This document shows, piece after piece, positions 1 to 64,000 of a DNA stretch of 64,000 nucleotides. The first letter of the stretch is position 1; the number at the start of each line of letters is the position of its first letter. The stretch is from Candidatus Poribacteria bacterium (GTDB lineage Bacteria > Poribacteria > WGA-4E > PCPOR2b). The DNA lies in NCBI GenBank assembly GCA_965208325.1, contig OZ242326.1, positions 4,448,001 through 4,512,000 on the forward strand, in the 5' to 3' direction. The translations under genes and the position numbers were made by a program. The notes beneath the pieces were generated by a model. That model saw nothing but the letters and a program-made list of their open reading frames with translations. It searched no databases and was not told the DNA's origin.

Positions 1-136
1 CGTATATTTGCCTTCAGGATTGAGTGTGGAAATGATAGTTGCTGCAGATAGCGGCGTTTGTTTCAGGTTTTGTGTAAGAGTGAGCGAAAACGCCGCGATT
101 CGGAGATTGCTTCTACGGAGGCGCTGCGAGTGAATT

Positions 137-973
137 TTATCGCTGCGGCGCCCAACCGCGCGGGTCGGATGCAGAAAATGGCCAGCCGGCTCCACCAACA
201 ACGTGAAATTCTTCCGACTTTCCGCAGAGCCAGTAAAACATTTCAGAAACCCGAAGAACAGACTGCCATTTACGGGCAGGACCACAAAAGTAATCGTTCG
301 TATATGAATAGTCAACGCGCGTGAATTCGAAGTCGTTGCCTATAATCCAGTCCCGTTTTGGAGGCACGGTGCGCCATGTGACCCATTTCAACACATTGCG
401 CGTGGATGAATCGACCTTTTCCGATTGCCGGTGCCAAATTGAATAGGCCGTGAAAAACACCGAGCCTGCGGGGCCAACAGTCGCCACTTGACCGGCGAGA
501 TGTCCAAAGTGCTCCAACTCCTCCCTAGGAATCGGCACGAGGTGGGAGCCCGGTAGAAACAGTGTGGGCCCCATTTCGTTGGTGTTTGCCTGCGGAATAT
601 AGAAAACCTGAAGCAGATTACAAGTTCGCTCAAACTTTGAACCGGCGTCCATGTGCCAATTTTTCGTTTTTTGCGGCCCGACTAGGCGGTGGTTTGCCAT
701 CCAATCCGGCAGTTGAAAACGCTCTCCGAGCAGCGATCTTGTGACACCGGAAACCTTTGGATTGAGAAGTACTTCTTCGACGAAACGCTCCTCTTCAAGC
801 AGCGTCTGGGAGTCGTTGCCTTCTTGATTGAGATACTCGGATACCCAATGATTCGTCCGGTCTGGAATTACCCCCTCAAGTACGAAAAGCCCTTTCTTGC
901 AAAAGTCGAGCACATCTTGATCGGTCATCGTTGGCTTTATATCGCCGGGTGCCCGCCGCAACTCATGTGACAT
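137..973 (-). CDS. Phytanoyl-CoA dioxygenase (PhyH) family Fe(II)/2-oxoglutarate dioxygenase
   Basis: WHMD (HxD) and distal WHR motifs, GPTxxxPGSH; start moved to ATG 973 behind GGGAG. Confidence 0.85.
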   Translation of the reverse strand: MSHELRRAPGDIKPTMTDQDVLDFCKKGLFVLEGVIPDRTNHWVSEYLNQEGNDSQTLLEEERFVEEVLLNPKVSGVTRSLLGERFQLPDWMANHRLVGPQKTKNWHMDAGSKFERTCNLLQVFYIPQANTNEMGPTLFLPGSHLVPIPREELEHFGHLAGQVATVGPAGSVFFTAYSIWHRQSEKVDSSTRNVLKWVTWRTVPPKRDWIIGNDFEFTRVDYSYTNDYFCGPARKWQSVLRVSEMFYWLCGKSEEFHVVGGAGWPFSASDPRGWAPQR

Positions 974-977
974 CTGC

Positions 978-1340
978 CTACTCCCATTTTTCGAGGATAA
1001 ATTCACAGACGATGTGCGTATCTTGGGTATGTCCGACCGGCAACTGAACCGGAAAGCGAATCACCCGCCAGCCGTCGCTGATTGCCTCCAACGCGGTCTT
1101 GTAGGGCCAGTCGGCCGGATCGAACGGGCCGTTGGAGACTACTCCGGATTCGACTAGCAGCATACCTATTACGTCGGCAGTGACGGCGGTGGTTGCCGTC
1201 TGCAAATAGAGCAGACTCTGGCGTTTGGTATGCTTTGCGGCGATGGCGTAGCCCAAATTACGGAGTCGGGTTTCCGTCAAATTACCACAATTGAGTTGCT
1301 GTATACATTCTTCTAGCAACTGCATGAGGTCGGCATCCAT
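978..1340 (-). CDS. Hypothetical protein (120 aa) directly upstream of PhyH gene
   Basis: ORF with GGAG RBS ending 4 nt before the PhyH start. Confidence 0.7.
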   Translation of the reverse strand: MDADLMQLLEECIQQLNCGNLTETRLRNLGYAIAAKHTKRQSLLYLQTATTAVTADVIGMLLVESGVVSNGPFDPADWPYKTALEAISDGWRVIRFPVQLPVGHTQDTHIVCEFILEKWE

Positions 1341-1477
1341 AGCGCTCCAACGACAATGTCGAACCCGGGTATCAAATCCTGCCTGGAAATTACCGTCTTG
1401 AGAATCGGAAAACCGAGGTTAGACCATCGTACCGTGTCCGATTTTGAAAATTGTTTGCCACCGCAACGGCGTCCGGT

Positions 1478-3364
1478 CTAATAATGGAAACGCTGCAACG
1501 GGAGCCCTTCCTCATACTGTTGACGCCGGGCTTGGGTCTCCGGATCGCCGCTAGATTCGGCTGCAGGGATATCCCACCACACGCCAGCATCCGGCAGGTA
1601 GCGGTGCGGCTCGACATCGACAACAATCACGCAGGTTCCACTTTCACCGCGGGCTTCACGCAACGCATGCCGAACACCCTCCGGCGTGGTCACATGCCAA
1701 GATTTAGCGCCGAAACTTTCCGCATTCTGGGCGAAGTCTATCTTCATATATGCGCCTTCAAGGCGGTTCCTCTCCATATCGCGAGAACGAAACTCGTTCC
1801 CGAAACTCCTACCAGCGCGGAGCATCTGAAGCGAACGAATGGATTGAAAGCCGTGATTCTCCGAGATGACGAGCGTGAGTTTCAGGTTTTCTTGCATTGC
1901 GGTCACCAACTCGGTTGGATTCATTAGGTAGGTACCGTCACCAATAAAGACATAGACCTCACCGTCCGGCTGCGTCATGCGAACCCCCAAACCCGCGGGA
2001 ATTTCATAGCTCATGCACGAAAAGCCGAATTCGAGATGACACGAACGGCCGCCGGTTGCATCCCACATTTTGAGAAGGTCTCCGGGCGGCGTCCCTGCCG
2101 CACCGATGATAGTATCACCGGGTTGCGCCGCGTCATTGAGCACACTGATAAGTTGTCCTTGGCTCATCGCCTCGCCGGGCGTCTCTTGGGCGACTTCGTT
2201 CTCCAACTGCTCTCGCCATTCGCGATTCAACGCTGCGATTTCTTTCACATACGCAGCGTTCGGTTGAACTCCAGCTGCGTCGGCAGCTTTGGTCAAAGCG
2301 ACAAGGGCTTCTCGGGCGTCCGCGGTGATTGGCACACCTCCTTGCTTGTAGGCATCGTGGTTGCCGACATTGATGTTGATGAATTTCACGTCCGGGTTGT
2401 TGAAGGCGGATTGCGAACCAGTGGTAAAGTCCATCATGCGTCCGCCAATGCTAATGACAAAATCCGCTTGGCTTGATATTTTGGCGGCGGCGGGTGTGCC
2501 GTTGACGCCCTGTCCACCTAAAAGCAGCGGCGACGCGTTGCGCATCGCGCCTTTACCGGCGGAAGTTTCGCTCACCGGAACCCCAAATTTATCTGAGAAG
2601 GACTGCAGTTCGTTCCAGGCTTCGGAGTAATGCACACCGCCGCCGGCGATAATCATGGGGCGATTAGACGCCTTCAGCAGTTCCACCGCTTCCGCAATGC
2701 GCTGTGAATCCGGAGGCCGCCGTTCAACTCGCCATTCGCGCCTTTCAAAAAAGTGGGCGGGATACTCGTAAGCGTGCGCCTGCACATCCTGTGGGAGCGA
2801 CAGGGTCACGGGACCTGTGTCGGCGGGATCGGTCAGCACACGCATGGCTTCGGGCAGCGCCGTAAGCAATTGCTCCGGCCGGGTGATTCGATCGAAAAAG
2901 CGGCTGACGGGGCGGAAGCAGTCGTTGACGCTCACATCCGCCGATACAGGGTGTTCAAGTTGCTGCAGCACTGGTCCCTGGTATCGTGTGGCGTAGTAGT
3001 CCGACGGCAATAACAAGACAGGGAGTCTGTTGGTAACGGCAGTTGCGGCGCCAGTCACCATATTCGTAGCCCCAGGTCCGATTGACGAGGTGCATGCGAG
3101 CGCCGCCAGCCGATTATTCGCTTTGGCATAGCCAAGCGCGGCGTGTACCATCGACTGCTCATTTCGAGGCTGCCGATATGGCAATTCTTGACCATATTCG
3201 AAGAGCGCTTGTCCGAGACCGGCGACATTCCCGTGCCCAAAAATGCCGAAGATTGACGGAATAAGCCGGCGCGTCTTTCCGTCTCGCTCACTGTATTGAA
3301 CTTGCAGGTATTTGACGAGCGCCTGCGCCATGGTTAATCGGATGGTTCCGGGTGATTGTGACAT
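1478..3364 (-). CDS. iolD: 3D-(3,5/4)-trihydroxycyclohexane-1,2-dione acylhydrolase (ThDP-dependent, myo-inositol catabolism)
   Basis: TIRLTMAQAL..GIFGHGNVAG N-terminus, LQQLEHP, HLEFGFSCM, GDG..N ThDP motif; AAGGAGG RBS. Confidence 0.92.
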   Translation of the reverse strand: MSQSPGTIRLTMAQALVKYLQVQYSERDGKTRRLIPSIFGIFGHGNVAGLGQALFEYGQELPYRQPRNEQSMVHAALGYAKANNRLAALACTSSIGPGATNMVTGAATAVTNRLPVLLLPSDYYATRYQGPVLQQLEHPVSADVSVNDCFRPVSRFFDRITRPEQLLTALPEAMRVLTDPADTGPVTLSLPQDVQAHAYEYPAHFFERREWRVERRPPDSQRIAEAVELLKASNRPMIIAGGGVHYSEAWNELQSFSDKFGVPVSETSAGKGAMRNASPLLLGGQGVNGTPAAAKISSQADFVISIGGRMMDFTTGSQSAFNNPDVKFININVGNHDAYKQGGVPITADAREALVALTKAADAAGVQPNAAYVKEIAALNREWREQLENEVAQETPGEAMSQGQLISVLNDAAQPGDTIIGAAGTPPGDLLKMWDATGGRSCHLEFGFSCMSYEIPAGLGVRMTQPDGEVYVFIGDGTYLMNPTELVTAMQENLKLTLVISENHGFQSIRSLQMLRAGRSFGNEFRSRDMERNRLEGAYMKIDFAQNAESFGAKSWHVTTPEGVRHALREARGESGTCVIVVDVEPHRYLPDAGVWWDIPAAESSGDPETQARRQQYEEGLPLQRFHY

Positions 3365-4127
3365 TTTCTAGTTGCCTCCTTTTGCTTTGCGTAGTTGGTA
3401 GATGGCTAGCTAACATCTATTTGGATTCATAAGGAATTGTGCAAATGATTGTGAGGAGTAACGCAATAGGATTTACCGCCCATTACGGAGATGCGGCGGA
3501 TTTTCAACCCTTGTGAAATATGAAATTGGCTAAATTTAGTTGCTGCCCAATCCTTTAAAATCGGTATTCCGAAAAATGATGGTTCGCATGTATTTATAAC
3601 ACAGAACCGAAAAATAAGCAATCCAAAACGGGAACGTTAAATTTTAGGAATCTTAGAAAATTTACAAGAAACCTGGCGGTACAGTGCCAGTCTTTATATT
3701 TGGAATCGCCACGTTAAGATCTCATTTGGACGATAAATCGGTTTCTCATTTTAACACACGATTATTTGGGCGGTCAAGCGGCAACCGCGGCGAGATTCTA
3801 ACGGAAAAATGGGATTGAAATTGGTGTTCTTTATTGCTAGAATAATTTCAATTGAACGTTTTAAACGACATTAGTATGTAGTGTTTTTACGGAGAACCCC
3901 GTTTCCTTAACGGTGGATTTAATGAAGCGGGACTTTTGTAGTAACCAACGCGGGGCAAGCGGAAAACTATCGCCTTCCCTATTCGGTCAGTTGATCCCCG
4001 CCTACGATGGGTGGAGGATTTCCCGCCTACAATGGGGGCATCGGCTGAACATGCGGGTCGACACCTAACGAATCGGGAAAATTCAATCTGAAGTGCTAAG
4101 CCCTAAAAATTATGAAGGATTAGAAGC

Positions 4128-5177
4128 GTGCCTATAAAGTCACATGAAGAATTGAGTGAAATCGGATCGCGGTTACTGAGGTCTGCAGGTGCGACCGACG
4201 ACGTTGCGGACAGAGTTGCGCGCCACCTTGTCGGATCCAACTTAGTGGGCCTGGATTCCCACGGAATCATCCGTCTAGCTGATTATGCCACCTGGTTACA
4301 GGAGGGGAAGATTGCCGGCGACAACCGTATTGAAGTCGTCAGGGACAAAGCCGCAACTTGTTTAATTGACGCCCACATGTCGTTCGGTCAGGTCGCGGCA
4401 TCGCAATCTGCGGACATCGCGGTACAAAAAGCACAGGTGTACGGAATCGGCTTGGTTTCGGTGAAGAATGCTTCCCACATCGGACGACTGGGAGAATATG
4501 TTGAGGATATAGCGTTGCAGGGATTTATCGGTTTTCTCTGTTGCAACGCGGAAGGAGCGGGTCAACTAGTCGCCCCGTGGGGCGGCAAGGACGCGCGAAT
4601 CGGTACGAATCCAATGGCGTGGGGGATTCCCAGCGGCAGGGCGTCAGGAGGCATGGTATTGGACATGGCTACCAGCATCGTTCCCGAAGGCAAGATTCGT
4701 GTCATGATGCGGAGGGAGGAGGAGATTCCGCATGGCTGGGTGCTTGATTCGCAAGGGCAATCGACGACGAACCCGGCAGACCTTTATGGGCCGCCAGTCG
4801 GTGCGATTCTTCCGTTCGGCGGACACAAGGGTTACGGATTAATGTTGGCGATAGAAGCACTTTCGGGTGTATTGAGCGGCGGCGGGCACGCTCGACCTGC
4901 AGTAGCGGATGCTTGGTTTACGCATGGCAGCACGTTTACAATGATGGCGATCGAAGTTGAATCTTTTCGTTCGCTAACCGAGTTTACGGACGACGTCGAT
5001 GAAATGATATACCACATGAAGAGTTCACCGTCGACCACGCCCGATGCTGAAGTGCTCGTTCCTTACGAGATAGAGTCCAGAGAGAAATCGGTAAGGTTAG
5101 CAAACGGGATAATGATAGAGGATTCCACTTGGGATAGGGTGGTTCAGATTGCTAGCGGGCTTGGGATTTCCATTTAA
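4128..5177 (+). CDS. Ldh_2 family (malate/L-lactate/ureidoglycolate-type) oxidoreductase
   Basis: GLDSHG, HIGRLG, GTNP, LDMATS, GGHKGYGL motifs. Confidence 0.9.
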   Translation: MPIKSHEELSEIGSRLLRSAGATDDVADRVARHLVGSNLVGLDSHGIIRLADYATWLQEGKIAGDNRIEVVRDKAATCLIDAHMSFGQVAASQSADIAVQKAQVYGIGLVSVKNASHIGRLGEYVEDIALQGFIGFLCCNAEGAGQLVAPWGGKDARIGTNPMAWGIPSGRASGGMVLDMATSIVPEGKIRVMMRREEEIPHGWVLDSQGQSTTNPADLYGPPVGAILPFGGHKGYGLMLAIEALSGVLSGGGHARPAVADAWFTHGSTFTMMAIEVESFRSLTEFTDDVDEMIYHMKSSPSTTPDAEVLVPYEIESREKSVRLANGIMIEDSTWDRVVQIASGLGISI

Positions 5178-5188
5178 TATCGACTCTA

Positions 5189-5431
5189 CTAGGGCGTGTT
5201 GACATTTGTGTAAATCCCTCCGTAACCGTAGGGGATCAACCGAGTGAATAGCGAGGGCGATAGTGTTTATCAGGTCACCCCGCCCACAAATCAACCGCTG
5301 GGCGGGAAACTCCTAACCATACAGAAATGATTGAGAAAAGAGGGTTGGGTAACCCAACCCCTACGAATCGTATCGGGGTGTGCACTGCCCCCATGATTGT
5401 TCAGTTGTGATGAAATGTCAACAAAACCTAA
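5189..5431. mobile_element. MITE-like element family A, copy 1
   Basis: Ends CTAGGGCGTGTTGACATTT...AAATGTCAACAAAACCTAA; near-identical to 19745-19985; internal GTAG hairpins. Confidence 0.7.
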
Positions 5432-5442
5432 TACCATTTCTA

Positions 5443-6035
5443 TATATTGGCAGTGCATTAATTGCGTCAATCGAGTCTTTCCAAAGCGGGGCAAGATGCC
5501 CCGCCTACGGGTTCAGTATATTGTCAGTGCATTGATATCGTGAATCGAGTCTTTCCAAAGCGGGGCAAGATACCCCGCCTACGGGGTTCGGTATATTGTC
5601 AGTTCATTAATAGCATCAATCGAGTCTTTCCAAAGCGGGGCAAGATGCCCCGCCTACGGGGTTCGGTATATTGTCAGTTCATTAATAGCATCAATCGAGT
5701 CTTTCCAAAGCGGGGCAAGATGCCCCGCCTACGGGGTATGGTATATTGTCAGTTCATTAATAGCATCAATCGAGTCTTTCCAAAGCGGGGCAAGATGCCC
5801 CGCCTACGGGGTTCGGAATATTGTCAGTTCATTAATAGCATCAATCGAGTCTTTCCAAAGCGGGGCAAGATGCCCCGCCTACGGGGTTCGGTATATTGTC
5901 AGTTCATTAATAGCATCAATCGAGTCTTTCCAAAGCGGGGCAAGATGCCCCGCCTACGGGGTATGGTATATTGTCAGTGCAATAATAGCGTCAATCAAGT
6001 CTTTCCAAAGCGGGCAAGATGCCCTGCTTACGGGG
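5443..6035. repeat. Tandem array, 8 x 75 bp, each unit carrying hairpin GCGGGGCAAGATGCCCCGC-CTAC
   Basis: Hairpin starts at 5486, 5560, 5635, 5710, 5785, 5860, 5935, 6010. Confidence 0.97.
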
Positions 6036-6269
6036 TTTGGTGGAAAGTGGAACAGTTAGTATGCGTCGCGTCATAGTAGTATAATAGAAAACACGATATG
6101 CACTATTATTCAAGCGAAATGGTATTACTACTTTCCGGCGGCGAGGGTCCCATTGAAAAACAGACATGAGAACGCAGACGAAGAACAACGTATCCTTCCA
6201 GTGGACGGTTCTCGCCAATAGCCTATCCGCTAATCTCGTACGATCGCCGATTAGGTAATCAGCGATTGG

Positions 6270-7085
6270 CTAGCGCAGCAAAAATCCAGATTTTCGAATT
6301 TCCATCGGTTTTTTCCCCGCATGGTATTCGGATTTCTGTCCGCACAACCAATAGAACATCTCCGCGGCGTCGTTTATGGTTCGATGGTGTTCACGGTGAA
6401 ATTTTAGACCGGGCGGAGAGGACTTTGCATGACTCACCTCGAACTTCGGTTGCTGAATCCAGTCTCGCGTTGGCGGCACTGTCCTCGAATACTCATACTT
6501 CAGTAGGTTGCGAGTCCCGCTCGCAGTGGAGGCGGTGCGGCGGTGCCAAATGCCCCAAATTGTGATGAATATTGAGCCTGCAGGTGCGGCTGTGGACACT
6601 GCGCCACGGATTTTCTTGTAATGCTGCATATGGGCTTGAGAGCAAAAGAGGCAGTGGGATCCAGGCAACACTTCAGTTGGCCCCATCTCCAAGGGTGCGT
6701 CTTGGGGGTAGTAGAACACCTGAAGCATGTCGAACTCGGGACCGTATACGGCGGCACCATCGCCGCCGCTGTCGATATGCCAGCCGCCCACAGGTGCAGG
6801 ACATTCTACACGATGGTTGTTCATCCCGCCCGGCAGACGGAACTCCTTACCTAGAAGTGATCGAATCGCGCCAACTGCTTTTGGGCAACAAATAACATCC
6901 TCAAAAAACCATCTCTCTTGAAGAATTTCGCTCGGCGTATCCGAAGGATATTCGTCGAGAAACGCGAACGCCCGCCGATTCACACCGTCGGGGACAACAC
7001 CCTTCAGCAACAGGAAACCCTTTTTGCAGAAGTCTAGAACCTGCGTGTCGTTCAAGGTGGGTTCGCAGTCATAGGTGTTCTTCAT
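6270..7085 (-). CDS. PhyH family dioxygenase (paralogue of 137-973)
   Basis: PTLNDTQVLDFCKKG, WHID, LQVFY, MGPTEVLPGSH, WHR shared with first copy. Confidence 0.85.
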   Translation of the reverse strand: MKNTYDCEPTLNDTQVLDFCKKGFLLLKGVVPDGVNRRAFAFLDEYPSDTPSEILQERWFFEDVICCPKAVGAIRSLLGKEFRLPGGMNNHRVECPAPVGGWHIDSGGDGAAVYGPEFDMLQVFYYPQDAPLEMGPTEVLPGSHCLFCSQAHMQHYKKIRGAVSTAAPAGSIFITIWGIWHRRTASTASGTRNLLKYEYSRTVPPTRDWIQQPKFEVSHAKSSPPGLKFHREHHRTINDAAEMFYWLCGQKSEYHAGKKPMEIRKSGFLLR

Positions 7086-7771
7086 AGCGTTACGCTCAAA
7101 TGCTCGCCCATTGATCGCTATATCATGTGCACAAAAATATTTTTAGGCGTTTCAATCTGACCAAATCGATGAAGTTTTACACTTGACGCCTAATTCGCCG
7201 CTTACCAATGTAAAGTTGACCTTACTCGTAAAGTTATAAAGCAAAAACGCAGATTGTAAGTTTCCTACCGCCAATTCGATGTCACAAAATATCACACCAT
7301 GTCACATTTTGTGAGGTTGAATGTGACATGCGGTTTGACAGGTACAAAACCTGTGTTAGTCCGCTTGCCATGCGGTTTTTGCTAGTCATTTAGAATGTCG
7401 ATGGCTTACTTTAATGTCACACTATGTCACATTTTGTGATGTGATGCGCCACCCATGATTGAGCTGTGAATAGGTGGCTGAGGTCCGCTTACCATGCGGG
7501 TTTTGGGGGTAACGAGTTCTGCCGAAACTTGGTACGATGTCACAAAACCTCACAAAATATCACATATTTTGGCTTTTTGTCTAATTGGGTAAAGCACGTT
7601 ACATAATTTTTTTTTGCAAAAAAAAGGCGCACCATTTCCTTTGAAGTCGTCGGTCTCCCTCCAATAGAATATAGCACGCCGTGAAGTTGTATTATATCAA
7701 AACGGGTTAAGGTTGTCAAGGGAATTTTCGCTGCCGCGTACGCGGCTTCCCGCGCAATCTTCGCCGCAAGC

Positions 7772-7878
7772 TGTCTGAATCAGGATTTGCAGGATTAAAG
7801 GATTTACAGGAACGATGTTGTCTACTAGGAGTCGTAATTCTGAAAATTTTAGCGTCATGAGAATTCAGATTCAGATAA
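7772..7878. repeat. Imperfect inverted repeat with internal AGGATTTNC-type 9-mers
   Basis: TGTCTGAATCAGGATT ... AATTCAGATTCAGATA. Confidence 0.55.
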
Positions 7879-8269
7879 TTTACCTTCAGTTTAAAGCCCC
7901 AGGTCACTGCTAAACAAAGGATGCTAACGTGCAAAAGCCGCCTTCTTTTTTGGATTGTTTCAAAAAGGTGATGGGCGGATTGTGCAACTATCTCCTATGG
8001 CGCGCACGGTTGGTGCAAGATTCCCTAAAAAAGCCATGCAAACGCGTTGATTCTGTAACAATGAGAGGGCATTTTACCGCAGATGTAACAGAGGGTAGGT
8101 TTTGCGGCATTGGGTTGGGGATTTATTGTCGATGAAATACTGGTCATGAGGTTATCACCGTTGGCAACTACATGCTCAGCAGTTGCCGACAGATTGGCGT
8201 TTGATATAGCCATCGCAATCTGGGGAACCCCATGTTTATGGTCTATGCTGAAATTTTCCCATATTATTC

Positions 8270-8317
8270 TTGACAGGCCTAATCATGATGTGCTAATATA
8301 ATCGCATGTTGTGCTAA
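8270..8317 (+). promoter_or_regulatory. Putative promoter/operator of the BlaI-M56 operon
   Basis: TTGACA at 8270-8275, two GTGCTAA motifs, imperfect palindrome TGCTAATATAATCGCA. Confidence 0.4.
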
Positions 8318-8332
8318 AAAGGAGGTGATAAC

Positions 8333-8713
8333 GTGCAAGATTATCGAATCGTCAAACTCAGCCGGCGTGAACGGCAAATTATGAATATCATCTATCAACG
8401 GGGCCAGGCTTCGGTCGCTAATGTCCTGTCGGATCTTCCAGACCCGCCAACGTATTCCACAGTCCGCGCGCTGTTGCGAATCTTGGAAGAGAAAGGGCAT
8501 GTCAGGCACGAAAAAGATGGACCGCGCTACATCTATTATGCGACGCAACCGCGGCACCAGGCGGGTCACTTTGAGCTCAAGCAGATTGTTCAAACCTTCT
8601 TCGATAAATCCATCGAAAAAACGGTTGCCGCGTTGGTTGCCGATACTGATGTGTCGGATGAAGAACTCGATCGTTTAAGCCGTCTGATTGAGGAAACGAA
8701 AAGCGGAAATTAG
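8333..8713 (+). CDS. BlaI/MecI/CopY family transcriptional repressor
   Basis: LSRRERQIM, YSTVRALLRILEEKGHV, FF..S, EELDRL; AAGGAGG RBS. Confidence 0.93.
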   Translation: MQDYRIVKLSRRERQIMNIIYQRGQASVANVLSDLPDPPTYSTVRALLRILEEKGHVRHEKDGPRYIYYATQPRHQAGHFELKQIVQTFFDKSIEKTVAALVADTDVSDEELDRLSRLIEETKSGN

Positions 8714-8720
8714 GAGGGCA

Positions 8721-11123
8721 ATGATGCCAATCTTTGAAATCATCGAATCCAATTTTTGGTTGAGATTCTTGGCAGACGCCACGCTGAAGAGTGTAGTGAT
8801 ATTTGCTGTTGCGGGTGTATTAGCGTTTGTTTTGCGCCGCCAATCGGCGTCGTTGCGCGGTTTGGTTTGGAGCGCGGCAATGGCCGGGTGCCTTATCGTC
8901 CCGTTGTGCTCACTTGCACTTCCGAAATGGGATGTCGGTGTGCTCCCGTGGGCATCGGACGGGTATGAAACGGAGGTGTTGCTGCAGGGTGACGCACCAG
9001 CAGCGGCGCCGGTTTCGATCCCACCTCATTCGCTTGGATCGGACGCAGCGTCACCTGCACATGCTGCACCGACGCCGTTCCCACCTCTATTCGCGGCTCG
9101 GGATAGCAACGTAACCCAAGCAAAAAACCTCGCGGCTCTGCACAGGACGGATTGGGTAGCGGCGGGTTGGGCGTTGGCGGCACTATTCCTGATCGTTCGT
9201 TTAATTGCCGGTATTTGTGCTGTGCGGTACATATCGGCTCGCGGCGATGACTTCAGCGACGCGATTGAGCATCTCGATCTAAATATAAAGCAAAGTTGCC
9301 GCGTCCGTCGAAGCGACGCTGCCACGGTGCCGATGATGTGGGGCATTTTTCGGCCCGTGGTTCTTTTGCCTGCAGATGCGAACGGTTGGGAGCCGGAACG
9401 GTTACGTGCCGTTATGTTGCACGAAACGGCGCACATTCAACGCCGCGATTGGCTAATGCAAACCATTGTACAGATAATGTGCGCGGTGTATTGGTTTAAT
9501 CCGCTGGTATGGATTGTTGCGCGCCAAATGCGAGCGGAGGCGGAGGTAGCATGCGATGACCATGTGCTTAATACCGGGTATCGTTCGACCGAGTACGCGC
9601 AGCATCTGCTTGAAGTGGTGCGAAACCTCAGAGTATTTGGCTCGGCTTCACGTACGGCTGTAGCGATGGCACGGCGGTCGAAAATTGAATGGCGACTGCG
9701 AGCCGTGCTCACGGCGGATCGAAATCGGCGTCCATTGACAAAGGCTGCGGTAGTGATAGGACTGCTTGTCCTGATTGGTTTCGCTGTGCCGATGAGTACG
9801 ATGCGATTTGCAAAGGCCGTTGATCAAGAAGGTGCATTGTATGTTGAGATTCAGAACGAAGCAAACCGAAAACGCAAAGTATATCCAGAGGATTTATTCG
9901 CACTGTTCAAATCGTTTACGGCGGTGGATGCGGGCGGCGAGATTTTCACCGGGATTATTTTGAGCGAAGTTGGTCATATTCTCGTGCCGGCAAGGGCGAC
10001 AGAAGCTGATTTCATTCGCCTGAATATTGTCGATTATCACCCGTTGACAGTAATCGCCGTCGATGCGGAGAGCGGTTTGGGAGTGGTGCAGGTTAAAGGG
10101 CAGAAGTACCTTCAACCGATTGTGCTCGGATCTGCAGGAGACCTGCGGGAATACGCGCCGGTTCCGCTTACCAAACCGGCGGACGGTTACCTATACCGGA
10201 GTGTAAGGGCAATCTGCGCGCGCGGCCTGAATCTACCATTTCGACCTCGTCAACAAGCGGTTGGACATCCCACCGTGCAAATTGCTAGCATAATGCAACT
10301 CGAAATTGACGACAGCGGTAAAGTGACCACGCTGAAAACGGCATGTCCTGGCCCTTCGGGTGAAAGGATTAGAGACGATTTAATGATTCGTTACGACAGG
10401 CACGACGTGCTTATACACTATGAGGGTCATGGTGAAATCATTAAAGGGGACGCACTGGTGCATTACGACGGCCGGTTGCTCGCCATCTCGGTTGAAGATA
10501 GCGTGCGGTACGACAAATGGGGACCCAGTGCGGACTTGATACCAATCGACGAGATTCGAGCTGCACTTGCGCGAATGAAGGTTCTCCACCTGATTGAACG
10601 CAAGATCGAAAAACCGATGAAAGATTTTGAGGCGGTATTTGAAGCGGAGGAGTTCACGCGGCAAGATGGAGCTCGACCGGACGGGAGATTGTTCTTGACA
10701 GTGGAGGACGCAACGACATCTGATAACGCGTACATTGTAGCGAATAAGGCGTTGGACCACCAATACCAAATACCGGATACGTGGCTGGCGTATGAGATTG
10801 AGATTCCGGCGGATGGCGACTACGCAATCTGGCTATATGGACGCGCGTATACCGGCAGGAGCGACTCATTTTTTGTCGGAACAGACCTTGAAACGCCTCG
10901 TGCGTGTGATGTGGACAGTTACTTTAGGTGGGGCGCGGTGCCGGCAATTCAACGAATATCGGTGCAGACGATACCGGCTTTCTACTTCTCGCAAGGCAAA
11001 CACGAAATCCGTCTTTATGTGCGGGAGACGGGCACTGAATTGGATGCTATTCTGATTACGAACGACCTGAGTTTAGGCGCCGCGGATTCTAACCGAAAGT
11101 TTGAGATGCACAAGCGCAGGTGA
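8721..11123 (+). CDS. BlaR1/MecR1-like M56 metallopeptidase sensor with trypsin-like and carbohydrate-binding-like C-terminal domains
   Basis: TM helices, HETAHIQRRD (HExxH), YWFNPLVW, EVACDD; follows blaI; ATG 8721 behind AGGAGG. Confidence 0.88.
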   Translation: MMPIFEIIESNFWLRFLADATLKSVVIFAVAGVLAFVLRRQSASLRGLVWSAAMAGCLIVPLCSLALPKWDVGVLPWASDGYETEVLLQGDAPAAAPVSIPPHSLGSDAASPAHAAPTPFPPLFAARDSNVTQAKNLAALHRTDWVAAGWALAALFLIVRLIAGICAVRYISARGDDFSDAIEHLDLNIKQSCRVRRSDAATVPMMWGIFRPVVLLPADANGWEPERLRAVMLHETAHIQRRDWLMQTIVQIMCAVYWFNPLVWIVARQMRAEAEVACDDHVLNTGYRSTEYAQHLLEVVRNLRVFGSASRTAVAMARRSKIEWRLRAVLTADRNRRPLTKAAVVIGLLVLIGFAVPMSTMRFAKAVDQEGALYVEIQNEANRKRKVYPEDLFALFKSFTAVDAGGEIFTGIILSEVGHILVPARATEADFIRLNIVDYHPLTVIAVDAESGLGVVQVKGQKYLQPIVLGSAGDLREYAPVPLTKPADGYLYRSVRAICARGLNLPFRPRQQAVGHPTVQIASIMQLEIDDSGKVTTLKTACPGPSGERIRDDLMIRYDRHDVLIHYEGHGEIIKGDALVHYDGRLLAISVEDSVRYDKWGPSADLIPIDEIRAALARMKVLHLIERKIEKPMKDFEAVFEAEEFTRQDGARPDGRLFLTVEDATTSDNAYIVANKALDHQYQIPDTWLAYEIEIPADGDYAIWLYGRAYTGRSDSFFVGTDLETPRACDVDSYFRWGAVPAIQRISVQTIPAFYFSQGKHEIRLYVRETGTELDAILITNDLSLGAADSNRKFEMHKRR

Positions 11124-11173
11124 AGGGATGCCTATTGAATAGTATCAAACGACCAGATGGTGTTCAGGGCTAG

Positions 11174-11935
11174 TCAAAAAATACTAGTATTCTTAAATAC
11201 TCGAAAGTTATCAAATTTGGCGCCTCTGTACGATGCTCCACTTTTTATTGTCCAGACACCCGCTTGACCGCTTTGATAGCGCTCCGGGGAGTGGTCTGAG
11301 GCTTCCAACAACCATGTTCCCGGTTCTGTTTCACCCTTGGGCCACACCTTTCCTCTCAGATAGGTGTAGGTGTCATGGGACGTTACCTCAAACTGAAAAA
11401 CGTACCATCGGCTATCTTGGAGATGTAGGGCTTTTTCGTTCAAGTAGATATTACCGTGCCCTCCTTGACCAATGGGCACGCGTTTGGCAATCTGAAGTTT
11501 CCTGTGGAAATCCGACGTTCGGAGCCGGTAATTTTCCTGTGAGGTGTTCCAATAAGCAAACACTCCCGCATCGCCGCTATGCTCTATCCGGAGTTCCACC
11601 CGAACGACGTAGCTTGACCAATCCTTTTCCCCAACTAGTGCAGCGCTGTTTGGGGCGTTTCTATCCGCTTGTTCCAACACACGGCTGCCCAAGATAGATA
11701 TACCCCATCTCCCGCCGGAAGGGAAAATCCATTCGTTCTGCTCCTCCATTTGTGTTCGTTTCTCAAAGTTGTCCTCAAACAGCGTTTCGCGGCGGACGTC
11801 GCGTAATTGAGACAGCATCTGCTCGAGTGTATCGAATCTCGCGCTCGTCATCAGATAAGCGAGAACGCCCACAATTCCGAGAATTGTTAAAACGACGATA
11901 AAATTTACATTTTTGGCTAAAAATTTTACGAACAT
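11174..11935 (-). CDS. Membrane-anchored protein with ConA-like/DUF1080-like beta-sandwich domain; paralogue of 57783-58712
   Basis: N-terminal TM, short coiled coil, LFEDNFE..W..W..DW..Y.V domain; start moved to ATG 11935. Confidence 0.7.
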   Translation of the reverse strand: MFVKFLAKNVNFIVVLTILGIVGVLAYLMTSARFDTLEQMLSQLRDVRRETLFEDNFEKRTQMEEQNEWIFPSGGRWGISILGSRVLEQADRNAPNSAALVGEKDWSSYVVRVELRIEHSGDAGVFAYWNTSQENYRLRTSDFHRKLQIAKRVPIGQGGHGNIYLNEKALHLQDSRWYVFQFEVTSHDTYTYLRGKVWPKGETEPGTWLLEASDHSPERYQSGQAGVWTIKSGASYRGAKFDNFRVFKNTSIF

Positions 11936-12208
11936 AATCAATTTTCCTATTTGGGCTTGCGAATCATGCCAGCCGCCGGCATGCCTTAAGGCATAAGAGA
12001 ACAAACGGGCACCGTATTGCTCAGAGACGCAGAAAGGGCGTTGTCAGCGCCGCCTATAGTGTCAAAGGTTACTATGCGCCCCTTTTTAAGTCAAGAAGAA
12101 AACAATAAATCGAAGTTAGCGTTGGAACTAGCATAGCACATTTTATCTTTACGGAGGTGGAATCGTTTGCCGTCAGAAATGAGGCCGCGTTACGCCATGA
12201 TTCTACTC

Positions 12209-12706
12209 GTTCTGTTGACAATTAGAAATTTGAACCTGTCTCCATGCCCTAAGTTTTTGGGCAGGCACAAGACCTGCCCCTACATAATTCTTGTAGCGGC
12301 AACCCATTTGGTTGCCCTTAAACGTCAGACGTCGCCCCCGACTTGGGTTTTTGGCGAATTAAACGGTTGTATGTTGCATTAGTAACACCAAAATGTCAAC
12401 ACGCTCTAGTGAACAGAGGGTTGGGGAACCCAACCCCTACGAACATCTTTGCGCCTTCGTGTCTCACTTGAACCTTCTATTGAGATAAAATATCAACAAA
12501 ACTAAGTTCTGTTGACAATTAGAAATTTGAACCTGTCTCCATGCCCTAAGTTTTTGGGCAGGCACAAGACCTGCCCTTACATAGTCCTTGTAGTGGCAAC
12601 GCATGTGGTAGCCCTTATACTTCAGACGTCGCCCCCGACTTGGGTTTTTGGCGAATTAAACGGTTGTATGTTGCATTAGTAACACCAAAATGTCAACTCG
12701 CTCTAG
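12209..12706. mobile_element. Two ~200 bp direct copies (12209-12409, 12506-12706) of a family A-ended element, with a family A right-end fragment between them
   Basis: GTTCTGTTGACA...TGTCAACACGCTCTAG ends; hairpin GGGCAGGCACAAGACCTGCCCCTAC. Confidence 0.75.
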
Positions 12707-13101
12707 TTCTAGCTATGGTAACCGCTCGCCGCTTATTTCGTTTAAAAACCACACTTGACATTGTGCGTCTTAAATTCTGCGCTATTCAAAAACAGAAGTT
12801 TCTTCTGAAATAGACCGTAGTATTCGACACAAATTTTGAACGATTGCTGAGTAGATATCAGTGCAGGGGCGATTTGCCATTGACGGTATGAACCTTTAGA
12901 TTCTGAGAAAAGCGCTAGAAATTCAATGATTTACGTTGAAGAACGCCGTAATTTGGGGTAAGATAGCTTCAATTTGTTGAGCAGATGCATTCCTGCTTTT
13001 CGCGGTGTGTTTTTGGCTTACGGATACAAACTGACGGGATAAACGGCTAAATTTGGCTACCCAAGCACACATAATCAGAAACGCGTTGATTTTCGTTCCG
13101 G

Positions 13102-15909
13102 TTGCGTGGAAGGTATTTAAAAAGGGACGATTTTAGAAATCCAGAATTGGCTGCGGAGAATCAGTTGACATATAATTTTGGTGATATCGCAAGGCTGCCG
13201 TCCCCAACAGATAACGTGGCAATTGCGACGAGGACAATAGAAGCGGGATCAGAAATCAACGGAGACGGGGAAAGCTACACGCTATCCCACACTGTTTTAG
13301 AGGGTCACCGGTTCGCAGTAAAGACGATTGATGTAGGAGAATCTCTACTTTCGTGGGGTTTGGCGTTTGGCATCTCAACCACTGAGATTAACCCCGGGGA
13401 TTACATCTGCAACGCAGGCATTCTGGATGCGCTCTCTCTTCGAAATTTGGATTTCGAACTTCCGCCGGAGCCAAATTTTAGGGATGATATTGTCCCATAT
13501 TTACTCGATAAAGATTCTTTTCACCCGGGAATACAGGTGCCCCGATACGACGACGAGAAATTTTTTGGCGGATACCGAAGGACCGGCAACCGGGGCGTAG
13601 GAGCGCGAAATTATATCGTCGTGATGGGCACAACCTCCCGGACTTCCAGCTTTGCCAACAAGTTAGCGGCTCGGTTCAATGACGCCGCAGCGAACTACGA
13701 AAACTTAGATGGAATCGCCGCGGTAGGGCACACCGAAGGCGGAGAAGAGAATGAACCGAACAATCTAGATATATTGCTCCGCACGCTCGCGGGGTTTATG
13801 GTGCATCCAAATGTTGGGGCAATACTAGTGGTTGACTACGGCACCGAGTCGGTCACCAACAAGATGCTTGAGCGGTATGCTTCACAGCATGGCTACCCGA
13901 TACATGACGTACGCCATCGATTTTTGACCTTACGAGGCAGCTTCAACGCCAGTCTGGACAAGGGTGAAGCGATTATCAACGGCTGGTTGGAAGAGATAAA
14001 CGCGGCGGACAAGCGCACCGAGCAACCTGTTTCAGATTTAAAGATTGCGCTCCAGTGCGGCGGTTCAGATGCATTTTCCGGTATCTCCGGCAATCCGCTG
14101 GCAGCGTATGTTGCGAAGGAGATAATTCGCTACGGCGGATGCGCTAACCTAGCGGAAACCGACGAGTTAATCGGCGCAGAAGCGTATGTATTGCAGAACG
14201 TTAAGGATTTGAAAACCGCCCAGAAGTTCCTAGACACGATTGCGCGATTCAAGGAGCGGGCGGCATGGCATGGGCATACTGTAGAAGCCAATCCCTCCGG
14301 CGGCAATAAGTTTCGCGGCTTGTACAACATTGTAATCAAATCGATTGGCGCGGCTATGAAGCGTCACCCGGACGTTCGTCTAGATGACGTTATCGCCTAT
14401 GGCGAGCGCATGTTAACTTCGGGTTACTATTTCATGGACAGCCCGGGCAACGACCTTGAGAGCATTGCCGGACAGGTCGCTTCAGGGTCAAATCTGATAT
14501 TCTTTGTGACCGGCAACGGTTCGATTACAAACTTCCCTTTTGTTCCGACGATTAAGATTGTCACGACGACCGGGCGGCACGATTTGTTGCAAAATGAGAT
14601 GGATGTGAATGCAGGGGCGTATCTGGATGGGATGCCGATGGAGGTATTGGGTCAGGACATGTTCGAACTAACCCTCAGCATTGCGGGCGGAGAGCAGTCA
14701 GTTGGTGAAAAGGCGGGACATTCTCAGGTTTCAATCTGGCGAAATTGGCGCCAAGCTCGTACACCCGATTTAAAGTCAGTGTTGCCGAGAGAAGTTCCCG
14801 ATGGCAAACCGCACTCTATCCGTACAGCGCAGCGTCCATCCGCCCCGCCTTGCACCGCGGAGGACGAGGCAACAACTAATTTAAAGTTTAACGCCATTCA
14901 AACCAAAGATGGATACCGGAGTGATCAGATTGGCTTGGTGCTGCCGACGAGTCTGTGTTCCGGCCAGATTGCCCAGATGATTGCTGACCGCTTAAATCGG
15001 CGGAGAGCCGGTGAATCATATGGCATCTCTCGATTCGCGGCGCTGCCCCATACGGAGGGTTGCGGCGTGTCGGGCGGCAATTCCGAGGACATTTACGCAA
15101 GAACTCTGATCGGGCATCTGACCCATCCAATTGTAGCGTTGGGTGTGCTTTTGGAACATGGGTGTGAAAAAACACACAACGACTACATCGCGGACGCGCT
15201 CGGTAATGACGGCATACCGATCGATCGATACGGTTGGGCGAGCGTGCAACTTGATGGGGGAATTGGTGCGGCAATTCAAAAGGTCGAAAATTGGTTTGAC
15301 ACCCGGTTAGCAGGGCTGGGCGCGCCATACTATACCGATGTAGGGTTGGAACATTTATGCCTTGGGTTGACCTCAATCGGCAAAGTCACCGACAATTCAG
15401 CGCAAAGTTTGGTTAACCTCATCCAAACCATCGTTGGCGCGGGCGGCACAGTTGTCGTCCCCGCCAATGCAACAGGTTTGGTTTCACATGCGTACCTGAA
15501 ACGTGTGTTTGGCGATCAAATACTCAAGCCTACGCTGGCTTACGGTCAAAGCGTTGCTGAAGCAGGCTTTCATATTATGGACACGCCCACAAGCCACGTT
15601 GTCGAAACATTGACGGGTTTGGGCGGAACAGGTGTGGACGTGATGTTTGCGCATGTTGTGGGGCATCCGATACAGTCTCACCGTATGATTCCGCTGATCC
15701 AAGCTACGACTGACGAGACAACCGAGTCGTTTTATCACGACGATCTGGATCTATCGCCTGCGGATGAGAATTGGACTCCCGAAGAATTTTCGTTTCAAGT
15801 GCTTCAAATTATTTTGGAAGTTGCCTCGCGACGCTATACCCCAAAACTCTTTGACAGAGGAAACACGGACTTTCAATTTACGCGCGGGCTGCTTGGCATT
15901 TCGATGTGA
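13102..15909 (+). CDS. UxaA/GarD family sugar-acid dehydratase (SAF domain plus duplicated dehydratase module); start uncertain
   Basis: DNVAIA..GHRFA SAF, GVGARNY, HPNVG, LQCGGSDAFSG.S.NP, NPS.GN..GL; second HTEGCG/HP/GCEK repeat. Confidence 0.85.
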   Translation: MRGRYLKRDDFRNPELAAENQLTYNFGDIARLPSPTDNVAIATRTIEAGSEINGDGESYTLSHTVLEGHRFAVKTIDVGESLLSWGLAFGISTTEINPGDYICNAGILDALSLRNLDFELPPEPNFRDDIVPYLLDKDSFHPGIQVPRYDDEKFFGGYRRTGNRGVGARNYIVVMGTTSRTSSFANKLAARFNDAAANYENLDGIAAVGHTEGGEENEPNNLDILLRTLAGFMVHPNVGAILVVDYGTESVTNKMLERYASQHGYPIHDVRHRFLTLRGSFNASLDKGEAIINGWLEEINAADKRTEQPVSDLKIALQCGGSDAFSGISGNPLAAYVAKEIIRYGGCANLAETDELIGAEAYVLQNVKDLKTAQKFLDTIARFKERAAWHGHTVEANPSGGNKFRGLYNIVIKSIGAAMKRHPDVRLDDVIAYGERMLTSGYYFMDSPGNDLESIAGQVASGSNLIFFVTGNGSITNFPFVPTIKIVTTTGRHDLLQNEMDVNAGAYLDGMPMEVLGQDMFELTLSIAGGEQSVGEKAGHSQVSIWRNWRQARTPDLKSVLPREVPDGKPHSIRTAQRPSAPPCTAEDEATTNLKFNAIQTKDGYRSDQIGLVLPTSLCSGQIAQMIADRLNRRRAGESYGISRFAALPHTEGCGVSGGNSEDIYARTLIGHLTHPIVALGVLLEHGCEKTHNDYIADALGNDGIPIDRYGWASVQLDGGIGAAIQKVENWFDTRLAGLGAPYYTDVGLEHLCLGLTSIGKVTDNSAQSLVNLIQTIVGAGGTVVVPANATGLVSHAYLKRVFGDQILKPTLAYGQSVAEAGFHIMDTPTSHVVETLTGLGGTGVDVMFAHVVGHPIQSHRMIPLIQATTDETTESFYHDDLDLSPADENWTPEEFSFQVLQIILEVASRRYTPKLFDRGNTDFQFTRGLLGISM

Positions 15910-15987
15910 TATCCTTCCCAATCTGCCTCGGCCATCCATATTCAGATTGGTTAGGACACAAACTCATAGGACTGGAGCATAAGAGCA

Positions 15988-16950
15988 GTGGAATGTGTTG
16001 CTGACGCAATTCATAGACGCGGAACCGTGGTGGTGGCGCATGACCACCGTCCAATTGGCGAAGATTTGCCGCTGATGGCTGAAGGCGGCGTTACCGCAAA
16101 AGTTTTTCAGATTACGCTAGACGCGGATGTAGATGCGGGTTATCAAGCGTCCAGATATCAGACAGAGGGATGGCTGCGGTCGGCCGCCCGTGGACTGGAA
16201 AACGCGCTGAGCGAAATTGAACGCCATTGCCCCGACTGCATTCTCGTAAAGAAACCCGGCGACATTCGACAAGCCAAGGCGGAGGGGCGTGCCGCGATTA
16301 TGCTTGGCGCCGAAGGGGCGCGGTGGCTAGAGGGGACTCTCGAACCGCTTCGATTATTCCATCGCCTAGGTCTTCGTGAGCTTCAACTCACCTGGGCTTT
16401 TCCGAACCCGCTTGTGCCTGACGGCCACCTCAGCCGCTTCGGAGCAGAGGTTGTCGCTGAATGCGAAAAACTAGGGATACTAGTAGACGTGACGCACATA
16501 CTGAAAGATGCATTTTACGACGTGATTCGCCGTGCACAACGTCCAGTCATCGTGTCTCACGGAACGGCGAAATCGCTAACAAAGGATTTAGATGACGATC
16601 AACTCCGCGCGCTCGCCTCAACCGGCGGGCTGCTCGGCGTCCATTTTTACATTACGTATCTCAACCCTACACCGACTCCAGAGGACATTTTTAGGCAGAT
16701 TGATTATGTCGCCGAGTTGATTGGAATTGACCACGTTGCGCTCGGCGTAGACTTTTTTCCCACCGAGGGCGCATGGCGTGAATTGCAAGTTGCGCAGGGA
16801 GCGTCAGACCTTCGCTGGGCGGTAAACGACATGAGCGAAATGCCCAAAATTACAGAATGCCTGGTTGAACACGGTTACTCGGAGGTAGACATACACAAGG
16901 TGCTTGGGGGCAATTTTCTTAGGGTATGCCAGGAGGTGTTTGGAGGATGA
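15988..16950 (+). CDS. Membrane/renal dipeptidase family (M19) amidohydrolase
   Basis: AHDH, GAEG, LGLR.LQLTW, VDVTH, VIVSH, DHVALGVDF, KVLGGNFLRV. Confidence 0.88.
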   Translation: MECVADAIHRRGTVVVAHDHRPIGEDLPLMAEGGVTAKVFQITLDADVDAGYQASRYQTEGWLRSAARGLENALSEIERHCPDCILVKKPGDIRQAKAEGRAAIMLGAEGARWLEGTLEPLRLFHRLGLRELQLTWAFPNPLVPDGHLSRFGAEVVAECEKLGILVDVTHILKDAFYDVIRRAQRPVIVSHGTAKSLTKDLDDDQLRALASTGGLLGVHFYITYLNPTPTPEDIFRQIDYVAELIGIDHVALGVDFFPTEGAWRELQVAQGASDLRWAVNDMSEMPKITECLVEHGYSEVDIHKVLGGNFLRVCQEVFGG

Positions 16951-17906
16951 TAATTGATTCTCACACACATGTGTTTGACCGCAGCGTCGGAGGCGCGGAA
17001 GAAAATTTCCCTCTTTGGCCCGGGGTAACCCACGGCGCCAGCGGGCCGGACCTTCTCCGCCAGATGGACGGTGCGGGCGTCGACAAGGCTTTTCTCATCA
17101 GCTACACGGCCGTGGATGTTATGGCGCATTACCGCCCGGACAAACGCGACCATCTGGTTTCCGTCTTTCAGCACTATCTAACCAAGGACTATTTCATCCG
17201 TGTGTGGGAAGAGAATCCCGACCGTTTTGTTTGGTTTGCGGATTCGATTGACCCGCGTGTCCCCGGTTACGTAGAGCGCGCCGAGCAAGATTTGAACCGC
17301 GGCGCTGCCGGACTCAAGCTGCTACCTCTATTTGTAGACACTGAGCTGGGCGATCCGCGCTGGCGGCCTATTTTTGAACTGCTTCAGGAACGCGGCAAGC
17401 CGTGCATTGTCGATCTGTCGTGGTGGTATGCCGACCAGCCTTGGTTTTCGCCGAGTGTGTACGGGAAGTATGAAAACTACACCGACTATGTTCAGGGGCT
17501 GAGGGAATTGGCCGCGGATTTTCCGGATGTCAAAATCCAGTTGGCGCATTACGGTACACCGCGTCTGCAGGATCGAGGCGATCCGGCACGCACCGTTTAT
17601 TATGACCGCTTGCAAGAACCGATTGAACTCATGCGAGCGTATTCAAATCTCAGCTGCGATTTATCCGCGTGCCAGCACCTCATTCCGAAGAACGAACCGT
17701 TTCCATATTGGAGCGCATTGCGAGTGTTAAAGATTCTGGTGGATGAGTTGGGCGCAGCACGCATCCATTGGGGCACCGATTGGCCGTACCTGAGAGCGCA
17801 GCCGTATTCAGAATTGGTACGGGCAATTCGGGAAGCGCCATTCTTGACGGCGAGCGACGCTGAAAAGGTATTGGGCCTCAATGCTCAAAAATTCTTGGGT
17901 GCATAG
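16947..17906 (+). CDS. Amidohydrolase_2 family protein
   Basis: IIDSHTH, GLKL, LAHYG, WGTDWP; ATGA overlap with upstream gene. Confidence 0.88.
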   Translation: MIIDSHTHVFDRSVGGAEENFPLWPGVTHGASGPDLLRQMDGAGVDKAFLISYTAVDVMAHYRPDKRDHLVSVFQHYLTKDYFIRVWEENPDRFVWFADSIDPRVPGYVERAEQDLNRGAAGLKLLPLFVDTELGDPRWRPIFELLQERGKPCIVDLSWWYADQPWFSPSVYGKYENYTDYVQGLRELAADFPDVKIQLAHYGTPRLQDRGDPARTVYYDRLQEPIELMRAYSNLSCDLSACQHLIPKNEPFPYWSALRVLKILVDELGAARIHWGTDWPYLRAQPYSELVRAIREAPFLTASDAEKVLGLNAQKFLGA

Positions 17907-17930
17907 GGCCGTTAACCGTTTAGCTCCGAA

Positions 17931-19118
17931 CTATGAAGATGATGATTGGCAACTATCGGTTAAATGCGCGTCGTTAAAGGCGTCAATGGCTGCATTTAAA
18001 TCTGCGGTCGTATGCGTAGCCATTACAGAAATCCGCAAACGCCCGGTGCCTTCAGGCACGGTAGGAGGGCGGATAGCCGGCGCGTATACGCCGTAATCAA
18101 GCAACATATCGGCAAACTTTGCGGTGGTATTTGCGGAGCCGAGAATCAGCGGGAGAATTTGGGTTTCGGTTGACAGTATTTGGAATCCCGCTTCGGACAG
18201 CGCGGTTGCCAATTGCCGTGTGTTGGCGAACAAACGGCGGCGCAATTCAGGCGTTGAACGCATCACATCAATTGCAGCCGAAGCTGCTGCCAATGTTGCC
18301 GGCGGCAGGCCTGTCGAGAAGATAAAGCTGCGCGCGCGGTTTATCAGAAGGCCGATCAACATGCGTCCCCCCGCGACATATCCCCCCAATCCACCAATGG
18401 CTTTGCTCAGCGTTCCCATCTGGATAATGTCCCGGTTTTCCAGTCCGAAGTGCTCCACAGTGCCGCCTCCCGTTTTACCTAAAACGCCAAAGCTGTGCGC
18501 TTCATCAACCATAACCATGGCGTTGAACCTCTCAGCCAAGCCGCAAATTTCAGGCAGCGGCGCAATGTTGCCGTCCATACTGAAGACGGCGTCGGTAACA
18601 ATCAGCCTTCGCCGGAAAGTTGCCGATTGGGACAGCAGGAATTTCAGATGGTCGATATCACGATGGCGATAGATTTGCGTTTTGGCTTTGCTCAGGCGGC
18701 AACCATCGATAATGCTGGCGTGATTGAGCGCGTCGCTAAGGATGAGATCTTCATCGCCCGCCAGTGCAGGGATTGCGCCGATATTCGCCATATAACCGGA
18801 ACTAAAGACTAACGCGGCTTCAGTCCCCTTCACTTCAGCAATCTTCGCTTCAAGATTGGTGTAGAGTTGGCAATTGCCCGTTAGCAACCGCGAGCCGCTT
18901 GCTCCCGCGCCGTATTCCTGCACTGCATTAGCGGCAGCTTCAATGACCTTCGGGTGGGTACTCAAACCGAGGTAGTTATTCGATCCAAGGGTGATGACTT
19001 CCCGTCCATCAAGGACAACGCGACCAGCTGGGGCTGACATGACGGTTCGCAGGAATCTCCGACGCCCTACCTTATGAAGGCGATCCAGTTCTGCACCAAT
19101 CCAGCTTTCTCCATCCAT
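17931..19118 (-). CDS. bioF: 8-amino-7-oxononanoate synthase
   Basis: SNNYLGL, GASGSRLLTG, SDALNHASIIDG, FSMDG, DEAH, GTLSKA, AIRPPTVP. Confidence 0.88.
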   Translation of the reverse strand: MDGESWIGAELDRLHKVGRRRFLRTVMSAPAGRVVLDGREVITLGSNNYLGLSTHPKVIEAAANAVQEYGAGASGSRLLTGNCQLYTNLEAKIAEVKGTEAALVFSSGYMANIGAIPALAGDEDLILSDALNHASIIDGCRLSKAKTQIYRHRDIDHLKFLLSQSATFRRRLIVTDAVFSMDGNIAPLPEICGLAERFNAMVMVDEAHSFGVLGKTGGGTVEHFGLENRDIIQMGTLSKAIGGLGGYVAGGRMLIGLLINRARSFIFSTGLPPATLAAASAAIDVMRSTPELRRRLFANTRQLATALSEAGFQILSTETQILPLILGSANTTAKFADMLLDYGVYAPAIRPPTVPEGTGRLRISVMATHTTADLNAAIDAFNDAHLTDSCQSSSS

Positions 19119-19161
19119 AAGATTGTCCTCCACGCAAATTGGCATTGAGGGACCACGTTAA

Positions 19162-19691
19162 GAGCCAGTTTGAATAATACGTTACAAAGCCATTGTTGGG
19201 CGTTTGAGTTGCTATAACGGGTGGAAATTCTATGGCGCGGGATTTGCTACCGCGTTCGCTATTCATTCGGTTGATGCTATTCGGTTGCATGATTTCACCA
19301 AATGCATTACTCGAGCATTTTGCGGGGCAAGATGCCCCGCCTACGGCGGGTAGAGGAGCCTGCGGGCAAGATGCCCCGCCTACAAGGTGTGGCGGTACAC
19401 GCGGGGCAAGTGAAATCTCAATCGCGCGGGATTTGTAATCGCCTTCGCGATTCGCTTAGTTGAAACTATTTGGTCGCTTGGTTTCACGAAATACGTTACT
19501 CCAGCGTTGTGCGGGGCAAGATGCCCCGCCTACGGCGGGTAAAGGTGCCTGCGGGCAAGATGCCCCGCCTACAAGGTGTGGAGGTATACGCGAGGCAAGT
19601 AAGATCTCCAACGCACTCCTTATTCAGTCGCTTGATTCCCGCCTACGGCGCGAGGTGGTGTCCCATATAATATGAATTTTCAAACAGGTTA
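19162..19691. mobile_element. MITE-like element family B, copy 1, with internal ~189 bp duplication and REP hairpins
   Basis: GAGCCAGTTTGAA...TTCAAACAGGTTA; left portion homologous to 31133-31508. Confidence 0.7.
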
Positions 19692-19744
19692 TGAGCCATC
19701 CGGTTAATTTCGAAGATGTCATTAATTTATAATCAAGACATAAA

Positions 19745-19985
19745 CTAGGGCGTGTTGACATTTGTGTGAATCCCTCCGTAACCGTAGGGGATCAACCGAG
19801 TGAATAGCGAGGGCGATAGTGTTTATCAGGTCGCCCCGCCCACAAATCGACCGCTGGCAGGAGACTCCCAACCATACAGATATGTTTGGGAATAGAGGGT
19901 TGGGTAACCCAACCCCTACGAATCGTCTTGGGCTGCGCACTGCCCCATGATTGTTTAGTTGTGATGAATTATCAACAGAACCTAG
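19745..19985. mobile_element. MITE-like element family A, copy 2
   Basis: CTAG-flanked, GGCGTGTTGACA...TATCAACAGAACC; near-identical to 5189-5431. Confidence 0.75.
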
Positions 19986-20014
19986 AGCGACAGATTTTAA
20001 TGCATCAATCGGAT

Positions 20015-21412
20015 TCACGATTCACTATCATCCGATTCTCCACCGCTTTTGTTCAGCCAACCGTAGGATTCCAGTTTTCGGTAAAGCGTTCGCAAGCCGA
20101 TGCCCAACATTTCAGCCGCACGTTTTTTGTTTCCTGCCGTTTCTGTTAAAGTTTGGGCAATTGCTTCTTTCTCAATTTCGTCCATTGTCATTCCAACCCT
20201 TGCGAAGGAATCATCAGCGGTTGGCTGAGGAAGTGGGGCATTATTCTGAATTTCAGGTGCGAGATCCTTGAGCTCGATAGTATGAGATACCGCCAAGATG
20301 ACGGCAGTTTCTAGGACGTTTCGCAGCTCTCGGATGTTTCCGGGCCAATCCTCGCTTTTTAGATATTCCATGGCTTCATGCGTAACATTGGTGAGCGATT
20401 TGTTATGTTCCTTGCTAAATTCTCTAATAAACGCCGTAACGAGGAGCGGTATGTCTTCACGGCGCTCTCTCAATGGGGGTACGGGCAGGGGGAATCGGTT
20501 GATGCGGTAATAGAGGTCGGCACGAAAAACGCCGTTTTGCACAGCAGTTTCGAGGTCTTTATTTGTTGCTGCAATGACCCGGACGTCAACGCGGAAAGTC
20601 TTATCCCCCCCAAGCCTGGTGAATTCGTGCTCTTCCAACACCCTCAAGAATTTAACCTGTGTTTCAAGTCCCATTTCTCCAATTTCATCAAGGAACAACG
20701 TCCCGCCATCAGCTTGTTCAAATACGCCCCGTTTGGTCGCTGTTGCACCCGTAAAAGCGCCTCGCTCGTGGCCAAAAAGTTCACTTTCGAGAAGTTCGCG
20801 GTGGAGCGCGCCGCAATTGATTGGTTTGTACGAACTGTCTTTCCGAGGGCTGTGATTGTGAATCGCCTTGGCAATAAGCTCCTTACCGACTCCGCTTTCA
20901 CCGGTGATGAGCACCGTCGCCTTTGTCGGCGCAACCTGCCGAATCTTGCGAAATAGGTCGAGCATGTTTTTGGATTTGCCTATGATATTGTCAAACCCGA
21001 ACTTATCATCAAGCTGCTCTCTGAGATTGGCGGCTTGAAGAAAGAGCAGCTGCTTTTCCAGCGCATTTTTCACCGTCTGGCGCAAGGTATTAATCTCTAT
21101 TGGCTTTTTGAGGTAATAAAACGCACCCTCCCTCATGGCTTCGACGGCGCTGTCAATCGTGCCATAGCCGGTTAAGATAATTACCTGAGTGTAAGGGTTA
21201 CTCTCTTGAATATATTTGAGCAGGTCGATACCACTCAAATCCGGCATCTTGAGATCGGTGATTACAACGTTGATATCATCTTTGCCGAGAGTTTTGAGCG
21301 CCTGGCGTCCACCTGACGCTGAATGGAGTTCGTACCCTTCACGTTCTAAGACGTCAATAGTTGTTTCTACGCTTGCCAGATCGTCGTCTACGACAAGGAT
21401 TTTCGGGTTCAT
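20015..21412 (-). CDS. Sigma-54-dependent two-component response regulator (NtrC/AtoC type)
   Basis: Receiver domain, GESGVGKE, GAFTGA, LFLDEIG, WPGNIREL, Fis HTH. Confidence 0.95.
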   Translation of the reverse strand: MNPKILVVDDDLASVETTIDVLEREGYELHSASGGRQALKTLGKDDINVVITDLKMPDLSGIDLLKYIQESNPYTQVIILTGYGTIDSAVEAMREGAFYYLKKPIEINTLRQTVKNALEKQLLFLQAANLREQLDDKFGFDNIIGKSKNMLDLFRKIRQVAPTKATVLITGESGVGKELIAKAIHNHSPRKDSSYKPINCGALHRELLESELFGHERGAFTGATATKRGVFEQADGGTLFLDEIGEMGLETQVKFLRVLEEHEFTRLGGDKTFRVDVRVIAATNKDLETAVQNGVFRADLYYRINRFPLPVPPLRERREDIPLLVTAFIREFSKEHNKSLTNVTHEAMEYLKSEDWPGNIRELRNVLETAVILAVSHTIELKDLAPEIQNNAPLPQPTADDSFARVGMTMDEIEKEAIAQTLTETAGNKKRAAEMLGIGLRTLYRKLESYGWLNKSGGESDDSES

Positions 21413-21426
21413 TGTAGCACCGATGG

Positions 21427-21579
21427 GAGTGAAGAGTGATGAGTAATGAGTAATGAGTAAGGCGTAAAGAGTGAAGAGTGAAGAGTGAAGAGTAATGAGT
21501 AAAGCGTAATGAGTAAAGCGTAATGAGTAAAGCGTAATGAGTAATGCGTAATGAGTAAAGAGTAAAGCGTAAGGGGTGA
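21427..21579. repeat. Degenerate heptamer tandem repeat (GAGTAAT/GAGTGAA/GCGTAAT), ~22 units
   Basis: Fills almost the whole gap between the kinase and regulator genes. Confidence 0.95.
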
Positions 21580-21583
21580 CGGC

Positions 21584-22366
21584 TTATTTTGCCGGTAATA
21601 GGATTGAAAATGTTGTGTTCTTATTGGCTTCGCACCTTACTTTTACGCTGCCGCCGTGGTTTTCGATGATTTGTTTGACAATGGCTAGGCCGACCCCTGT
21701 CCCATCTTCTTTGGTTGAAACGAACAGGTCGAACACCTTGCCGCTAATAGCCGCATCAATACCCTTGCCAGTATCTTCCACTTCGATTTGGATCTGCCCG
21801 TTCAGCGCTTTTGCGCGCACGATTAGTTTTCCGCCGCCATCCATCGCCTGATGGGCGTTAATCACCAAATTCAGCAGTGCTTGTTTGAACTGTGCGCGAT
21901 CGAGTTGGACAAGAGGAAGTTCCCGGATTTCACGGATGACCTGGATGTTTTGTCTTTGCGCTTCTGGTTCGTTAAAATCCAGCACTTCCTCAATTAGCAT
22001 AGCCAGGTTCACGGCTTCAAGCGTTAAGGGAGGCAGTCGAGAGTAACGGCCAAAATCGGTCAATATCCGGTCTAAATGTTTAACCTCATCTCGAATTCGG
22101 CGAATACGCTTTTGTAAACCGCTCGGAACGCTTTGCGAATCGGAAAAATCTTCCTCTAGGAGTTGAAGGTTCAAGTTCATACTGTTCAGTGGATTCCTTA
22201 ACTCATGGACCAATTCTCGCGCCAGCGCGTGCATGTGTTCACTGTTTTTGCCGTTCGCTGTTTTGCCGCTATGAATGGACTTTCTACCCCGAACGGCAGC
22301 GATGACGAAACAAACGATGAAGACTAGAATGAACCCGCTCAGAATTACCCACCAGAAGCTATTCAT
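21584..22366 (-). CDS. Sensor histidine kinase with single N-terminal TM
   Basis: HELRNPL H-box, NLVINA, DTGKG, GTGVGL. Confidence 0.92.
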   Translation of the reverse strand: MNSFWWVILSGFILVFIVCFVIAAVRGRKSIHSGKTANGKNSEHMHALARELVHELRNPLNSMNLNLQLLEEDFSDSQSVPSGLQKRIRRIRDEVKHLDRILTDFGRYSRLPPLTLEAVNLAMLIEEVLDFNEPEAQRQNIQVIREIRELPLVQLDRAQFKQALLNLVINAHQAMDGGGKLIVRAKALNGQIQIEVEDTGKGIDAAISGKVFDLFVSTKEDGTGVGLAIVKQIIENHGGSVKVRCEANKNTTFSILLPAK

Positions 22367-22584
22367 CGAATTTTATAGGATTCCCCCAAAAAGGAAAGCC
22401 GGCATTCGCGGAATCTGCCACCTATTCCCATGAAATCTGATGCTATTTCACTCACCGGAGGCCTTGTGTCAAAGATACCCGTTTGAACTTTGGGGATGAA
22501 TCGTGGAATCGGGGCAAGTCGGTTGTCAAGCCGATAAGGGCAAAGTTGGAAGGGTCTAATGAGAAGAATGTCAAGCAACAGAGA

Positions 22585-23763
22585 TTATGCTGCCTGTCTT
22601 TGATTTCTTACATGCCACGCATGTAAAATCGGACTCGCGACAAAAATTGATGAATAAGTACCAACAAGGACCCCGACAATCAGGGCGAATGCAAACGTAT
22701 TGATTTCCTCACCAGGACTTGATAGGGTAAAAATTGTAAGAACGACGAAGAACGTCGTCAATGAGGTAATAATGGTACGGCTCAAGGATTGGTTAATGCT
22801 CTGGTTGATAATATCAACGTAGTCCACGCCTTTAAACAGGTTCGTGTTCTCACGGATGCGATCAAAGACGACGATTGTATCATTAAGAGAGTAACCGATG
22901 ATTGTCAGAAATGCCGCCACCGTCGGCAAATTTATTTCTTTCACCAACAAGGAAAAGATTCCCAATGTAATCAACACATCGTGGATGAGCGCCGCAATTG
23001 CGCCGACAGCAAATCGAAATTCGAACCGCCATGAGATGTACAAAAGGAGAATTACAATCGACCATAATATGGACCACAAAGCCGCCCATTTGAGATCTTT
23101 GCCGACGCTCGGCCCCACCTCAGAGACGTTCACACCTTGCGGCAGGGCGTGCCAATCGGAATCTCCCCGCAACAAAGCATCCGAAAGTGTGCGTCCGGCG
23201 CTTGATTGCATCTGCACAATAGCACCCGAGGTAAAATCAACACCAGCCGGTTTTACGAGTTCAAACGTTATCATACCATCTTGTTCTACAATTTCACCGA
23301 TTTCATTTCTCGAACGCTCATCACCCTCCACGATTTGTATTACATCGCCGGGTTGAAAAAGATGAACGTATTCCTCAGCAGGGCGGATTGGCAGGCTTGC
23401 GGCTGTAGCATCGCCAGGATCTGAAGCCAAACCTGCACTAATCTTTTGATTTTCAAACTCCGGCTGGTATCTAATATCTATTGAAGCCTCCTGTTTGGCA
23501 GGATCCTCCTGAATTTTGGGACGGTCGTAGCCGAGTTGCGCGAGTTTAGATTTGAGTTCTTTCTCCGTAACCGGGCGGTTAAACTTCGCACGAATCTTGA
23601 CACCACCGCGGAAATCAATTCCAAAATTGGGGCCGCTGTGGATGCCAAGCGATATCAATCCGACAATTATGAGGACTGCGGACAAAAAGAATCCCAACTT
23701 CCTTTTTCCGAGAAAATTGATATTTGTATTTCTGATTAATTCCAACCCATTGTCTCCTTGCAA
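22585..23763 (-). CDS. secF: Protein translocase subunit SecF
   Basis: GIDFRGG, VGPSVG, IHD, GYSLNDTIVVFDRIRE. Confidence 0.96.
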   Translation of the reverse strand: MQGDNGLELIRNTNINFLGKRKLGFFLSAVLIIVGLISLGIHSGPNFGIDFRGGVKIRAKFNRPVTEKELKSKLAQLGYDRPKIQEDPAKQEASIDIRYQPEFENQKISAGLASDPGDATAASLPIRPAEEYVHLFQPGDVIQIVEGDERSRNEIGEIVEQDGMITFELVKPAGVDFTSGAIVQMQSSAGRTLSDALLRGDSDWHALPQGVNVSEVGPSVGKDLKWAALWSILWSIVILLLYISWRFEFRFAVGAIAALIHDVLITLGIFSLLVKEINLPTVAAFLTIIGYSLNDTIVVFDRIRENTNLFKGVDYVDIINQSINQSLSRTIITSLTTFFVVLTIFTLSSPGEEINTFAFALIVGVLVGTYSSIFVASPILHAWHVRNQRQAA

Positions 23764-23817
23764 ATTTGGCGTCAGGTGTTAAGGTATAATTTGTGAAAGG
23801 CGGTTCGATGCAAAAGC

Positions 23818-25785
23818 TCAAATGCTCAATTTCTTAACATCGCGGCGCCCGATGGTCCAACCGTACATTTCACGTGTTACGATAATAGCCGTAAACATAC
23901 TCGCGAGGATTCCAATCCCTAACGTGACCGCAAATCCCCGGATTGGGCCTGTTCCAAAATGGTACAGCACCAGCGCGACAGCCAACGTGGTAACATTTGC
24001 GTCGAGAATTGTCCAAAACGCCCGCTGGTATCCGCTCACAACTGCAGACCACACGGTTTTGCCGGTACGCAGCTCCTCCCGGATGCGTTCAAATATGAGC
24101 ACATTAGCGTCAACAGCTATACCGATTGTCAGGACAAGGCCGGCAAGCCCGGGCAGTGTTAAAGCCGCACCGAATCCCGCAAGCGCACCCAAAATGACTA
24201 TCATGTTAAACACAAGTGCGACAATTGCAATTAAACCTGACAGTTTATAGTAAATCACCATGAAGACAAGGACGCATGCCATACCGATGACTGCGGCTTT
24301 AATCCCGTTTTCAATGGCTTCCCTGCCGAGCGTTGGCCCCACTGTGCGTTCTTCGGCAATTTTTACACCAGTTGGAAAGGCTCCGGCTTTGAGGATATTC
24401 GCCAAGTAATTCGCTTCCTCAAAAGTAAAATTCCCTTGAATCTGTGCTCCGCCCACAATTTTGTCCTTAATGACCGGCGCAGATTGAATTTTTCCGTCAA
24501 GCAGGATAGCTAGATGTTCACCGATATGTTCCCCAGTAATTTCAGCGAATCTGCGTCGACCTTGGGAATCGAAATTCATAGACACCACAATATCAAATTG
24601 TGTTTGCCCTGGCGACGGGTCAGCACTGGTGATTCTATCTCCGGTCAGCAATATTGGACGTTCTAAAACATACCAGTCCCCCGTCTCGTAGTGGTATCGA
24701 ATTTCGGTGTTTTCAGGGAGATTGTCCGGCGGCGGGATATGCGGCGGACCTGACCAAAAGTTGCCGCCGGCCGGATTCTTCTCGACCAGTTTGAATTCTA
24801 AGCGTCCCATGGTTTTTACGATCCGCAGGGGTCGGGAGGAATCTTTTGCGCCGGGCAATTCAACAATTATTCGCGGCCGGTTGGCCTCCGGCCGGATGGA
24901 GGGTTCCGCGACGCCGAACGCATCAACACGGTTTCGCAAGACGATTAATACCTGTTCGATAGCTTGTTCACTGTACTTTTCGATGCCGGAATCACTTAGG
25001 TAAATTCGATAAATGCCCTGCGTTTCGGTTTGGGAAACTTCGATCGCGTCATCGAAAAACTCTTCTTCGTTAAGTATCGTCTCTACCGTTTCCAAATATT
25101 CTTGCTTTTGACTCACGTCCGATCTGTATCTAGATGGAATCCCAATAATCACTTCCAACCCCTTTGGTCCCTCCTCCTGCTCCACTACCTTTAAATCCTC
25201 ACTTCTGCATAAGATGTTTTTGTCGCGCTCTCGCATGCGCTCAGGGATCGAGGTGATGCGTTCTCTGAGCAGTTCGTTTTTCGATTCTTCCAGATCGACT
25301 TCGAGAACGAGGTGGACACCGCCTTTCAGGTCCAACCCGAGTTTTAGGCGATTGTCCGGTATCAGACGACGCACGATTGTCGGGATGCGGCCGTAAAGGT
25401 GTAGATTCTCCAAAATCGAAGCCAGTTCTGTTTCGCTCTTTTCGTCGGTGAATCTGACCAAAAACTCGCGATTACCCGTGGTATCAAATTCATATCCAGC
25501 ACCCTCCTCAAAGCCTTGATTGCCCAACTGTGCCCGCAATATATCCGAAAGTTCAGTCACGGCATCGTTGAAATTGATTCCTTCAGGGTATTGAATATCT
25601 TGCAGATTAACTTTTAACGCACCATCTTCGGTTGCTTCAAAGTCGGGGAATTTCTCTTGCATCCAGAGGGAAAGATTTCCGTATAGCGGGTTGTAAAGGG
25701 AATTTGGGGTGGGAATAAGATACAACGCTGAAAACACAAATACAGCAATTATTAAAACGAGCTTCCATACATTAAACCTGTACAT
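23818..25785 (-). CDS. secD: Protein translocase subunit SecD
   Basis: LGLDLKGG, LRNRVD.FGVAEP, VGPTLG, AVDANVLIFERIREE. Confidence 0.96.
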   Translation of the reverse strand: MYRFNVWKLVLIIAVFVFSALYLIPTPNSLYNPLYGNLSLWMQEKFPDFEATEDGALKVNLQDIQYPEGINFNDAVTELSDILRAQLGNQGFEEGAGYEFDTTGNREFLVRFTDEKSETELASILENLHLYGRIPTIVRRLIPDNRLKLGLDLKGGVHLVLEVDLEESKNELLRERITSIPERMRERDKNILCRSEDLKVVEQEEGPKGLEVIIGIPSRYRSDVSQKQEYLETVETILNEEEFFDDAIEVSQTETQGIYRIYLSDSGIEKYSEQAIEQVLIVLRNRVDAFGVAEPSIRPEANRPRIIVELPGAKDSSRPLRIVKTMGRLEFKLVEKNPAGGNFWSGPPHIPPPDNLPENTEIRYHYETGDWYVLERPILLTGDRITSADPSPGQTQFDIVVSMNFDSQGRRRFAEITGEHIGEHLAILLDGKIQSAPVIKDKIVGGAQIQGNFTFEEANYLANILKAGAFPTGVKIAEERTVGPTLGREAIENGIKAAVIGMACVLVFMVIYYKLSGLIAIVALVFNMIVILGALAGFGAALTLPGLAGLVLTIGIAVDANVLIFERIREELRTGKTVWSAVVSGYQRAFWTILDANVTTLAVALVLYHFGTGPIRGFAVTLGIGILASMFTAIIVTREMYGWTIGRRDVKKLSI

Positions 25786-25806
25786 CCATTTCTCCTAGAC
25801 TAAAGA

Positions 25807-25882
25807 TGGTGCGCCTGGGAGGATTCGAACCCCCGACACGAGGCTTAGGAAGCCTCTGCTCTATCCCCTGAGCTACAGGCGC
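25807..25882 (-). tRNA. tRNA-Arg (anticodon CCT), CCA encoded
   Basis: 76 nt cloverleaf GCGCCTG...GAGGC-TTCCTAA-GCCTC...TTCGAAT...CAGGCGCACCA. Confidence 0.97.
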
Positions 25883-25942
25883 GGACTTGCTGCGTCGCCC
25901 ACAAAAAATCCATTTAAGCGTATAAGTATAGCATATCGGATG

Positions 25943-26458
25943 TTAAAATTCAATTAGAGAAAAAATATCGTAATCTGAGAATTTCTCACGCCCTTTTAGA
26001 AAGGTAAGTTCAATTAACACGGGAATCCCAATTACGCGCCCCTCCAGTTTTTCAACGAGTTCAATGGAAGCTGATATTGTGCCGCCCGTTGCAATAACGT
26101 CATCACAAATCAACACACGGCTCCCTGCCGGAAAGGCATCTTGGTGAATAGTCAGTGTATCGGTGCCGTACTCTAAGTCGTAATCAGCCTCGAAGGTATC
26201 AAAGGGTAGTTTGCCCTTCTTGCGGATGGGGACGAAACTGACGCCCAATTGAAATGCTAATGCGCCGCCGAGAATAAATCCACGAGCGTCAATACCAACA
26301 ACAACGTCCACGCCGGCCGGTTGGTAATTAGAAGCCATCGCATGAATTGCATCACGAAAGGCGGCATTGTTTTTAAGCAGCGGCGTGATATCTTTGAAGA
26401 CTATACCCGGTTCGGGGAAATCGGGAATGTCGCGAATAAACTTAGTAAAATCGGTCAT
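25943..26458 (-). CDS. apt: Adenine phosphoribosyltransferase
   Basis: PDFP.PGIVFKDITPL, RKKGKLP, DDVIATGGT. Confidence 0.96.
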   Translation of the reverse strand: MTDFTKFIRDIPDFPEPGIVFKDITPLLKNNAAFRDAIHAMASNYQPAGVDVVVGIDARGFILGGALAFQLGVSFVPIRKKGKLPFDTFEADYDLEYGTDTLTIHQDAFPAGSRVLICDDVIATGGTISASIELVEKLEGRVIGIPVLIELTFLKGREKFSDYDIFSLIEF

Positions 26459-26523
26459 AAAATTACTCCAATAAAGATGCGCGGCGATGCGAATGGAGAT
26501 GGGGCGTTGTTCATTTTAGGCAA

Positions 26524-27363
26524 TTACTGAAAAGCTTTGTGGGATTGTTGGACGATGTGTGCGATGTCTTCACGTGCGTCGGATGGGTGCTCTTCGAAAT
26601 TCCGATTCATATGAATAAAGTATTCGATGTTACCCGCGGGACCTTGAATTGGCGAATAGGTGAGACCGATAACGGACCAATTTATATCTTGCGCATATTG
26701 GGTAATCTCCTGCAGCACCTGTTCATGGATACGGGGATGGCGCACAACACCTCCCTTGCCCACATGTTTGCGTCCTGCTTCGAACTGCGGTTTTACCAGT
26801 GCAATAATATCCCCCGCGGGTTCAACAATCTGGCTAACAACCGGCAACACTTTCCGGAGTGAAATAAACGCTACATCTATGACACAGATTTCAACGGGTT
26901 GATCGAATAGATTCAGGTCTATGGTACGAATGTTGGTTCGCTCAATTGGACGCACGCGTGGATCTGTACGAAGACGCCACGCCAGTTCGCCGTAACCCAC
27001 ATCTACGGCATACACAAACTTTGCTCCATGTTGAAGCAGACAGTCCGTAAAACCGCCGGTTGATGCTCCGACATCAACGGCTATTTTGTCATGCACATTT
27101 GCCCGGAAAACCTGCAAGGCTTTTTCCAACTTTAACCCGCCCCGACTCACGTACCGCAACTTGCGTTTGACATCAATGGTCGCTCCGACGGGTATAAGGC
27201 GTCCCGGTTTGTGCTGCGGTTCACCTTGGACGAGCACTTGTCCTGCAAGTATTAGCTGTTTTGCCCGCGCCCTACTTTCGGCTAACCCACGCTCAACAAC
27301 CGACATATCAAGGCGCTTTTTTCGAGAACTCAAGATTGTTGAAGATTGGGGCGTATCTACCAT
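26524..27363 (-). CDS. tlyA: TlyA family RNA methyltransferase
   Basis: S4 domain, YVSRGGLKL, GASTGGFTDCLLQ, KPQFEAG, GNIEY. Confidence 0.95.
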   Translation of the reverse strand: MVDTPQSSTILSSRKKRLDMSVVERGLAESRARAKQLILAGQVLVQGEPQHKPGRLIPVGATIDVKRKLRYVSRGGLKLEKALQVFRANVHDKIAVDVGASTGGFTDCLLQHGAKFVYAVDVGYGELAWRLRTDPRVRPIERTNIRTIDLNLFDQPVEICVIDVAFISLRKVLPVVSQIVEPAGDIIALVKPQFEAGRKHVGKGGVVRHPRIHEQVLQEITQYAQDINWSVIGLTYSPIQGPAGNIEYFIHMNRNFEEHPSDAREDIAHIVQQSHKAFQ

Positions 27364-27512
27364 CCGACCCGCTCCTGAAGGTAACAGCTATGGTCATTCG
27401 CCGAAATGCAAGTGGATCATGGTGCACCGCGGCTTTGAGGTCTTGGACGTGTATGGTTCGACGCGCGCCCGCATTTCTACGGCAATGCAGGAAACCCGGC
27501 GCAATGCTTGTT

Positions 27513-29372
27513 CTACGGGGCTTTGACAAGTTTCGACCCTTCGCGGACGATTGCATCCGCATCGCAGCCACAGAGGTGATATAGCGCGTTCACATCGCCG
27601 TGATCAATGAACTGATCTGGAATCCCTAGACGCTTTACCTGAATATCTGTTAAAGCGTTGTCTGCAAACATTTCCAATATGGCACTCCCGAACCCGCCCA
27701 CCAGCACACCGTCCTCCACCGTGATGACCTTTCCGATTCGCTCGGCTAACGGCAAGATTAGTTCGTCGTCCAGAGGCCTGACGAATCGGGCGTTTACGAC
27801 CGCCGCGGATATTCCCGCGTCCTCCATTGCATCAGCGGCTTCCAAAGCCGGATGGACGCGATTGCCAATTGCGAGAATGAGTAGATTGTCCCCGTTACGA
27901 AGGATTTCCCCTTTGCCAATCGGGATGGGCTGCGGCTGGTCAGCCATTGGTACGCCTACCCCCGTTCCACGCGGATAGCGCAATGCAATGGGGCCTTTTT
28001 CATATTCGACCGCAGTTTTGACCATGTGCTGCAACTCGTCCTCATTTTTCGGTGCCATGACCACCATATTGGGAAGGTGGCGGAGATATGCGAAGTCAAA
28101 AACGCCGTGGTGGGTCGGGCCGTCGGCACCGACAAGCCCGGCGCGGTCCAGAACGAAAATAACGGGTAGATTCTGCACGCAAACATCGTGCACAACCTGG
28201 TCATAGCCTCGCTGCAGGAACGTTGAGTAGATAGCCACGATTGGTTTTACATCTTGGGTTGCTAATCCCGCGGCGAAGGTAACAGCGCACTGTTCAGCCA
28301 ATCCAACATCGAAGAAACGCTTCGGAAAGACTTCCTGAAATTCTACCAGACCGGTACCGGTTGGCATTGCTGCGGTTATACCCACAATTCTCGAATCGTT
28401 ACTAGCGAGTTTTATTAGCGTATTGCTGAAAACATCGGTATATTTCGGGTGCAAAGATTTCGAGCCTAACGACTTTCCGGTTTCGAGATCAAACTTGCCG
28501 CTGACGCTATAGAAAGAGACCGGATCGGCCTCGGCGGGACGATAACCCTTGCCCTTTTTAGTGAGCGCATGGACGAAAATCGGCTCTTGCATATCCTTGA
28601 CACGCTCAAGCATTTCTAGCAAAGATTCGAGATTATGACCGTCGATGGGCCCGAAATAGCGGAATCCGAATTCCTCGAATAGCGTGCCGGGTTTGAGCGC
28701 TGCCTCGATTTTGCTGGCGACCTGTTTGGCTTCCGGCGAGATGAGATTGATGAGTTCCTTTGCTCTTTCGCGAAACACGTTGTAGGTCGGACTTGCCACG
28801 ATACGATTGAAATATTTCGAAAACGCCCCCACAGTCTCGGAAATCGACATTTGATTATCATTGAGTACGACGATGATGTCTTTTTTGAAATCTCCAATCG
28901 CATTTAGCCCTTCAAACGCCAAACCGCCTGTCAGCCCTCCATCTCCGACAACCGCAACCACCTTGTAATCTTCATTGTTGACTTCACGCGCTGTAGCGAC
29001 ACCTAACGCCGCTGCAAGCGACGTGCTGGAATGCCCGGCGCCAAAGACATCGTATTCACTTTCGGCACGGCTGAGGAAGCCGCTAATGCCGCCATACTGG
29101 CGAAGCGTGGGGAACCGATCGCGGCGTCCGGTCAACAGCTTGTGGGGATAGGCTTGGTGTCCTATATCCCAAATTACTTTATCGTGCGGCGTGTTGAAGA
29201 CATAGTGCAGCGCGATTGCAAGCTCAATGGTTCCAAAATTTGGCGCAAAATGCCCCGGATGTTCCGACAGAACCGACAGAAGATATTCGCGCATGTCTTC
29301 GGCTAGCTCTTTCAGTTCATGAAGATTTAGGGATTTCAAATCGGCCGGACTATCAATACTTCGTAACCGCAT
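27513..29372 (-). CDS. dxs: 1-deoxy-D-xylulose-5-phosphate synthase
   Basis: WDIGHQAYPHK, GDG..LNDN, YSTFLQR, DRAGLVGADGPTH. Confidence 0.97.
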   Translation of the reverse strand: MRLRSIDSPADLKSLNLHELKELAEDMREYLLSVLSEHPGHFAPNFGTIELAIALHYVFNTPHDKVIWDIGHQAYPHKLLTGRRDRFPTLRQYGGISGFLSRAESEYDVFGAGHSSTSLAAALGVATAREVNNEDYKVVAVVGDGGLTGGLAFEGLNAIGDFKKDIIVVLNDNQMSISETVGAFSKYFNRIVASPTYNVFRERAKELINLISPEAKQVASKIEAALKPGTLFEEFGFRYFGPIDGHNLESLLEMLERVKDMQEPIFVHALTKKGKGYRPAEADPVSFYSVSGKFDLETGKSLGSKSLHPKYTDVFSNTLIKLASNDSRIVGITAAMPTGTGLVEFQEVFPKRFFDVGLAEQCAVTFAAGLATQDVKPIVAIYSTFLQRGYDQVVHDVCVQNLPVIFVLDRAGLVGADGPTHHGVFDFAYLRHLPNMVVMAPKNEDELQHMVKTAVEYEKGPIALRYPRGTGVGVPMADQPQPIPIGKGEILRNGDNLLILAIGNRVHPALEAADAMEDAGISAAVVNARFVRPLDDELILPLAERIGKVITVEDGVLVGGFGSAILEMFADNALTDIQVKRLGIPDQFIDHGDVNALYHLCGCDADAIVREGSKLVKAP

Positions 29373-29471
29373 CGCTCAACTCCTTGTAGATTTGGCGAAC
29401 CGATGATATACCTTCTCTGAATTTCCTAAATGCGGAACGGCGCTTTCCCATAAATAAAAAAGCCTTTGACT

Positions 29472-29717
29472 TTAAGTATCGTCGTCCTCCGTGTCGAACG
29501 GCGCAGTTGAAAGATTGTCATCGTCTAGCTCAACTAACTGTTGAACGCGAAGTTCTGCGTTTTCAAGTTTTTGACGACAAATTCGCGTTAGCCGGATTCC
29601 CTCTTCAAATGCTTGCAAAGATTCGTCCAACGTTAATGAATCGCCGCGCTCCAATTGGGTAACAACTTGCTCCAATTTCGCCAAAGTTTCCTCAAAACTC
29701 AACTCTTCAGCCATCAA
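29472..29717 (-). CDS. xseB: Exodeoxyribonuclease VII small subunit
   Basis: SFEE.L..LE..V..LE.G, LDESL..FEEG. Confidence 0.93.
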   Translation of the reverse strand: MMAEELSFEETLAKLEQVVTQLERGDSLTLDESLQAFEEGIRLTRICRQKLENAELRVQQLVELDDDNLSTAPFDTEDDDT

Positions 29718-31092
29718 CTTCTCCTTTTAAAATTTCACATGCTAACCAACCGCGCAATAGTTGGACTTCGACCTCCTCACCGGCGTTAACTGCGGCGGCA
29801 TCCGTGATTGTCTTTCCGCTTAAATCCTTGCAAACACTATAACCTCGCGCCAAGGTGCCCAGTGGACTTAGTGAATCCAGCCGGGTTGATGCCATCTGCC
29901 AGTTCTGCTTTTTTGCAAATAATTGTTGCCGTATGTGCATCTGATGACTCTGACTCAATTGATCTAGCCGATTGCTCAGCGTTTGGATTTCGGACAGCGG
30001 ATTCAGATGCAGCAGTTTAGTATTTAGCGTATCAAGTTGCTGGCGCGAATACTCCAGCCGCTGCCTTGATGCCCGTTGGCTGCGGAGTTCAAGCTGATCA
30101 ATCATCTGTTGATGACGGTTGAGTCTATCAACTTGGCGTACCGGTGATATACGGTTTCTGGCGGCAACCAACCCGGCTTTTGCCGACTCGATTCGTACGG
30201 CTATGCTCTGCTTTAAGCGCGATTCAAAATCAGCCATCCGCCCCCGAAGTTCCTGCCCATCCGGGACGATGAGTTCAATTGCTGCGGATGGGGTTGGCGC
30301 ACGATGGTCTGCGGCGAAGTCCGCAATGGTAAAGTCGGTTTCATGCCCTATTGCAGATACTATCGGGATACGCGAAGCAAAAATGGCACGAGCGACAATT
30401 TCTTCGTTGAAAGCCCACAAATCCTCAATGGATCCGCCTCCGCGCCCGACAATTAGGAGATCGATATCAGGCAAGCGATTCATACAATCAATGGCGTGGG
30501 CAATCTCGCCTGCGGCATCTTCACCTTGAACCAGTGTTGGAAAAAGAAGTACGTTCACTAACGGGTAACGTTTTTGCAGCATACGAAACATGTCGCGGAT
30601 TGCCGCTCCTGTTGCAGATGTGATGATGCCGATTTTTTTAGGGAATCTCGGCAGCGGTTTCTTGTGCGCCGTATCAAAAAGACCTTCGGCAGCGAGTTTT
30701 TCCTTTAGCCGCTCGAAAGCCAACTGCAATGCGCCGATTCCAGCGGGTTCCGCCCAATCCGCGATGATTTGATATTCGCTGCGCACATCATAAATGCTGA
30801 GTTTACCGTGCAAGCGCACGGCGTCGCCATCTTTCATCGAGAATCTTAAGCGCGATGCGGCGGACCGAAAGATAGCACATCGAATTTGGCTGTGGTCATC
30901 CTTGAGGGTAAAGTAGATATGCCCGGAAGAGGGCCGGGCTAAGTTTGAAATTTCACCCTCAATCCAAAGATCCTGCAATTTCGGTTCGGATTCCAAAAGT
31001 TGGCGGAAAATCCGTGTTATCTCGTGTACGCTGTATACTTTGGTTGCGGGATCTATTGAGACGGTGTTCATATTATTCATGTGTTGTGACAA
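29707..31092 (-). CDS. xseA: Exodeoxyribonuclease VII large subunit
   Basis: GEISN..SGH.YFTLKD, RGGGSIEDLWAFN, GHETD, TPSAA. Confidence 0.97.
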   Translation of the reverse strand: MSQHMNNMNTVSIDPATKVYSVHEITRIFRQLLESEPKLQDLWIEGEISNLARPSSGHIYFTLKDDHSQIRCAIFRSAASRLRFSMKDGDAVRLHGKLSIYDVRSEYQIIADWAEPAGIGALQLAFERLKEKLAAEGLFDTAHKKPLPRFPKKIGIITSATGAAIRDMFRMLQKRYPLVNVLLFPTLVQGEDAAGEIAHAIDCMNRLPDIDLLIVGRGGGSIEDLWAFNEEIVARAIFASRIPIVSAIGHETDFTIADFAADHRAPTPSAAIELIVPDGQELRGRMADFESRLKQSIAVRIESAKAGLVAARNRISPVRQVDRLNRHQQMIDQLELRSQRASRQRLEYSRQQLDTLNTKLLHLNPLSEIQTLSNRLDQLSQSHQMHIRQQLFAKKQNWQMASTRLDSLSPLGTLARGYSVCKDLSGKTITDAAAVNAGEEVEVQLLRGWLACEILKGEVDG

Positions 31093-31132
31093 TCATTATG
31101 AGGTTCGTTTGAAACATAACCCCTATTTCTAA

Positions 31133-31508
31133 GAGCTTGTTTGAATTTATGGGTGACAAAGCCATTCTTGGACGTTTGAGTTGCAACAACCGGTGGAACT
31201 TCTTTGCCGCGGAATATACTATCGCCTTCGTTGTTTGCTCAGTTTTTTCTATTCGGTTGCTTGAGTCCCTCCTACGAGTTGCGGCGGCACGCGCTGGGCA
31301 AGGAAGATTTCTATCGCACTCCTTATTCAGTCGCTTGATCCCCTCCTACAGCGCGTGGCGGTACACGCGGGGCAAGGAAGATTTCTATCGCACTCCTTAT
31401 TCAGTCGCTTGATCCCCTCCTACAGGGCGTGGCGGTACACGCGGGGCAAGGAAGCGCCGCCTACAGCGCGTGGCAGCGCACTCCATAAATGAATTTTCAA
31501 ACAGGTTC
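31133..31508. mobile_element. MITE-like element family B, copy 2, flanked by TAA; contains 74 bp tandem units
   Basis: TAA-GAGCTTGTTTGAA...TTCAAACAGGTTC-TAA. Confidence 0.72.
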
Positions 31509-32302
31509 TAAGCGTTTTTGTTAAACGGGTGGCGGATCCGTTGAATCGAGATAGCTTTGCCGGTTTTTTCATCCAGTTCGAGTACAACGGCGCAAAGCAT
31601 CACATCGTCATCAGCGACCTTATGGCGAACTGGCAGCATGGTCAGAAACCGGCGGAGGACAATGTCTTTTTTCATGCCGATAACTGAGTCGTGAGGACCT
31701 GTCATACCGACATCCGTGATATAAGCGGTACCTTGGGGCAGAACTCGCTCGTCGGCGGTCTGCACATGGGTATGTGTGCCAATGATGGCACTTACCTTCC
31801 CATCGGCATACCATCCCATTGCGATTTTCTCCGATGTTGCTTCCGCGTGGAAATCCACAATAACTAGTTTTGTCTGTGCGCGAATTTGCGGGAGGATGAT
31901 ATCCAGTGTGTGAAAAGGATTCTCGTAGTTCTCCATATAAACTTGCCCGGCGATATTGATAACACCGATTTCCACCCCGGCATTAGTGGTGGCGACGATG
32001 CTGCCACGGCCGGGTGTGTTTTTCGGAAAGTTCGCCGGCCGTATGAGATTTGGCACGGTATCAATAAACTCAAAAACTTCCCGCTGCGCCCAAACGTGGT
32101 TCCCGGTTGTAATCACGTCAACGCCCCACTCAAACAGTTCATCAACAATTGCTCGAGTTACTCCTTTACCGCCGGCGGCGTTTTCAGCGTTGGCGATTAC
32201 AGCGTCGAATGGACCATGTTTTTGAGTTAAAATAGGCATGAGTGCCAGAGCGGCTTCCCGCCCAGGCCGCCCAACAATATCGCCAATGAATAAGAATTTC
32301 AA
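31508..32302 (-). CDS. ymdB: YmdB/TIGR00282 family metallophosphoesterase
   Basis: GDIVGRPGR, NAEN, GNH, DFHAEATSEK, GTHTHVQTAD. Confidence 0.93.
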   Translation of the reverse strand: MKFLFIGDIVGRPGREAALALMPILTQKHGPFDAVIANAENAAGGKGVTRAIVDELFEWGVDVITTGNHVWAQREVFEFIDTVPNLIRPANFPKNTPGRGSIVATTNAGVEIGVINIAGQVYMENYENPFHTLDIILPQIRAQTKLVIVDFHAEATSEKIAMGWYADGKVSAIIGTHTHVQTADERVLPQGTAYITDVGMTGPHDSVIGMKKDIVLRRFLTMLPVRHKVADDDVMLCAVVLELDEKTGKAISIQRIRHPFNKNA

Positions 32303-32366
32303 TAATTGTTCCGTTCTTTACGTATTTAATTGACAACAAGGACCGAAACAGCGATGCGGTTTGCGG

Positions 32367-33134
32367 TCAGACTGCCGTCCAACCGCCATCGACAACGAGT
32401 GTGTGTCCGGTAATCATACTGGCGGCATCGCTGGCGAGATACAGCACCGCAGCGGCAATTTCCTCCGGTTCAGCGAGGCGCCCAATCAGAATTTTTTCAA
32501 GCGTCATCTCGCGAAACGTCGGGTTTTGCATTGCCTCTTCCGCGAGCGGTGTTCGTGTAACGGTGGGCGCAACGGCGTTTACGGTAATTTTGTGCGGCGC
32601 CCACTCTGCCGCCAACGCCTTTGTAACTTGACACACGGCCCCTTTCGCGCCACAGTAAGGGGCACGCAGGGGACCTCCCACGATGCCGACCTGTGAACTG
32701 ATGTTGACAACCCTTCCCTCAACGCCGTGGTCTATCATCGACTTCGCCGCAACTTGACTCATAAAGAAAGTGCCCTTATAGTTGACATCCACGATGTAGT
32801 CGAAATCATCTTCGGTTACTTCAAGGGCGGGTTGGATTTTGTTGAAACCGGCGTTGTTTACCAGCACATCGACACGCCCAAAGACATCAAGTGTTTTATT
32901 CACGAAATCCCGTATGCTCGAAATCTGTGTAACGTCAAGTTGCCATGCCGCAGCGCGTTGCCCAGCTTGGCGAATCTGCTCCGCCGTTTCCTCCACCTCG
33001 CGCAATGTACGGCTTCCCAAAACTACATCTGCGCTAGCTTCTCCACAGGCGAGCGCGATCGATTTTCCGATCCCCCGCCTCCCGCCAGTGACAAGAACGA
33101 CCTTGCCGCTCAAGGAGAGATTGGTCAACCCCAT
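32367..33134 (-). CDS. Short-chain dehydrogenase/reductase
   Basis: TGGRRGIG, NNAG, YCGAK. Confidence 0.92.
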   Translation of the reverse strand: MGLTNLSLSGKVVLVTGGRRGIGKSIALACGEASADVVLGSRTLREVEETAEQIRQAGQRAAAWQLDVTQISSIRDFVNKTLDVFGRVDVLVNNAGFNKIQPALEVTEDDFDYIVDVNYKGTFFMSQVAAKSMIDHGVEGRVVNISSQVGIVGGPLRAPYCGAKGAVCQVTKALAAEWAPHKITVNAVAPTVTRTPLAEEAMQNPTFREMTLEKILIGRLAEPEEIAAAVLYLASDAASMITGHTLVVDGGWTAV

Positions 33135-33172
33135 AGGATTATGATCCTTTTCAACCTACTTGATATCAATGC

Positions 33173-34222
33173 TTACGCCGCCACATGAATATGGGCATGC
33201 GACGAATCGGTGACGCGTCCAATTACAGCCGCTTCCGGGCAATCTCGCTCATGCAACACTGCCAGCGCCGAATCTGCATCAGCCTCTGGCAATGCAAAAA
33301 GCAACCCGCCGGAGGTTTCCGCTTCCATCAAAATATGGCGCATTTCCTCCGAGACGCCCGAATCAAAAGTTACCATCTGATCGAGGAATTTCGTATTCGA
33401 TTTGTAAGCTCGGGTTTGAATTTTCTTCTTCACGAGCATGGGGGCTTCGTCGAAGTAGGGGACACTCTTGGAAAAGATTTCCAGTGTGACGCCGTTGCCG
33501 CTTGCCATCTCTGAGCTGTGTCCAAGCAGACCGTATCCAGTTACATCCGTACAGGCATTTACGCTGAATTTCTGCATAACATCTGATGCAGACCGGTTCA
33601 AACGAGTCATTGATTCTACGACTTGCGGCAAGGCACTTTTACCGAGTTTATTGAATTTTAATCCCGTCGTGAGAATGCCGACACCGAGCCGTTTTGTAAG
33701 AATCAGAACATCGCCGGGTCTTGCACCAAAATTCCTTACTACCCGCTCTGGGTGGATTATGCCGGTTACTGCCAATCCATACATCAACTCGGGGGCATCA
33801 ACCGTATGTCCGCCAACAAGTACGGCGCCTGATTCCTTAACTTTATCCGCACCGCCCCTCATGATGTCACCGAGAATTTCCAGGTCCAACCGGTCTTTGG
33901 GCCAGTATAGAACATTGAGCGCGGTTTTGGGGATGCCGCCCATGCTATAGACATCGCTCAACGCATTCGTTGCGGCGATTTGTCCGAATGTGTATGGGTC
34001 ATCAACGATAGGCGTAAAATAGTCGGTGGTATTGATAATTGCAAGATCTTCGGTGAGTTTATAGACGCCTGCATCGTCCGATGTCTCTGTACCGACAAGC
34101 AAATTCGGGTCGTCCATCTCTGGTAGATTATGCAGGACTTGCGCAAGATCCCCCGGATCCAGTTTGGATGCTCACCCAGCGCATTTGACGGTTTTTGTCA
34201 ATTGGACCTTTTTCTTCGTCAT
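33173..34222 (-). CDS. selD: Selenide, water dikinase, selenocysteine-containing (UGA at codon 17)
   Basis: ATG 34222 with AGGAG RBS reads MTKKKVQLTKTVKCAG-UGA-ASKLDPGDL, in frame with DDAGVY, N.LSD.Y.MG, GGHT, DVTGYGLLGH, TSGGLL. Confidence 0.93.
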
Positions 34223-34243
34223 TGTGTGTTATGCTCCTTTTTG

Positions 34244-35096
34244 CGATTTTTCGTCACGCGTGCGCGGCAAGATGCCGCGCCTACGGTGGGTGCGGTTAAG
34301 GCAATTGAACGATAAGGTGTTGTAATACGATTTTTCGTCACGGGTGCGCGGCAAGATGTCCCGCCTACGGTGGGTGCGGTTAAGGCAGTTGAACGATAAG
34401 GTGTTGCAATACGATTTTTCGTCACGGGTGCGCGGCAAGATGCCGCGCCTACGGTGTGTGCGGTTAAGGCAGTTGAACGATAAGGTGTTGTAATACGATT
34501 TTTCGTCACGGGTGCGCGGCAAGATGCCGCGCCTACGGTGTGTGCGGTTAAGGCAGTTGAACGATAAGGTGTTGTAATACGATTTTTCGTCACGGGTGCG
34601 CGGCAAGATGCCGCGCCTACGGTGTGTGCGGTTAAGGCAATTGAACGATAAGGTGTTGTAATACGATTTTTCATCACGAGTGCGGGATAAGATGTCCCGC
34701 CTACGGTGTGTGCGGTTAAGGCAATTGAACGATAAGGTGTTGTAATACGATTTTTCGTCACGGGTGCGCGGCAAGATGCCGCGCCTACGGTGTGTGCGGT
34801 TAAGGCAATTGAACGATAAGGTGTTGTAATACGATTTTTCGTCACGGGTGCGCGGCAAGATGCCGCGCCTACGGTGTGTGCGGTTAAGGCAATTGAACGA
34901 TAAGGTGTTGTAATACGATTTTTCATCACGAGTGCGGGATAAGATGTCCCGCCTACGATGGGTGTGGTTAAGGCAGTTGAACGATAAGGTGTTGTAATAC
35001 GATTTTTCGTCACGGGTGCGCGGCTAATGCAGTTGAACGATAAGATGTTGTAATACGATTTTTCATCACGGGTGCGCGGCAAGATGCCGCGCCTAC
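34244..35096. repeat. Tandem array of 84 bp units (10 hairpin-bearing units plus one with a 28 nt deletion)
   Basis: Hairpin GCGCGGCAAGATGCCGCGC-CTAC every 84 nt from 34262 to 34934, truncated unit at 35018, last at 35074. Confidence 0.97.
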
Positions 35097-35378
35097 GTGG
35101 GTGTAGCTGTAAATAGATGAATTTTCTAAAAGGTTTTTAAGAGCAAATTAACAAAAACGAATCGCGTTCATGCGTTGAGTACATGAGTTTATTCATCCTG
35201 TTGCGGCATTGAGGGATGAGCGGTCTCTTCACGTGAGAACCGGAGATGCGGCGAGGTTTTATGGCAAATGATAACATACAGCAGGATTGGCGTCAAGACT
35301 ATGTGTTTAGGCGGTGCGCAGTTTACTTGTACTTTGAAATCGACTTGGCAAGCATGACATTCTGCGTTCGCATTACTG

Positions 35379-36128
35379 TCAAGGAATCAATATACGTCCG
35401 CCGCTCGCAACTACTGTTGAGCCGGTCATATAGCTTGATTCTTCGCTTAACAGAAATGCGATCACATTCGCCATCTCCTCGGGTTCACCCATACGTCCCA
35501 TCGGCGTCGCGGCGCACAAGTTTTCAATCATAGCGGGCGAAACCTCATTTACCATGTCCGTTGCAATCAATCCCGGCGCAACCGAATTGATTCGAATGTT
35601 GTGTTGCGCGAGGGGTTCGCAACAGGATTTCGTTAAGGCAATTACACCCGCTTTCGAAGCGGCATAGGCGAGTTGATTCGGACGGACTGCCAGTGCGGCG
35701 ATTGATGATACGTTGACGATTCGTCCAAAATTCCGTTCAATCATTGCGGCCTTAACCGCCCATATAACATTGAAGGTACCCGTCAGGTTGATTGCAATGG
35801 TTCGATCCCACTGTTCAGGCGTCAATTCGTCAAAGTTTGAATCTACCACTGCGCCAGCGTTGTTCACTAGCAAATCTATTGCACCCAAGTTTCCTGCGAT
35901 TTTCCTGGCCATTTTGTTGACGGATTCTCGATCCGATATATCCGCCTGAACGACCATCGCCTCGCGTCCCATCGCACGGATTTGCCGGTATACATCCTCC
36001 GCCTGATCCGCTGCCGTGACATAATGCACGGCGACATTTGCACCTTGAGCGGCTAGCTTTAGCGCTGTCGCTTTCCCAATACCACGGCTGGCGCCCGTGA
36101 CTAGCGCAAGCTTTCCTTCAAATCTCAT
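35379..36128 (-). CDS. SDR family oxidoreductase (FabG-like)
   Basis: TGASRGIG, NNAG, YAASK; AAGGAGG RBS. Confidence 0.92.
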   Translation of the reverse strand: MRFEGKLALVTGASRGIGKATALKLAAQGANVAVHYVTAADQAEDVYRQIRAMGREAMVVQADISDRESVNKMARKIAGNLGAIDLLVNNAGAVVDSNFDELTPEQWDRTIAINLTGTFNVIWAVKAAMIERNFGRIVNVSSIAALAVRPNQLAYAASKAGVIALTKSCCEPLAQHNIRINSVAPGLIATDMVNEVSPAMIENLCAATPMGRMGEPEEMANVIAFLLSEESSYMTGSTVVASGGRILIP

Positions 36129-36210
36129 GTATGCCTCCTTTTCTGTCTATATCGGCGGCGGTTGAGTCCGCGTAACTCATCAGTGCGCGCCGGTAATTTC
36201 TGACAATATA

Positions 36211-36789
36211 CTAAAGCGAAATCTGAAGCACTAAAACGGTGCCTGCGACAGCAATTAGTGCTGCCGCGGCAGTTTGTAATATGGTGTGTCTTTTCCGCTG
36301 CACCCTTGCCCAAGCAATCAACGGCAACAACAGAGATAGCCACGCAATTTTCGTATCCACCAATAGAATGAGTATGGTTAACGACCCTGCTGCACTACCG
36401 CAGTGGAAACTGATTTTCCACCGGTGCGTTATCGCTGTAAACACAACTCCGTTTATGGCATAAGCGATGCAAGGCAAAACAATCTGCCGAGGCGCATCAA
36501 ATGATTGCAGGACGAAAATGCCAACCAGCGTGCTTACAAGTGAAAAGTACAACGGCGCCAAACGTTGCTTCCTCACCGCAAGATGAAGGTCGCTCAGGCG
36601 GCCTGACCGCACAAGGGCAAGAATTAAAATGGACGGTAATACTGAGGCGAACAACGTAACCACTAGGATCCATAACATAGCCTGCTGAAGCGAATTCGCG
36701 TAGGTCCAGGCGAGCAATAGGACTGTCGGAACTGGTATAAGAAACGGGCTAAAGATGATTGATATAGCGACAGCGATTCGGTCCAGCAT
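36211..36789 (-). CDS. Integral membrane protein, PAP2-like C-terminus
   Basis: Multiple TM segments, WKISFH, WARV..RH...Q. Confidence 0.7.
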   Translation of the reverse strand: MLDRIAVAISIIFSPFLIPVPTVLLLAWTYANSLQQAMLWILVVTLFASVLPSILILALVRSGRLSDLHLAVRKQRLAPLYFSLVSTLVGIFVLQSFDAPRQIVLPCIAYAINGVVFTAITHRWKISFHCGSAAGSLTILILLVDTKIAWLSLLLPLIAWARVQRKRHTILQTAAAALIAVAGTVLVLQISL

Positions 36790-36866
36790 TTGCGGTACGT
36801 GAGAGGGAGCACGCGCTTCAAAGGTTCAAAAAAGCCAAGGGTTGAATATTCGTTAATTTGATGAAT

Positions 36867-37181
36867 CTATTTGACATTTTCATCGATCCATTTAAGGTAA
36901 TCTGCGTTCCCACCAACGATTGGAACGGATGTCACCTCGCATATCTCGTAGCTGTGTAATTTCCTTACGCTTTCGATGAGTTCTTCCATTAATTCCGATT
37001 TTGTCTTGATGACAAGCTTGGCTTCCTGATCTGACTCAATTTTCCCGTTCCACCAGTAGTATGAATCTACTTGCGGGATGACGTTAACACAAGCGGCGAG
37101 CTTGCGCTCGACCAAAGATTCCGCAATCCGCTTGGCTTCTTCAACGGTCGGAGTAGTCACGAAGGCTATTACGTACTCCAT
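36867..37181 (-). CDS. cutA: Divalent-cation tolerance protein CutA
   Basis: LAACVN, S.Y.W.G, HSYE, YLKW. Confidence 0.95.
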   Translation of the reverse strand: MEYVIAFVTTPTVEEAKRIAESLVERKLAACVNVIPQVDSYYWWNGKIESDQEAKLVIKTKSELMEELIESVRKLHSYEICEVTSVPIVGGNADYLKWIDENVK

Positions 37182-37237
37182 TTGGACCTCCCGTTTCCGT
37201 CTTTTTCATACGCTCATACGACAAGCATGCCCACCTA

Positions 37238-39655
37238 TCAGCTACGAAGTTCCGCATCTAACTCGTCTTCCAGTGTTTTTACAATTCTGTCATGAACCTG
37301 ATCCACAATTTCATCAGTCAGGGTTTGCGTGTTGGAGTGGTATTCGATGGCATAAGCCAGGCTTTTCTTTCCTTCGGGAACTTGCTCGCCTGTGTACAAA
37401 TCAAACAGGCGGATAGAATTAACGTATTTGCCGGCGGCGGACTTAATCACGCTGGTCGGGCGGCTGGAAGGAATGTCCGCATCAAGCACTATTGCAAGAT
37501 CTCGATTGACGCTGGGATAGATTGAAATCGGCTGAAATTCGTTATTCAGATTGGAGGCTTCAACGAGTTCCTCGAAATCGAGTTCGAACAGATAGGCTTT
37601 ATTGGGCAAATCGTAGCGCTCAATTATGTCGGGGTGGATTTCACCCAAAACACAAATTTTCTGCCCGCCTACACGTATTTCTGCGCTGCGTCCGGGATGG
37701 AAGGCGGGGTGTTCGGCTTGAACGATAGTCTCACCGGAAACGCCGCAAACTTCCAGCATGCCCTCGACAATCCCCTTGATGTCGAAGAAGTCCGCCGGGC
37801 GCTGCAGATCGGCGTATACGCCGGTACCGAGGCTGCCAGTAACAATGCCAGCCACACGTTCCAATTCATTCGGATATTCTCCACTCGTTTCGACACTCTC
37901 GGCGGGATCGCTCGGCATGAAAACTTGGGCAATTTCAAAAAGTTGCACATCGATCACCTGATGGTTTGCGTTCCGCTGCGCATTCTCCAGCAAACTGGGA
38001 ATCAGCGTTGTTCGCATGGTTGAGAAATCTTCCACGAGCGGATTTCGAATCTGAAGCGCACCCCGAAGCGGATCGTCAGCGTCTAGCCGTATGCGGTCGA
38101 AAACGTCCGGATGGTAGAACGAGTAATTTATTGCTTCCATCATGCCGCAGTCAAGGAGGTAGGTTTTCACCTGCTGCCGCAGCATCGATTTCGGATCGAC
38201 ACTTGATGTCGGAAGGTTGCCTTGCGGCAGCGCGATTGGGATATTGTCATAACCGTAAACACGAGCGATCTCTTCGATTAGGTCGATTTCTCGGTCTACA
38301 TCGGGACGGAACGTCGGCACTGTGACTTCGAAACCACCGGACACAGTAAAACCGAGACGAGTGAGTATCTCACGCATCAGGTTTGGCGTAATTTCTGTAC
38401 CCAGAACGAAATTGACACGTTCCGGGCGCAACTTAATCCGATTAGGCGTTCGTACACCGGGGTAAACATCAATGATTCCTGCACCGACTTCACCTCCGGC
38501 AATCTCGGCGATAAGTTGTGCTGCTCGATTAATGGCGGGAATAACACCTTCTGGATCAACGCCGCGTTCGAATCGATGGGAAGCTTCGGTGTGCATGCCT
38601 AAATTTTTTGAGGTTTTGCGGATGCTTGTCGGATGAAAATACGCACTTTCGAGCAGGACATCAACCGTCTGCCCGGTAATTTCCGAATCGAAACCGCCCA
38701 TCACCCCGGCGAGCGCCACGGGTTTCTCGGCATCCGCAATAACAAGCATGTCAGAAGTGAGGTTGCGTTCCTCTTCATCGAGCGTCTTTAAGATTTCGCC
38801 GGCTTTTACGCGGCGAACGACGATTCTGTTTTCGCCAAGCCGATGAAAATCAAAAGCGTGCAGCGGCTGCCCAAATTCCATTAAGGCGAAGTTCGTAATA
38901 TCTACGACGTTGTTAATTGGCGCCATGCCAACGGCTTCAAGCCGGCGCTGCAACCAGGTTGGAGAGGGAGCAATTTTAACCCCCCGAATCAGCCGCGCCG
39001 CGTAACGCGGACAAAGATCCGGCGCATCTATTGTGACCGAGGTAAAATCCCGAATGTTCGCGGCGGATTCTTGCACTATGGATTGCGGCGTTTTCAGCGA
39101 ATTGCTTGTTATGACGCTAATTTCCCGTGCAACACCTATCATACTCAGGCAGTCCGGACGATTGGGTGTAATTTCAAGCTCCATCATAACATCGTCCAAA
39201 CCCAGCGCTTCCACGAGCGGCGTTCCTGCCTTTAGATTGTCCGAGAGCTCCATCAGACCTGACGCTTCATCCGATACATTTAACTCACTTTCAGAGCAGA
39301 GCATTCCGTGTGATGGCTCGCCTCGGATGTTCGCAGATTCGACTGTCACCCCGCTCGGCAATTCTGCCCCGACCAAAGCGACAGGTGCGACCAATCCCGC
39401 GCGCGCGTTAGGCGCGCCGCAAACGATTTGTAGGTCTGCGTCCGATCCAACATCGACATCGCATAAAACGAGATTATTCGCCCCCACGTGCTCCCTGACT
39501 GCGTTAATCCTGCCGACCGTGACTCGGTCCAGCCCTTCTCCGAGCCGCTTAACGGATTCGACTTCAATGCCGAGCATCATCAAACGGTCGGCGAGTTCTT
39601 CTGGGGAAAGGTCGAAATCAACGTATTCCTTTAGCCATTTCACGCTTACGTTCAT
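37238..39655 (-). CDS. pheT: Phenylalanine-tRNA ligase beta subunit
   Basis: IVCGAPN, TPNRPDCLS, GQPLHAFD, RFERG, DLIEEIAR, C-terminal anticodon-binding domain. Confidence 0.98.
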   Translation of the reverse strand: MNVSVKWLKEYVDFDLSPEELADRLMMLGIEVESVKRLGEGLDRVTVGRINAVREHVGANNLVLCDVDVGSDADLQIVCGAPNARAGLVAPVALVGAELPSGVTVESANIRGEPSHGMLCSESELNVSDEASGLMELSDNLKAGTPLVEALGLDDVMMELEITPNRPDCLSMIGVAREISVITSNSLKTPQSIVQESAANIRDFTSVTIDAPDLCPRYAARLIRGVKIAPSPTWLQRRLEAVGMAPINNVVDITNFALMEFGQPLHAFDFHRLGENRIVVRRVKAGEILKTLDEEERNLTSDMLVIADAEKPVALAGVMGGFDSEITGQTVDVLLESAYFHPTSIRKTSKNLGMHTEASHRFERGVDPEGVIPAINRAAQLIAEIAGGEVGAGIIDVYPGVRTPNRIKLRPERVNFVLGTEITPNLMREILTRLGFTVSGGFEVTVPTFRPDVDREIDLIEEIARVYGYDNIPIALPQGNLPTSSVDPKSMLRQQVKTYLLDCGMMEAINYSFYHPDVFDRIRLDADDPLRGALQIRNPLVEDFSTMRTTLIPSLLENAQRNANHQVIDVQLFEIAQVFMPSDPAESVETSGEYPNELERVAGIVTGSLGTGVYADLQRPADFFDIKGIVEGMLEVCGVSGETIVQAEHPAFHPGRSAEIRVGGQKICVLGEIHPDIIERYDLPNKAYLFELDFEELVEASNLNNEFQPISIYPSVNRDLAIVLDADIPSSRPTSVIKSAAGKYVNSIRLFDLYTGEQVPEGKKSLAYAIEYHSNTQTLTDEIVDQVHDRIVKTLEDELDAELRS

Positions 39656-40002
39656 TTTCTAACATTGCTCCGTAGAGTGGCTTATAACCAAATGTGTTTA
39701 TAACCCCCTCTAACTCCCCCTTGGTATGGGGGAGGATTGGTATTCCGTCACCGTATGGGATCAACCGGGTGAATAGCGAGGGCGATAGTGTTTATCAGGT
39801 CATCCCGCCGATTCACGAATCGCGGATACAGGAAGCCCAAGCATCCAAATATTGATTCATTGCACAATTATGTGGGAGCGTCCTCCCGGACGCGATAATC
39901 TCTAAATATCGAGGCAAGGATGCCTCTCCCACAGTGAAAATTTTGGCAACCGTCAAACGGCGAATTGCGGCAAGCCAAAGATTTTTCCGTCCCCGCCTAA
40001 GA

Positions 40003-41019
40003 TTAAAACTGACGGAGGAACCGCATGTCATTTTCGAATAGCAGCCGTAAGTCTGGGATGCCAAAACGCAGCATCGCGATGCGGTCTACCCCCATGCCAA
40101 ATGCAAAGCCGGTGACTTGATTCGGATCGTAATTTACGTAGCTGAACACGTTTGGATCGACAGATCCGGCGCCCAAGATTTCGAGCCAACCCGTCCATGA
40201 ACAGGTGCGGCAACCCTTGCCGCCGCAAACCGTGCAGGAGATATCGACTTCGGCGCTCGGCTCTGTGAAAGGGAAGAAGTGGGGACGAAAACGCACACGT
40301 GTTCCTTCTCCAAACATCTGCCGCGCAAAGGAATGGAGTACGCCTTTCAGCTCGCTGAAGGTGACGCGGTAATCAACCAGCAACCCTTCAACTTGGTGGA
40401 ACATCGGCGTATGCGATATATCGTAATCGCGCCGGTATGCCTTACCCGGCACAATGATGCGCACGGGCGGCTGCTGTTTTTCCATGACCCGCACCTGAAC
40501 CGGCGAGGTATGGGTGCGCAGCAATAGGCTATCCGTGATATAGAGGGTATCGTGAAGATCCCGCGCTGGATGGTCTTGGGGTGTGTTCAGCGCATCAAAA
40601 TTGTAATATTCGTGCTCAATCTCCGGACCTTCCGCGACTTGGAATCCCATACCGAGAAAGATTTCCTGAATCCGTTCGAGCGACTGCGTTACCGGGTGTT
40701 TTTTGCCGATTGTTGGACGCCGCCCGGGTAGCGTGATGTCTATCGTTTCCAGAGCAAGCTTTTGTTGGCGTTCTTGGCGGGAAAGCGCTTCGGCAAGCTG
40801 ATCAAAAGCCTCCGTAAGCCGTGTTCTCACTGTATTTGCGTGCTTGCCGACGATTGGACGCTCTTCTTTGGAGAGTGCCCCCATGCCTTTCATCAATGCG
40901 GTGAACGCGCCTTTGCGGCCAAAATACCTAATCCGCAGCGACTCAAGCTCAGCTAAATTATCTACGTTTTTCAGGCTTGCAAGCGCATCAGCCTCAATTT
41001 GATTCAACTGCTCCTGCAT
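40003..41019 (-). CDS. pheS: Phenylalanine-tRNA ligase alpha subunit
   Basis: HPARD.HDT, LRTHTSPVQ, FHQVEG, FPFTEPS, GFAFGMG; start ATG 41019 behind GGAG. Confidence 0.98.
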   Translation of the reverse strand: MQEQLNQIEADALASLKNVDNLAELESLRIRYFGRKGAFTALMKGMGALSKEERPIVGKHANTVRTRLTEAFDQLAEALSRQERQQKLALETIDITLPGRRPTIGKKHPVTQSLERIQEIFLGMGFQVAEGPEIEHEYYNFDALNTPQDHPARDLHDTLYITDSLLLRTHTSPVQVRVMEKQQPPVRIIVPGKAYRRDYDISHTPMFHQVEGLLVDYRVTFSELKGVLHSFARQMFGEGTRVRFRPHFFPFTEPSAEVDISCTVCGGKGCRTCSWTGWLEILGAGSVDPNVFSYVNYDPNQVTGFAFGMGVDRIAMLRFGIPDLRLLFENDMRFLRQF

Positions 41020-41032
41020 GCTTTCTCCAGCC

Positions 41033-41324
41033 AACAAAAAAACGCCTGTCACTTTAGCCCATTAGGGACGAAAGCAACAGGCGTCAACTTCCGCGGTACC
41101 ACCCTAGTTGACAGAATAAATATCTGCCCTCTTCATTGGTCGAATCAATAACGGTGAAACCCCCGGCACAAACCTACTTGTCCTCCGCACATTGGGGTTG
41201 GACGTTCAGCTTGGCAGCTCCAAGATGAAATTCGGCGGTTGGTTCCAAAGATGCGCTTTCAGCCAGTGGCGCTTCCTCTCTGATTGGAAGATTCCAACCG
41301 CTTACTTTGTCCCTTCATCGCCTT
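41033..41324 (-). promoter_or_regulatory. T-box riboswitch with Phe specifier and terminator
   Basis: Minus strand: AGTA, AGAGAG and GCTGAA stem I motifs, GAAT-TTC-A specifier (41229-41227), T-box AACTAGGGTGGTACCGCG, ACGCCTGT..ACAGGCGT plus U-run. Confidence 0.9.
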
Positions 41325-41367
41325 TAAATTACCGTATTCAGTTATTGTTTAAGGGGAAATTCTGAAT

Positions 41368-41617
41368 CTAGGTTCTGTTGACATTTCATCGCAACCGGAC
41401 AATCAAAAACGGTGCACAGACACATGACGCTTCGTAGGGGTTGGGTTCCCCAACCCTTTTTTCACAATCAAATACGATTTCGGACTGCTGTAGGTTGTTT
41501 GGCCAAAATCAACTCAATCTGTATGGTTGGAAGTTCCCTGCCCGCGTTGGTCAATGGGCGAGGTAACCTCGCCCCTACGATTACAGGCCGTTTTACATAA
41601 ATGTCAACACGCCCTAG
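41368..41617. mobile_element. MITE-like element family A, copy 3 (inverted, lacks the 37 nt module)
   Basis: CTAGGTTCTGTTGACATTT...AAATGTCAACACGCCCTAG. Confidence 0.75.
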
Positions 41618-41661
41618 TGCTCCTAATTTAGATGTGTCTTTCCTCGGCAACGCGCACAGCG

Positions 41662-42015
41662 TCAGCTTGACGCCTTCGCGAGCGCTGCAATCTGAGCAAA
41701 TCCAGCCTCATCATGCACCGCTATGTCCGCGAGAACCTTACGATTGAGTTCAATTCCCGCTATTTTAAGGCCGTTCATGAGTCGGTTGTATGATAAACCG
41801 TGCATTCTTGCGGCGGCATTGATTCGCACAATCCAAAGCCTTCTGAATTCCCGTTTGCGGGTCCGCCTATGCGCATACGCGTGATTCCACCCCTTTTCGA
41901 CCGCCTCCATAGCGGTTCGCTTCAAATTGTTCCGTCCGCCGCGATACCCTTTTGAATGTTTTAAGATTCTTTTCCGGCGTTTTAATCGAATGTTTCCCGT
42001 TTCAACTCTTGCCAT
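41662..42015 (-). CDS. rplT: 50S ribosomal protein L20
   Basis: [28 protein letters not shown]. Confidence 0.98.
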
Positions 42016-42124
42016 TTCGACCTCGTTAAGAAATTGTGTGATGTGTATTTGAAATTGCCATTGTAATCAATTAATACGGCGCGGCATTAGCAGGGCGTTT
42101 TGAAACCCTCCGCGGACGCAGAAA

Positions 42125-42319
42125 CTATTTGGCTAGTAATCGGTTTACCCGTTTCAAATTGGTTGAATCTACCAGGCTGCCCTTTCTGAGCCTGCGTTTG
42201 CGCTTACCCGATTTCGTTAGGAAGAGGTGGTTAGAAAAGGCTTTGAATCTCCGAATTTTACCGCTTCCTGAACGTTTAAACCGCTTTGCCGCGCCTTTAT
42301 GGGTTTTTATCTTTGGCAT
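42125..42319 (-). CDS. rpmI: 50S ribosomal protein L35
   Basis: MPKIKTHKGAAKRFK. Confidence 0.98.
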   Translation of the reverse strand: MPKIKTHKGAAKRFKRSGSGKIRRFKAFSNHLFLTKSGKRKRRLRKGSLVDSTNLKRVNRLLAK

Positions 42320-42374
42320 TTGTCAGATCCTTCGGATGAGTGTTCAACTAAACTACTAAACGTCCGTACTCCCG

Positions 42375-42926
42375 CTACGACGATATTGGAGCGATAATTA
42401 TAAACATTGTCCTCGTTTCCATTCGAGGAGATTGCTCAACCTCCCCAACGTCTGCAAGGTTTTCGGCGAATTGCAGCAGCATTTTGCGGCCAAGGTCGGT
42501 GTGCATCATTTCACGCCCTTTGAATCGGACTGTGGTTTTAACTTTCCAGCCGTTCGTCAAGAATTCCCGGGCGTGGCGCGACTTGAAATCCAAGTCGTGA
42601 TCGCCGGTCCTCACAGAGTTAAATTTTATTTCTTTCAGGACAACCTTGGCTTGTTTCTTCTTCGCTTCTTTCGCGCGTTTGCTCTTCTCATACTGAAATT
42701 TCCCGTAATCCATTATCTTGCACACGGGCGGATCGGCATTGGGAGAAACTTCCACCAAATCAAGACCCTGTTCTCGAGCAATTTGCAACGCCTCGCGAGG
42801 CAACATCGTGCTGAGCTGCGTGTTGTCCGAGTCAATGACAAAAACCTGCCTGGCTCGGATTCGCTCATTCACTCTATTTTGTGGTTCCCGCTGCTTCCCT
42901 CGCCAACGATTGCCTCTTTTCTGAAT
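42375..42926 (-). CDS. infC: Translation initiation factor IF-3, probable ATT start
   Basis: LDLVEVSPNADPPVCKIMDYGK, RFKGRE; GGGGGTG SD 6 nt before in-frame ATT. Confidence 0.95.
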   Translation of the reverse strand: MQKRGNRWRGKQREPQNRVNERIRARQVFVIDSDNTQLSTMLPREALQIAREQGLDLVEVSPNADPPVCKIMDYGKFQYEKSKRAKEAKKKQAKVVLKEIKFNSVRTGDHDLDFKSRHAREFLTNGWKVKTTVRFKGREMMHTDLGRKMLLQFAENLADVGEVEQSPRMETRTMFIIIAPISS

Positions 42927-43253
42927 TTTATACACCCCCAGAGGTATGGTATGAATGAATCTTCGAAAAAATCACGCGTTGAACGCTGCATTCTTTGAAA
43001 CGCGGCTATGAGCCGCGGCGCGATTTACGGCAAATTTATGGATTTTAATGATTATAGCGTTCAATAGATGTCTGGATTGTAAAGGTAAAAGGTGGCGTTT
43101 ATTTTAGCACATCACAGTTGACAAATGCAAGGTAAAATCCTTATTTCACTATGTTCACGGCTAAGACACGATGCCCGCAAGGGGGGTTTTTGGAACGGAA
43201 ATTCCGTTTTCTGCACCCATTCTGTGATTGAACGACCGGCGGGCACTCGCTGG

Positions 43254-44258
43254 CTAACCGCAGTTGACGGGTTGTCCGGTTTCAACAGACTGGTACGCCG
43301 CTAGTGCAATTTCTACCGCAGCACGGCCGTCTTGCCCGGTGATTGGCGGCGTTGTATCGTTGAGTACCGCGTCGACAAAGGCTCGAATCTCGTGGCATAC
43401 CGGTTCTTCACCGTCAATTTCGGAGATTGGGGTGCTTATCTCGTCGCCTTCGAATGTCTTTATATGGATGGACACATCTTTTCCCCAAATATGCGGAAAA
43501 TAGATTGAGCCGTTTTCGCAATCGACGCGCCCGCCGTATCCGCCGATAGCGGAGACTTGGCTTGAGTGAAGCAGGCCGACGCCGCCGTTCTCGAATGATA
43601 AAGAAGCGAGCACGACATCGGGGTAGTCGGCTTCACGCTGAACGTATGTACCGCCAATGGCGTAGACGGTTTTGACTTCTCCGCATGTCCACCGCATGAA
43701 ATCAATCTCGTGCGTGCTAATTTCCATGAGGCTTCCGCCCGACTTTTCGCGCTGCAACCGCCAGTGCGTCGCATAATCGCCGCGGTGCCATGGACCTCCA
43801 ATCCGATGTATCATCATGCAAACTGGTTTACCCAGTTGCCCGCTGCGAACGATTTCACGTACCTTTGAGTGAGTGGCGTGGTATCGGCAGACCAACCCAA
43901 TCGTCAACTTCACGCCGTTCCGCTGAGCGGCTTGAATCATCGCATCACAGTCTTCCAGCGTGGGCGCCATCGGTTTCTCGGAGAACACGTGCTTTCCGGC
44001 GTTTGCGGCGTCCACAGCCATTTGGCGGTGCATGAACGGCGGTGATGCAATAAACACGCCATGTATGCGTCCATCTGCCAGCAGGTCGTGGTAATCGAGA
44101 TAGTATTCTGCATTAACCTCCGCCGCCAGCTTCTTGGCGCGAGGCTCATCCAGATCGCTGACTCGCAGTACCTCGACATGCTCAAGCGCCTGCGCGCTAT
44201 GCGCAAGGCTTCTTCCCATAATACCGCAACCAATCACACCAACTCCAAATTTGTCCAT
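43254..44258 (-). CDS. Gfo/Idh/MocA family oxidoreductase
   Basis: GVIGCGIMG, GKHVFSEKP, SGG.L....H.ID. Confidence 0.92.
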   Translation of the reverse strand: MDKFGVGVIGCGIMGRSLAHSAQALEHVEVLRVSDLDEPRAKKLAAEVNAEYYLDYHDLLADGRIHGVFIASPPFMHRQMAVDAANAGKHVFSEKPMAPTLEDCDAMIQAAQRNGVKLTIGLVCRYHATHSKVREIVRSGQLGKPVCMMIHRIGGPWHRGDYATHWRLQREKSGGSLMEISTHEIDFMRWTCGEVKTVYAIGGTYVQREADYPDVVLASLSFENGGVGLLHSSQVSAIGGYGGRVDCENGSIYFPHIWGKDVSIHIKTFEGDEISTPISEIDGEEPVCHEIRAFVDAVLNDTTPPITGQDGRAAVEIALAAYQSVETGQPVNCG

Positions 44259-44439
44259 AAAGTGCCCTTCTACGCTCAACGCAATTAGTTTTCCAAGAGT
44301 ATAACACAATTGAGATGAAAAGCGAGTCTTATCTGTTCTGAAAACGGCAGCTAACGCCGGGTATCATTTTTGCCACAGTTCAACGCATCCTTACCACACT
44401 TTTTGACCCGAATGGTGAAACCTACGCTCGCAGACGCTA

Positions 44440-44930
44440 GACCCATCGTAGGCGGGGCATCTTGCCCCGCATTGGCAGTTATCTGTTCAACCCAACCTAT
44501 AATAAAAACTATTTTGAGCGTTTCGACATTTGGTGCCGTCAATTCGATAAACGCTGTAAGAATTGGGCATACCGACAACACCTGAAATTATATACCTGTC
44601 GCCCCGCTGGGGCGTGATAGTGGTGAGATTCGGCGTTTCTATACACCTGCCGCCCCGTTGGGGCTGAATAGGTTTTGTAGGTTGGGTTGAGCGACTAATC
44701 GCAAAATCGTTTCGGTGTCCGTACCTCGTCCAATTTCCGCTGCGATGACGTTGAAGAAAATGCAAAGCGATCAAGCGACTGAATAAGGAGTGCGATAGTT
44801 TTCCTGTAGCTCAACCCAACGCTTTTTGGTTTTATCGAGGAGTCACGTCTTTGGTAGATGTGTGAATTATCCTAAGAGCGTTGCCTTGGAGCCCCAGCGG
44901 GGATCTTCAAGCGTATGTAGCAATGTATAG
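44440..44930. repeat. Cluster of REP-like hairpins
   Basis: GTAGGCGGGGCATCTTGCCCCGC (44448), GCCCCGYTGGGGC x2, GTAGGTTGGGTTGAGCG..CTCAACCCAAC, GCCCCAGCGGGG. Confidence 0.75.
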
Positions 44931-45083
44931 GCGACCCGACATTTAAGGGAATATTTCCGCGATTTTTATTGAAACTTGTTGCAAAATATAGGGTATAATT
45001 TTACAATGGGGCGAACCGCCGCAGCGAAGTGCGTTAGATTGAACCGCGATCGGCTACCTGCGCAAATTAATACGGGAAAGATT

Positions 45084-45100
45084 TTGGCATATCACTTGCT
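45084..45100 (+). promoter_or_regulatory. Putative sigma-54 (-24/-12) promoter
   Basis: TTGGCATATCACTTGCT, exact GG-N10-GC spacing, 100 nt upstream of ATG 45201. Confidence 0.65.
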
Positions 45101-45200
45101 ATAACTATTTTGACCAAATATTAATCACTTACTCATTACGCATTACTCATTAATGTTTAAGTTACTGTTGATTGACCCAGAGCAAAAGGAGGAACCTACA

Positions 45201-46001
45201 ATGAAATTGATCGGGTTACAAATCATCGGTCTTTGTCTCGCCGTTTTCCTGTTCGTGGAATTCACCGCATCGGGCAATGCAAAAGTCGGAGCAATTCAAA
45301 TTGAGCTGTCGGGATACGTCAGCAATGACGATGCGCGGCAGATTCGGCGATTGTTAAAGCCGTGGGCGGATCCGGAAAATGTGGTGTTTAAACCTGCGTT
45401 CGACAAAGAGAAACGTAAACGCCATTTCTCAACTGTGGTCGAAATTACCCCGCGATGGGGCAAAAACAGTTATACCGAGAGCCACACTTTTGACATTTAC
45501 AACATTATGCGGCAACTGAACGACCAGCGTTTCCGGGGAAGCCAGATTGGGCCGCGTCCGTGGGTTTCGAAAACCGAAGCCACAGTGTCGGGAGATCTCA
45601 TCGCCTATCATGGATGGTCGCGCAGCCATATCCGAGACGTTCCGAATTGGAGGCGTTGGCGTGAGCACACATCAGAGATCGGTCATGCGTTGTATACGGA
45701 CCGTGCAAATGAGAAGGTTGTATTTAGCAGTAACGACAAGTTCGATGAGTTAAGGCGTGAAGTCAGTAAAGGTGTAGATGAAGGTAAACGTGATCCGGCT
45801 GTTGAGGTCGAGGGCAAGATTGTGGGATTCGACGGCCCCTTCCCTGTGATGTCAATCCGCAAATTTCGCGTGGACTACAAGATTGAAATGCAATCGGGAG
45901 ACAAGGGGAGAAAACAGAAGGACGAGTCCTATGATTATTTGGAGGAATCCTTACCGGAATCGGATGAAATGCCTGAAGATGAGTCGGAGAACGGTAAATA
46001 A
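45201..46001 (+). CDS. Hypothetical exported protein
   Basis: AAGGAGG RBS, signal-peptide-like N-terminus, acidic tail. Confidence 0.75.
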   Translation: MKLIGLQIIGLCLAVFLFVEFTASGNAKVGAIQIELSGYVSNDDARQIRRLLKPWADPENVVFKPAFDKEKRKRHFSTVVEITPRWGKNSYTESHTFDIYNIMRQLNDQRFRGSQIGPRPWVSKTEATVSGDLIAYHGWSRSHIRDVPNWRRWREHTSEIGHALYTDRANEKVVFSSNDKFDELRREVSKGVDEGKRDPAVEVEGKIVGFDGPFPVMSIRKFRVDYKIEMQSGDKGRKQKDESYDYLEESLPESDEMPEDESENGK

Positions 46002-46132
46002 CAAGTTCTTGTAGGATCAACCGGCTGAATAAGGAGTGCGATAATTTTCCTGAATAGTCTTCACAAGTTTTGTAGGTAAGGAGATTCGGTTCGGCGAATT
46101 GGAATGATAACGCTGCCGATAATTCAGGTTTT

Positions 46133-46171
46133 AAAGGGAGCGGCACCGCCAGGTGTCTCTCCCTTTTTTTT
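46133..46171 (+). terminator. Rho-independent terminator
   Basis: GGGAG-CG-GCACC-GCCA-GGTGT-CT-CTCCC followed by T-run. Confidence 0.7.
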
Positions 46172-46784
46172 CAGCGTAAAATCAGGAAAGAAACGCAATG
46201 GAAAATGGGTAATTTCCGGTCGAGCCGATGTTGGTGGTTACCTTTTATTGAATTGCACCGGCCCGCTTGTGGTGCGGGTTCATTGAAATCGTGAGGTAAC
46301 CAAAAGGTAACCAAGAAAAAAGATCTGTGAGTCTTTTGAGGGGATTGAAATGCTAATATTTTAGCATAGTTTATAGGGGTGATTTAAAACATTCACTGGC
46401 AGTGAATCGGAAAGAATTTTATCGCAATCGAGAGGCGAAATGGGCGGGAATTTAGCCAGGAACCAATTATCAGTCAATGCGAACGCACAAACGCTAAAGG
46501 GCGCTGTGAAAATTCATCCCCGCGTGAAGGGCGGCGGATTACCCTAAGAATTTGCGGAAACGAGGGAATTTCAACCTCGCGCCATGTGGGTTGATTTTAA
46601 CGGCCGAACAAAGCACAATCAAGCGAGCGAATAGCCGGCGCGATAGTCTTCCCAAGTTAAATCCTCCGCCTTGAGAAAACTTACAATTGCCCGCAAGTCC
46701 GCAAATTCGGGGAGCGTACGGGTTTTCTCCCTTCATTCTTGACGTAACCATGCTGTAAAACACCTGTGGGAAGGGCTTCCTAGC

Positions 46785-47085
46785 CCTGATTATCGGGACA
46801 GGGATGTCCCTCCCACAGTATTTGTAGGTTGGGTTGAGCGAACCACTGACCGAACAGCGAAGGATCAAGCGACTGAACAAGGAGTGCGATAGTTCTGCTA
46901 TAGTCTTCTGCGTAACCCAACGTATTTTGGTCATTGGAAAGTGTTTGGTATATCCGAACTGCTTCCGAGCAATGAAAAAGCGTTGGGTTACGCTCCATGT
47001 GATGAGCCAAGGGCGTCGGTTGGTGTATTGAACGGTTATTGGCATAGGAACGGATTTGGGATTACCCGCTTAACCCAACCTACAA
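46785..47085. repeat. REP-like cluster downstream of glnS
   Basis: GGGACAGGGATGTCCCTCCCAC, GTAGGTTGGGTTGAGCG ... CTTAACCCAACCTAC inverted pair. Confidence 0.7.
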
Positions 47086-47265
47086 GAACTTTAAGGATTG
47101 GCGGCGGTGTCTTCGTCCACTTGAGGATTGGACAGAATTCGCAGAGTTCGCTTTCACAGAAGTTATTCAGATGGTGGAAGTCGAATTTCTCGGCTGGTCG
47201 GTGGACAAATGCAACGCGGCGGCGGGGATTGGCGGTAGGGTGTATTACTGGTAGGCTTTACGAAG

Positions 47266-48996
47266 TCATGAGGGTTTCTGCGATTTTTGAATTTTTGCCC
47301 ACGTGTCGCGCAATGATACCGTGCGGTTGAAAACGAGTTTGCCGCTGGACGTGTCATGGTCCACGTAGAAATAGCCCTGTCTTAGGAACTGGTAATGGCT
47401 TCCCGGCACCGCGCCCGCTAAGCTGGATTCGACGCGGCATGAACTCAATACCCTCAACGAATCCGGATTCAGATTGGCTTTGAAATCGGAACCCTCCTCA
47501 ACATCGTCCGGGTCCGGTTTCACAAAGAGGTGGTCGTACAGACGCACCTCGGCTGGGTGTGAATGGGGCGCCGAAACCCAGTGCAGCGTGCCTCTAACCT
47601 TTCGCCCGTCTTCGGACCAGCCGCCCCGCGTCTCAGGGTCGTACGTGCAGTGCAACTCGACCACTTCTCCATGCTCGTCCTTGACGGCACGCTCGCACGT
47701 GATATAGTACGCATGTTTCAGCCGCACCTCGCGCCCCGGCGCCAATCGGAAGTACTTTCTCGGCGGGTCTTCTATGAAATCACCCCGTTCGATGTAGAGT
47801 TCGCGTGAAAAGTGAATCTTTCGTGTTCCGGCGTTAGGCTCCTCCGGGTTGTTGTCCGCATCTAACGCTTCCACTTTTCCCTCCGGATAGTTGTCGATAA
47901 TCACTTTAAGCGGCGACAACACCGCCATCACACGCGGTGCGCGTTGGTTCAAGTCTTGGCGAACGCAATACTCAAGCAGCGCAATATCAACCAAATTGTC
48001 GGCTTTGGCGATACCGATCCGATTACAGAAATCTCGAATCGACTCCGGCGTGTAGCCGCGACGGCGCAGTCCGGACAACGTCGGCATCCGCGGATCGTCC
48101 CACCCGTTGACATAGCCTTCGTCGACCAGTTGGATTAACTTTCGCTTTGCGAGCACGGTGTAGCTGACATTGAGGCGGGCGAACTCGACCTGCTGCGGAT
48201 GATAGATGTCGAGCTGGTCGAGGAACCAGTCGTATAAGGGGCGGTTGTTTTCAAATTCGAGTGAACAGAGCGAATGCGTGATGCCTTCAATTGAATCGGA
48301 GATGCAATGCGTAAAGTCGTACATCGGATAGATGCACCACGTATCGCCCGTTTCATGGTGGGACGCATATAGAATGCGGTACATGACCGGATCCCGCATG
48401 ACCAAATTCGGAGATGACATATCGATTTTAGCGCGAAGTGTGCGAGAGCCTTCCTCAAATTCGCCGGCACGCATACCCGCAAATAGGTCGAGGTTCTCTT
48501 CGACGGAACGGTTGCGGTTAGGGCTTTCCAACCCCGGCTCCGTCAAGGTGCCGCGGTACTTTCCGTATCGAATCTCCTCCGGACTCAGGTCACAGACAAA
48601 TGCCACACCTTTTTTGATTAGCTGCACGGCATATCCATAGAGTTGCTCAAAATAGTCCGATGCGTTGTATTCCCGATCTTCCCAGTCGAAACCGAGCCAT
48701 CGAATGTCGTCTTTAATGGATTCCACAAATTCGACATCTTCTTTGGTGGGATTGGTGTCATCGAACCGCAGATTGTAAAGGCCGCCGTAATCTTCTGCGA
48801 TACCGAAGTTGATACAGATGGCTTTGGCACTGCCCAGATGGATATAGCCGTTGGGTTCCGGCGGGAATCGTGTATGAACCCGTCCGCCGTACTTGTTTGT
48901 CCGCGCGTCTTCATTGATAATCTGCCGGATGAAGTCGGTGGGTTGGGTAGTATCGGTCGAAATTGTATTCACTCGCTCCTCTACATTTTTCTTCAT
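47266..48996 (-). CDS. glnS: Glutamine-tRNA ligase
   Basis: [50 protein letters not shown]. Confidence 0.96.
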
Positions 48997-49009
48997 TTAT
49001 TATCATTAA

Positions 49010-49168
49010 AGGACTTACGCGATAAGTTCATAAGTCCCCCTGATAAGGGATCAAGCGACTGAATAAGGAGCGCGATAGTATTCCTATAGTCTCAGGGGGT
49101 TGAAAACACTGCAATAACGACTATTTAAGTCCAATAGTTCCTTTTTCTGCTCAATTTGCGTAAGTCCT
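49010..49168. mobile_element. MITE-like element family C, copy 1
   Basis: AGGACTTACGC...GCGTAAGTCCT terminal inverted repeat. Confidence 0.65.
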
Positions 49169-49257
49169 GCATAATCTGCCGCTATTCTTGTGGTTTTCGC
49201 ATAGCCTGAACACGAACTCTAGTCCTAATTGAACTTTCAATGCGAGCCTGCGCCGAC

Positions 49258-50124
49258 TTAATTCGACTGAAGCAACTTTATGACTTTTTGCGCACTCGCT
49301 GATTTTCTGGTGTCTGAGGAGTCCGGCCCGTTCTTATTGAGGGTTTCCAACGATTCAGGGGTGCCAATCCTTCGCAGCGCGGCAGCCGCTGTAATCCGTA
49401 CTTCGGCGCATTCGTGATGGAGGTGGGTTTTTAGCGCCTCAACCAATTCCAGCACGGAATTCGAATGCGCGGCTTTCGTCGCGTTGATGTGGATGCAGCG
49501 CCGATAGCCCTTGCTGCCTAACGCGGCGTGGAACAGCTTGTGGTTCATGAAGATTACATCTCCCGGCGTGTTCACAATCGGATACCTGCCCGGCACGTCT
49601 TCCGGACGTATGTTCAATGATCGGATTGCATTCAAAATTTGTCCGTCCCGGTCGCGCGCCAGCGCCTGGCGGTACGCCGCAAAATGGCTGCCCGGAATCA
49701 CGTTAAGGCATCCATCTTCACTTCCGAGATGATCGAGATAGATATGGGCTCTCATTGTGAAAAAGCCGTCCGGGGCGATGTTGTCGTGGTGCCAGGCGGT
49801 ATCTCCCGTATGCAGGATGCCTTCGCTTGCGGGCAGGATGAAATCGTCGCCGAGTAGATGCCTGAAAATGTCGACAAATCTCTGATCGGTCAATAGGGGA
49901 TAGAACACATCAGGATTGAGGTCGAAGAACGGGACAAACGGGTCGATCAGGTAATTGACCTGCTGTCTTTTATCACCGTGTTCGGGCGGCGGCGCACCAT
50001 CACGCGCGGCTTTCATCGCCGAGTCGAAGGCGTCTGAAAGCACTCGGGTTTCGTGCGGCGAGAAAAACCCCTTGCAATGGATAAAGCCGAACGTCTGAAA
50101 CTGGTTGATAAGCGCTTGATTCAT
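49258..50124 (-). CDS. PhyH family dioxygenase with C-terminal HEAT-like helix pair
   Basis: WHHD, GCL.VIPGSH, PGDVIF...LFH; VRITAAAALRRIGTPE. Confidence 0.82.
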   Translation of the reverse strand: MNQALINQFQTFGFIHCKGFFSPHETRVLSDAFDSAMKAARDGAPPPEHGDKRQQVNYLIDPFVPFFDLNPDVFYPLLTDQRFVDIFRHLLGDDFILPASEGILHTGDTAWHHDNIAPDGFFTMRAHIYLDHLGSEDGCLNVIPGSHFAAYRQALARDRDGQILNAIRSLNIRPEDVPGRYPIVNTPGDVIFMNHKLFHAALGSKGYRRCIHINATKAAHSNSVLELVEALKTHLHHECAEVRITAAAALRRIGTPESLETLNKNGPDSSDTRKSASAQKVIKLLQSN

Positions 50125-50326
50125 GAACTACTTCCTCAATTGTATCTTTCATGGCATTTATCAGATTGGGGCGTGGCTTTCGAAAGCCGCAACCTACAAA
50201 CATTCTCCCCTTTTACAAGGGGGAGTCAGAGGGGGTACATCCCAAACCACGCAAGGCGAACTATGCTTTTTTGTCTCGTAATGGCTTTTTGAGTGTTTTA
50301 GTCCTAACCCGATAACTCCGTTTTTC

Positions 50327-50722
50327 TTAATCGTACTTAATGAGTTGAATTTTGAGCTTGTTCGGTGTAAACAGATGCGCCAACCGGCAACCGCTAGAAT
50401 GGATTTTTTTGAATTGGAAATTCCCTTTACCGACATCAGTTGGCTCGTCGCCGACTTCCAGCCCCTGCGATTTTAGTCTATCGAATGCCGCATCCACATC
50501 GTCCACTTCAAAAGTGATGTGATCCAGTTCTCCGGATGTGCCGTCGGGTTTTAAGATTAGCTCCAATCTGTGGCCTGTATGGACATCTTCAACAAAGGCG
50601 ACCTCTTGAATCTCGCCCACGCCCGGATGGCGAAGGATAAACTTCATCCCCAGGAACTCGCAGAAGGTCTCGATAGCCTTGTCCATATCGTTGACGATGA
50701 TTGCGTGGTGATGCAGTTTCAT
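50327..50722 (-). CDS. VOC/glyoxalase family protein
   Basis: LHH.AI.V.D.DKA, LEL, LDHITFEVDDVD. Confidence 0.88.
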   Translation of the reverse strand: MKLHHHAIIVNDMDKAIETFCEFLGMKFILRHPGVGEIQEVAFVEDVHTGHRLELILKPDGTSGELDHITFEVDDVDAAFDRLKSQGLEVGDEPTDVGKGNFQFKKIHSSGCRLAHLFTPNKLKIQLIKYD

Positions 50723-51089
50723 ATATAATCACTCTCCCATGCTATTATATCACGGTTACGAAAAAGTTGACAGATTAAACATGGGATATTTTAGCGCGGC
50801 GATAGTAAGGAGGAGAAAGAATGTCCGTTGGATCGATTGAAGATGGGGCGAGTGGGTTGTCGAAACTCAAGGTACAAGCACTAGGAAGAACCATAAAAAC
50901 TATCGTCTTTGCTATCCACTCAGTTGATCCGCCTTGGTGAGGAGGGGAATTTTATTCATCCGCAACTCTGATGTTGGTGTGGAAAAGTTGGAACTTAGAG
51001 AAGAAGTTGGACCGTGCCTGGATGGATTTGATTCGATATGTCTTGAATCTATATGTTCAGCAAGTTATTATAATTACTTAACTTTTTTT

Positions 51090-51236
51090 AGGAGTTACGC
51101 AGTTGAACGAATAAAGGTTTGTAGTAGAGCCATTTATTGCCCGTTTTTGCACACAAAATATGTCAGGTTAAGGAAGTGAAAGACCTGCCGGACGCGCAAT
51201 AAATTGCGCTACTACAAACTGAACTGCGTAAGTCCT
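51090..51236. mobile_element. MITE-like element family C, copy 2, enclosing an inverted GTAG hairpin pair
   Basis: AGGAGTTACGCAGTT...AACTGCGTAAGTCCT; GTAGTAG.GC.ATTTATTGC and GCGCAATAAATTGCGCTACTAC. Confidence 0.7.
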
Positions 51237-51320
51237 ATTCTTGAACGAAATTTGAAGATTGTACAAAAATGTAATGGGGAATCCACAGTTTTTATGACCT
51301 TATGAGGAGGCTGCACTACT

Positions 51321-52157
51321 ATGAACACGCTGAAAACCGGTTTCCTGCTGACTGCTTTAACGGTGCTAGTGATGTTTATCGGGAGTATGTTTGGTGAGGG
51401 CGGAATGATTATTGCGCTCATGTTTGCAGTTGTAATGAACATCGGTTCCTACTGGTTTAGCGATAGAATTGTCCTGAAGATGTATAAGGCGCAGGAGGTC
51501 GGATCGAACAGCGAATTGTACCGAATGGTAGAGGCACAGGCGCAGCGAGCTGGATTGCCGATGCCGCGCGTCTATGTGATTCCAACCGATTCGCCAAACG
51601 CTTTTGCGACGGGTAGAAATCCGAATAATTCGGCGGTGGCTGCAACGCAAGGAATTATGCGGCTGTTGTCGCGAGAAGAGCTCGCCGGCGTCATTGGACA
51701 CGAACTTGCACACATTAAACACCGCGATATCCTGATTTGCAGTATCGTTGCTACCATGGCCGGAGCGATTATGATGCTTGCTTCCATGGCGCAGTGGGCT
51801 GCAATATTCGGCGGCTTTAGAGGCGATGACGAAGACGACGGAGGCGGCGGCATCTTTGGTTTTCTTTTCATGGTTATTGTGGCGCCGATTGCCGCGATGA
51901 TCATCCAATTTGCTATCTCCCGTTCTCGTGAATATGCTGCCGATCGAGGCGGCGCGGAGATTTGCGGGAACCCGAATGCGCTCGCTCGCGCCCTTCGCAA
52001 ACTTGAGCGCGGCGTCGAAATGTCGCCGATGGAAACTAACGCCGCCACTTCCCACCTTTTCATTGCGAATCCACTGCGCGGCGGGTTCGCAAAGCTCTTC
52101 AGCACGCATCCGCCAATGGAGGAACGCATCCGCCGCCTTGAGGCGATGCGGCGTTAA
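51321..52157 (+). CDS. htpX: Zinc metalloprotease HtpX
   Basis: [31 protein letters not shown]. Confidence 0.96.
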
Positions 52158-52191
52158 TTGCGCTGCCGCGTAAAAAAACGGAGGGGTTGGT

Positions 52192-54930
52192 ATGCTTTTG
52201 AATTTACTCCGATTGTGTGAATTTCGGCTAAAACCGATCCGAATCTCGATCGTTTTGATTCTTGGAATTATGGCGATTGATGGACTTGGCGGCGTCCTTC
52301 ATGCTACAGAAGAACACGCGTCCCAACACCAACTCAAAAACCCGGACGGAACGTGGAAATGGACGAACGCCTTAGTCCACGAGACTAGCCCCTACCTGCT
52401 CTTGCACGTCCACAACCCGGTGGAATGGTATCCTTGGGGTGCGGAGGCGCTGGAGCGCGCGAAAGCTGAAAATAAGCCGATTTTTCTGTCAGTCGGCTAC
52501 TCAACATGTTATTGGTGCCACGTTATGGAAAGGAAGGTCTTCTCAAATCCGGAAATTGCCGAACTAATGAATCGGTGGTTTATCAACATCAAGGTAGACC
52601 GTGAGGAACGTCCGGATATTGACGAAATCTACATGACGGCAACCCAAGTCATGACGCAGCACGGCGGTTGGCCGAACTCTGTCTTTTTAACGCCGGACCT
52701 GCTGCCATTTTTCGCGGGCACCTATTTCCCACCGGAGGACAGCGTCGGCCGCCCCGGTTTTCCGCGCATCCTACGAGGTGTTCATGACGCGTGGATGAAT
52801 CAACGGGAATTGGTTATTGACCGGGCGAAGCAGATTACCGCGGTTATCAGACAAGCGACAAGTGAGGGCATTGTCGAAAGCGGTGAAACGCCGGTAGATC
52901 GGCAACTGATTGAATCTGGCATAGATTATCTCACTGGAAGGTACAGCGCCGACTACGGCGGATTCGGCGATGCACCGAAATTTCCTAGCCCAACCAATCT
53001 TGAGTTTTTGCTGGGTGAATATCAGCGCCGGACTGTGACGCCGATTCGGATTGATTCGGCATTCGCGAGGGATTTGGATGACGGGCGATTTCCGACGGAT
53101 TTACGACACGCGCTTGAACATGCAGGCGTCTCACTTTCTGAAGACGTCGTCGTTTCGGTCAAAGCGAACGGCGCCGAATGGACAATCACTGATGTTGCGA
53201 ACAAACAGACTTACCGTGTCAATGCGGATAGGGGCGAGCTTACGATTTATCGACCGGCTGAGGCGCTACTCAAGATGATTTCCCATACGCTCGACATGAT
53301 GGCATACGGCGGGATGTACGATCAGATAGGAGGCGGATTCCACCGGTACTCGGTCGATGCGAAATGGCTTGTTCCCCACTTCGAAAAGATGCTCTATGAC
53401 AACGCACAACTGGCAAAAGTTTACTTGCATGCATATCGTCTGACGAAGGAGCCGCTCTACCGGTCAATCGCCGAAGAGATTTTCGAGTTCGTTTTCCGCG
53501 AGATGACGTCACCCGAAGGCGGTTTTTACTCTGCAATTGACGCGGAGGTAGATGCGGAGGAAGGCAAATACTACGTTTGGACAGAGGCGGAGGTTAGGAA
53601 GATTTTAGGGAAGCGGAAGGCGAAGTTGTTCAATAAGGTTTACGGTGTAGACAAAGGGCATAATTTTGAGGGAGAAACGAATATCCTGTATCTACCTGAT
53701 CCGATAGCGAGCGCGGCAAAGGCTGAAGGGAAGTCTGAGGAAGAATTTCTTAGGCAGCTTGAACCACTCAAAAGCAAGCTGCTGGCTGCGCGAGAGAAAC
53801 GGAAGCGTCCATTACTCGACACGAAAGTGATAACAAGCTGGAACGGATTAATGATTGACGCGCTCGCGTACGGTTATGAGGTACTGGCAGATACGCGTTA
53901 CCGCGACGCGGCGCAGAAGGCGGCGGAATTCATCCTGGAGCACTTGACGAGAGCGGACGGACAGTTGATGCGGACTTACAAAGACGACATTGCCAAATAT
54001 GACGGCTACCTCGATGATTACACCTTCGTCGTTCGGGGATTGCTTGGGTTGTACCGCGCAACCGGCGAAGGTCGATGGCTGAAAGAGGCAAAGTCTCTAA
54101 ATGACACCATGATTCGACTGTTCTGGGACAACGAAGGCGGAGGATTTTACTTCACGCTCGCCGACCAGGAATACCTTGTGGTTCGCACCAAGAATCCTTA
54201 TGATTCCGCACTTCCATCGGGAAATGCCGTGGCAATCAACAACTTACTCACTCTCACGGGCCTAACGGGTGAAAAGGATTATCTCGGCAAAGCCGAGAAT
54301 AGCCTTCGCAGCTTCGCTAGCGTGATGGCGCAATCGCCCGGCGGCTTTATGCACATGCTCATGGGCGCCAACAACTATCTCTCGACAGATTGGACAGAGG
54401 CTGCGGGCGCGCAGGAAAAACAACACCCTGAATTAGCGACCAAGTTGAAGGGAGAGGGTGGTATTAAAGCCAATTCTCCGCTGAAGAGCCTAAGCGGAAT
54501 CGGTTTGCCCGCAGGAAACGACGTTGTGAAAGTCTCGGTACCAGAATTGTCGAAAAAGCAGATTTCCCACCAACGCCCGTTTGATATCGAAGTTCAACTA
54601 GAGATTGACGACGGCTGGCACATTAACGCCAATCCAGCGTCTGACGATTTCCTCATTCCCACCACCTTATCGGTTAGTCCAGACGCGGCGGTTGAAGTCA
54701 TCTCGGCGTCATATCCCAAAGGGAAGCCACTGAAATTTAGCTACAACGACGACCCCCTGTCTGTTTATGAAGGCGTGCTCACGATTCAGATGCAACTGCA
54801 AATGAAACCAGGTGTTTCCCGTGAGGAGGCGTTTCCCGTGAACCTGAACCTTGAGTATCAGGCGTGCGATGATCAGCGTTGCCTGCCGCCGTCAACTGAT
54901 TCGATCCAGCTTAAGTTGGACCATCGTTAG
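52192..54930 (+). CDS. YyaL/SSP411-type thioredoxin-domain protein with C-terminal DsbD-N-like domain
   Basis: [43 protein letters not shown] and [12 protein letters not shown]. Confidence 0.9.
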
Positions 54931-55106
54931 CAGTTTGACCGGACGCCTAGCTAACCTTTATTCATGGGGCAAAACCTTGTGCTATATGGTGAAGTTTTCC
55001 GTAAAATACCCAAAGACGTACCCGCCAATTTCCGTGTGATAAACCGCTTTAACGATGACATCCAACCTCAAGAAGATGCCAGGAAATGCGATGATAGGTG
55101 TGAACC

Positions 55107-55856
55107 ATGAGCGATCGAAATATCAAACTCACGATAGAATACGACGGTACGCACTTTCACGGCTGGCAGATTCAGCGGAATGCGGCGACGATTCAGGAAG
55201 TCGTCCAGAACGCGCTCACGAAAATCACACAAACCGAGACGCAGATTGTCGGCGCGGGCCGAACAGACACAGGCGTACACGCTTCGGGCCAAGTTGCAAA
55301 TTTTCACACACACGCCCAGATGTCCCCGGCTGCGCTCCAGAAAGCGGTTAACGCGCTGCTTCCGAGTGACATCGTGATCACTGGCGCGGAAGAAGCCTCG
55401 GCGGATTTTCACGCCCGTTTCAGTGCATTGAGCCGAACCTACCGATACACCATCCTCAATCGTGTCTATCCCTCCGCTTTCCTCCACAATCGGGCATATT
55501 TTTTGCCTCGTCCAACGATTAACGTGGACGCGGCGAATGCGGTTTGCCGGGCGTTAATCGGCAACCATGATTGTTCTTCATTCCAGCGGACAGGCGGGGG
55601 CCGCGCAAACCCGGTATGCGACATTTACGATTCCCGCTGCTGGAAGGAAGAAGACCTGGTCCACTTCGAGATTGAGGCAGATGCTTTTTTGCGCGGCATG
55701 GTTCGCGCGATTGCCGGTACGATTCTGAAGCTTCATGACAGCGCGTCGCCGGTCGATGAGTTTCGCAAGATTCTCGAGGCGCGCGACAGATCGGCGGCGG
55801 GAGCTTCAGCACCCGCACACGGCTTGTGTTTGACTCGAGTGAAATATGACCCGTGA
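55107..55856 (+). CDS. truA: tRNA pseudouridine(38-40) synthase
   Basis: YDGT.FHGWQ.Q, GRTDTGVHA, FHARF, FLRGMVR, APAHGL. Confidence 0.96.
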   Translation: MSDRNIKLTIEYDGTHFHGWQIQRNAATIQEVVQNALTKITQTETQIVGAGRTDTGVHASGQVANFHTHAQMSPAALQKAVNALLPSDIVITGAEEASADFHARFSALSRTYRYTILNRVYPSAFLHNRAYFLPRPTINVDAANAVCRALIGNHDCSSFQRTGGGRANPVCDIYDSRCWKEEDLVHFEIEADAFLRGMVRAIAGTILKLHDSASPVDEFRKILEARDRSAAGASAPAHGLCLTRVKYDP

Positions 55857-56227
55857 AAGAGATTCAAAGGACTTGAAAACATAGCCGCCGGAACGAAAGT
55901 CAAAATATCACCTTCCTCCGCATACGCACAGACCACGCCGTATTTGACTACCGACCCGCCTTACGCCCAATCGACGCCGGACAGCAGTTGAGTTTTACCT
56001 GAACGCAACCTCCACCGTACGAAACTGCACGAAATCGTTCACGAGAAATGCAATCTTGCACTATTTGGGGCAGTTACAGCGGGAGTTAACGAAGCGTCGA
56101 ATTGGCTGAAAGACGCTACCCGCTTGAATTTTCGAATTGTAGCGCTCTGGCATACAAATTGCGTGTTTCCTGCCTGAAATTCACACAGTCGGATGGAGAT
56201 TTTCGGAAAGGAAGGCGAGCGCCCGCA

Positions 56228-57040
56228 ATGAAGTTGCCCACGATTTCGATTGGACCGCACCGTGTCAGCAAGTTGATTATTGGCGGCAATCCGTACAGCG
56301 GGATTTCACACCATTCCCCTGCGAAATCGAAAGAGATGGAGAATTATTACACTTCCGCGCAGATCATGCGGGATTTACGGGAGGCGGAGCGGTGCGGAAT
56401 TAACACCGTGCTTGCCCGTGCGGACCGGCATATCATGCGGGTATTAAATGAATACCGCGGTGCAGGCGGAAAGATTCAGTGGATTGCGCAGACGGCGAAG
56501 CGAAACGAATACGCGGATCTCATGGATCATATTCGTCTAATTGCGCGTTATCAACCGATAGCTATCTATCAGCACGGCGGAACGACCGATCAGTTCTACG
56601 ACGAAGGAAAGCTCGAATCTCTGCGCGACGCTTTGGCGCTAATTCGAGAACTGGGCTTTGCGGCAGGTATCGGAACTCATGACCCGCGCATACTGAAGCA
56701 TTGTTACCACGAAGGATTCGATGTCGATTTCTACGTCTGCGCACTTTACAATCACACGCGCCGTCCAGAAATGTACCTGCCAGCTGATCGAGATGCTGCA
56801 ATTGCGGCGATTCAGGCGGTGCATCTGCCGGTGATTGCCATCAAAGTGCTCGCCGCCGGGCGCACCGAACCGGTTCCTGCGTTCCGATTTACGCTCGACC
56901 GCATCAAGCCGATTGATGCCATTGCGGTTGGCATGGATACGAATGGGCGACCGGAGCTCATCAACGATAACGTGACATTGGCCGGTAAAATGATTAATCC
57001 TATCGACTCACCAAGGACAGATGAAAGGAGTACATCGTGA
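56228..57040 (+). CDS. Conserved protein, aldo/keto-reductase-like fold
   Basis: VSKLIIGGNP.SG.SH, IKVLAAGR; start moved to ATG 56228. Confidence 0.6.
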   Translation: MKLPTISIGPHRVSKLIIGGNPYSGISHHSPAKSKEMENYYTSAQIMRDLREAERCGINTVLARADRHIMRVLNEYRGAGGKIQWIAQTAKRNEYADLMDHIRLIARYQPIAIYQHGGTTDQFYDEGKLESLRDALALIRELGFAAGIGTHDPRILKHCYHEGFDVDFYVCALYNHTRRPEMYLPADRDAAIAAIQAVHLPVIAIKVLAAGRTEPVPAFRFTLDRIKPIDAIAVGMDTNGRPELINDNVTLAGKMINPIDSPRTDERSTS

Positions 57041-57657
57041 TACAGTATTTGCCGCGCTTTTTTTGCATGTTGATGTGTGTGTTATTGAGCGGCTGCGGCA
57101 TAATTTTGCCGCAATCTGACTACATCTGGAGTGAGAACTACGCGCTGGACAAAAATGGCGGACGCAGTTCTATCCCAGAAGTAAACGACGGGAATTTGGA
57201 AACGTTTGGGCGGCTCGGAGTAAAAGCTGTAGGAACACTCAATAGGGCAAGGAGCAGAGACACGGCAACTCAGTCACCCCTGGAGTTAAGAACGTTCGGC
57301 AGAAGCTACTCATTTGCGGAAGCCGAGGTTTTCCCGCAGGTCAACATTCAATTCCGAGAAAAGTTGCCGATTGACAAAATTATCATCCACGGGACGAATG
57401 TCTACACTTTGGATGTCTATTGGCGAGATGATGAATCCAAATGGCAGCAATTGGCGGGCCTTCGTCAAAACCCCAAAAATCCCATCGTCATCCGTGAACA
57501 CGCCGTAACCGATGCCATACTTATTGATGTGAGACCTCGAAAGCCGGTTCCGTCAAGGCAGTCGATGTACCGATCACTCGAATTTGCACTTGAAGCTGAA
57601 GCGCACATAGCAGAGATTGAAATTTACGGGAAGATGCCCAAGAAGGCGAGTTTATAA
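57037..57657 (+). CDS. Putative lipoprotein with discoidin/galactose-binding-like domain
   Basis: Lipobox LLSGC, NYAL, NDGN.ET, IAEIEIYG; AAGGAG RBS. Confidence 0.65.
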   Translation: MIQYLPRFFCMLMCVLLSGCGIILPQSDYIWSENYALDKNGGRSSIPEVNDGNLETFGRLGVKAVGTLNRARSRDTATQSPLELRTFGRSYSFAEAEVFPQVNIQFREKLPIDKIIIHGTNVYTLDVYWRDDESKWQQLAGLRQNPKNPIVIREHAVTDAILIDVRPRKPVPSRQSMYRSLEFALEAEAHIAEIEIYGKMPKKASL

Positions 57658-57782
57658 GGGGACGTGGTTTCTGTGAAGCTGCTTCTAGCTTGTAGAACCT
57701 CTCGCTTCAGCATAAGGAGCATGAAACCCATTAAAAACTCGGTTTCAAGGGCAATTTGAAGCATCCGATGTATTAAAGACGT

Positions 57783-58712
57783 TTAAGGTTTTACCGGTAG
57801 ATTTTTGAACACTTTGAAATTATCGAATTTTGTGCCTTTGTACGATGTACCTCCCTTTATTGTCCAGACGCCCGCTTTCCCACTTTCATAGCGTTCAGGG
57901 GTGTGGTCGGATGCTTCCAACAACCATGTGCCCGGTTCGGATTCGCCTTTCGGCCAGACTTTGGCCTTCAAATAGGTGTAGGCATCGTGGGTCGTAACCT
58001 CAAACTGAAAAATGTACCAACGGTTATCTTTGAGGTGTAGGTCTATTTCGTTCAGATAAATATTTCCGTACCTGCCCTGCTCAATGGGAACGCGTTTGGC
58101 AATTTGGAGTTTTTTGTGAACATCGGACGTTCGAAGCCTGTAATTCTCGAGGGAGGAGTTCCAGTAGGCGAACACACCGGCATCGCCGGAGTGATCAATG
58201 CGGAGTTCCGCCTGAACGACGTAACTGGCCCAATCCTTTTCCCCAACAAGCGCGGCGCTATTTGGCGCGTTTCTGTTCGACTGTTCCAATACACGGCTGC
58301 CCGAGGTAGAAATGCCCCATCTTCCGCCGGAAGGGAAATTCCATTCCTTCTGATCCTCTACACTTGTCTTGCTTTCGAAGTTGTCCTCAAACAGTGTTTC
58401 GCGGCGAATCCCGCGTAGTTGAGACAGTTTCTTTTCGAGCGTATTGACCCTCGCTTCAAGTTTTTCCTTTTGCTGAACTTTTATCAGTAACTGCGTTTTC
58501 TCGGGGATGACTATCTTTTGTTCCGCCTTAATTACGTCAGGATTAGAGATGCTGTTATACTTGGCGAGTTGCGGCCATAACGAGACATCCTGTAGATTTT
58601 CTTTAGCTATTTTCTCAAGCGTATCGCCCTTTTGGACGGTGTAGAGATTTTCCTCTGCTATCACAATATTACAGCACAGTGTAACCATTAAAACCACGCC
58701 AAGAAACTTCAT
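57783..58712 (-). CDS. Secreted LysM protein with ConA-like/DUF1080-like domain
   Basis: Signal peptide, YTVQKGDTL..IA..W..L..YN.I.NPD.I LysM, C-domain shared with 11174-11935. Confidence 0.85.
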   Translation of the reverse strand: MKFLGVVLMVTLCCNIVIAEENLYTVQKGDTLEKIAKENLQDVSLWPQLAKYNSISNPDVIKAEQKIVIPEKTQLLIKVQQKEKLEARVNTLEKKLSQLRGIRRETLFEDNFESKTSVEDQKEWNFPSGGRWGISTSGSRVLEQSNRNAPNSAALVGEKDWASYVVQAELRIDHSGDAGVFAYWNSSLENYRLRTSDVHKKLQIAKRVPIEQGRYGNIYLNEIDLHLKDNRWYIFQFEVTTHDAYTYLKAKVWPKGESEPGTWLLEASDHTPERYESGKAGVWTIKGGTSYKGTKFDNFKVFKNLPVKP

Positions 58713-58911
58713 GATTTAGTCTCCTATTGAGTTCATGAGTTGTTCGTGCGGACGAGAGAAATCGAGATTTCGAGACAAAACCCGGGTACGCCGCTAAAGG
58801 AACGTTGAAATTGTACCCGATTGAGCGGGGAAAGGGCAAACCAGAAATGAAACAATCGACATGAATCGAAACCGCGATTTGAAAAAGTTCGTTTTGGCAG
58901 AGGCGGACGCT

Positions 58912-59286
58912 TTTATGCGGGGCAAGGAAAATCTCTATCGCACTCCCTATTCAGTTGATTAATCCCCGCCTACGGAGAGAGCGAAAGGGGGGGAAGATTC
59001 GGTGCCTACGGATGAAGGGTATGGAACAACTTTATTTTCCCCCAATGTTTAGACAGTGATGTGTGTCTATAAACGGGTGATTTTGTGCGGGGGTAGTAAG
59101 TTTTCAGACAGTGGTTTCGGCACACGGAGTGTGCCTACTACTTTATGCGGGGCAAGGAAGAACTCTATCGCACTCCCTATTCAGTTGCTTGATCCCCGCC
59201 TACGGAGAGAGCGAAAGGGGGGGAAGATTCGGTGCCTACGGAAGAAGGGAATGGAACAACTTTACTTACCCCCAATGTTTAGAGAG
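58912..59286. repeat. Two ~145 bp direct repeats (58912-59056, 59142-59286), each a module-filled REP
   Basis: 230 nt offset; extra hairpin CGGCACACGGAGTGTGCCTACTAC between them. Confidence 0.9.
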
Positions 59287-59445
59287 TTATGCCAGTTTAT
59301 TAAGGGGTAATTTTGGGCGGGGGATAGTACGTTTTCACGCAAAATGGAATATGAACAAGATTGGAACTCGGCAAAAAGAGTCTCATTTAACCATTTCGAC
59401 AACAGGAAAGGGAGTTATATACATTAGTGCCCATTCCTGAAACGC

Positions 59446-59610
59446 TCAGGAATTTTCTTCTTCTTTCTCTTTCCGTTTGATTCCGAACAGTGCCCTTGCG
59501 ATGTTTTCGGGCGTGTCCAAAATAGGTTTCACACCCTTCGCAAATGCTGTGCTTGTATTACGTTTTTTTGTACGCCGTTTCGACACATTTCCCTTCCTTT
59601 TTCTTGCCAT
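59446..59610 (-). CDS. Small basic passenger protein (54 aa, not in the ORF track)
   Basis: MARKRKGNVSKRRTKK...PILDTPENIARALFG.., AAGGGA upstream. Confidence 0.55.
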   Translation of the reverse strand: MARKRKGNVSKRRTKKRNTSTAFAKGVKPILDTPENIARALFGIKRKEKEEENS

Positions 59611-59694
59611 TTTATACTGTCCCTTTCGTTTGGGTCATCTCTCTTGTTATTAGATGTGACTTGTGATATACTTTCCGTGAAAGGAGATTATATC

Positions 59695-59886
59695 GTGGAA
59701 ACAACACTCACAACCTTACTATCATTGACTTTGTTGCCACCAGCAGTTATCATTGGTGTAATCTTTTGGACAACCAATGCACTGCGCAATCAAATGCAAC
59801 GAGAACATGACAAGCTCTGGCACAAAGTTGATTCGCTTGAAAAATTGCTCATTGAGCACATAAAAGACCGAAACCTTCATAATTAA
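59695..59886 (+). CDS. Small passenger protein, one TM plus coiled coil (63 aa)
   Basis: AAGGAG RBS before GTG 59695; downstream terminator. Confidence 0.6.
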   Translation: METTLTTLLSLTLLPPAVIIGVIFWTTNALRNQMQREHDKLWHKVDSLEKLLIEHIKDRNLHN

Positions 59887-59908
59887 ATCGCCCGTCCCAA
59901 ATCCCACC

Positions 59909-59933
59909 GCCCCAGTTTTTGCAGGGGCTTTTT
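59909..59933 (+). terminator. Rho-independent terminator
   Basis: GCCCC...GGGGC followed by TTTTTT. Confidence 0.55.
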
Positions 59934-60066
59934 TGTTGTCCTTTCTGGATTTTACCCCTTGACATTTATTAGCGTATAGGCGATCATTTAGGGGCACTGC
60001 TGGGGACATTGGGTCGCCAACAGTGTAACCTGAAAACCTATGCCACGACTGGATTCGTGGCGTTTT

Positions 60067-60940
60067 TTATGTTAAGGAGACGATACATGTTTCGAGTAGT
60101 TTGCAGTACCCTTTGTTTGCGGCACATCGAACCCAATCTGCCATTTGGCTATGGGTATCAAGCCGTCGCCGATTGTGGCGACCGAGAAACTCGCTGATGT
60201 ACCGGTTTAAGTGTTTAACACTCATTTTGTGATAAACACCCTTGTAGCCGCGCTTGAGCGATGCCCAGAACGATTCGATGCCGTTTGTGTGGACTTTGTC
60301 TCGCACATATTCGCCAATCGAATGCGCAACAAACGCATGTTTGCGCGGCAATCCCCTATAGGCACTTGCTTGGTCAGTGTAGACCGTCGTATCCGGTGTT
60401 GTGTGTTTAAGCACAAAACTCTGAAGCGATCGACGGTCTGCTCTGTCCACGACTCGTGCCGTCACTTGATTTGTTCCCTTCGCGGCCGCCGATAAGCGTC
60501 TCATCAACTTCCACCTCCCGCGCAAAGACATCATTGGTAGAGTCATACGCTTGGCGAATGCGATGAAGCATGTGCCATGCGGACTTCTGGGTAATTCCCA
60601 AGTCTCGGTGCAACATCAAACTGGAGACGCCTTTCAGGCTAGTGTTGATGAGATAGATTGCAATCACCCACTTCTGGTATCCGAGGTTGGAAGCATGCAT
60701 AACTGAATTGGTCTTTGCGGAGAACCGCTTACCACAGCTACGACACCGATAAGGCATTGTAGCGTGCTTTGCGTGAGTGTTCACGTTGTCACTATCACAA
60801 TAAGCGCATCGAATCCCATTGGGCCACCGACACTTGACAAACCATTGTTCTGCTGTTGAGTCATCAGGGAATAGTTGAAACAGTTCGACGAGTGTGATAC
60901 CATTTCTGTAGTGTTTTCCAGGGGCATTTTTCACAATCAA
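60067..60940 (-). pseudogene. IS1595-family transposase, internally deleted and frameshifted
   Basis: Zn ribbon and VEVDET.IGG in one frame; YTD..AY, HTNGIESFW..LKRG in another; junction near 60470-60480. Confidence 0.88.
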
Positions 60941-61018
60941 TTTCCTTTGCTAAAATCAAATCAATCCTTCATTTTAACATAATTCGACACTAATGTATAT
61001 AAATCCCCAGGAAAGGGA

Positions 61019-62272
61019 CAGGGCAAACGCATCTAAATTTTGTGCTTGACATGAGAGGAATTTGGGATATGCTTGTGTAAAATCTTCCAGAGGCGCATTC
61101 CCCATGTCTAATCCCCCTATTTCCTCTATTGAAGCGCATTTTGAGTCATTGCCAGATCCTAGACGAGTTGATTGTCAGCACACCCCATAAATTGCTTGAT
61201 ATTGTCGTAATTACTATCTGCGGGGTTATTTGCGGCGCCGATAATTGGGTGGCAATTGAAGCATTCGGAAACGCCAAGCATGAATGGCTAGCCAAGTTTT
61301 TGGAATTACCGAAAGGCGTCCCGTCGCACGATACATTCAGGCGTGTGTTTAGTGCGATGAACGCTGCCAAATTCGAGGCATGTTTTATCAACTGGATGCG
61401 GAGTGCCATTGAAATGACACAAGGTCAAGTGATTGCCGTTGACGGAAAACAGCTTCGTCGTTCCGATGATACTCATAACAACAAATCAGCCATTCACTTG
61501 GTTAGCGCTTGGGCCTGCCATCAAGGGGTAGCGCTAGGACAACTTAAAGTTGCCGACAAGTCGAACGAGATTCCAGCCATACCCCAATTACTTGAAGTAT
61601 TGGACGTGTCAGGGTGCATTGTTACTATTGATGCGATGGGTTGTCAAACCGACATCGCTCAAACCATTGCGGATTCAGAAGCCGACTACGTTTTCGCGCT
61701 TAAAGCCAATCAAGGACAGTTGTATGAAGATGTTCAACTTCTGTTTGATGGCGTCTCAACCGGCGGCATAAGAGATATAAAGGTCAACTCGACGCAAACA
61801 ATTGACGGCAATCATGGACGTATTGAAACCCGTTCTGCTTATGCGATTGCAGACCCCGGTGTAATTTCCACGCTTAGAGCAAGTGAAAACTTTGTCAATC
61901 TCAACTCAATCGTCAAAGTTATTGCCGAGCGCGAAGTCAACCAAAAGATAACCACGGAGTCACGTTACTACATTTCTTCACTTCCCGGTGATGCACAACA
62001 GTTGCTTGAAGCCACCAGACATCACTGGCGGATTGAAAACTCATGTCATTGGGTGTTGGATGTTGCTTTCCGTGAGGACGCCTCTCGGATTCGTAAAGAT
62101 AACAGCGGAGAGAACTTCGCCATTATCCGACGCATCGCGCTCAATTTACTCAAGGCTGAAAAGTCAACCAAACTTGGCGTCGCAAACAAACGGCTCAAAG
62201 CCGCATGGGACAACAATTACTTGACTACTATTTTAGAAACTCTATTCTGAATAATCAGGTGCGTTTGCCCTG
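61019..62272 (+). mobile_element. ISAs1-family element
   Basis: TIR CAGGGCAAACGCA / TGCGTTTGCCCTG; 10 bp duplication AGGAAAGGGA at 61009-61018 and 62273-62282. Confidence 0.93.
61104..62250 (+). pseudogene. ISAs1 transposase with apparent N-terminal frameshift
   Basis: PSHDTF, DGK, KSNEI, TIDAMGCQ, HGRIE, HW.IEN..HWVLDV; the HFESLPDPR N-terminus from ATG 61104 is in another frame and stops at 61190. Confidence 0.75.
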
Positions 62273-62319
62273 AGGAAAGGGAGTTTTGCTGAACGAGAAG
62301 TTCAGCAGAACATGAGGAT

Positions 62320-62982
62320 ATGAAGCGCATATTAGAACCGGAGGTAATGGACACACGCGAAGAAGCCGAGGCGTATGATGCGATGGATCACGGTGAAGTC
62401 AACGACTCATTTGTAGGGCGCATCATTGAACTTGGCGCATGCGAAGGGAAATTTTTGGACCTTGGGACAGGAACGGCGGACATTCCCATTCTATTAGCCC
62501 AACGCCTGCCGAAGATTCAGATTGTTGGGATTGACCTCTCCCTGAACATGCTGAAATTGGGGGAGGCTCACGTTGCCGATGCGGGGTTAGCCGATCGAAT
62601 TGTGTTGGAATGTGTTGATGCAAAATCCCTGCCGTATCCAGACCAATCGTTCGACGGCGTCATCTCCAATAGCATTATCCACCACATTCCTGATCCGATG
62701 CCGGTGTTAGAGGAAATTAGCCGAACTGTCCGCCAAGGCGGGTTAATTATGATTCGAGATTTGATTCGTCCAGAGACCCCCGAAGCGGCTCAAACATTAG
62801 TAAACCAATATGCAGCAGATGATACACCTTACCAGAAAAACCTGCTTTATAACTCCTTCCGCGCCGCGTTCACCATCGCCGAGGTTGAAGCAATGCACGC
62901 CCAAGTAAATTTGCCCGATGCGGCCGTGGTTCAAAGTTCGGATCGCCACTGGTCGATTGAACGGCCTTTTGACCGGAGTTGA
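62320..62982 (+). CDS. Class I SAM-dependent methyltransferase
   Basis: RILEPEVMD, LDLGTGT, SNSIIHH, DLIRP. Confidence 0.88.
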   Translation: MKRILEPEVMDTREEAEAYDAMDHGEVNDSFVGRIIELGACEGKFLDLGTGTADIPILLAQRLPKIQIVGIDLSLNMLKLGEAHVADAGLADRIVLECVDAKSLPYPDQSFDGVISNSIIHHIPDPMPVLEEISRTVRQGGLIMIRDLIRPETPEAAQTLVNQYAADDTPYQKNLLYNSFRAAFTIAEVEAMHAQVNLPDAAVVQSSDRHWSIERPFDRS

Positions 62983-62992
62983 ACGTTGGCAA

Positions 62993-64000
62993 TCATTCCG
63001 ATGAGGATGCAACCTCTTCATCAATTTCCATCAGGCGATTGTATTTTACAACGCGTTCACCCCGTGATGGACCTACCTTAACAAAGTCGGCGCCCACGGC
63101 TGCAGCGAGGTCAATAATTAGCGTGTCCGTAGTTTCACCGCCGCCTCGATGGGAAACAATGACTTTAAGTCCGTGCTTTTTGGCTAGCGTTACCGCTTCG
63201 ACGGTCTCACTGAGTGTCCCAACCTGGTTTGGCTTAATCAGGATGGCATTTATCGCTTTGAGATCGATGGCTTTTTGCAGGCGAGTCACGTTAGTTGTGG
63301 TGAGATCGTCACCAACGATTATCACGCTCTGACCTAAGCGTTCGTTAAGCAGCGTCCATGAATCCCAATCGTCCTCTCCGAGGCCGTCTTCAATCGAGAA
63401 AATTGGAAATTCGCGGACCAATTCTTCATAATAGCGGATGAGCTGTTCAGCGGAGAGGGTTCTGTCCTCCCGTTCGAGGCGGTAAGAACCGTCACTGTAG
63501 AATTCTGATGCAGCAGGGTCGAGCGCTATGGCGACCTCATCCATCGGCTCATAACCGGCATCGACAATCGCCTTTTGAATGTAGATTAAGGGCTCATTAT
63601 TCGATGGGATTCCGGCTGGTGCGTACGCACCTTCCAGTCCTACATTCATGGGGTACCCGTGGGCTTTGAGCACTTTTCCGAGCGTATGGTAGATTTCGAT
63701 GCCGGCTCGCACCGCGTCTCGGGAATTCACATCGGCGCGAATGCCTACCATATATTCCTGCAGATCTGTAGAATCGTCTGCGTGACACCCGCCTTCAATG
63801 ACAACCATCATGGGTTTCGGCAGATACGGTTTTTCGCCTGCCAAAGTGTACGTTTCCCTGATATACTGATAAAGCGGTAAAGCCCGCGCGTTGCATGCGG
63901 CCCGGGCGCATGCGAGTGAAACGCTGAGAATAGAGTTACCCCCAATATTTTCCCTTCTGGGAGTCTCATCCAAAGCAATTAACTGGGCATCAATCCCTTT
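62993..64000 (-). CDS. eno: Enolase (5' end outside window)
   Basis: N.IL.VSLA, QEYM, LDPAASEF, SIEDG, VGDDL, IKPNQ.G, SHR..GET.D, ERV.KYN.L. Confidence 0.92.
   Translation of the reverse strand, partial: KGIDAQLIALDETPRRENIGGNSILSVSLACARAACNARALPLYQYIRETYTLAGEKPYLPKPMMVVIEGGCHADDSTDLQEYMVGIRADVNSRDAVRAGIEIYHTLGKVLKAHGYPMNVGLEGAYAPAGIPSNNEPLIYIQKAIVDAGYEPMDEVAIALDPAASEFYSDGSYRLEREDRTLSAEQLIRYYEELVREFPIFSIEDGLGEDDWDSWTLLNERLGQSVIIVGDDLTTTNVTRLQKAIDLKAINAILIKPNQVGTLSETVEAVTLAKKHGLKVIVSHRGGGETTDTLIIDLAAAVGADFVKVGPSRGERVVKYNRLMEIDEEVASSSE

Follow-up and report, generated by a model that had tools for sequence, protein, structure and literature searches.

Results

Copies of the module in the window

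The window, by which we mean the whole 64,000-nt stretch of DNA analysed, belongs to a Candidatus Poribacteria MAG in which a short module occurs in hundreds of copies. The pattern ATCAA-N6-GAATAR-N6-CGATAG, with up to 2 mismatches, matched the window 16 times, compared with a mean of 0.03 in 100 dinucleotide shuffles, none of which reached 16, and a covariance model with filters off returned the same 16 full copies and 1 partial copy. The dispersal of the motif reported in the initial annotation is therefore real, and all 15 of its listed starts were recovered; those on the minus strand differ from ours by 7-8 nt because the tail had been counted.

Several copies occupy the loops of REP hairpins, all on the minus strand. 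A 36-nt module (3960..3995; covariance model, 61.1 bits) lies in the loop of the REP GTAGGCGGGG..CTTGCCCCGC, and this REP with its module is also found in the genomes G002, G003 and G001. The 37-nt modules at 58927..58963 and 59157..59193 lie in REP loops of the first and the second 230-nt unit, respectively. The module at 31303..31339 lies in the REP (GTAGGAGGGG..CTTGCCC) of a 74-nt tandem unit and that at 31377..31413 (65.6 bits) in the REP of the adjoining unit; extra tandem units at this locus are missing from G002. The module at 19600..19636 has 2 box mismatches and was found by pattern and covariance model, and the block that holds it (approximately 19190-19690) is missing from G002, G003 and G001. 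An unfilled host, the empty REP GTAGGCGGGG-CAT-CTTGCCCCGC, lies at 44448..44470 on the plus strand with 0 mismatches; as had been claimed, it corresponds to filled REPs at 58917 and 59147 (37 nt) and at 3950 (36 nt). Including this empty unit, the window contains 18 REP units at up to 2 mismatches, mostly arrayed.

A MITE-like host carries three plus-strand copies, all found by pattern and covariance model. The first (5235..5271, 37 nt) lies between ..CCGTAGGGG and AGGTCACCCCGCCC and adjoins a 935-nt segment (5191-6124) that does not align in G002; the second (19791..19827), in a host of the same family, belongs to a block missing from G002; and the third (39760..39796) follows ..CCGTATGGG. 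The remaining plus-strand copies have more varied surroundings. That at 44770..44806 lies beside a hairpin repeat of the GTTGGGTT..AACCCAAC type, that at 46016..46052 follows ..TTGTAGG and aligns in G002, and that at 46618..46654 scores 43.2 bits, the tail end being approximate in all three. An older copy, with the outer remainder CTATAGTCTTC, is interrupted after its position 22 by the copy at 46864..46897. Inside the hairpin CCCCCTGATAAGGG..CAGGGGG, the copy at 49050..49091 takes up 42 nt where the empty host has 4; in the corresponding intergenic region, G003 and G001 lack a module and G002 has different content. On the minus strand, the copy at 50892..50928 (pattern and covariance model) lies directly 3′ of the CCCCTCCT..AAGGCGG hairpin, and its orthologous copy in G002 has other stem letters.

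Three further sites had been described as degenerate copies. The one at 19241 is a full module with 1 mismatch (core 19247-19275), which we place at 19239..19275 on the minus strand (35.7 bits; tail end approximate, core + 8), where it interrupts another copy after the loop. The one at 19430 is a partial degenerate module (19439..19463, minus strand) in the second 189-nt unit, covering model positions 14-38 (17.9 bits, E = 0.0025). The third, at 31218, did not stand: the covariance model gave nothing there at E ≤ 1, and only a 5′ half can be discerned, at approximately 31250-31266.

The module in the genome

The genome-wide scan for the core that the initial annotation had proposed yielded 136, 220 and 282 matches at 0, 1 and 2 mismatches, respectively, and 0 in the reversed genome. 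Conservation among the genome copies extends from -2 to approximately +33 and falls to background level on both sides. The ATCAA letters 5′ of the hairpin are kept in 265-281 of the 282 copies at each position, and the reported junction GG/ATCAA (the slash marks the edge) is indeed the prevailing one, with G at -1 in 216 copies and at -2 in 174; tails in the genome G000 are mostly TCTTC. ATCAA adjoins the GTAG arm in every filled REP of the genome REP regex set, in line with the shared direction described earlier. Only T-box and tRNA reached the Rfam gathering score in the window, and at E ≤ 5 four module-rich loci gave a single chance-level match, off the module; the absence of an Rfam family match agrees with the earlier remark that it was not recognised as a named element.

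A hairpin supported by covariation

The two hexamers between the conserved boxes had been described as variable, at a 12-nt period, with a multi-box protein-binding site as one of the readings offered. This reading was not supported, and the hexamers are not spacers. They covary and pair with each other as the two sides of a hairpin whose stem is interrupted (2 bp, then tandem G.A/A.G, then 2 bp, closed by a GAATA loop); the conserved boxes correspond to the loop, the tandem G.A pairs and the flanks of this hairpin. When the A of ATCAA is numbered 0, the strand that reads ATCAA can form the outer pairs A0-T26, T1-A25 and C2-G24, followed by a 2x2 internal loop of A3A4 opposite G22C23. The arms can pair as x5-x21 and x6-x20, then x9-x17 and x10-x16, with tandem non-Watson-Crick pairs G7.A19 and A8.G18, the hairpin loop G11AATA15, and a T/C-rich tail of 6-8 nt.

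Covariation demonstrates the pairing. Positions 6-20, 9-17 and 5-21 gave the highest mutual information among all column pairs, and this was checked on a set of 148 distinct copies, of which the window supplied 14 and 116 of 137 retrieved stretches the other 134 (those with listed titles are all Ca. Poribacteria MAGs). In this set, the four variable pairs show 95.1% pairing and 3-4 pair types apiece. Cells with both sides changed numbered 257, versus 46.8 ± 5.1 after shuffling (0 of 500 shuffles reached 257), and the covariation score was 0.578, versus 0.004-0.121 with the partners slid. The G.T wobbles (33/148 and 39/148) are compatible with the ATCAA strand alone, the tandem G.A pairs and the GAAUA loop are invariant, and the hexamers are mostly fixed within a few subfamilies. 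By nearest-neighbour energies the hairpin was not stable in six constructs (z-scores of -1.6 to +0.9), which counts against an insertion reading.

Empty, filled and doubly filled hosts

Of the 91 units matched by the genome REP regex, 60 have a 3-nt loop (CAT in 57), 7 a loop of 37 nt and 1 a loop of 38 nt; in 4 more, a loop of 72 nt holds two nested modules, and the other 19 matches have loops of 42-116 nt, most covering at least two adjoining REP units. Near-identical host repeats come empty, filled and doubly filled, with 37 nt replacing 1-4 nt that begin with C and are often CGA. An empty paralogue exists for 33 of the 282 copies, with a net gain of mostly 33-36 nt. Of the 21 matches of one MITE-like family, 10 are empty and 9 are filled (7 singly and 2 doubly), and the other two are a derived deletion and a divergent member; the best pairs of this family agree in every letter over 47 nt to the left and over more than 70 nt to the right, and differ solely by CG versus 37 nt. 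The copy +2687945 is explained by a deletion between two ATCAA repeats.

The host sites include GTAG-type REP loops, the MITE-like element, positions immediately 3′ of hairpins from two further families, and the terminal repeat of a CRISPR array. By tally, 35 copies follow ..AACCCAACG, 24 lie in REPs, 21 follow CCTCCTT..AAGGAGG, 17 lie in the MITE-like host and 14 in GTTGGGTT loops. The exact 5′ edge (/ATCAA) and the constant 37-nt fill were seen in at least 10 unrelated contexts. The claim of a constant-length unit, typically 37 nt, placed in one orientation in several unrelated hairpins with filled and empty versions of one host, is borne out. The junctions are not those of simple insertions: the target is short of 1-4 bases, the position of the 3′ end is variable, and target duplication is lacking; one filled/empty case has an ambiguous GGG. 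A crude test of whether the targets are hairpins gave a weak result, which counts against an insertion reading: 131 of 282 copies (46%) have a left hairpin ending at the junction, versus 33% of 600 control sites, and flank MFE differed from the control sites with p = 0.006. What is shown is that the unit takes the place of 1-4 nt at a G/C step, often G/CGA, in or beside other hairpin repeats.

The module carries two such steps itself, G16/C17G18A19 (in some subfamilies) and G22/C23G24A25, and 67 of the 282 copies lie inside another copy, 39 after position 22 and 28 after the loop. The possession of two G/CGA targets would explain why a quarter of the copies are nested.

Distribution and candidate enzymes

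The module is abundant in only two genera of these sponge-symbiont bacteria, g1 and g11, which belong to different families: all 4 g1 genomes carry it, in 206-224 copies, as do all 8 g11 genomes, in 561-1263 copies, and the remaining 109 genomes searched gave 0-4 matches each. The empty REP was counted 19-93 times in six module-free g5 genomes, and the module is thus separable from its host. Within g1, to which G000 and G002 belong, we compared orthologous loci with G002, G003 and G001. This presence/absence comparison, which the initial annotation had proposed, showed gains or losses of whole repeat blocks or tandem units, and no clean gain or loss of a single 37-nt unit was seen, which speaks against insertion; therefore, the evidence from empty and filled hosts comes from paralogous host copies only.

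We searched four enzyme families, Y1_Tnp, RVT_1, TnpB zinc-ribbon and Cas1. Y1_Tnp, with 2 genes, is the only transposase-type family among them in G000, where RVT_1 and TnpB zinc-ribbon had 0 matches; TnpB had none in g1 or g11. Co-occurrence with RAYT genes, which had been suggested, was not borne out: 26 of 28 genomes have Y1_Tnp, among them genomes of the module-free g5, g8 and g14, and it occurs in 6 of 6 g5 and 6 of 6 f2 genomes, which hold 0-2 modules, and homologues of G000 RAYT1 also occur in module-free genera. In G000, RAYT1 is flanked by plain host REPs and RAYT2 by an AT-rich hairpin, neither by modules, and no module lies within 1.4 kb of RAYT1. In g11, at least one module lies within the 3.3-kb RAYT locus in 8 of 8 cases, and the five RAYT flanks that were read are module-filled REPs of another type. 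No enzyme searched tracks the distribution of the module, and this, together with the module-free surroundings of RAYT1, weighs against insertion.

Discussion

We consider the module to be a very small (35-37 nt), non-coding, non-autonomous selfish insertional hairpin element that parasitises REP-type repeats, and we give this reading a probability of approximately 0.55. As for the mechanism of insertion, we infer that it would act on single-stranded DNA, and that the enzyme acting in trans would be either a RAYT, as an HUH/Y1 enzyme that recognises hairpins, or some other one. Copies once lodged travel and multiply with the host, as tandem REP units and whole blocks, and the distribution in two genera would reflect the horizontal arrival of the module and not of a special enzyme. 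A more specific proposal, which is possible but which we advance tentatively, is that of a hyperparasitic transposable unit of approximately 35-37 nt. An HUH enzyme of the host would be recruited in trans by its single interrupted hairpin together with the ATCAA tag; the unit would insert at G/CGA beside hairpins, nest in itself through the copies of this target that it carries, and have crossed horizontally between two poribacterial families. If this is true, few mobile DNA elements for which a target rule can be defined would be smaller.

An unlikely but by no means negligible alternative dispenses with a dedicated insertion mechanism: the module would be a building block of mosaic BIME-like repeats, which template switching, gene conversion or illegitimate recombination at G-runs would carry from one hairpin repeat to another before it multiplied along with its hosts. 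The block-wise differences among orthologues, the lost bases and variable 3′ end, the G-run microhomology at the left junction (GG in 174/282), the deletion that accounts for +2687945 and the lack of a correlated enzyme all suit this scheme. However, it does not readily yield one and the same 5′ edge and 37-nt fill across unrelated contexts, near-identical paralogues that differ by the module alone, or a fixed orientation in REPs; moreover, the covariation implies that only hairpin-keeping variants spread, which passive shuffling does not require. We regard as improbable a selected structured RNA or protein-binding motif, such as a protein-bound UTR hairpin, dispersed on REPs, which corresponds to the second option of the initial annotation. 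The strong covariation, the strand-specific G.U pairs and the invariant tandem G.A pairs and loop would fit such a function, as would the orientation relative to neighbouring tandem genes (105 copies co-oriented and 50 opposed; binomial p = 1.2e-5), which a purely DNA-level element need not display and which thus counts against insertion. Yet all four pairs are intact in 67 of the 105 co-oriented and 36 of the 50 opposed copies (Fisher p = 0.37); hairpin integrity is alike in both orientations, and the module is not kept for local RNA use. Convergent and divergent spacers hold equal numbers (42 and 41), nearly a quarter of the copies interrupt another copy, 200-1200 copies in two genera face 0-4 in sister genera with the same REPs, and Rfam gave no match.

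Two enzymatic routes raised in the initial annotation appear very improbable. According to the first, the resident Cas1-Cas2 integrase would write spacer-sized DNA into hairpins by ectopic integration. G000 has Cas1, and one module adjoins the last repeat of the CRISPR array; given the 71-79 nt spacing of the 37-nt repeats in this type I array (41 units), its spacers are approximately 35-42 nt long, the size of the module. However, a Cas1 ortholog (at least 81% identity) was not found in the module-rich G050 and is present in the module-free G006, G010 and G017; the insert is always of one family and not a varied spacer, it lacks a flanking target duplication of repeat length, and the CRISPR repeat is unrelated to it. 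The second, a SINE-like insertion of a reverse-transcribed small RNA, might produce a 5′ end that is precise and a 3′ tail that is T/C-rich and variable, but RVT_1 (PF00078) had no match in G000, G002 and G013 and weak or broken ones in G026 and G039.

The selfish hairpin element that we favour was also compared with known systems. As regards the terminal inverted repeats of a MITE, pairing of GGGATC with GATCCC ends was seen in 64.8% of cells, chiefly among g11 copies, and the tails in G000 are mostly TCTTC; the target-site duplication of a MITE is absent from the filled/empty pairs, in which 1-4 nt are replaced. Nor does the module behave as a CRISPR repeat, which would form a regular array with unique spacers: the copies are dispersed or nested, and the G000 repeat (37 nt, 41 units) differs in sequence. 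The REP/BIME repeats and their RAYT (TnpA-REP) Y1 transposases, as described in PMC3479197 and PMC3116915, resemble the present case in their short intergenic hairpins, present in hundreds of copies (282 here) with compensatory stem changes between subfamilies, in mosaic and tandem arrangements, and in having a short conserved tag immediately 5′ of the foot of the hairpin; the genome likewise contains Y1 genes, with RAYT1 flanked by REPs. Unlike REPs, the module has the 5′ tag ATCAA and not GTAG (or CGTC), GTAG belonging to the host REP, and its interrupted stem, which energy rules do not predict to be stable, has just 2 bp on either side of the tandem G.A pairs. Furthermore, it sits inside REP loops and inside itself, the presence of a RAYT does not predict it, and in G000 no RAYT gene was seen with module flanks.

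The IS200/IS605 elements and their miniature derivatives, as described in PMC3479197, share an imperfect hairpin, a guide-like 5′ sequence, the lack of target duplication and a strand-specific structure with the module. They differ in having two subterminal hairpins, where the module has one and no fixed right end, and in their fixed cleavage tetranucleotides at both ends with precise insertion 3′ of the target tetranucleotide, where the module has a G-rich left neighbour and loses 1-4 target bases; nor do g1 and g11 have TnpB. Known Y1 transposition shows neither a 1-4 nt target loss nor a variable 3′ end (PMC3479197), and in this respect the junctions count against the insertion reading. The module shares its preference for REP hairpins with some much larger insertion sequences. 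IS1397 and IS110-family members are linked to REP loops in titles cited in PMC3116915. These are coding elements of 1.2-1.5 kb. Like them, the module uses REP hairpins as preferred insertion sites; unlike them, it has 37 nt and is non-coding. The SDR1-8 repeats of the Nostocaceae, reportedly described by Elhai and colleagues in 2008, are said to be non-coding units of 21-27 nt inserted into other repeats and into each other in a hairpin context. They are not known to have an enzyme. According to PMC5861425, SDRs were found in no organism outside the Nostocaceae. By these descriptions, SDR1-8 are like the module in being tiny non-coding units inserted in repeats and in each other; unlike them, the module has 35-37 nt, resides in Poribacteria and contains an internal hairpin supported by covariation.

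Copies of the module and its fold

The pattern ATCAA-N6-GAATAR-N6-CGATAG, allowing at most two mismatches, has 16 matches in the window against a mean of 0.03 in dinucleotide shuffles, and 16 was reached by 0 of 100 shuffles. All 15 starts listed in the initial annotation were recovered. Its three "degenerate" copies proved to be of different kinds: 19241 is a full copy, 19430 is a partial copy, and at 31218 only a 5′ half is visible. A covariance model of the module (R1), run on the window with filters off, returned the same 16 full copies and one partial copy at 19439-19463 (-). The source genome (G000), a single contig of 4.71 Mb in which the window spans G000:C1:4448001-4512000, has 136, 220 and 282 matches at 0, 1 and 2 mismatches, and the reversed genome, used as a control, has none. 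An Rfam search returned no family matching the module. A cyanobacterial origin was rejected, as HIP1 sites number only 83, the window has a T-box, and all 80 stretches listed in the scan described below come from Candidatus Poribacteria. In the 282 copies, numbered from the first A of ATCAA (A0), conservation begins at -2 (G, 174/282) and -1 (G, 216/282) and extends across the 29-nt core and the T/C-rich tail as far as approximately +33, with background beyond both ends; the 3′ end varies by a few nucleotides.

The hexamers between the conserved boxes had been described as variable, but they are not free: among 185 distinct cores a few dominate (27, 15, 12, 11, 7 and 6 copies), and their letters covary, the three highest mutual-information values among all column pairs falling on 6-20, 9-17 and 5-21. 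Covariation was then measured on an alignment of 148 distinct copies, of which 14 come from the window and 134 from 116 of the 137 stretches fetched in the scan described below. The partners at the four variable pairs can pair in 95.1% of cases, and each of these pairs occurs in three or four types; cells changed on both sides number 257, compared with 46.8 +/- 5.1 in shuffles (reached by 0/500), and the covariation score is 0.578, compared with 0.004-0.121 when the partners are slid. The tandem pairs G7.A19 and A8.G18 are almost invariant, at positions that the search pattern fixes (G7, A8, G18, A19) while leaving the covarying positions free. The fold is assigned to the ATCAA strand because G.T wobbles, present in 33 and 39 of the 148 copies, become A.C mismatches on the other strand. 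A0-T26, T1-A25 and C2-G24 are able to pair and show no variation, and an alternative outer stem, GGGATC with GATCCC, is 64.8% paired, chiefly in g11, the other module-rich genus. The hexamers therefore pair as hairpin arms, and the 12-nt "period" noted earlier is the loop, the tandem G.A pairs and the flanks of a single interrupted hairpin. Nearest-neighbour energies fail to predict it (z-scores -1.6 to +0.9). The support for the proposed structure is solely comparative, and the hairpin probably requires a protein or non-canonical stacking.

Filled and empty host repeats

The empty form of the REP, the GTAG-type host hairpin repeat, is GTAGGCGGGG-CAT-CTTGCCCCGC (18 matches in all); it occurs at 44448-44470 and in array units, and the REPs at 3950, 58917 and 59147 contain the module. 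A regular expression found 91 REP units in the source genome. Their loops measure 3 nt in 60 (CAT in 57), 37 nt in seven and 38 nt in one, and 72 nt, which is two nested modules, in four; the other 19 matches have loops of 42-116 nt, mostly spanning adjacent REP units. Filled REPs hold the module in one fixed orientation, with ATCAA always adjoining the GTAG arm.

The claim that the same host exists in filled and empty versions was borne out: in a loosened search 33 of 282 copies have an empty paralogue, with a net gain of mostly 33-36 nt, and a stringent search (10+10 nt exact) found counterparts for only 3 of 282. The cleanest series is a MITE-like family, ..CCTGTAATCGTAGGGG/CG/AGGTTACCTCGCCC.. 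(slashes mark junctions), whose 21 matches comprise 10 empty, seven singly filled and two doubly filled members, one divergent member and one derived by a deletion between two ATCAA repeats. In its best pairs, the left flanks are identical over 47 nt and the right flanks over more than 70 nt, and the sole difference is CG versus 37 nt. The filled/empty comparisons revealed no target duplication. The replaced host letters begin with C in most families and are often CG, CGA or CGAT. The module carries this target step itself, always at G22/C23G24A25 and in some subfamilies also at G16/C17G18A19, and nested copies lie at exactly those two steps in 39 and 28 of the 282 copies, respectively. Nesting reaches three levels within ~100 nt.

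Other left contexts are ..AACCCAACG/ (35 copies), the GTAG-REP (24), CCTCCTT..AAGGAGG/ (21), the MITE-like family (17) and the GTTGGGTT loop (14). A crude genome-wide test of hairpins as targets was weakly positive (46% of copies versus 33% of controls) in a genome whose intergenic DNA is generally rich in hairpins. The plain REP GTAGGCGGGGCATCTTGCCCCGC has a strong strand bias across the whole genome, with 24 forward and 189 reverse occurrences. REP units also form tandem arrays at 5443-6041 (75 nt x 8.0) and 34244-35024 (84 nt x 9.3); the ORFs across them, of 204 aa (5462-6076) and 287 aa (34219-35082), have only weak Pfam matches and are probably spurious genes.

Distribution and comparison with relatives

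Scanning a single genome for each species turned up at least 137 stretches with the module; all 80 stretches among the matches listed belong to Candidatus Poribacteria MAGs, and viral contigs gave no match. We then counted copies at no more than one mismatch in 121 genomes of the phylum. All four genomes of the source's own genus (g1, family f1) have 206-224 copies and all eight of g11 (family f3) have 561-1263, whereas the other 109, including 14 of genus g5 in f1, have 0-4; the backwards-read control gave 0-1. Six module-free g5 genomes have 19-93 empty REPs each and g11 genomes have 27-154, which makes the host both older and more widespread than the module. The module is independent of this host. 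Its subfamilies are common to g1 and g11, which, together with the patchy distribution, suggests that it arrived horizontally.

The relatives within g1 are G001, G002 and G003, and G002 shares ~90-96% identity with the source. The module at 3967 is retained in all four genomes. That at 50892-50928 is orthologous in G002, with near-identical flanks and several different stem positions, suggesting that another subfamily has replaced or converted it locally. The blocks at ~19190-19690 and ~19770-19990, with their modules, occur in the source genome only, and it has extra 74-nt REP-plus-module tandem units at 31324-31471. A 935-nt segment (5191-6124), consisting of a module-bearing element and the 75-nt REP array, is unaligned in G002, the closest relative, where the alignment jumps from 5190 to 6125. 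The initial annotation had proposed comparing orthologous loci for the presence and absence of modules; what differs in G001-G003 is whole blocks or tandem units, with no clean gain of a single module. Contigs from four DNA sequencing runs start or stop at modules, and the 12 of 40 indels and 15 of 176 joints shown include no clean 35-37 nt indel.

Candidate enzymes

Our search for a partner covered four families (Y1_Tnp, RVT_1, TnpB zinc-ribbon and Cas1) and two proteins, and no gene tested tracks the module. The expected co-occurrence with RAYT genes fails, because Y1_Tnp and RAYT1 homologues occur in module-free genomes. Y1_Tnp is present in 26 of 28 genomes. Two such genes occur in the source genome, RAYT1 (187 aa, with HIH and YYDH motifs), bordered by plain REPs, and RAYT2, bordered by an AT-rich hairpin. 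We rejected RAYT1 as module-specific, as its homologues in genera g4, g5, g8 and g14 are not confined to module-rich genomes. All eight RAYT loci of g11 contain the module, which in the five flanks examined sits in a different type of REP, in a genus where module density is high anyway. The TnpB zinc-ribbon family has no match in g1 or g11 (G000, G002, G026, G039) and 26 in the g5 genome G013, the reverse of the module distribution. Genes bracketed by inverted modules in the source genome include no recurrent gene.

Beyond the window, a type I CRISPR-Cas locus (L234, G000:C1:3305001-3324000) encodes a WYL regulator, RAYT2 beside cas6, a cas7-like gene, cas3, cas1 and cas4. Its array comprises 41 repeats of 37 nt, and at the terminal repeat one module has taken the place of the outer end, at a G/CGG step. 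Between families f1 and f3, Cas1 (L234:7000-8100, -) shares 81-84% identity, compared with ~72-74% DNA identity in one conserved gene region, which suggests that the locus has been exchanged among Poribacteria.

Other features of the window

A T-box leader at 41061-41327 (-; 102.8 bits, above the gathering score) lies directly upstream of pheS (40003-41052) and pheT (37238-39655), which places a poribacterial Phe-tRNA synthetase under T-box control. The heptamer GAGTAAA is repeated 20.9 times at 21427-21572, between genes for a sigma-54 response regulator and a histidine kinase. Two DDE transposase genes or fragments occupy 60067-62250; one is IS1595-like (159 aa, partial profile), and the other combines DDE_Tnp_1 with its associated N-terminal domain.

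Interpretation

We consider the module to be a non-autonomous insertional hairpin element of very small size, which lands in other hairpin repeats and in itself and then hitch-hikes with them, a reading to which we assign a probability of roughly 0.55. Covariation shows the fold, and the analysis also shows a constant length, one orientation in REPs, hosts in empty, filled and doubly filled form, nesting at the module's own G/CGA steps, independence from the REP and abundance in two genera. Horizontal transfer and the mechanism are inferred: insertion would act on single-stranded DNA, and an HUH/RAYT-type enzyme may work on the module in trans. In IS200/IS605 enzymes and TnpA-REP, according to the relevant passages of PMC3479197, cleavage is directed by a short sequence located 5′ to the foot of the hairpin, and ATCAA occupies the corresponding place in the module.

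The principal competitor is that modules are shuffled passively by template switching or recombination. The block and tandem-unit differences among the relatives, where no clean orthologous gain of a single module was seen, support it and weaken the claim of mobility; we nevertheless regard it as a clearly less probable explanation. Less likely still is a functional RNA or protein-binding motif. Modules are co-oriented with flanking tandem genes (105:50, p = 1.2e-5), but hairpin integrity does not differ between orientations, all four pairs being intact in 67/105 co-oriented and 36/50 opposed copies (p = 0.37). A local selected RNA function is also disfavoured because copies interrupt other copies and are found alike in divergent and convergent spacers (41 and 42). 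The covariation is best taken to reflect selection acting on propagation, as it does in REPs. An association links the strand of modules to local GC skew (odds ratio ~0.3, p ~1e-5 to 1e-4; the cumulative skew is irregular), with a sign that conflicts with the gene-orientation bias. Two further mechanisms raised by the initial annotation seem very improbable. The Cas1 family is present in all five genomes tested, but the source's ortholog was not found in the module-rich G050 and is present in the module-free G006, G010 and G017, which argues against integration by Cas1. Retro-insertion is opposed to a like degree by the absence of any RVT_1 match in G000, G002 and the g5 genome G013.

Comparison with known systems

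The all-or-none distribution makes the module a tractable system for studying the movement and requirements of such tiny elements, with 12 module-rich genomes set against more than 100 module-poor relatives that have the same REPs and RAYT families. In practice, modules break short-read assemblies and make the intergenic regions of these symbionts turn over fast, and REP tandem arrays, often module hosts, yield spurious ORFs. Our literature search found no paper joining Poribacteria with REP, RAYT or intergenic-repeat terms. The module behaves like cyanobacterial SDRs as these are generally described. In its passages on SDR-like repeats, PMC5861425 reports none found outside Nostocaceae. MITEs differ from the module in their target duplication, and IS200/IS605 elements differ in their two-hairpin architecture. 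The module also behaves like REP/BIME sequences, but the GTAG tag that defines a REP is missing from it. REP-type repeats usually rank lowest among mobile elements; in this case an even smaller structured unit seems to exploit REPs, and itself, as landing sites.
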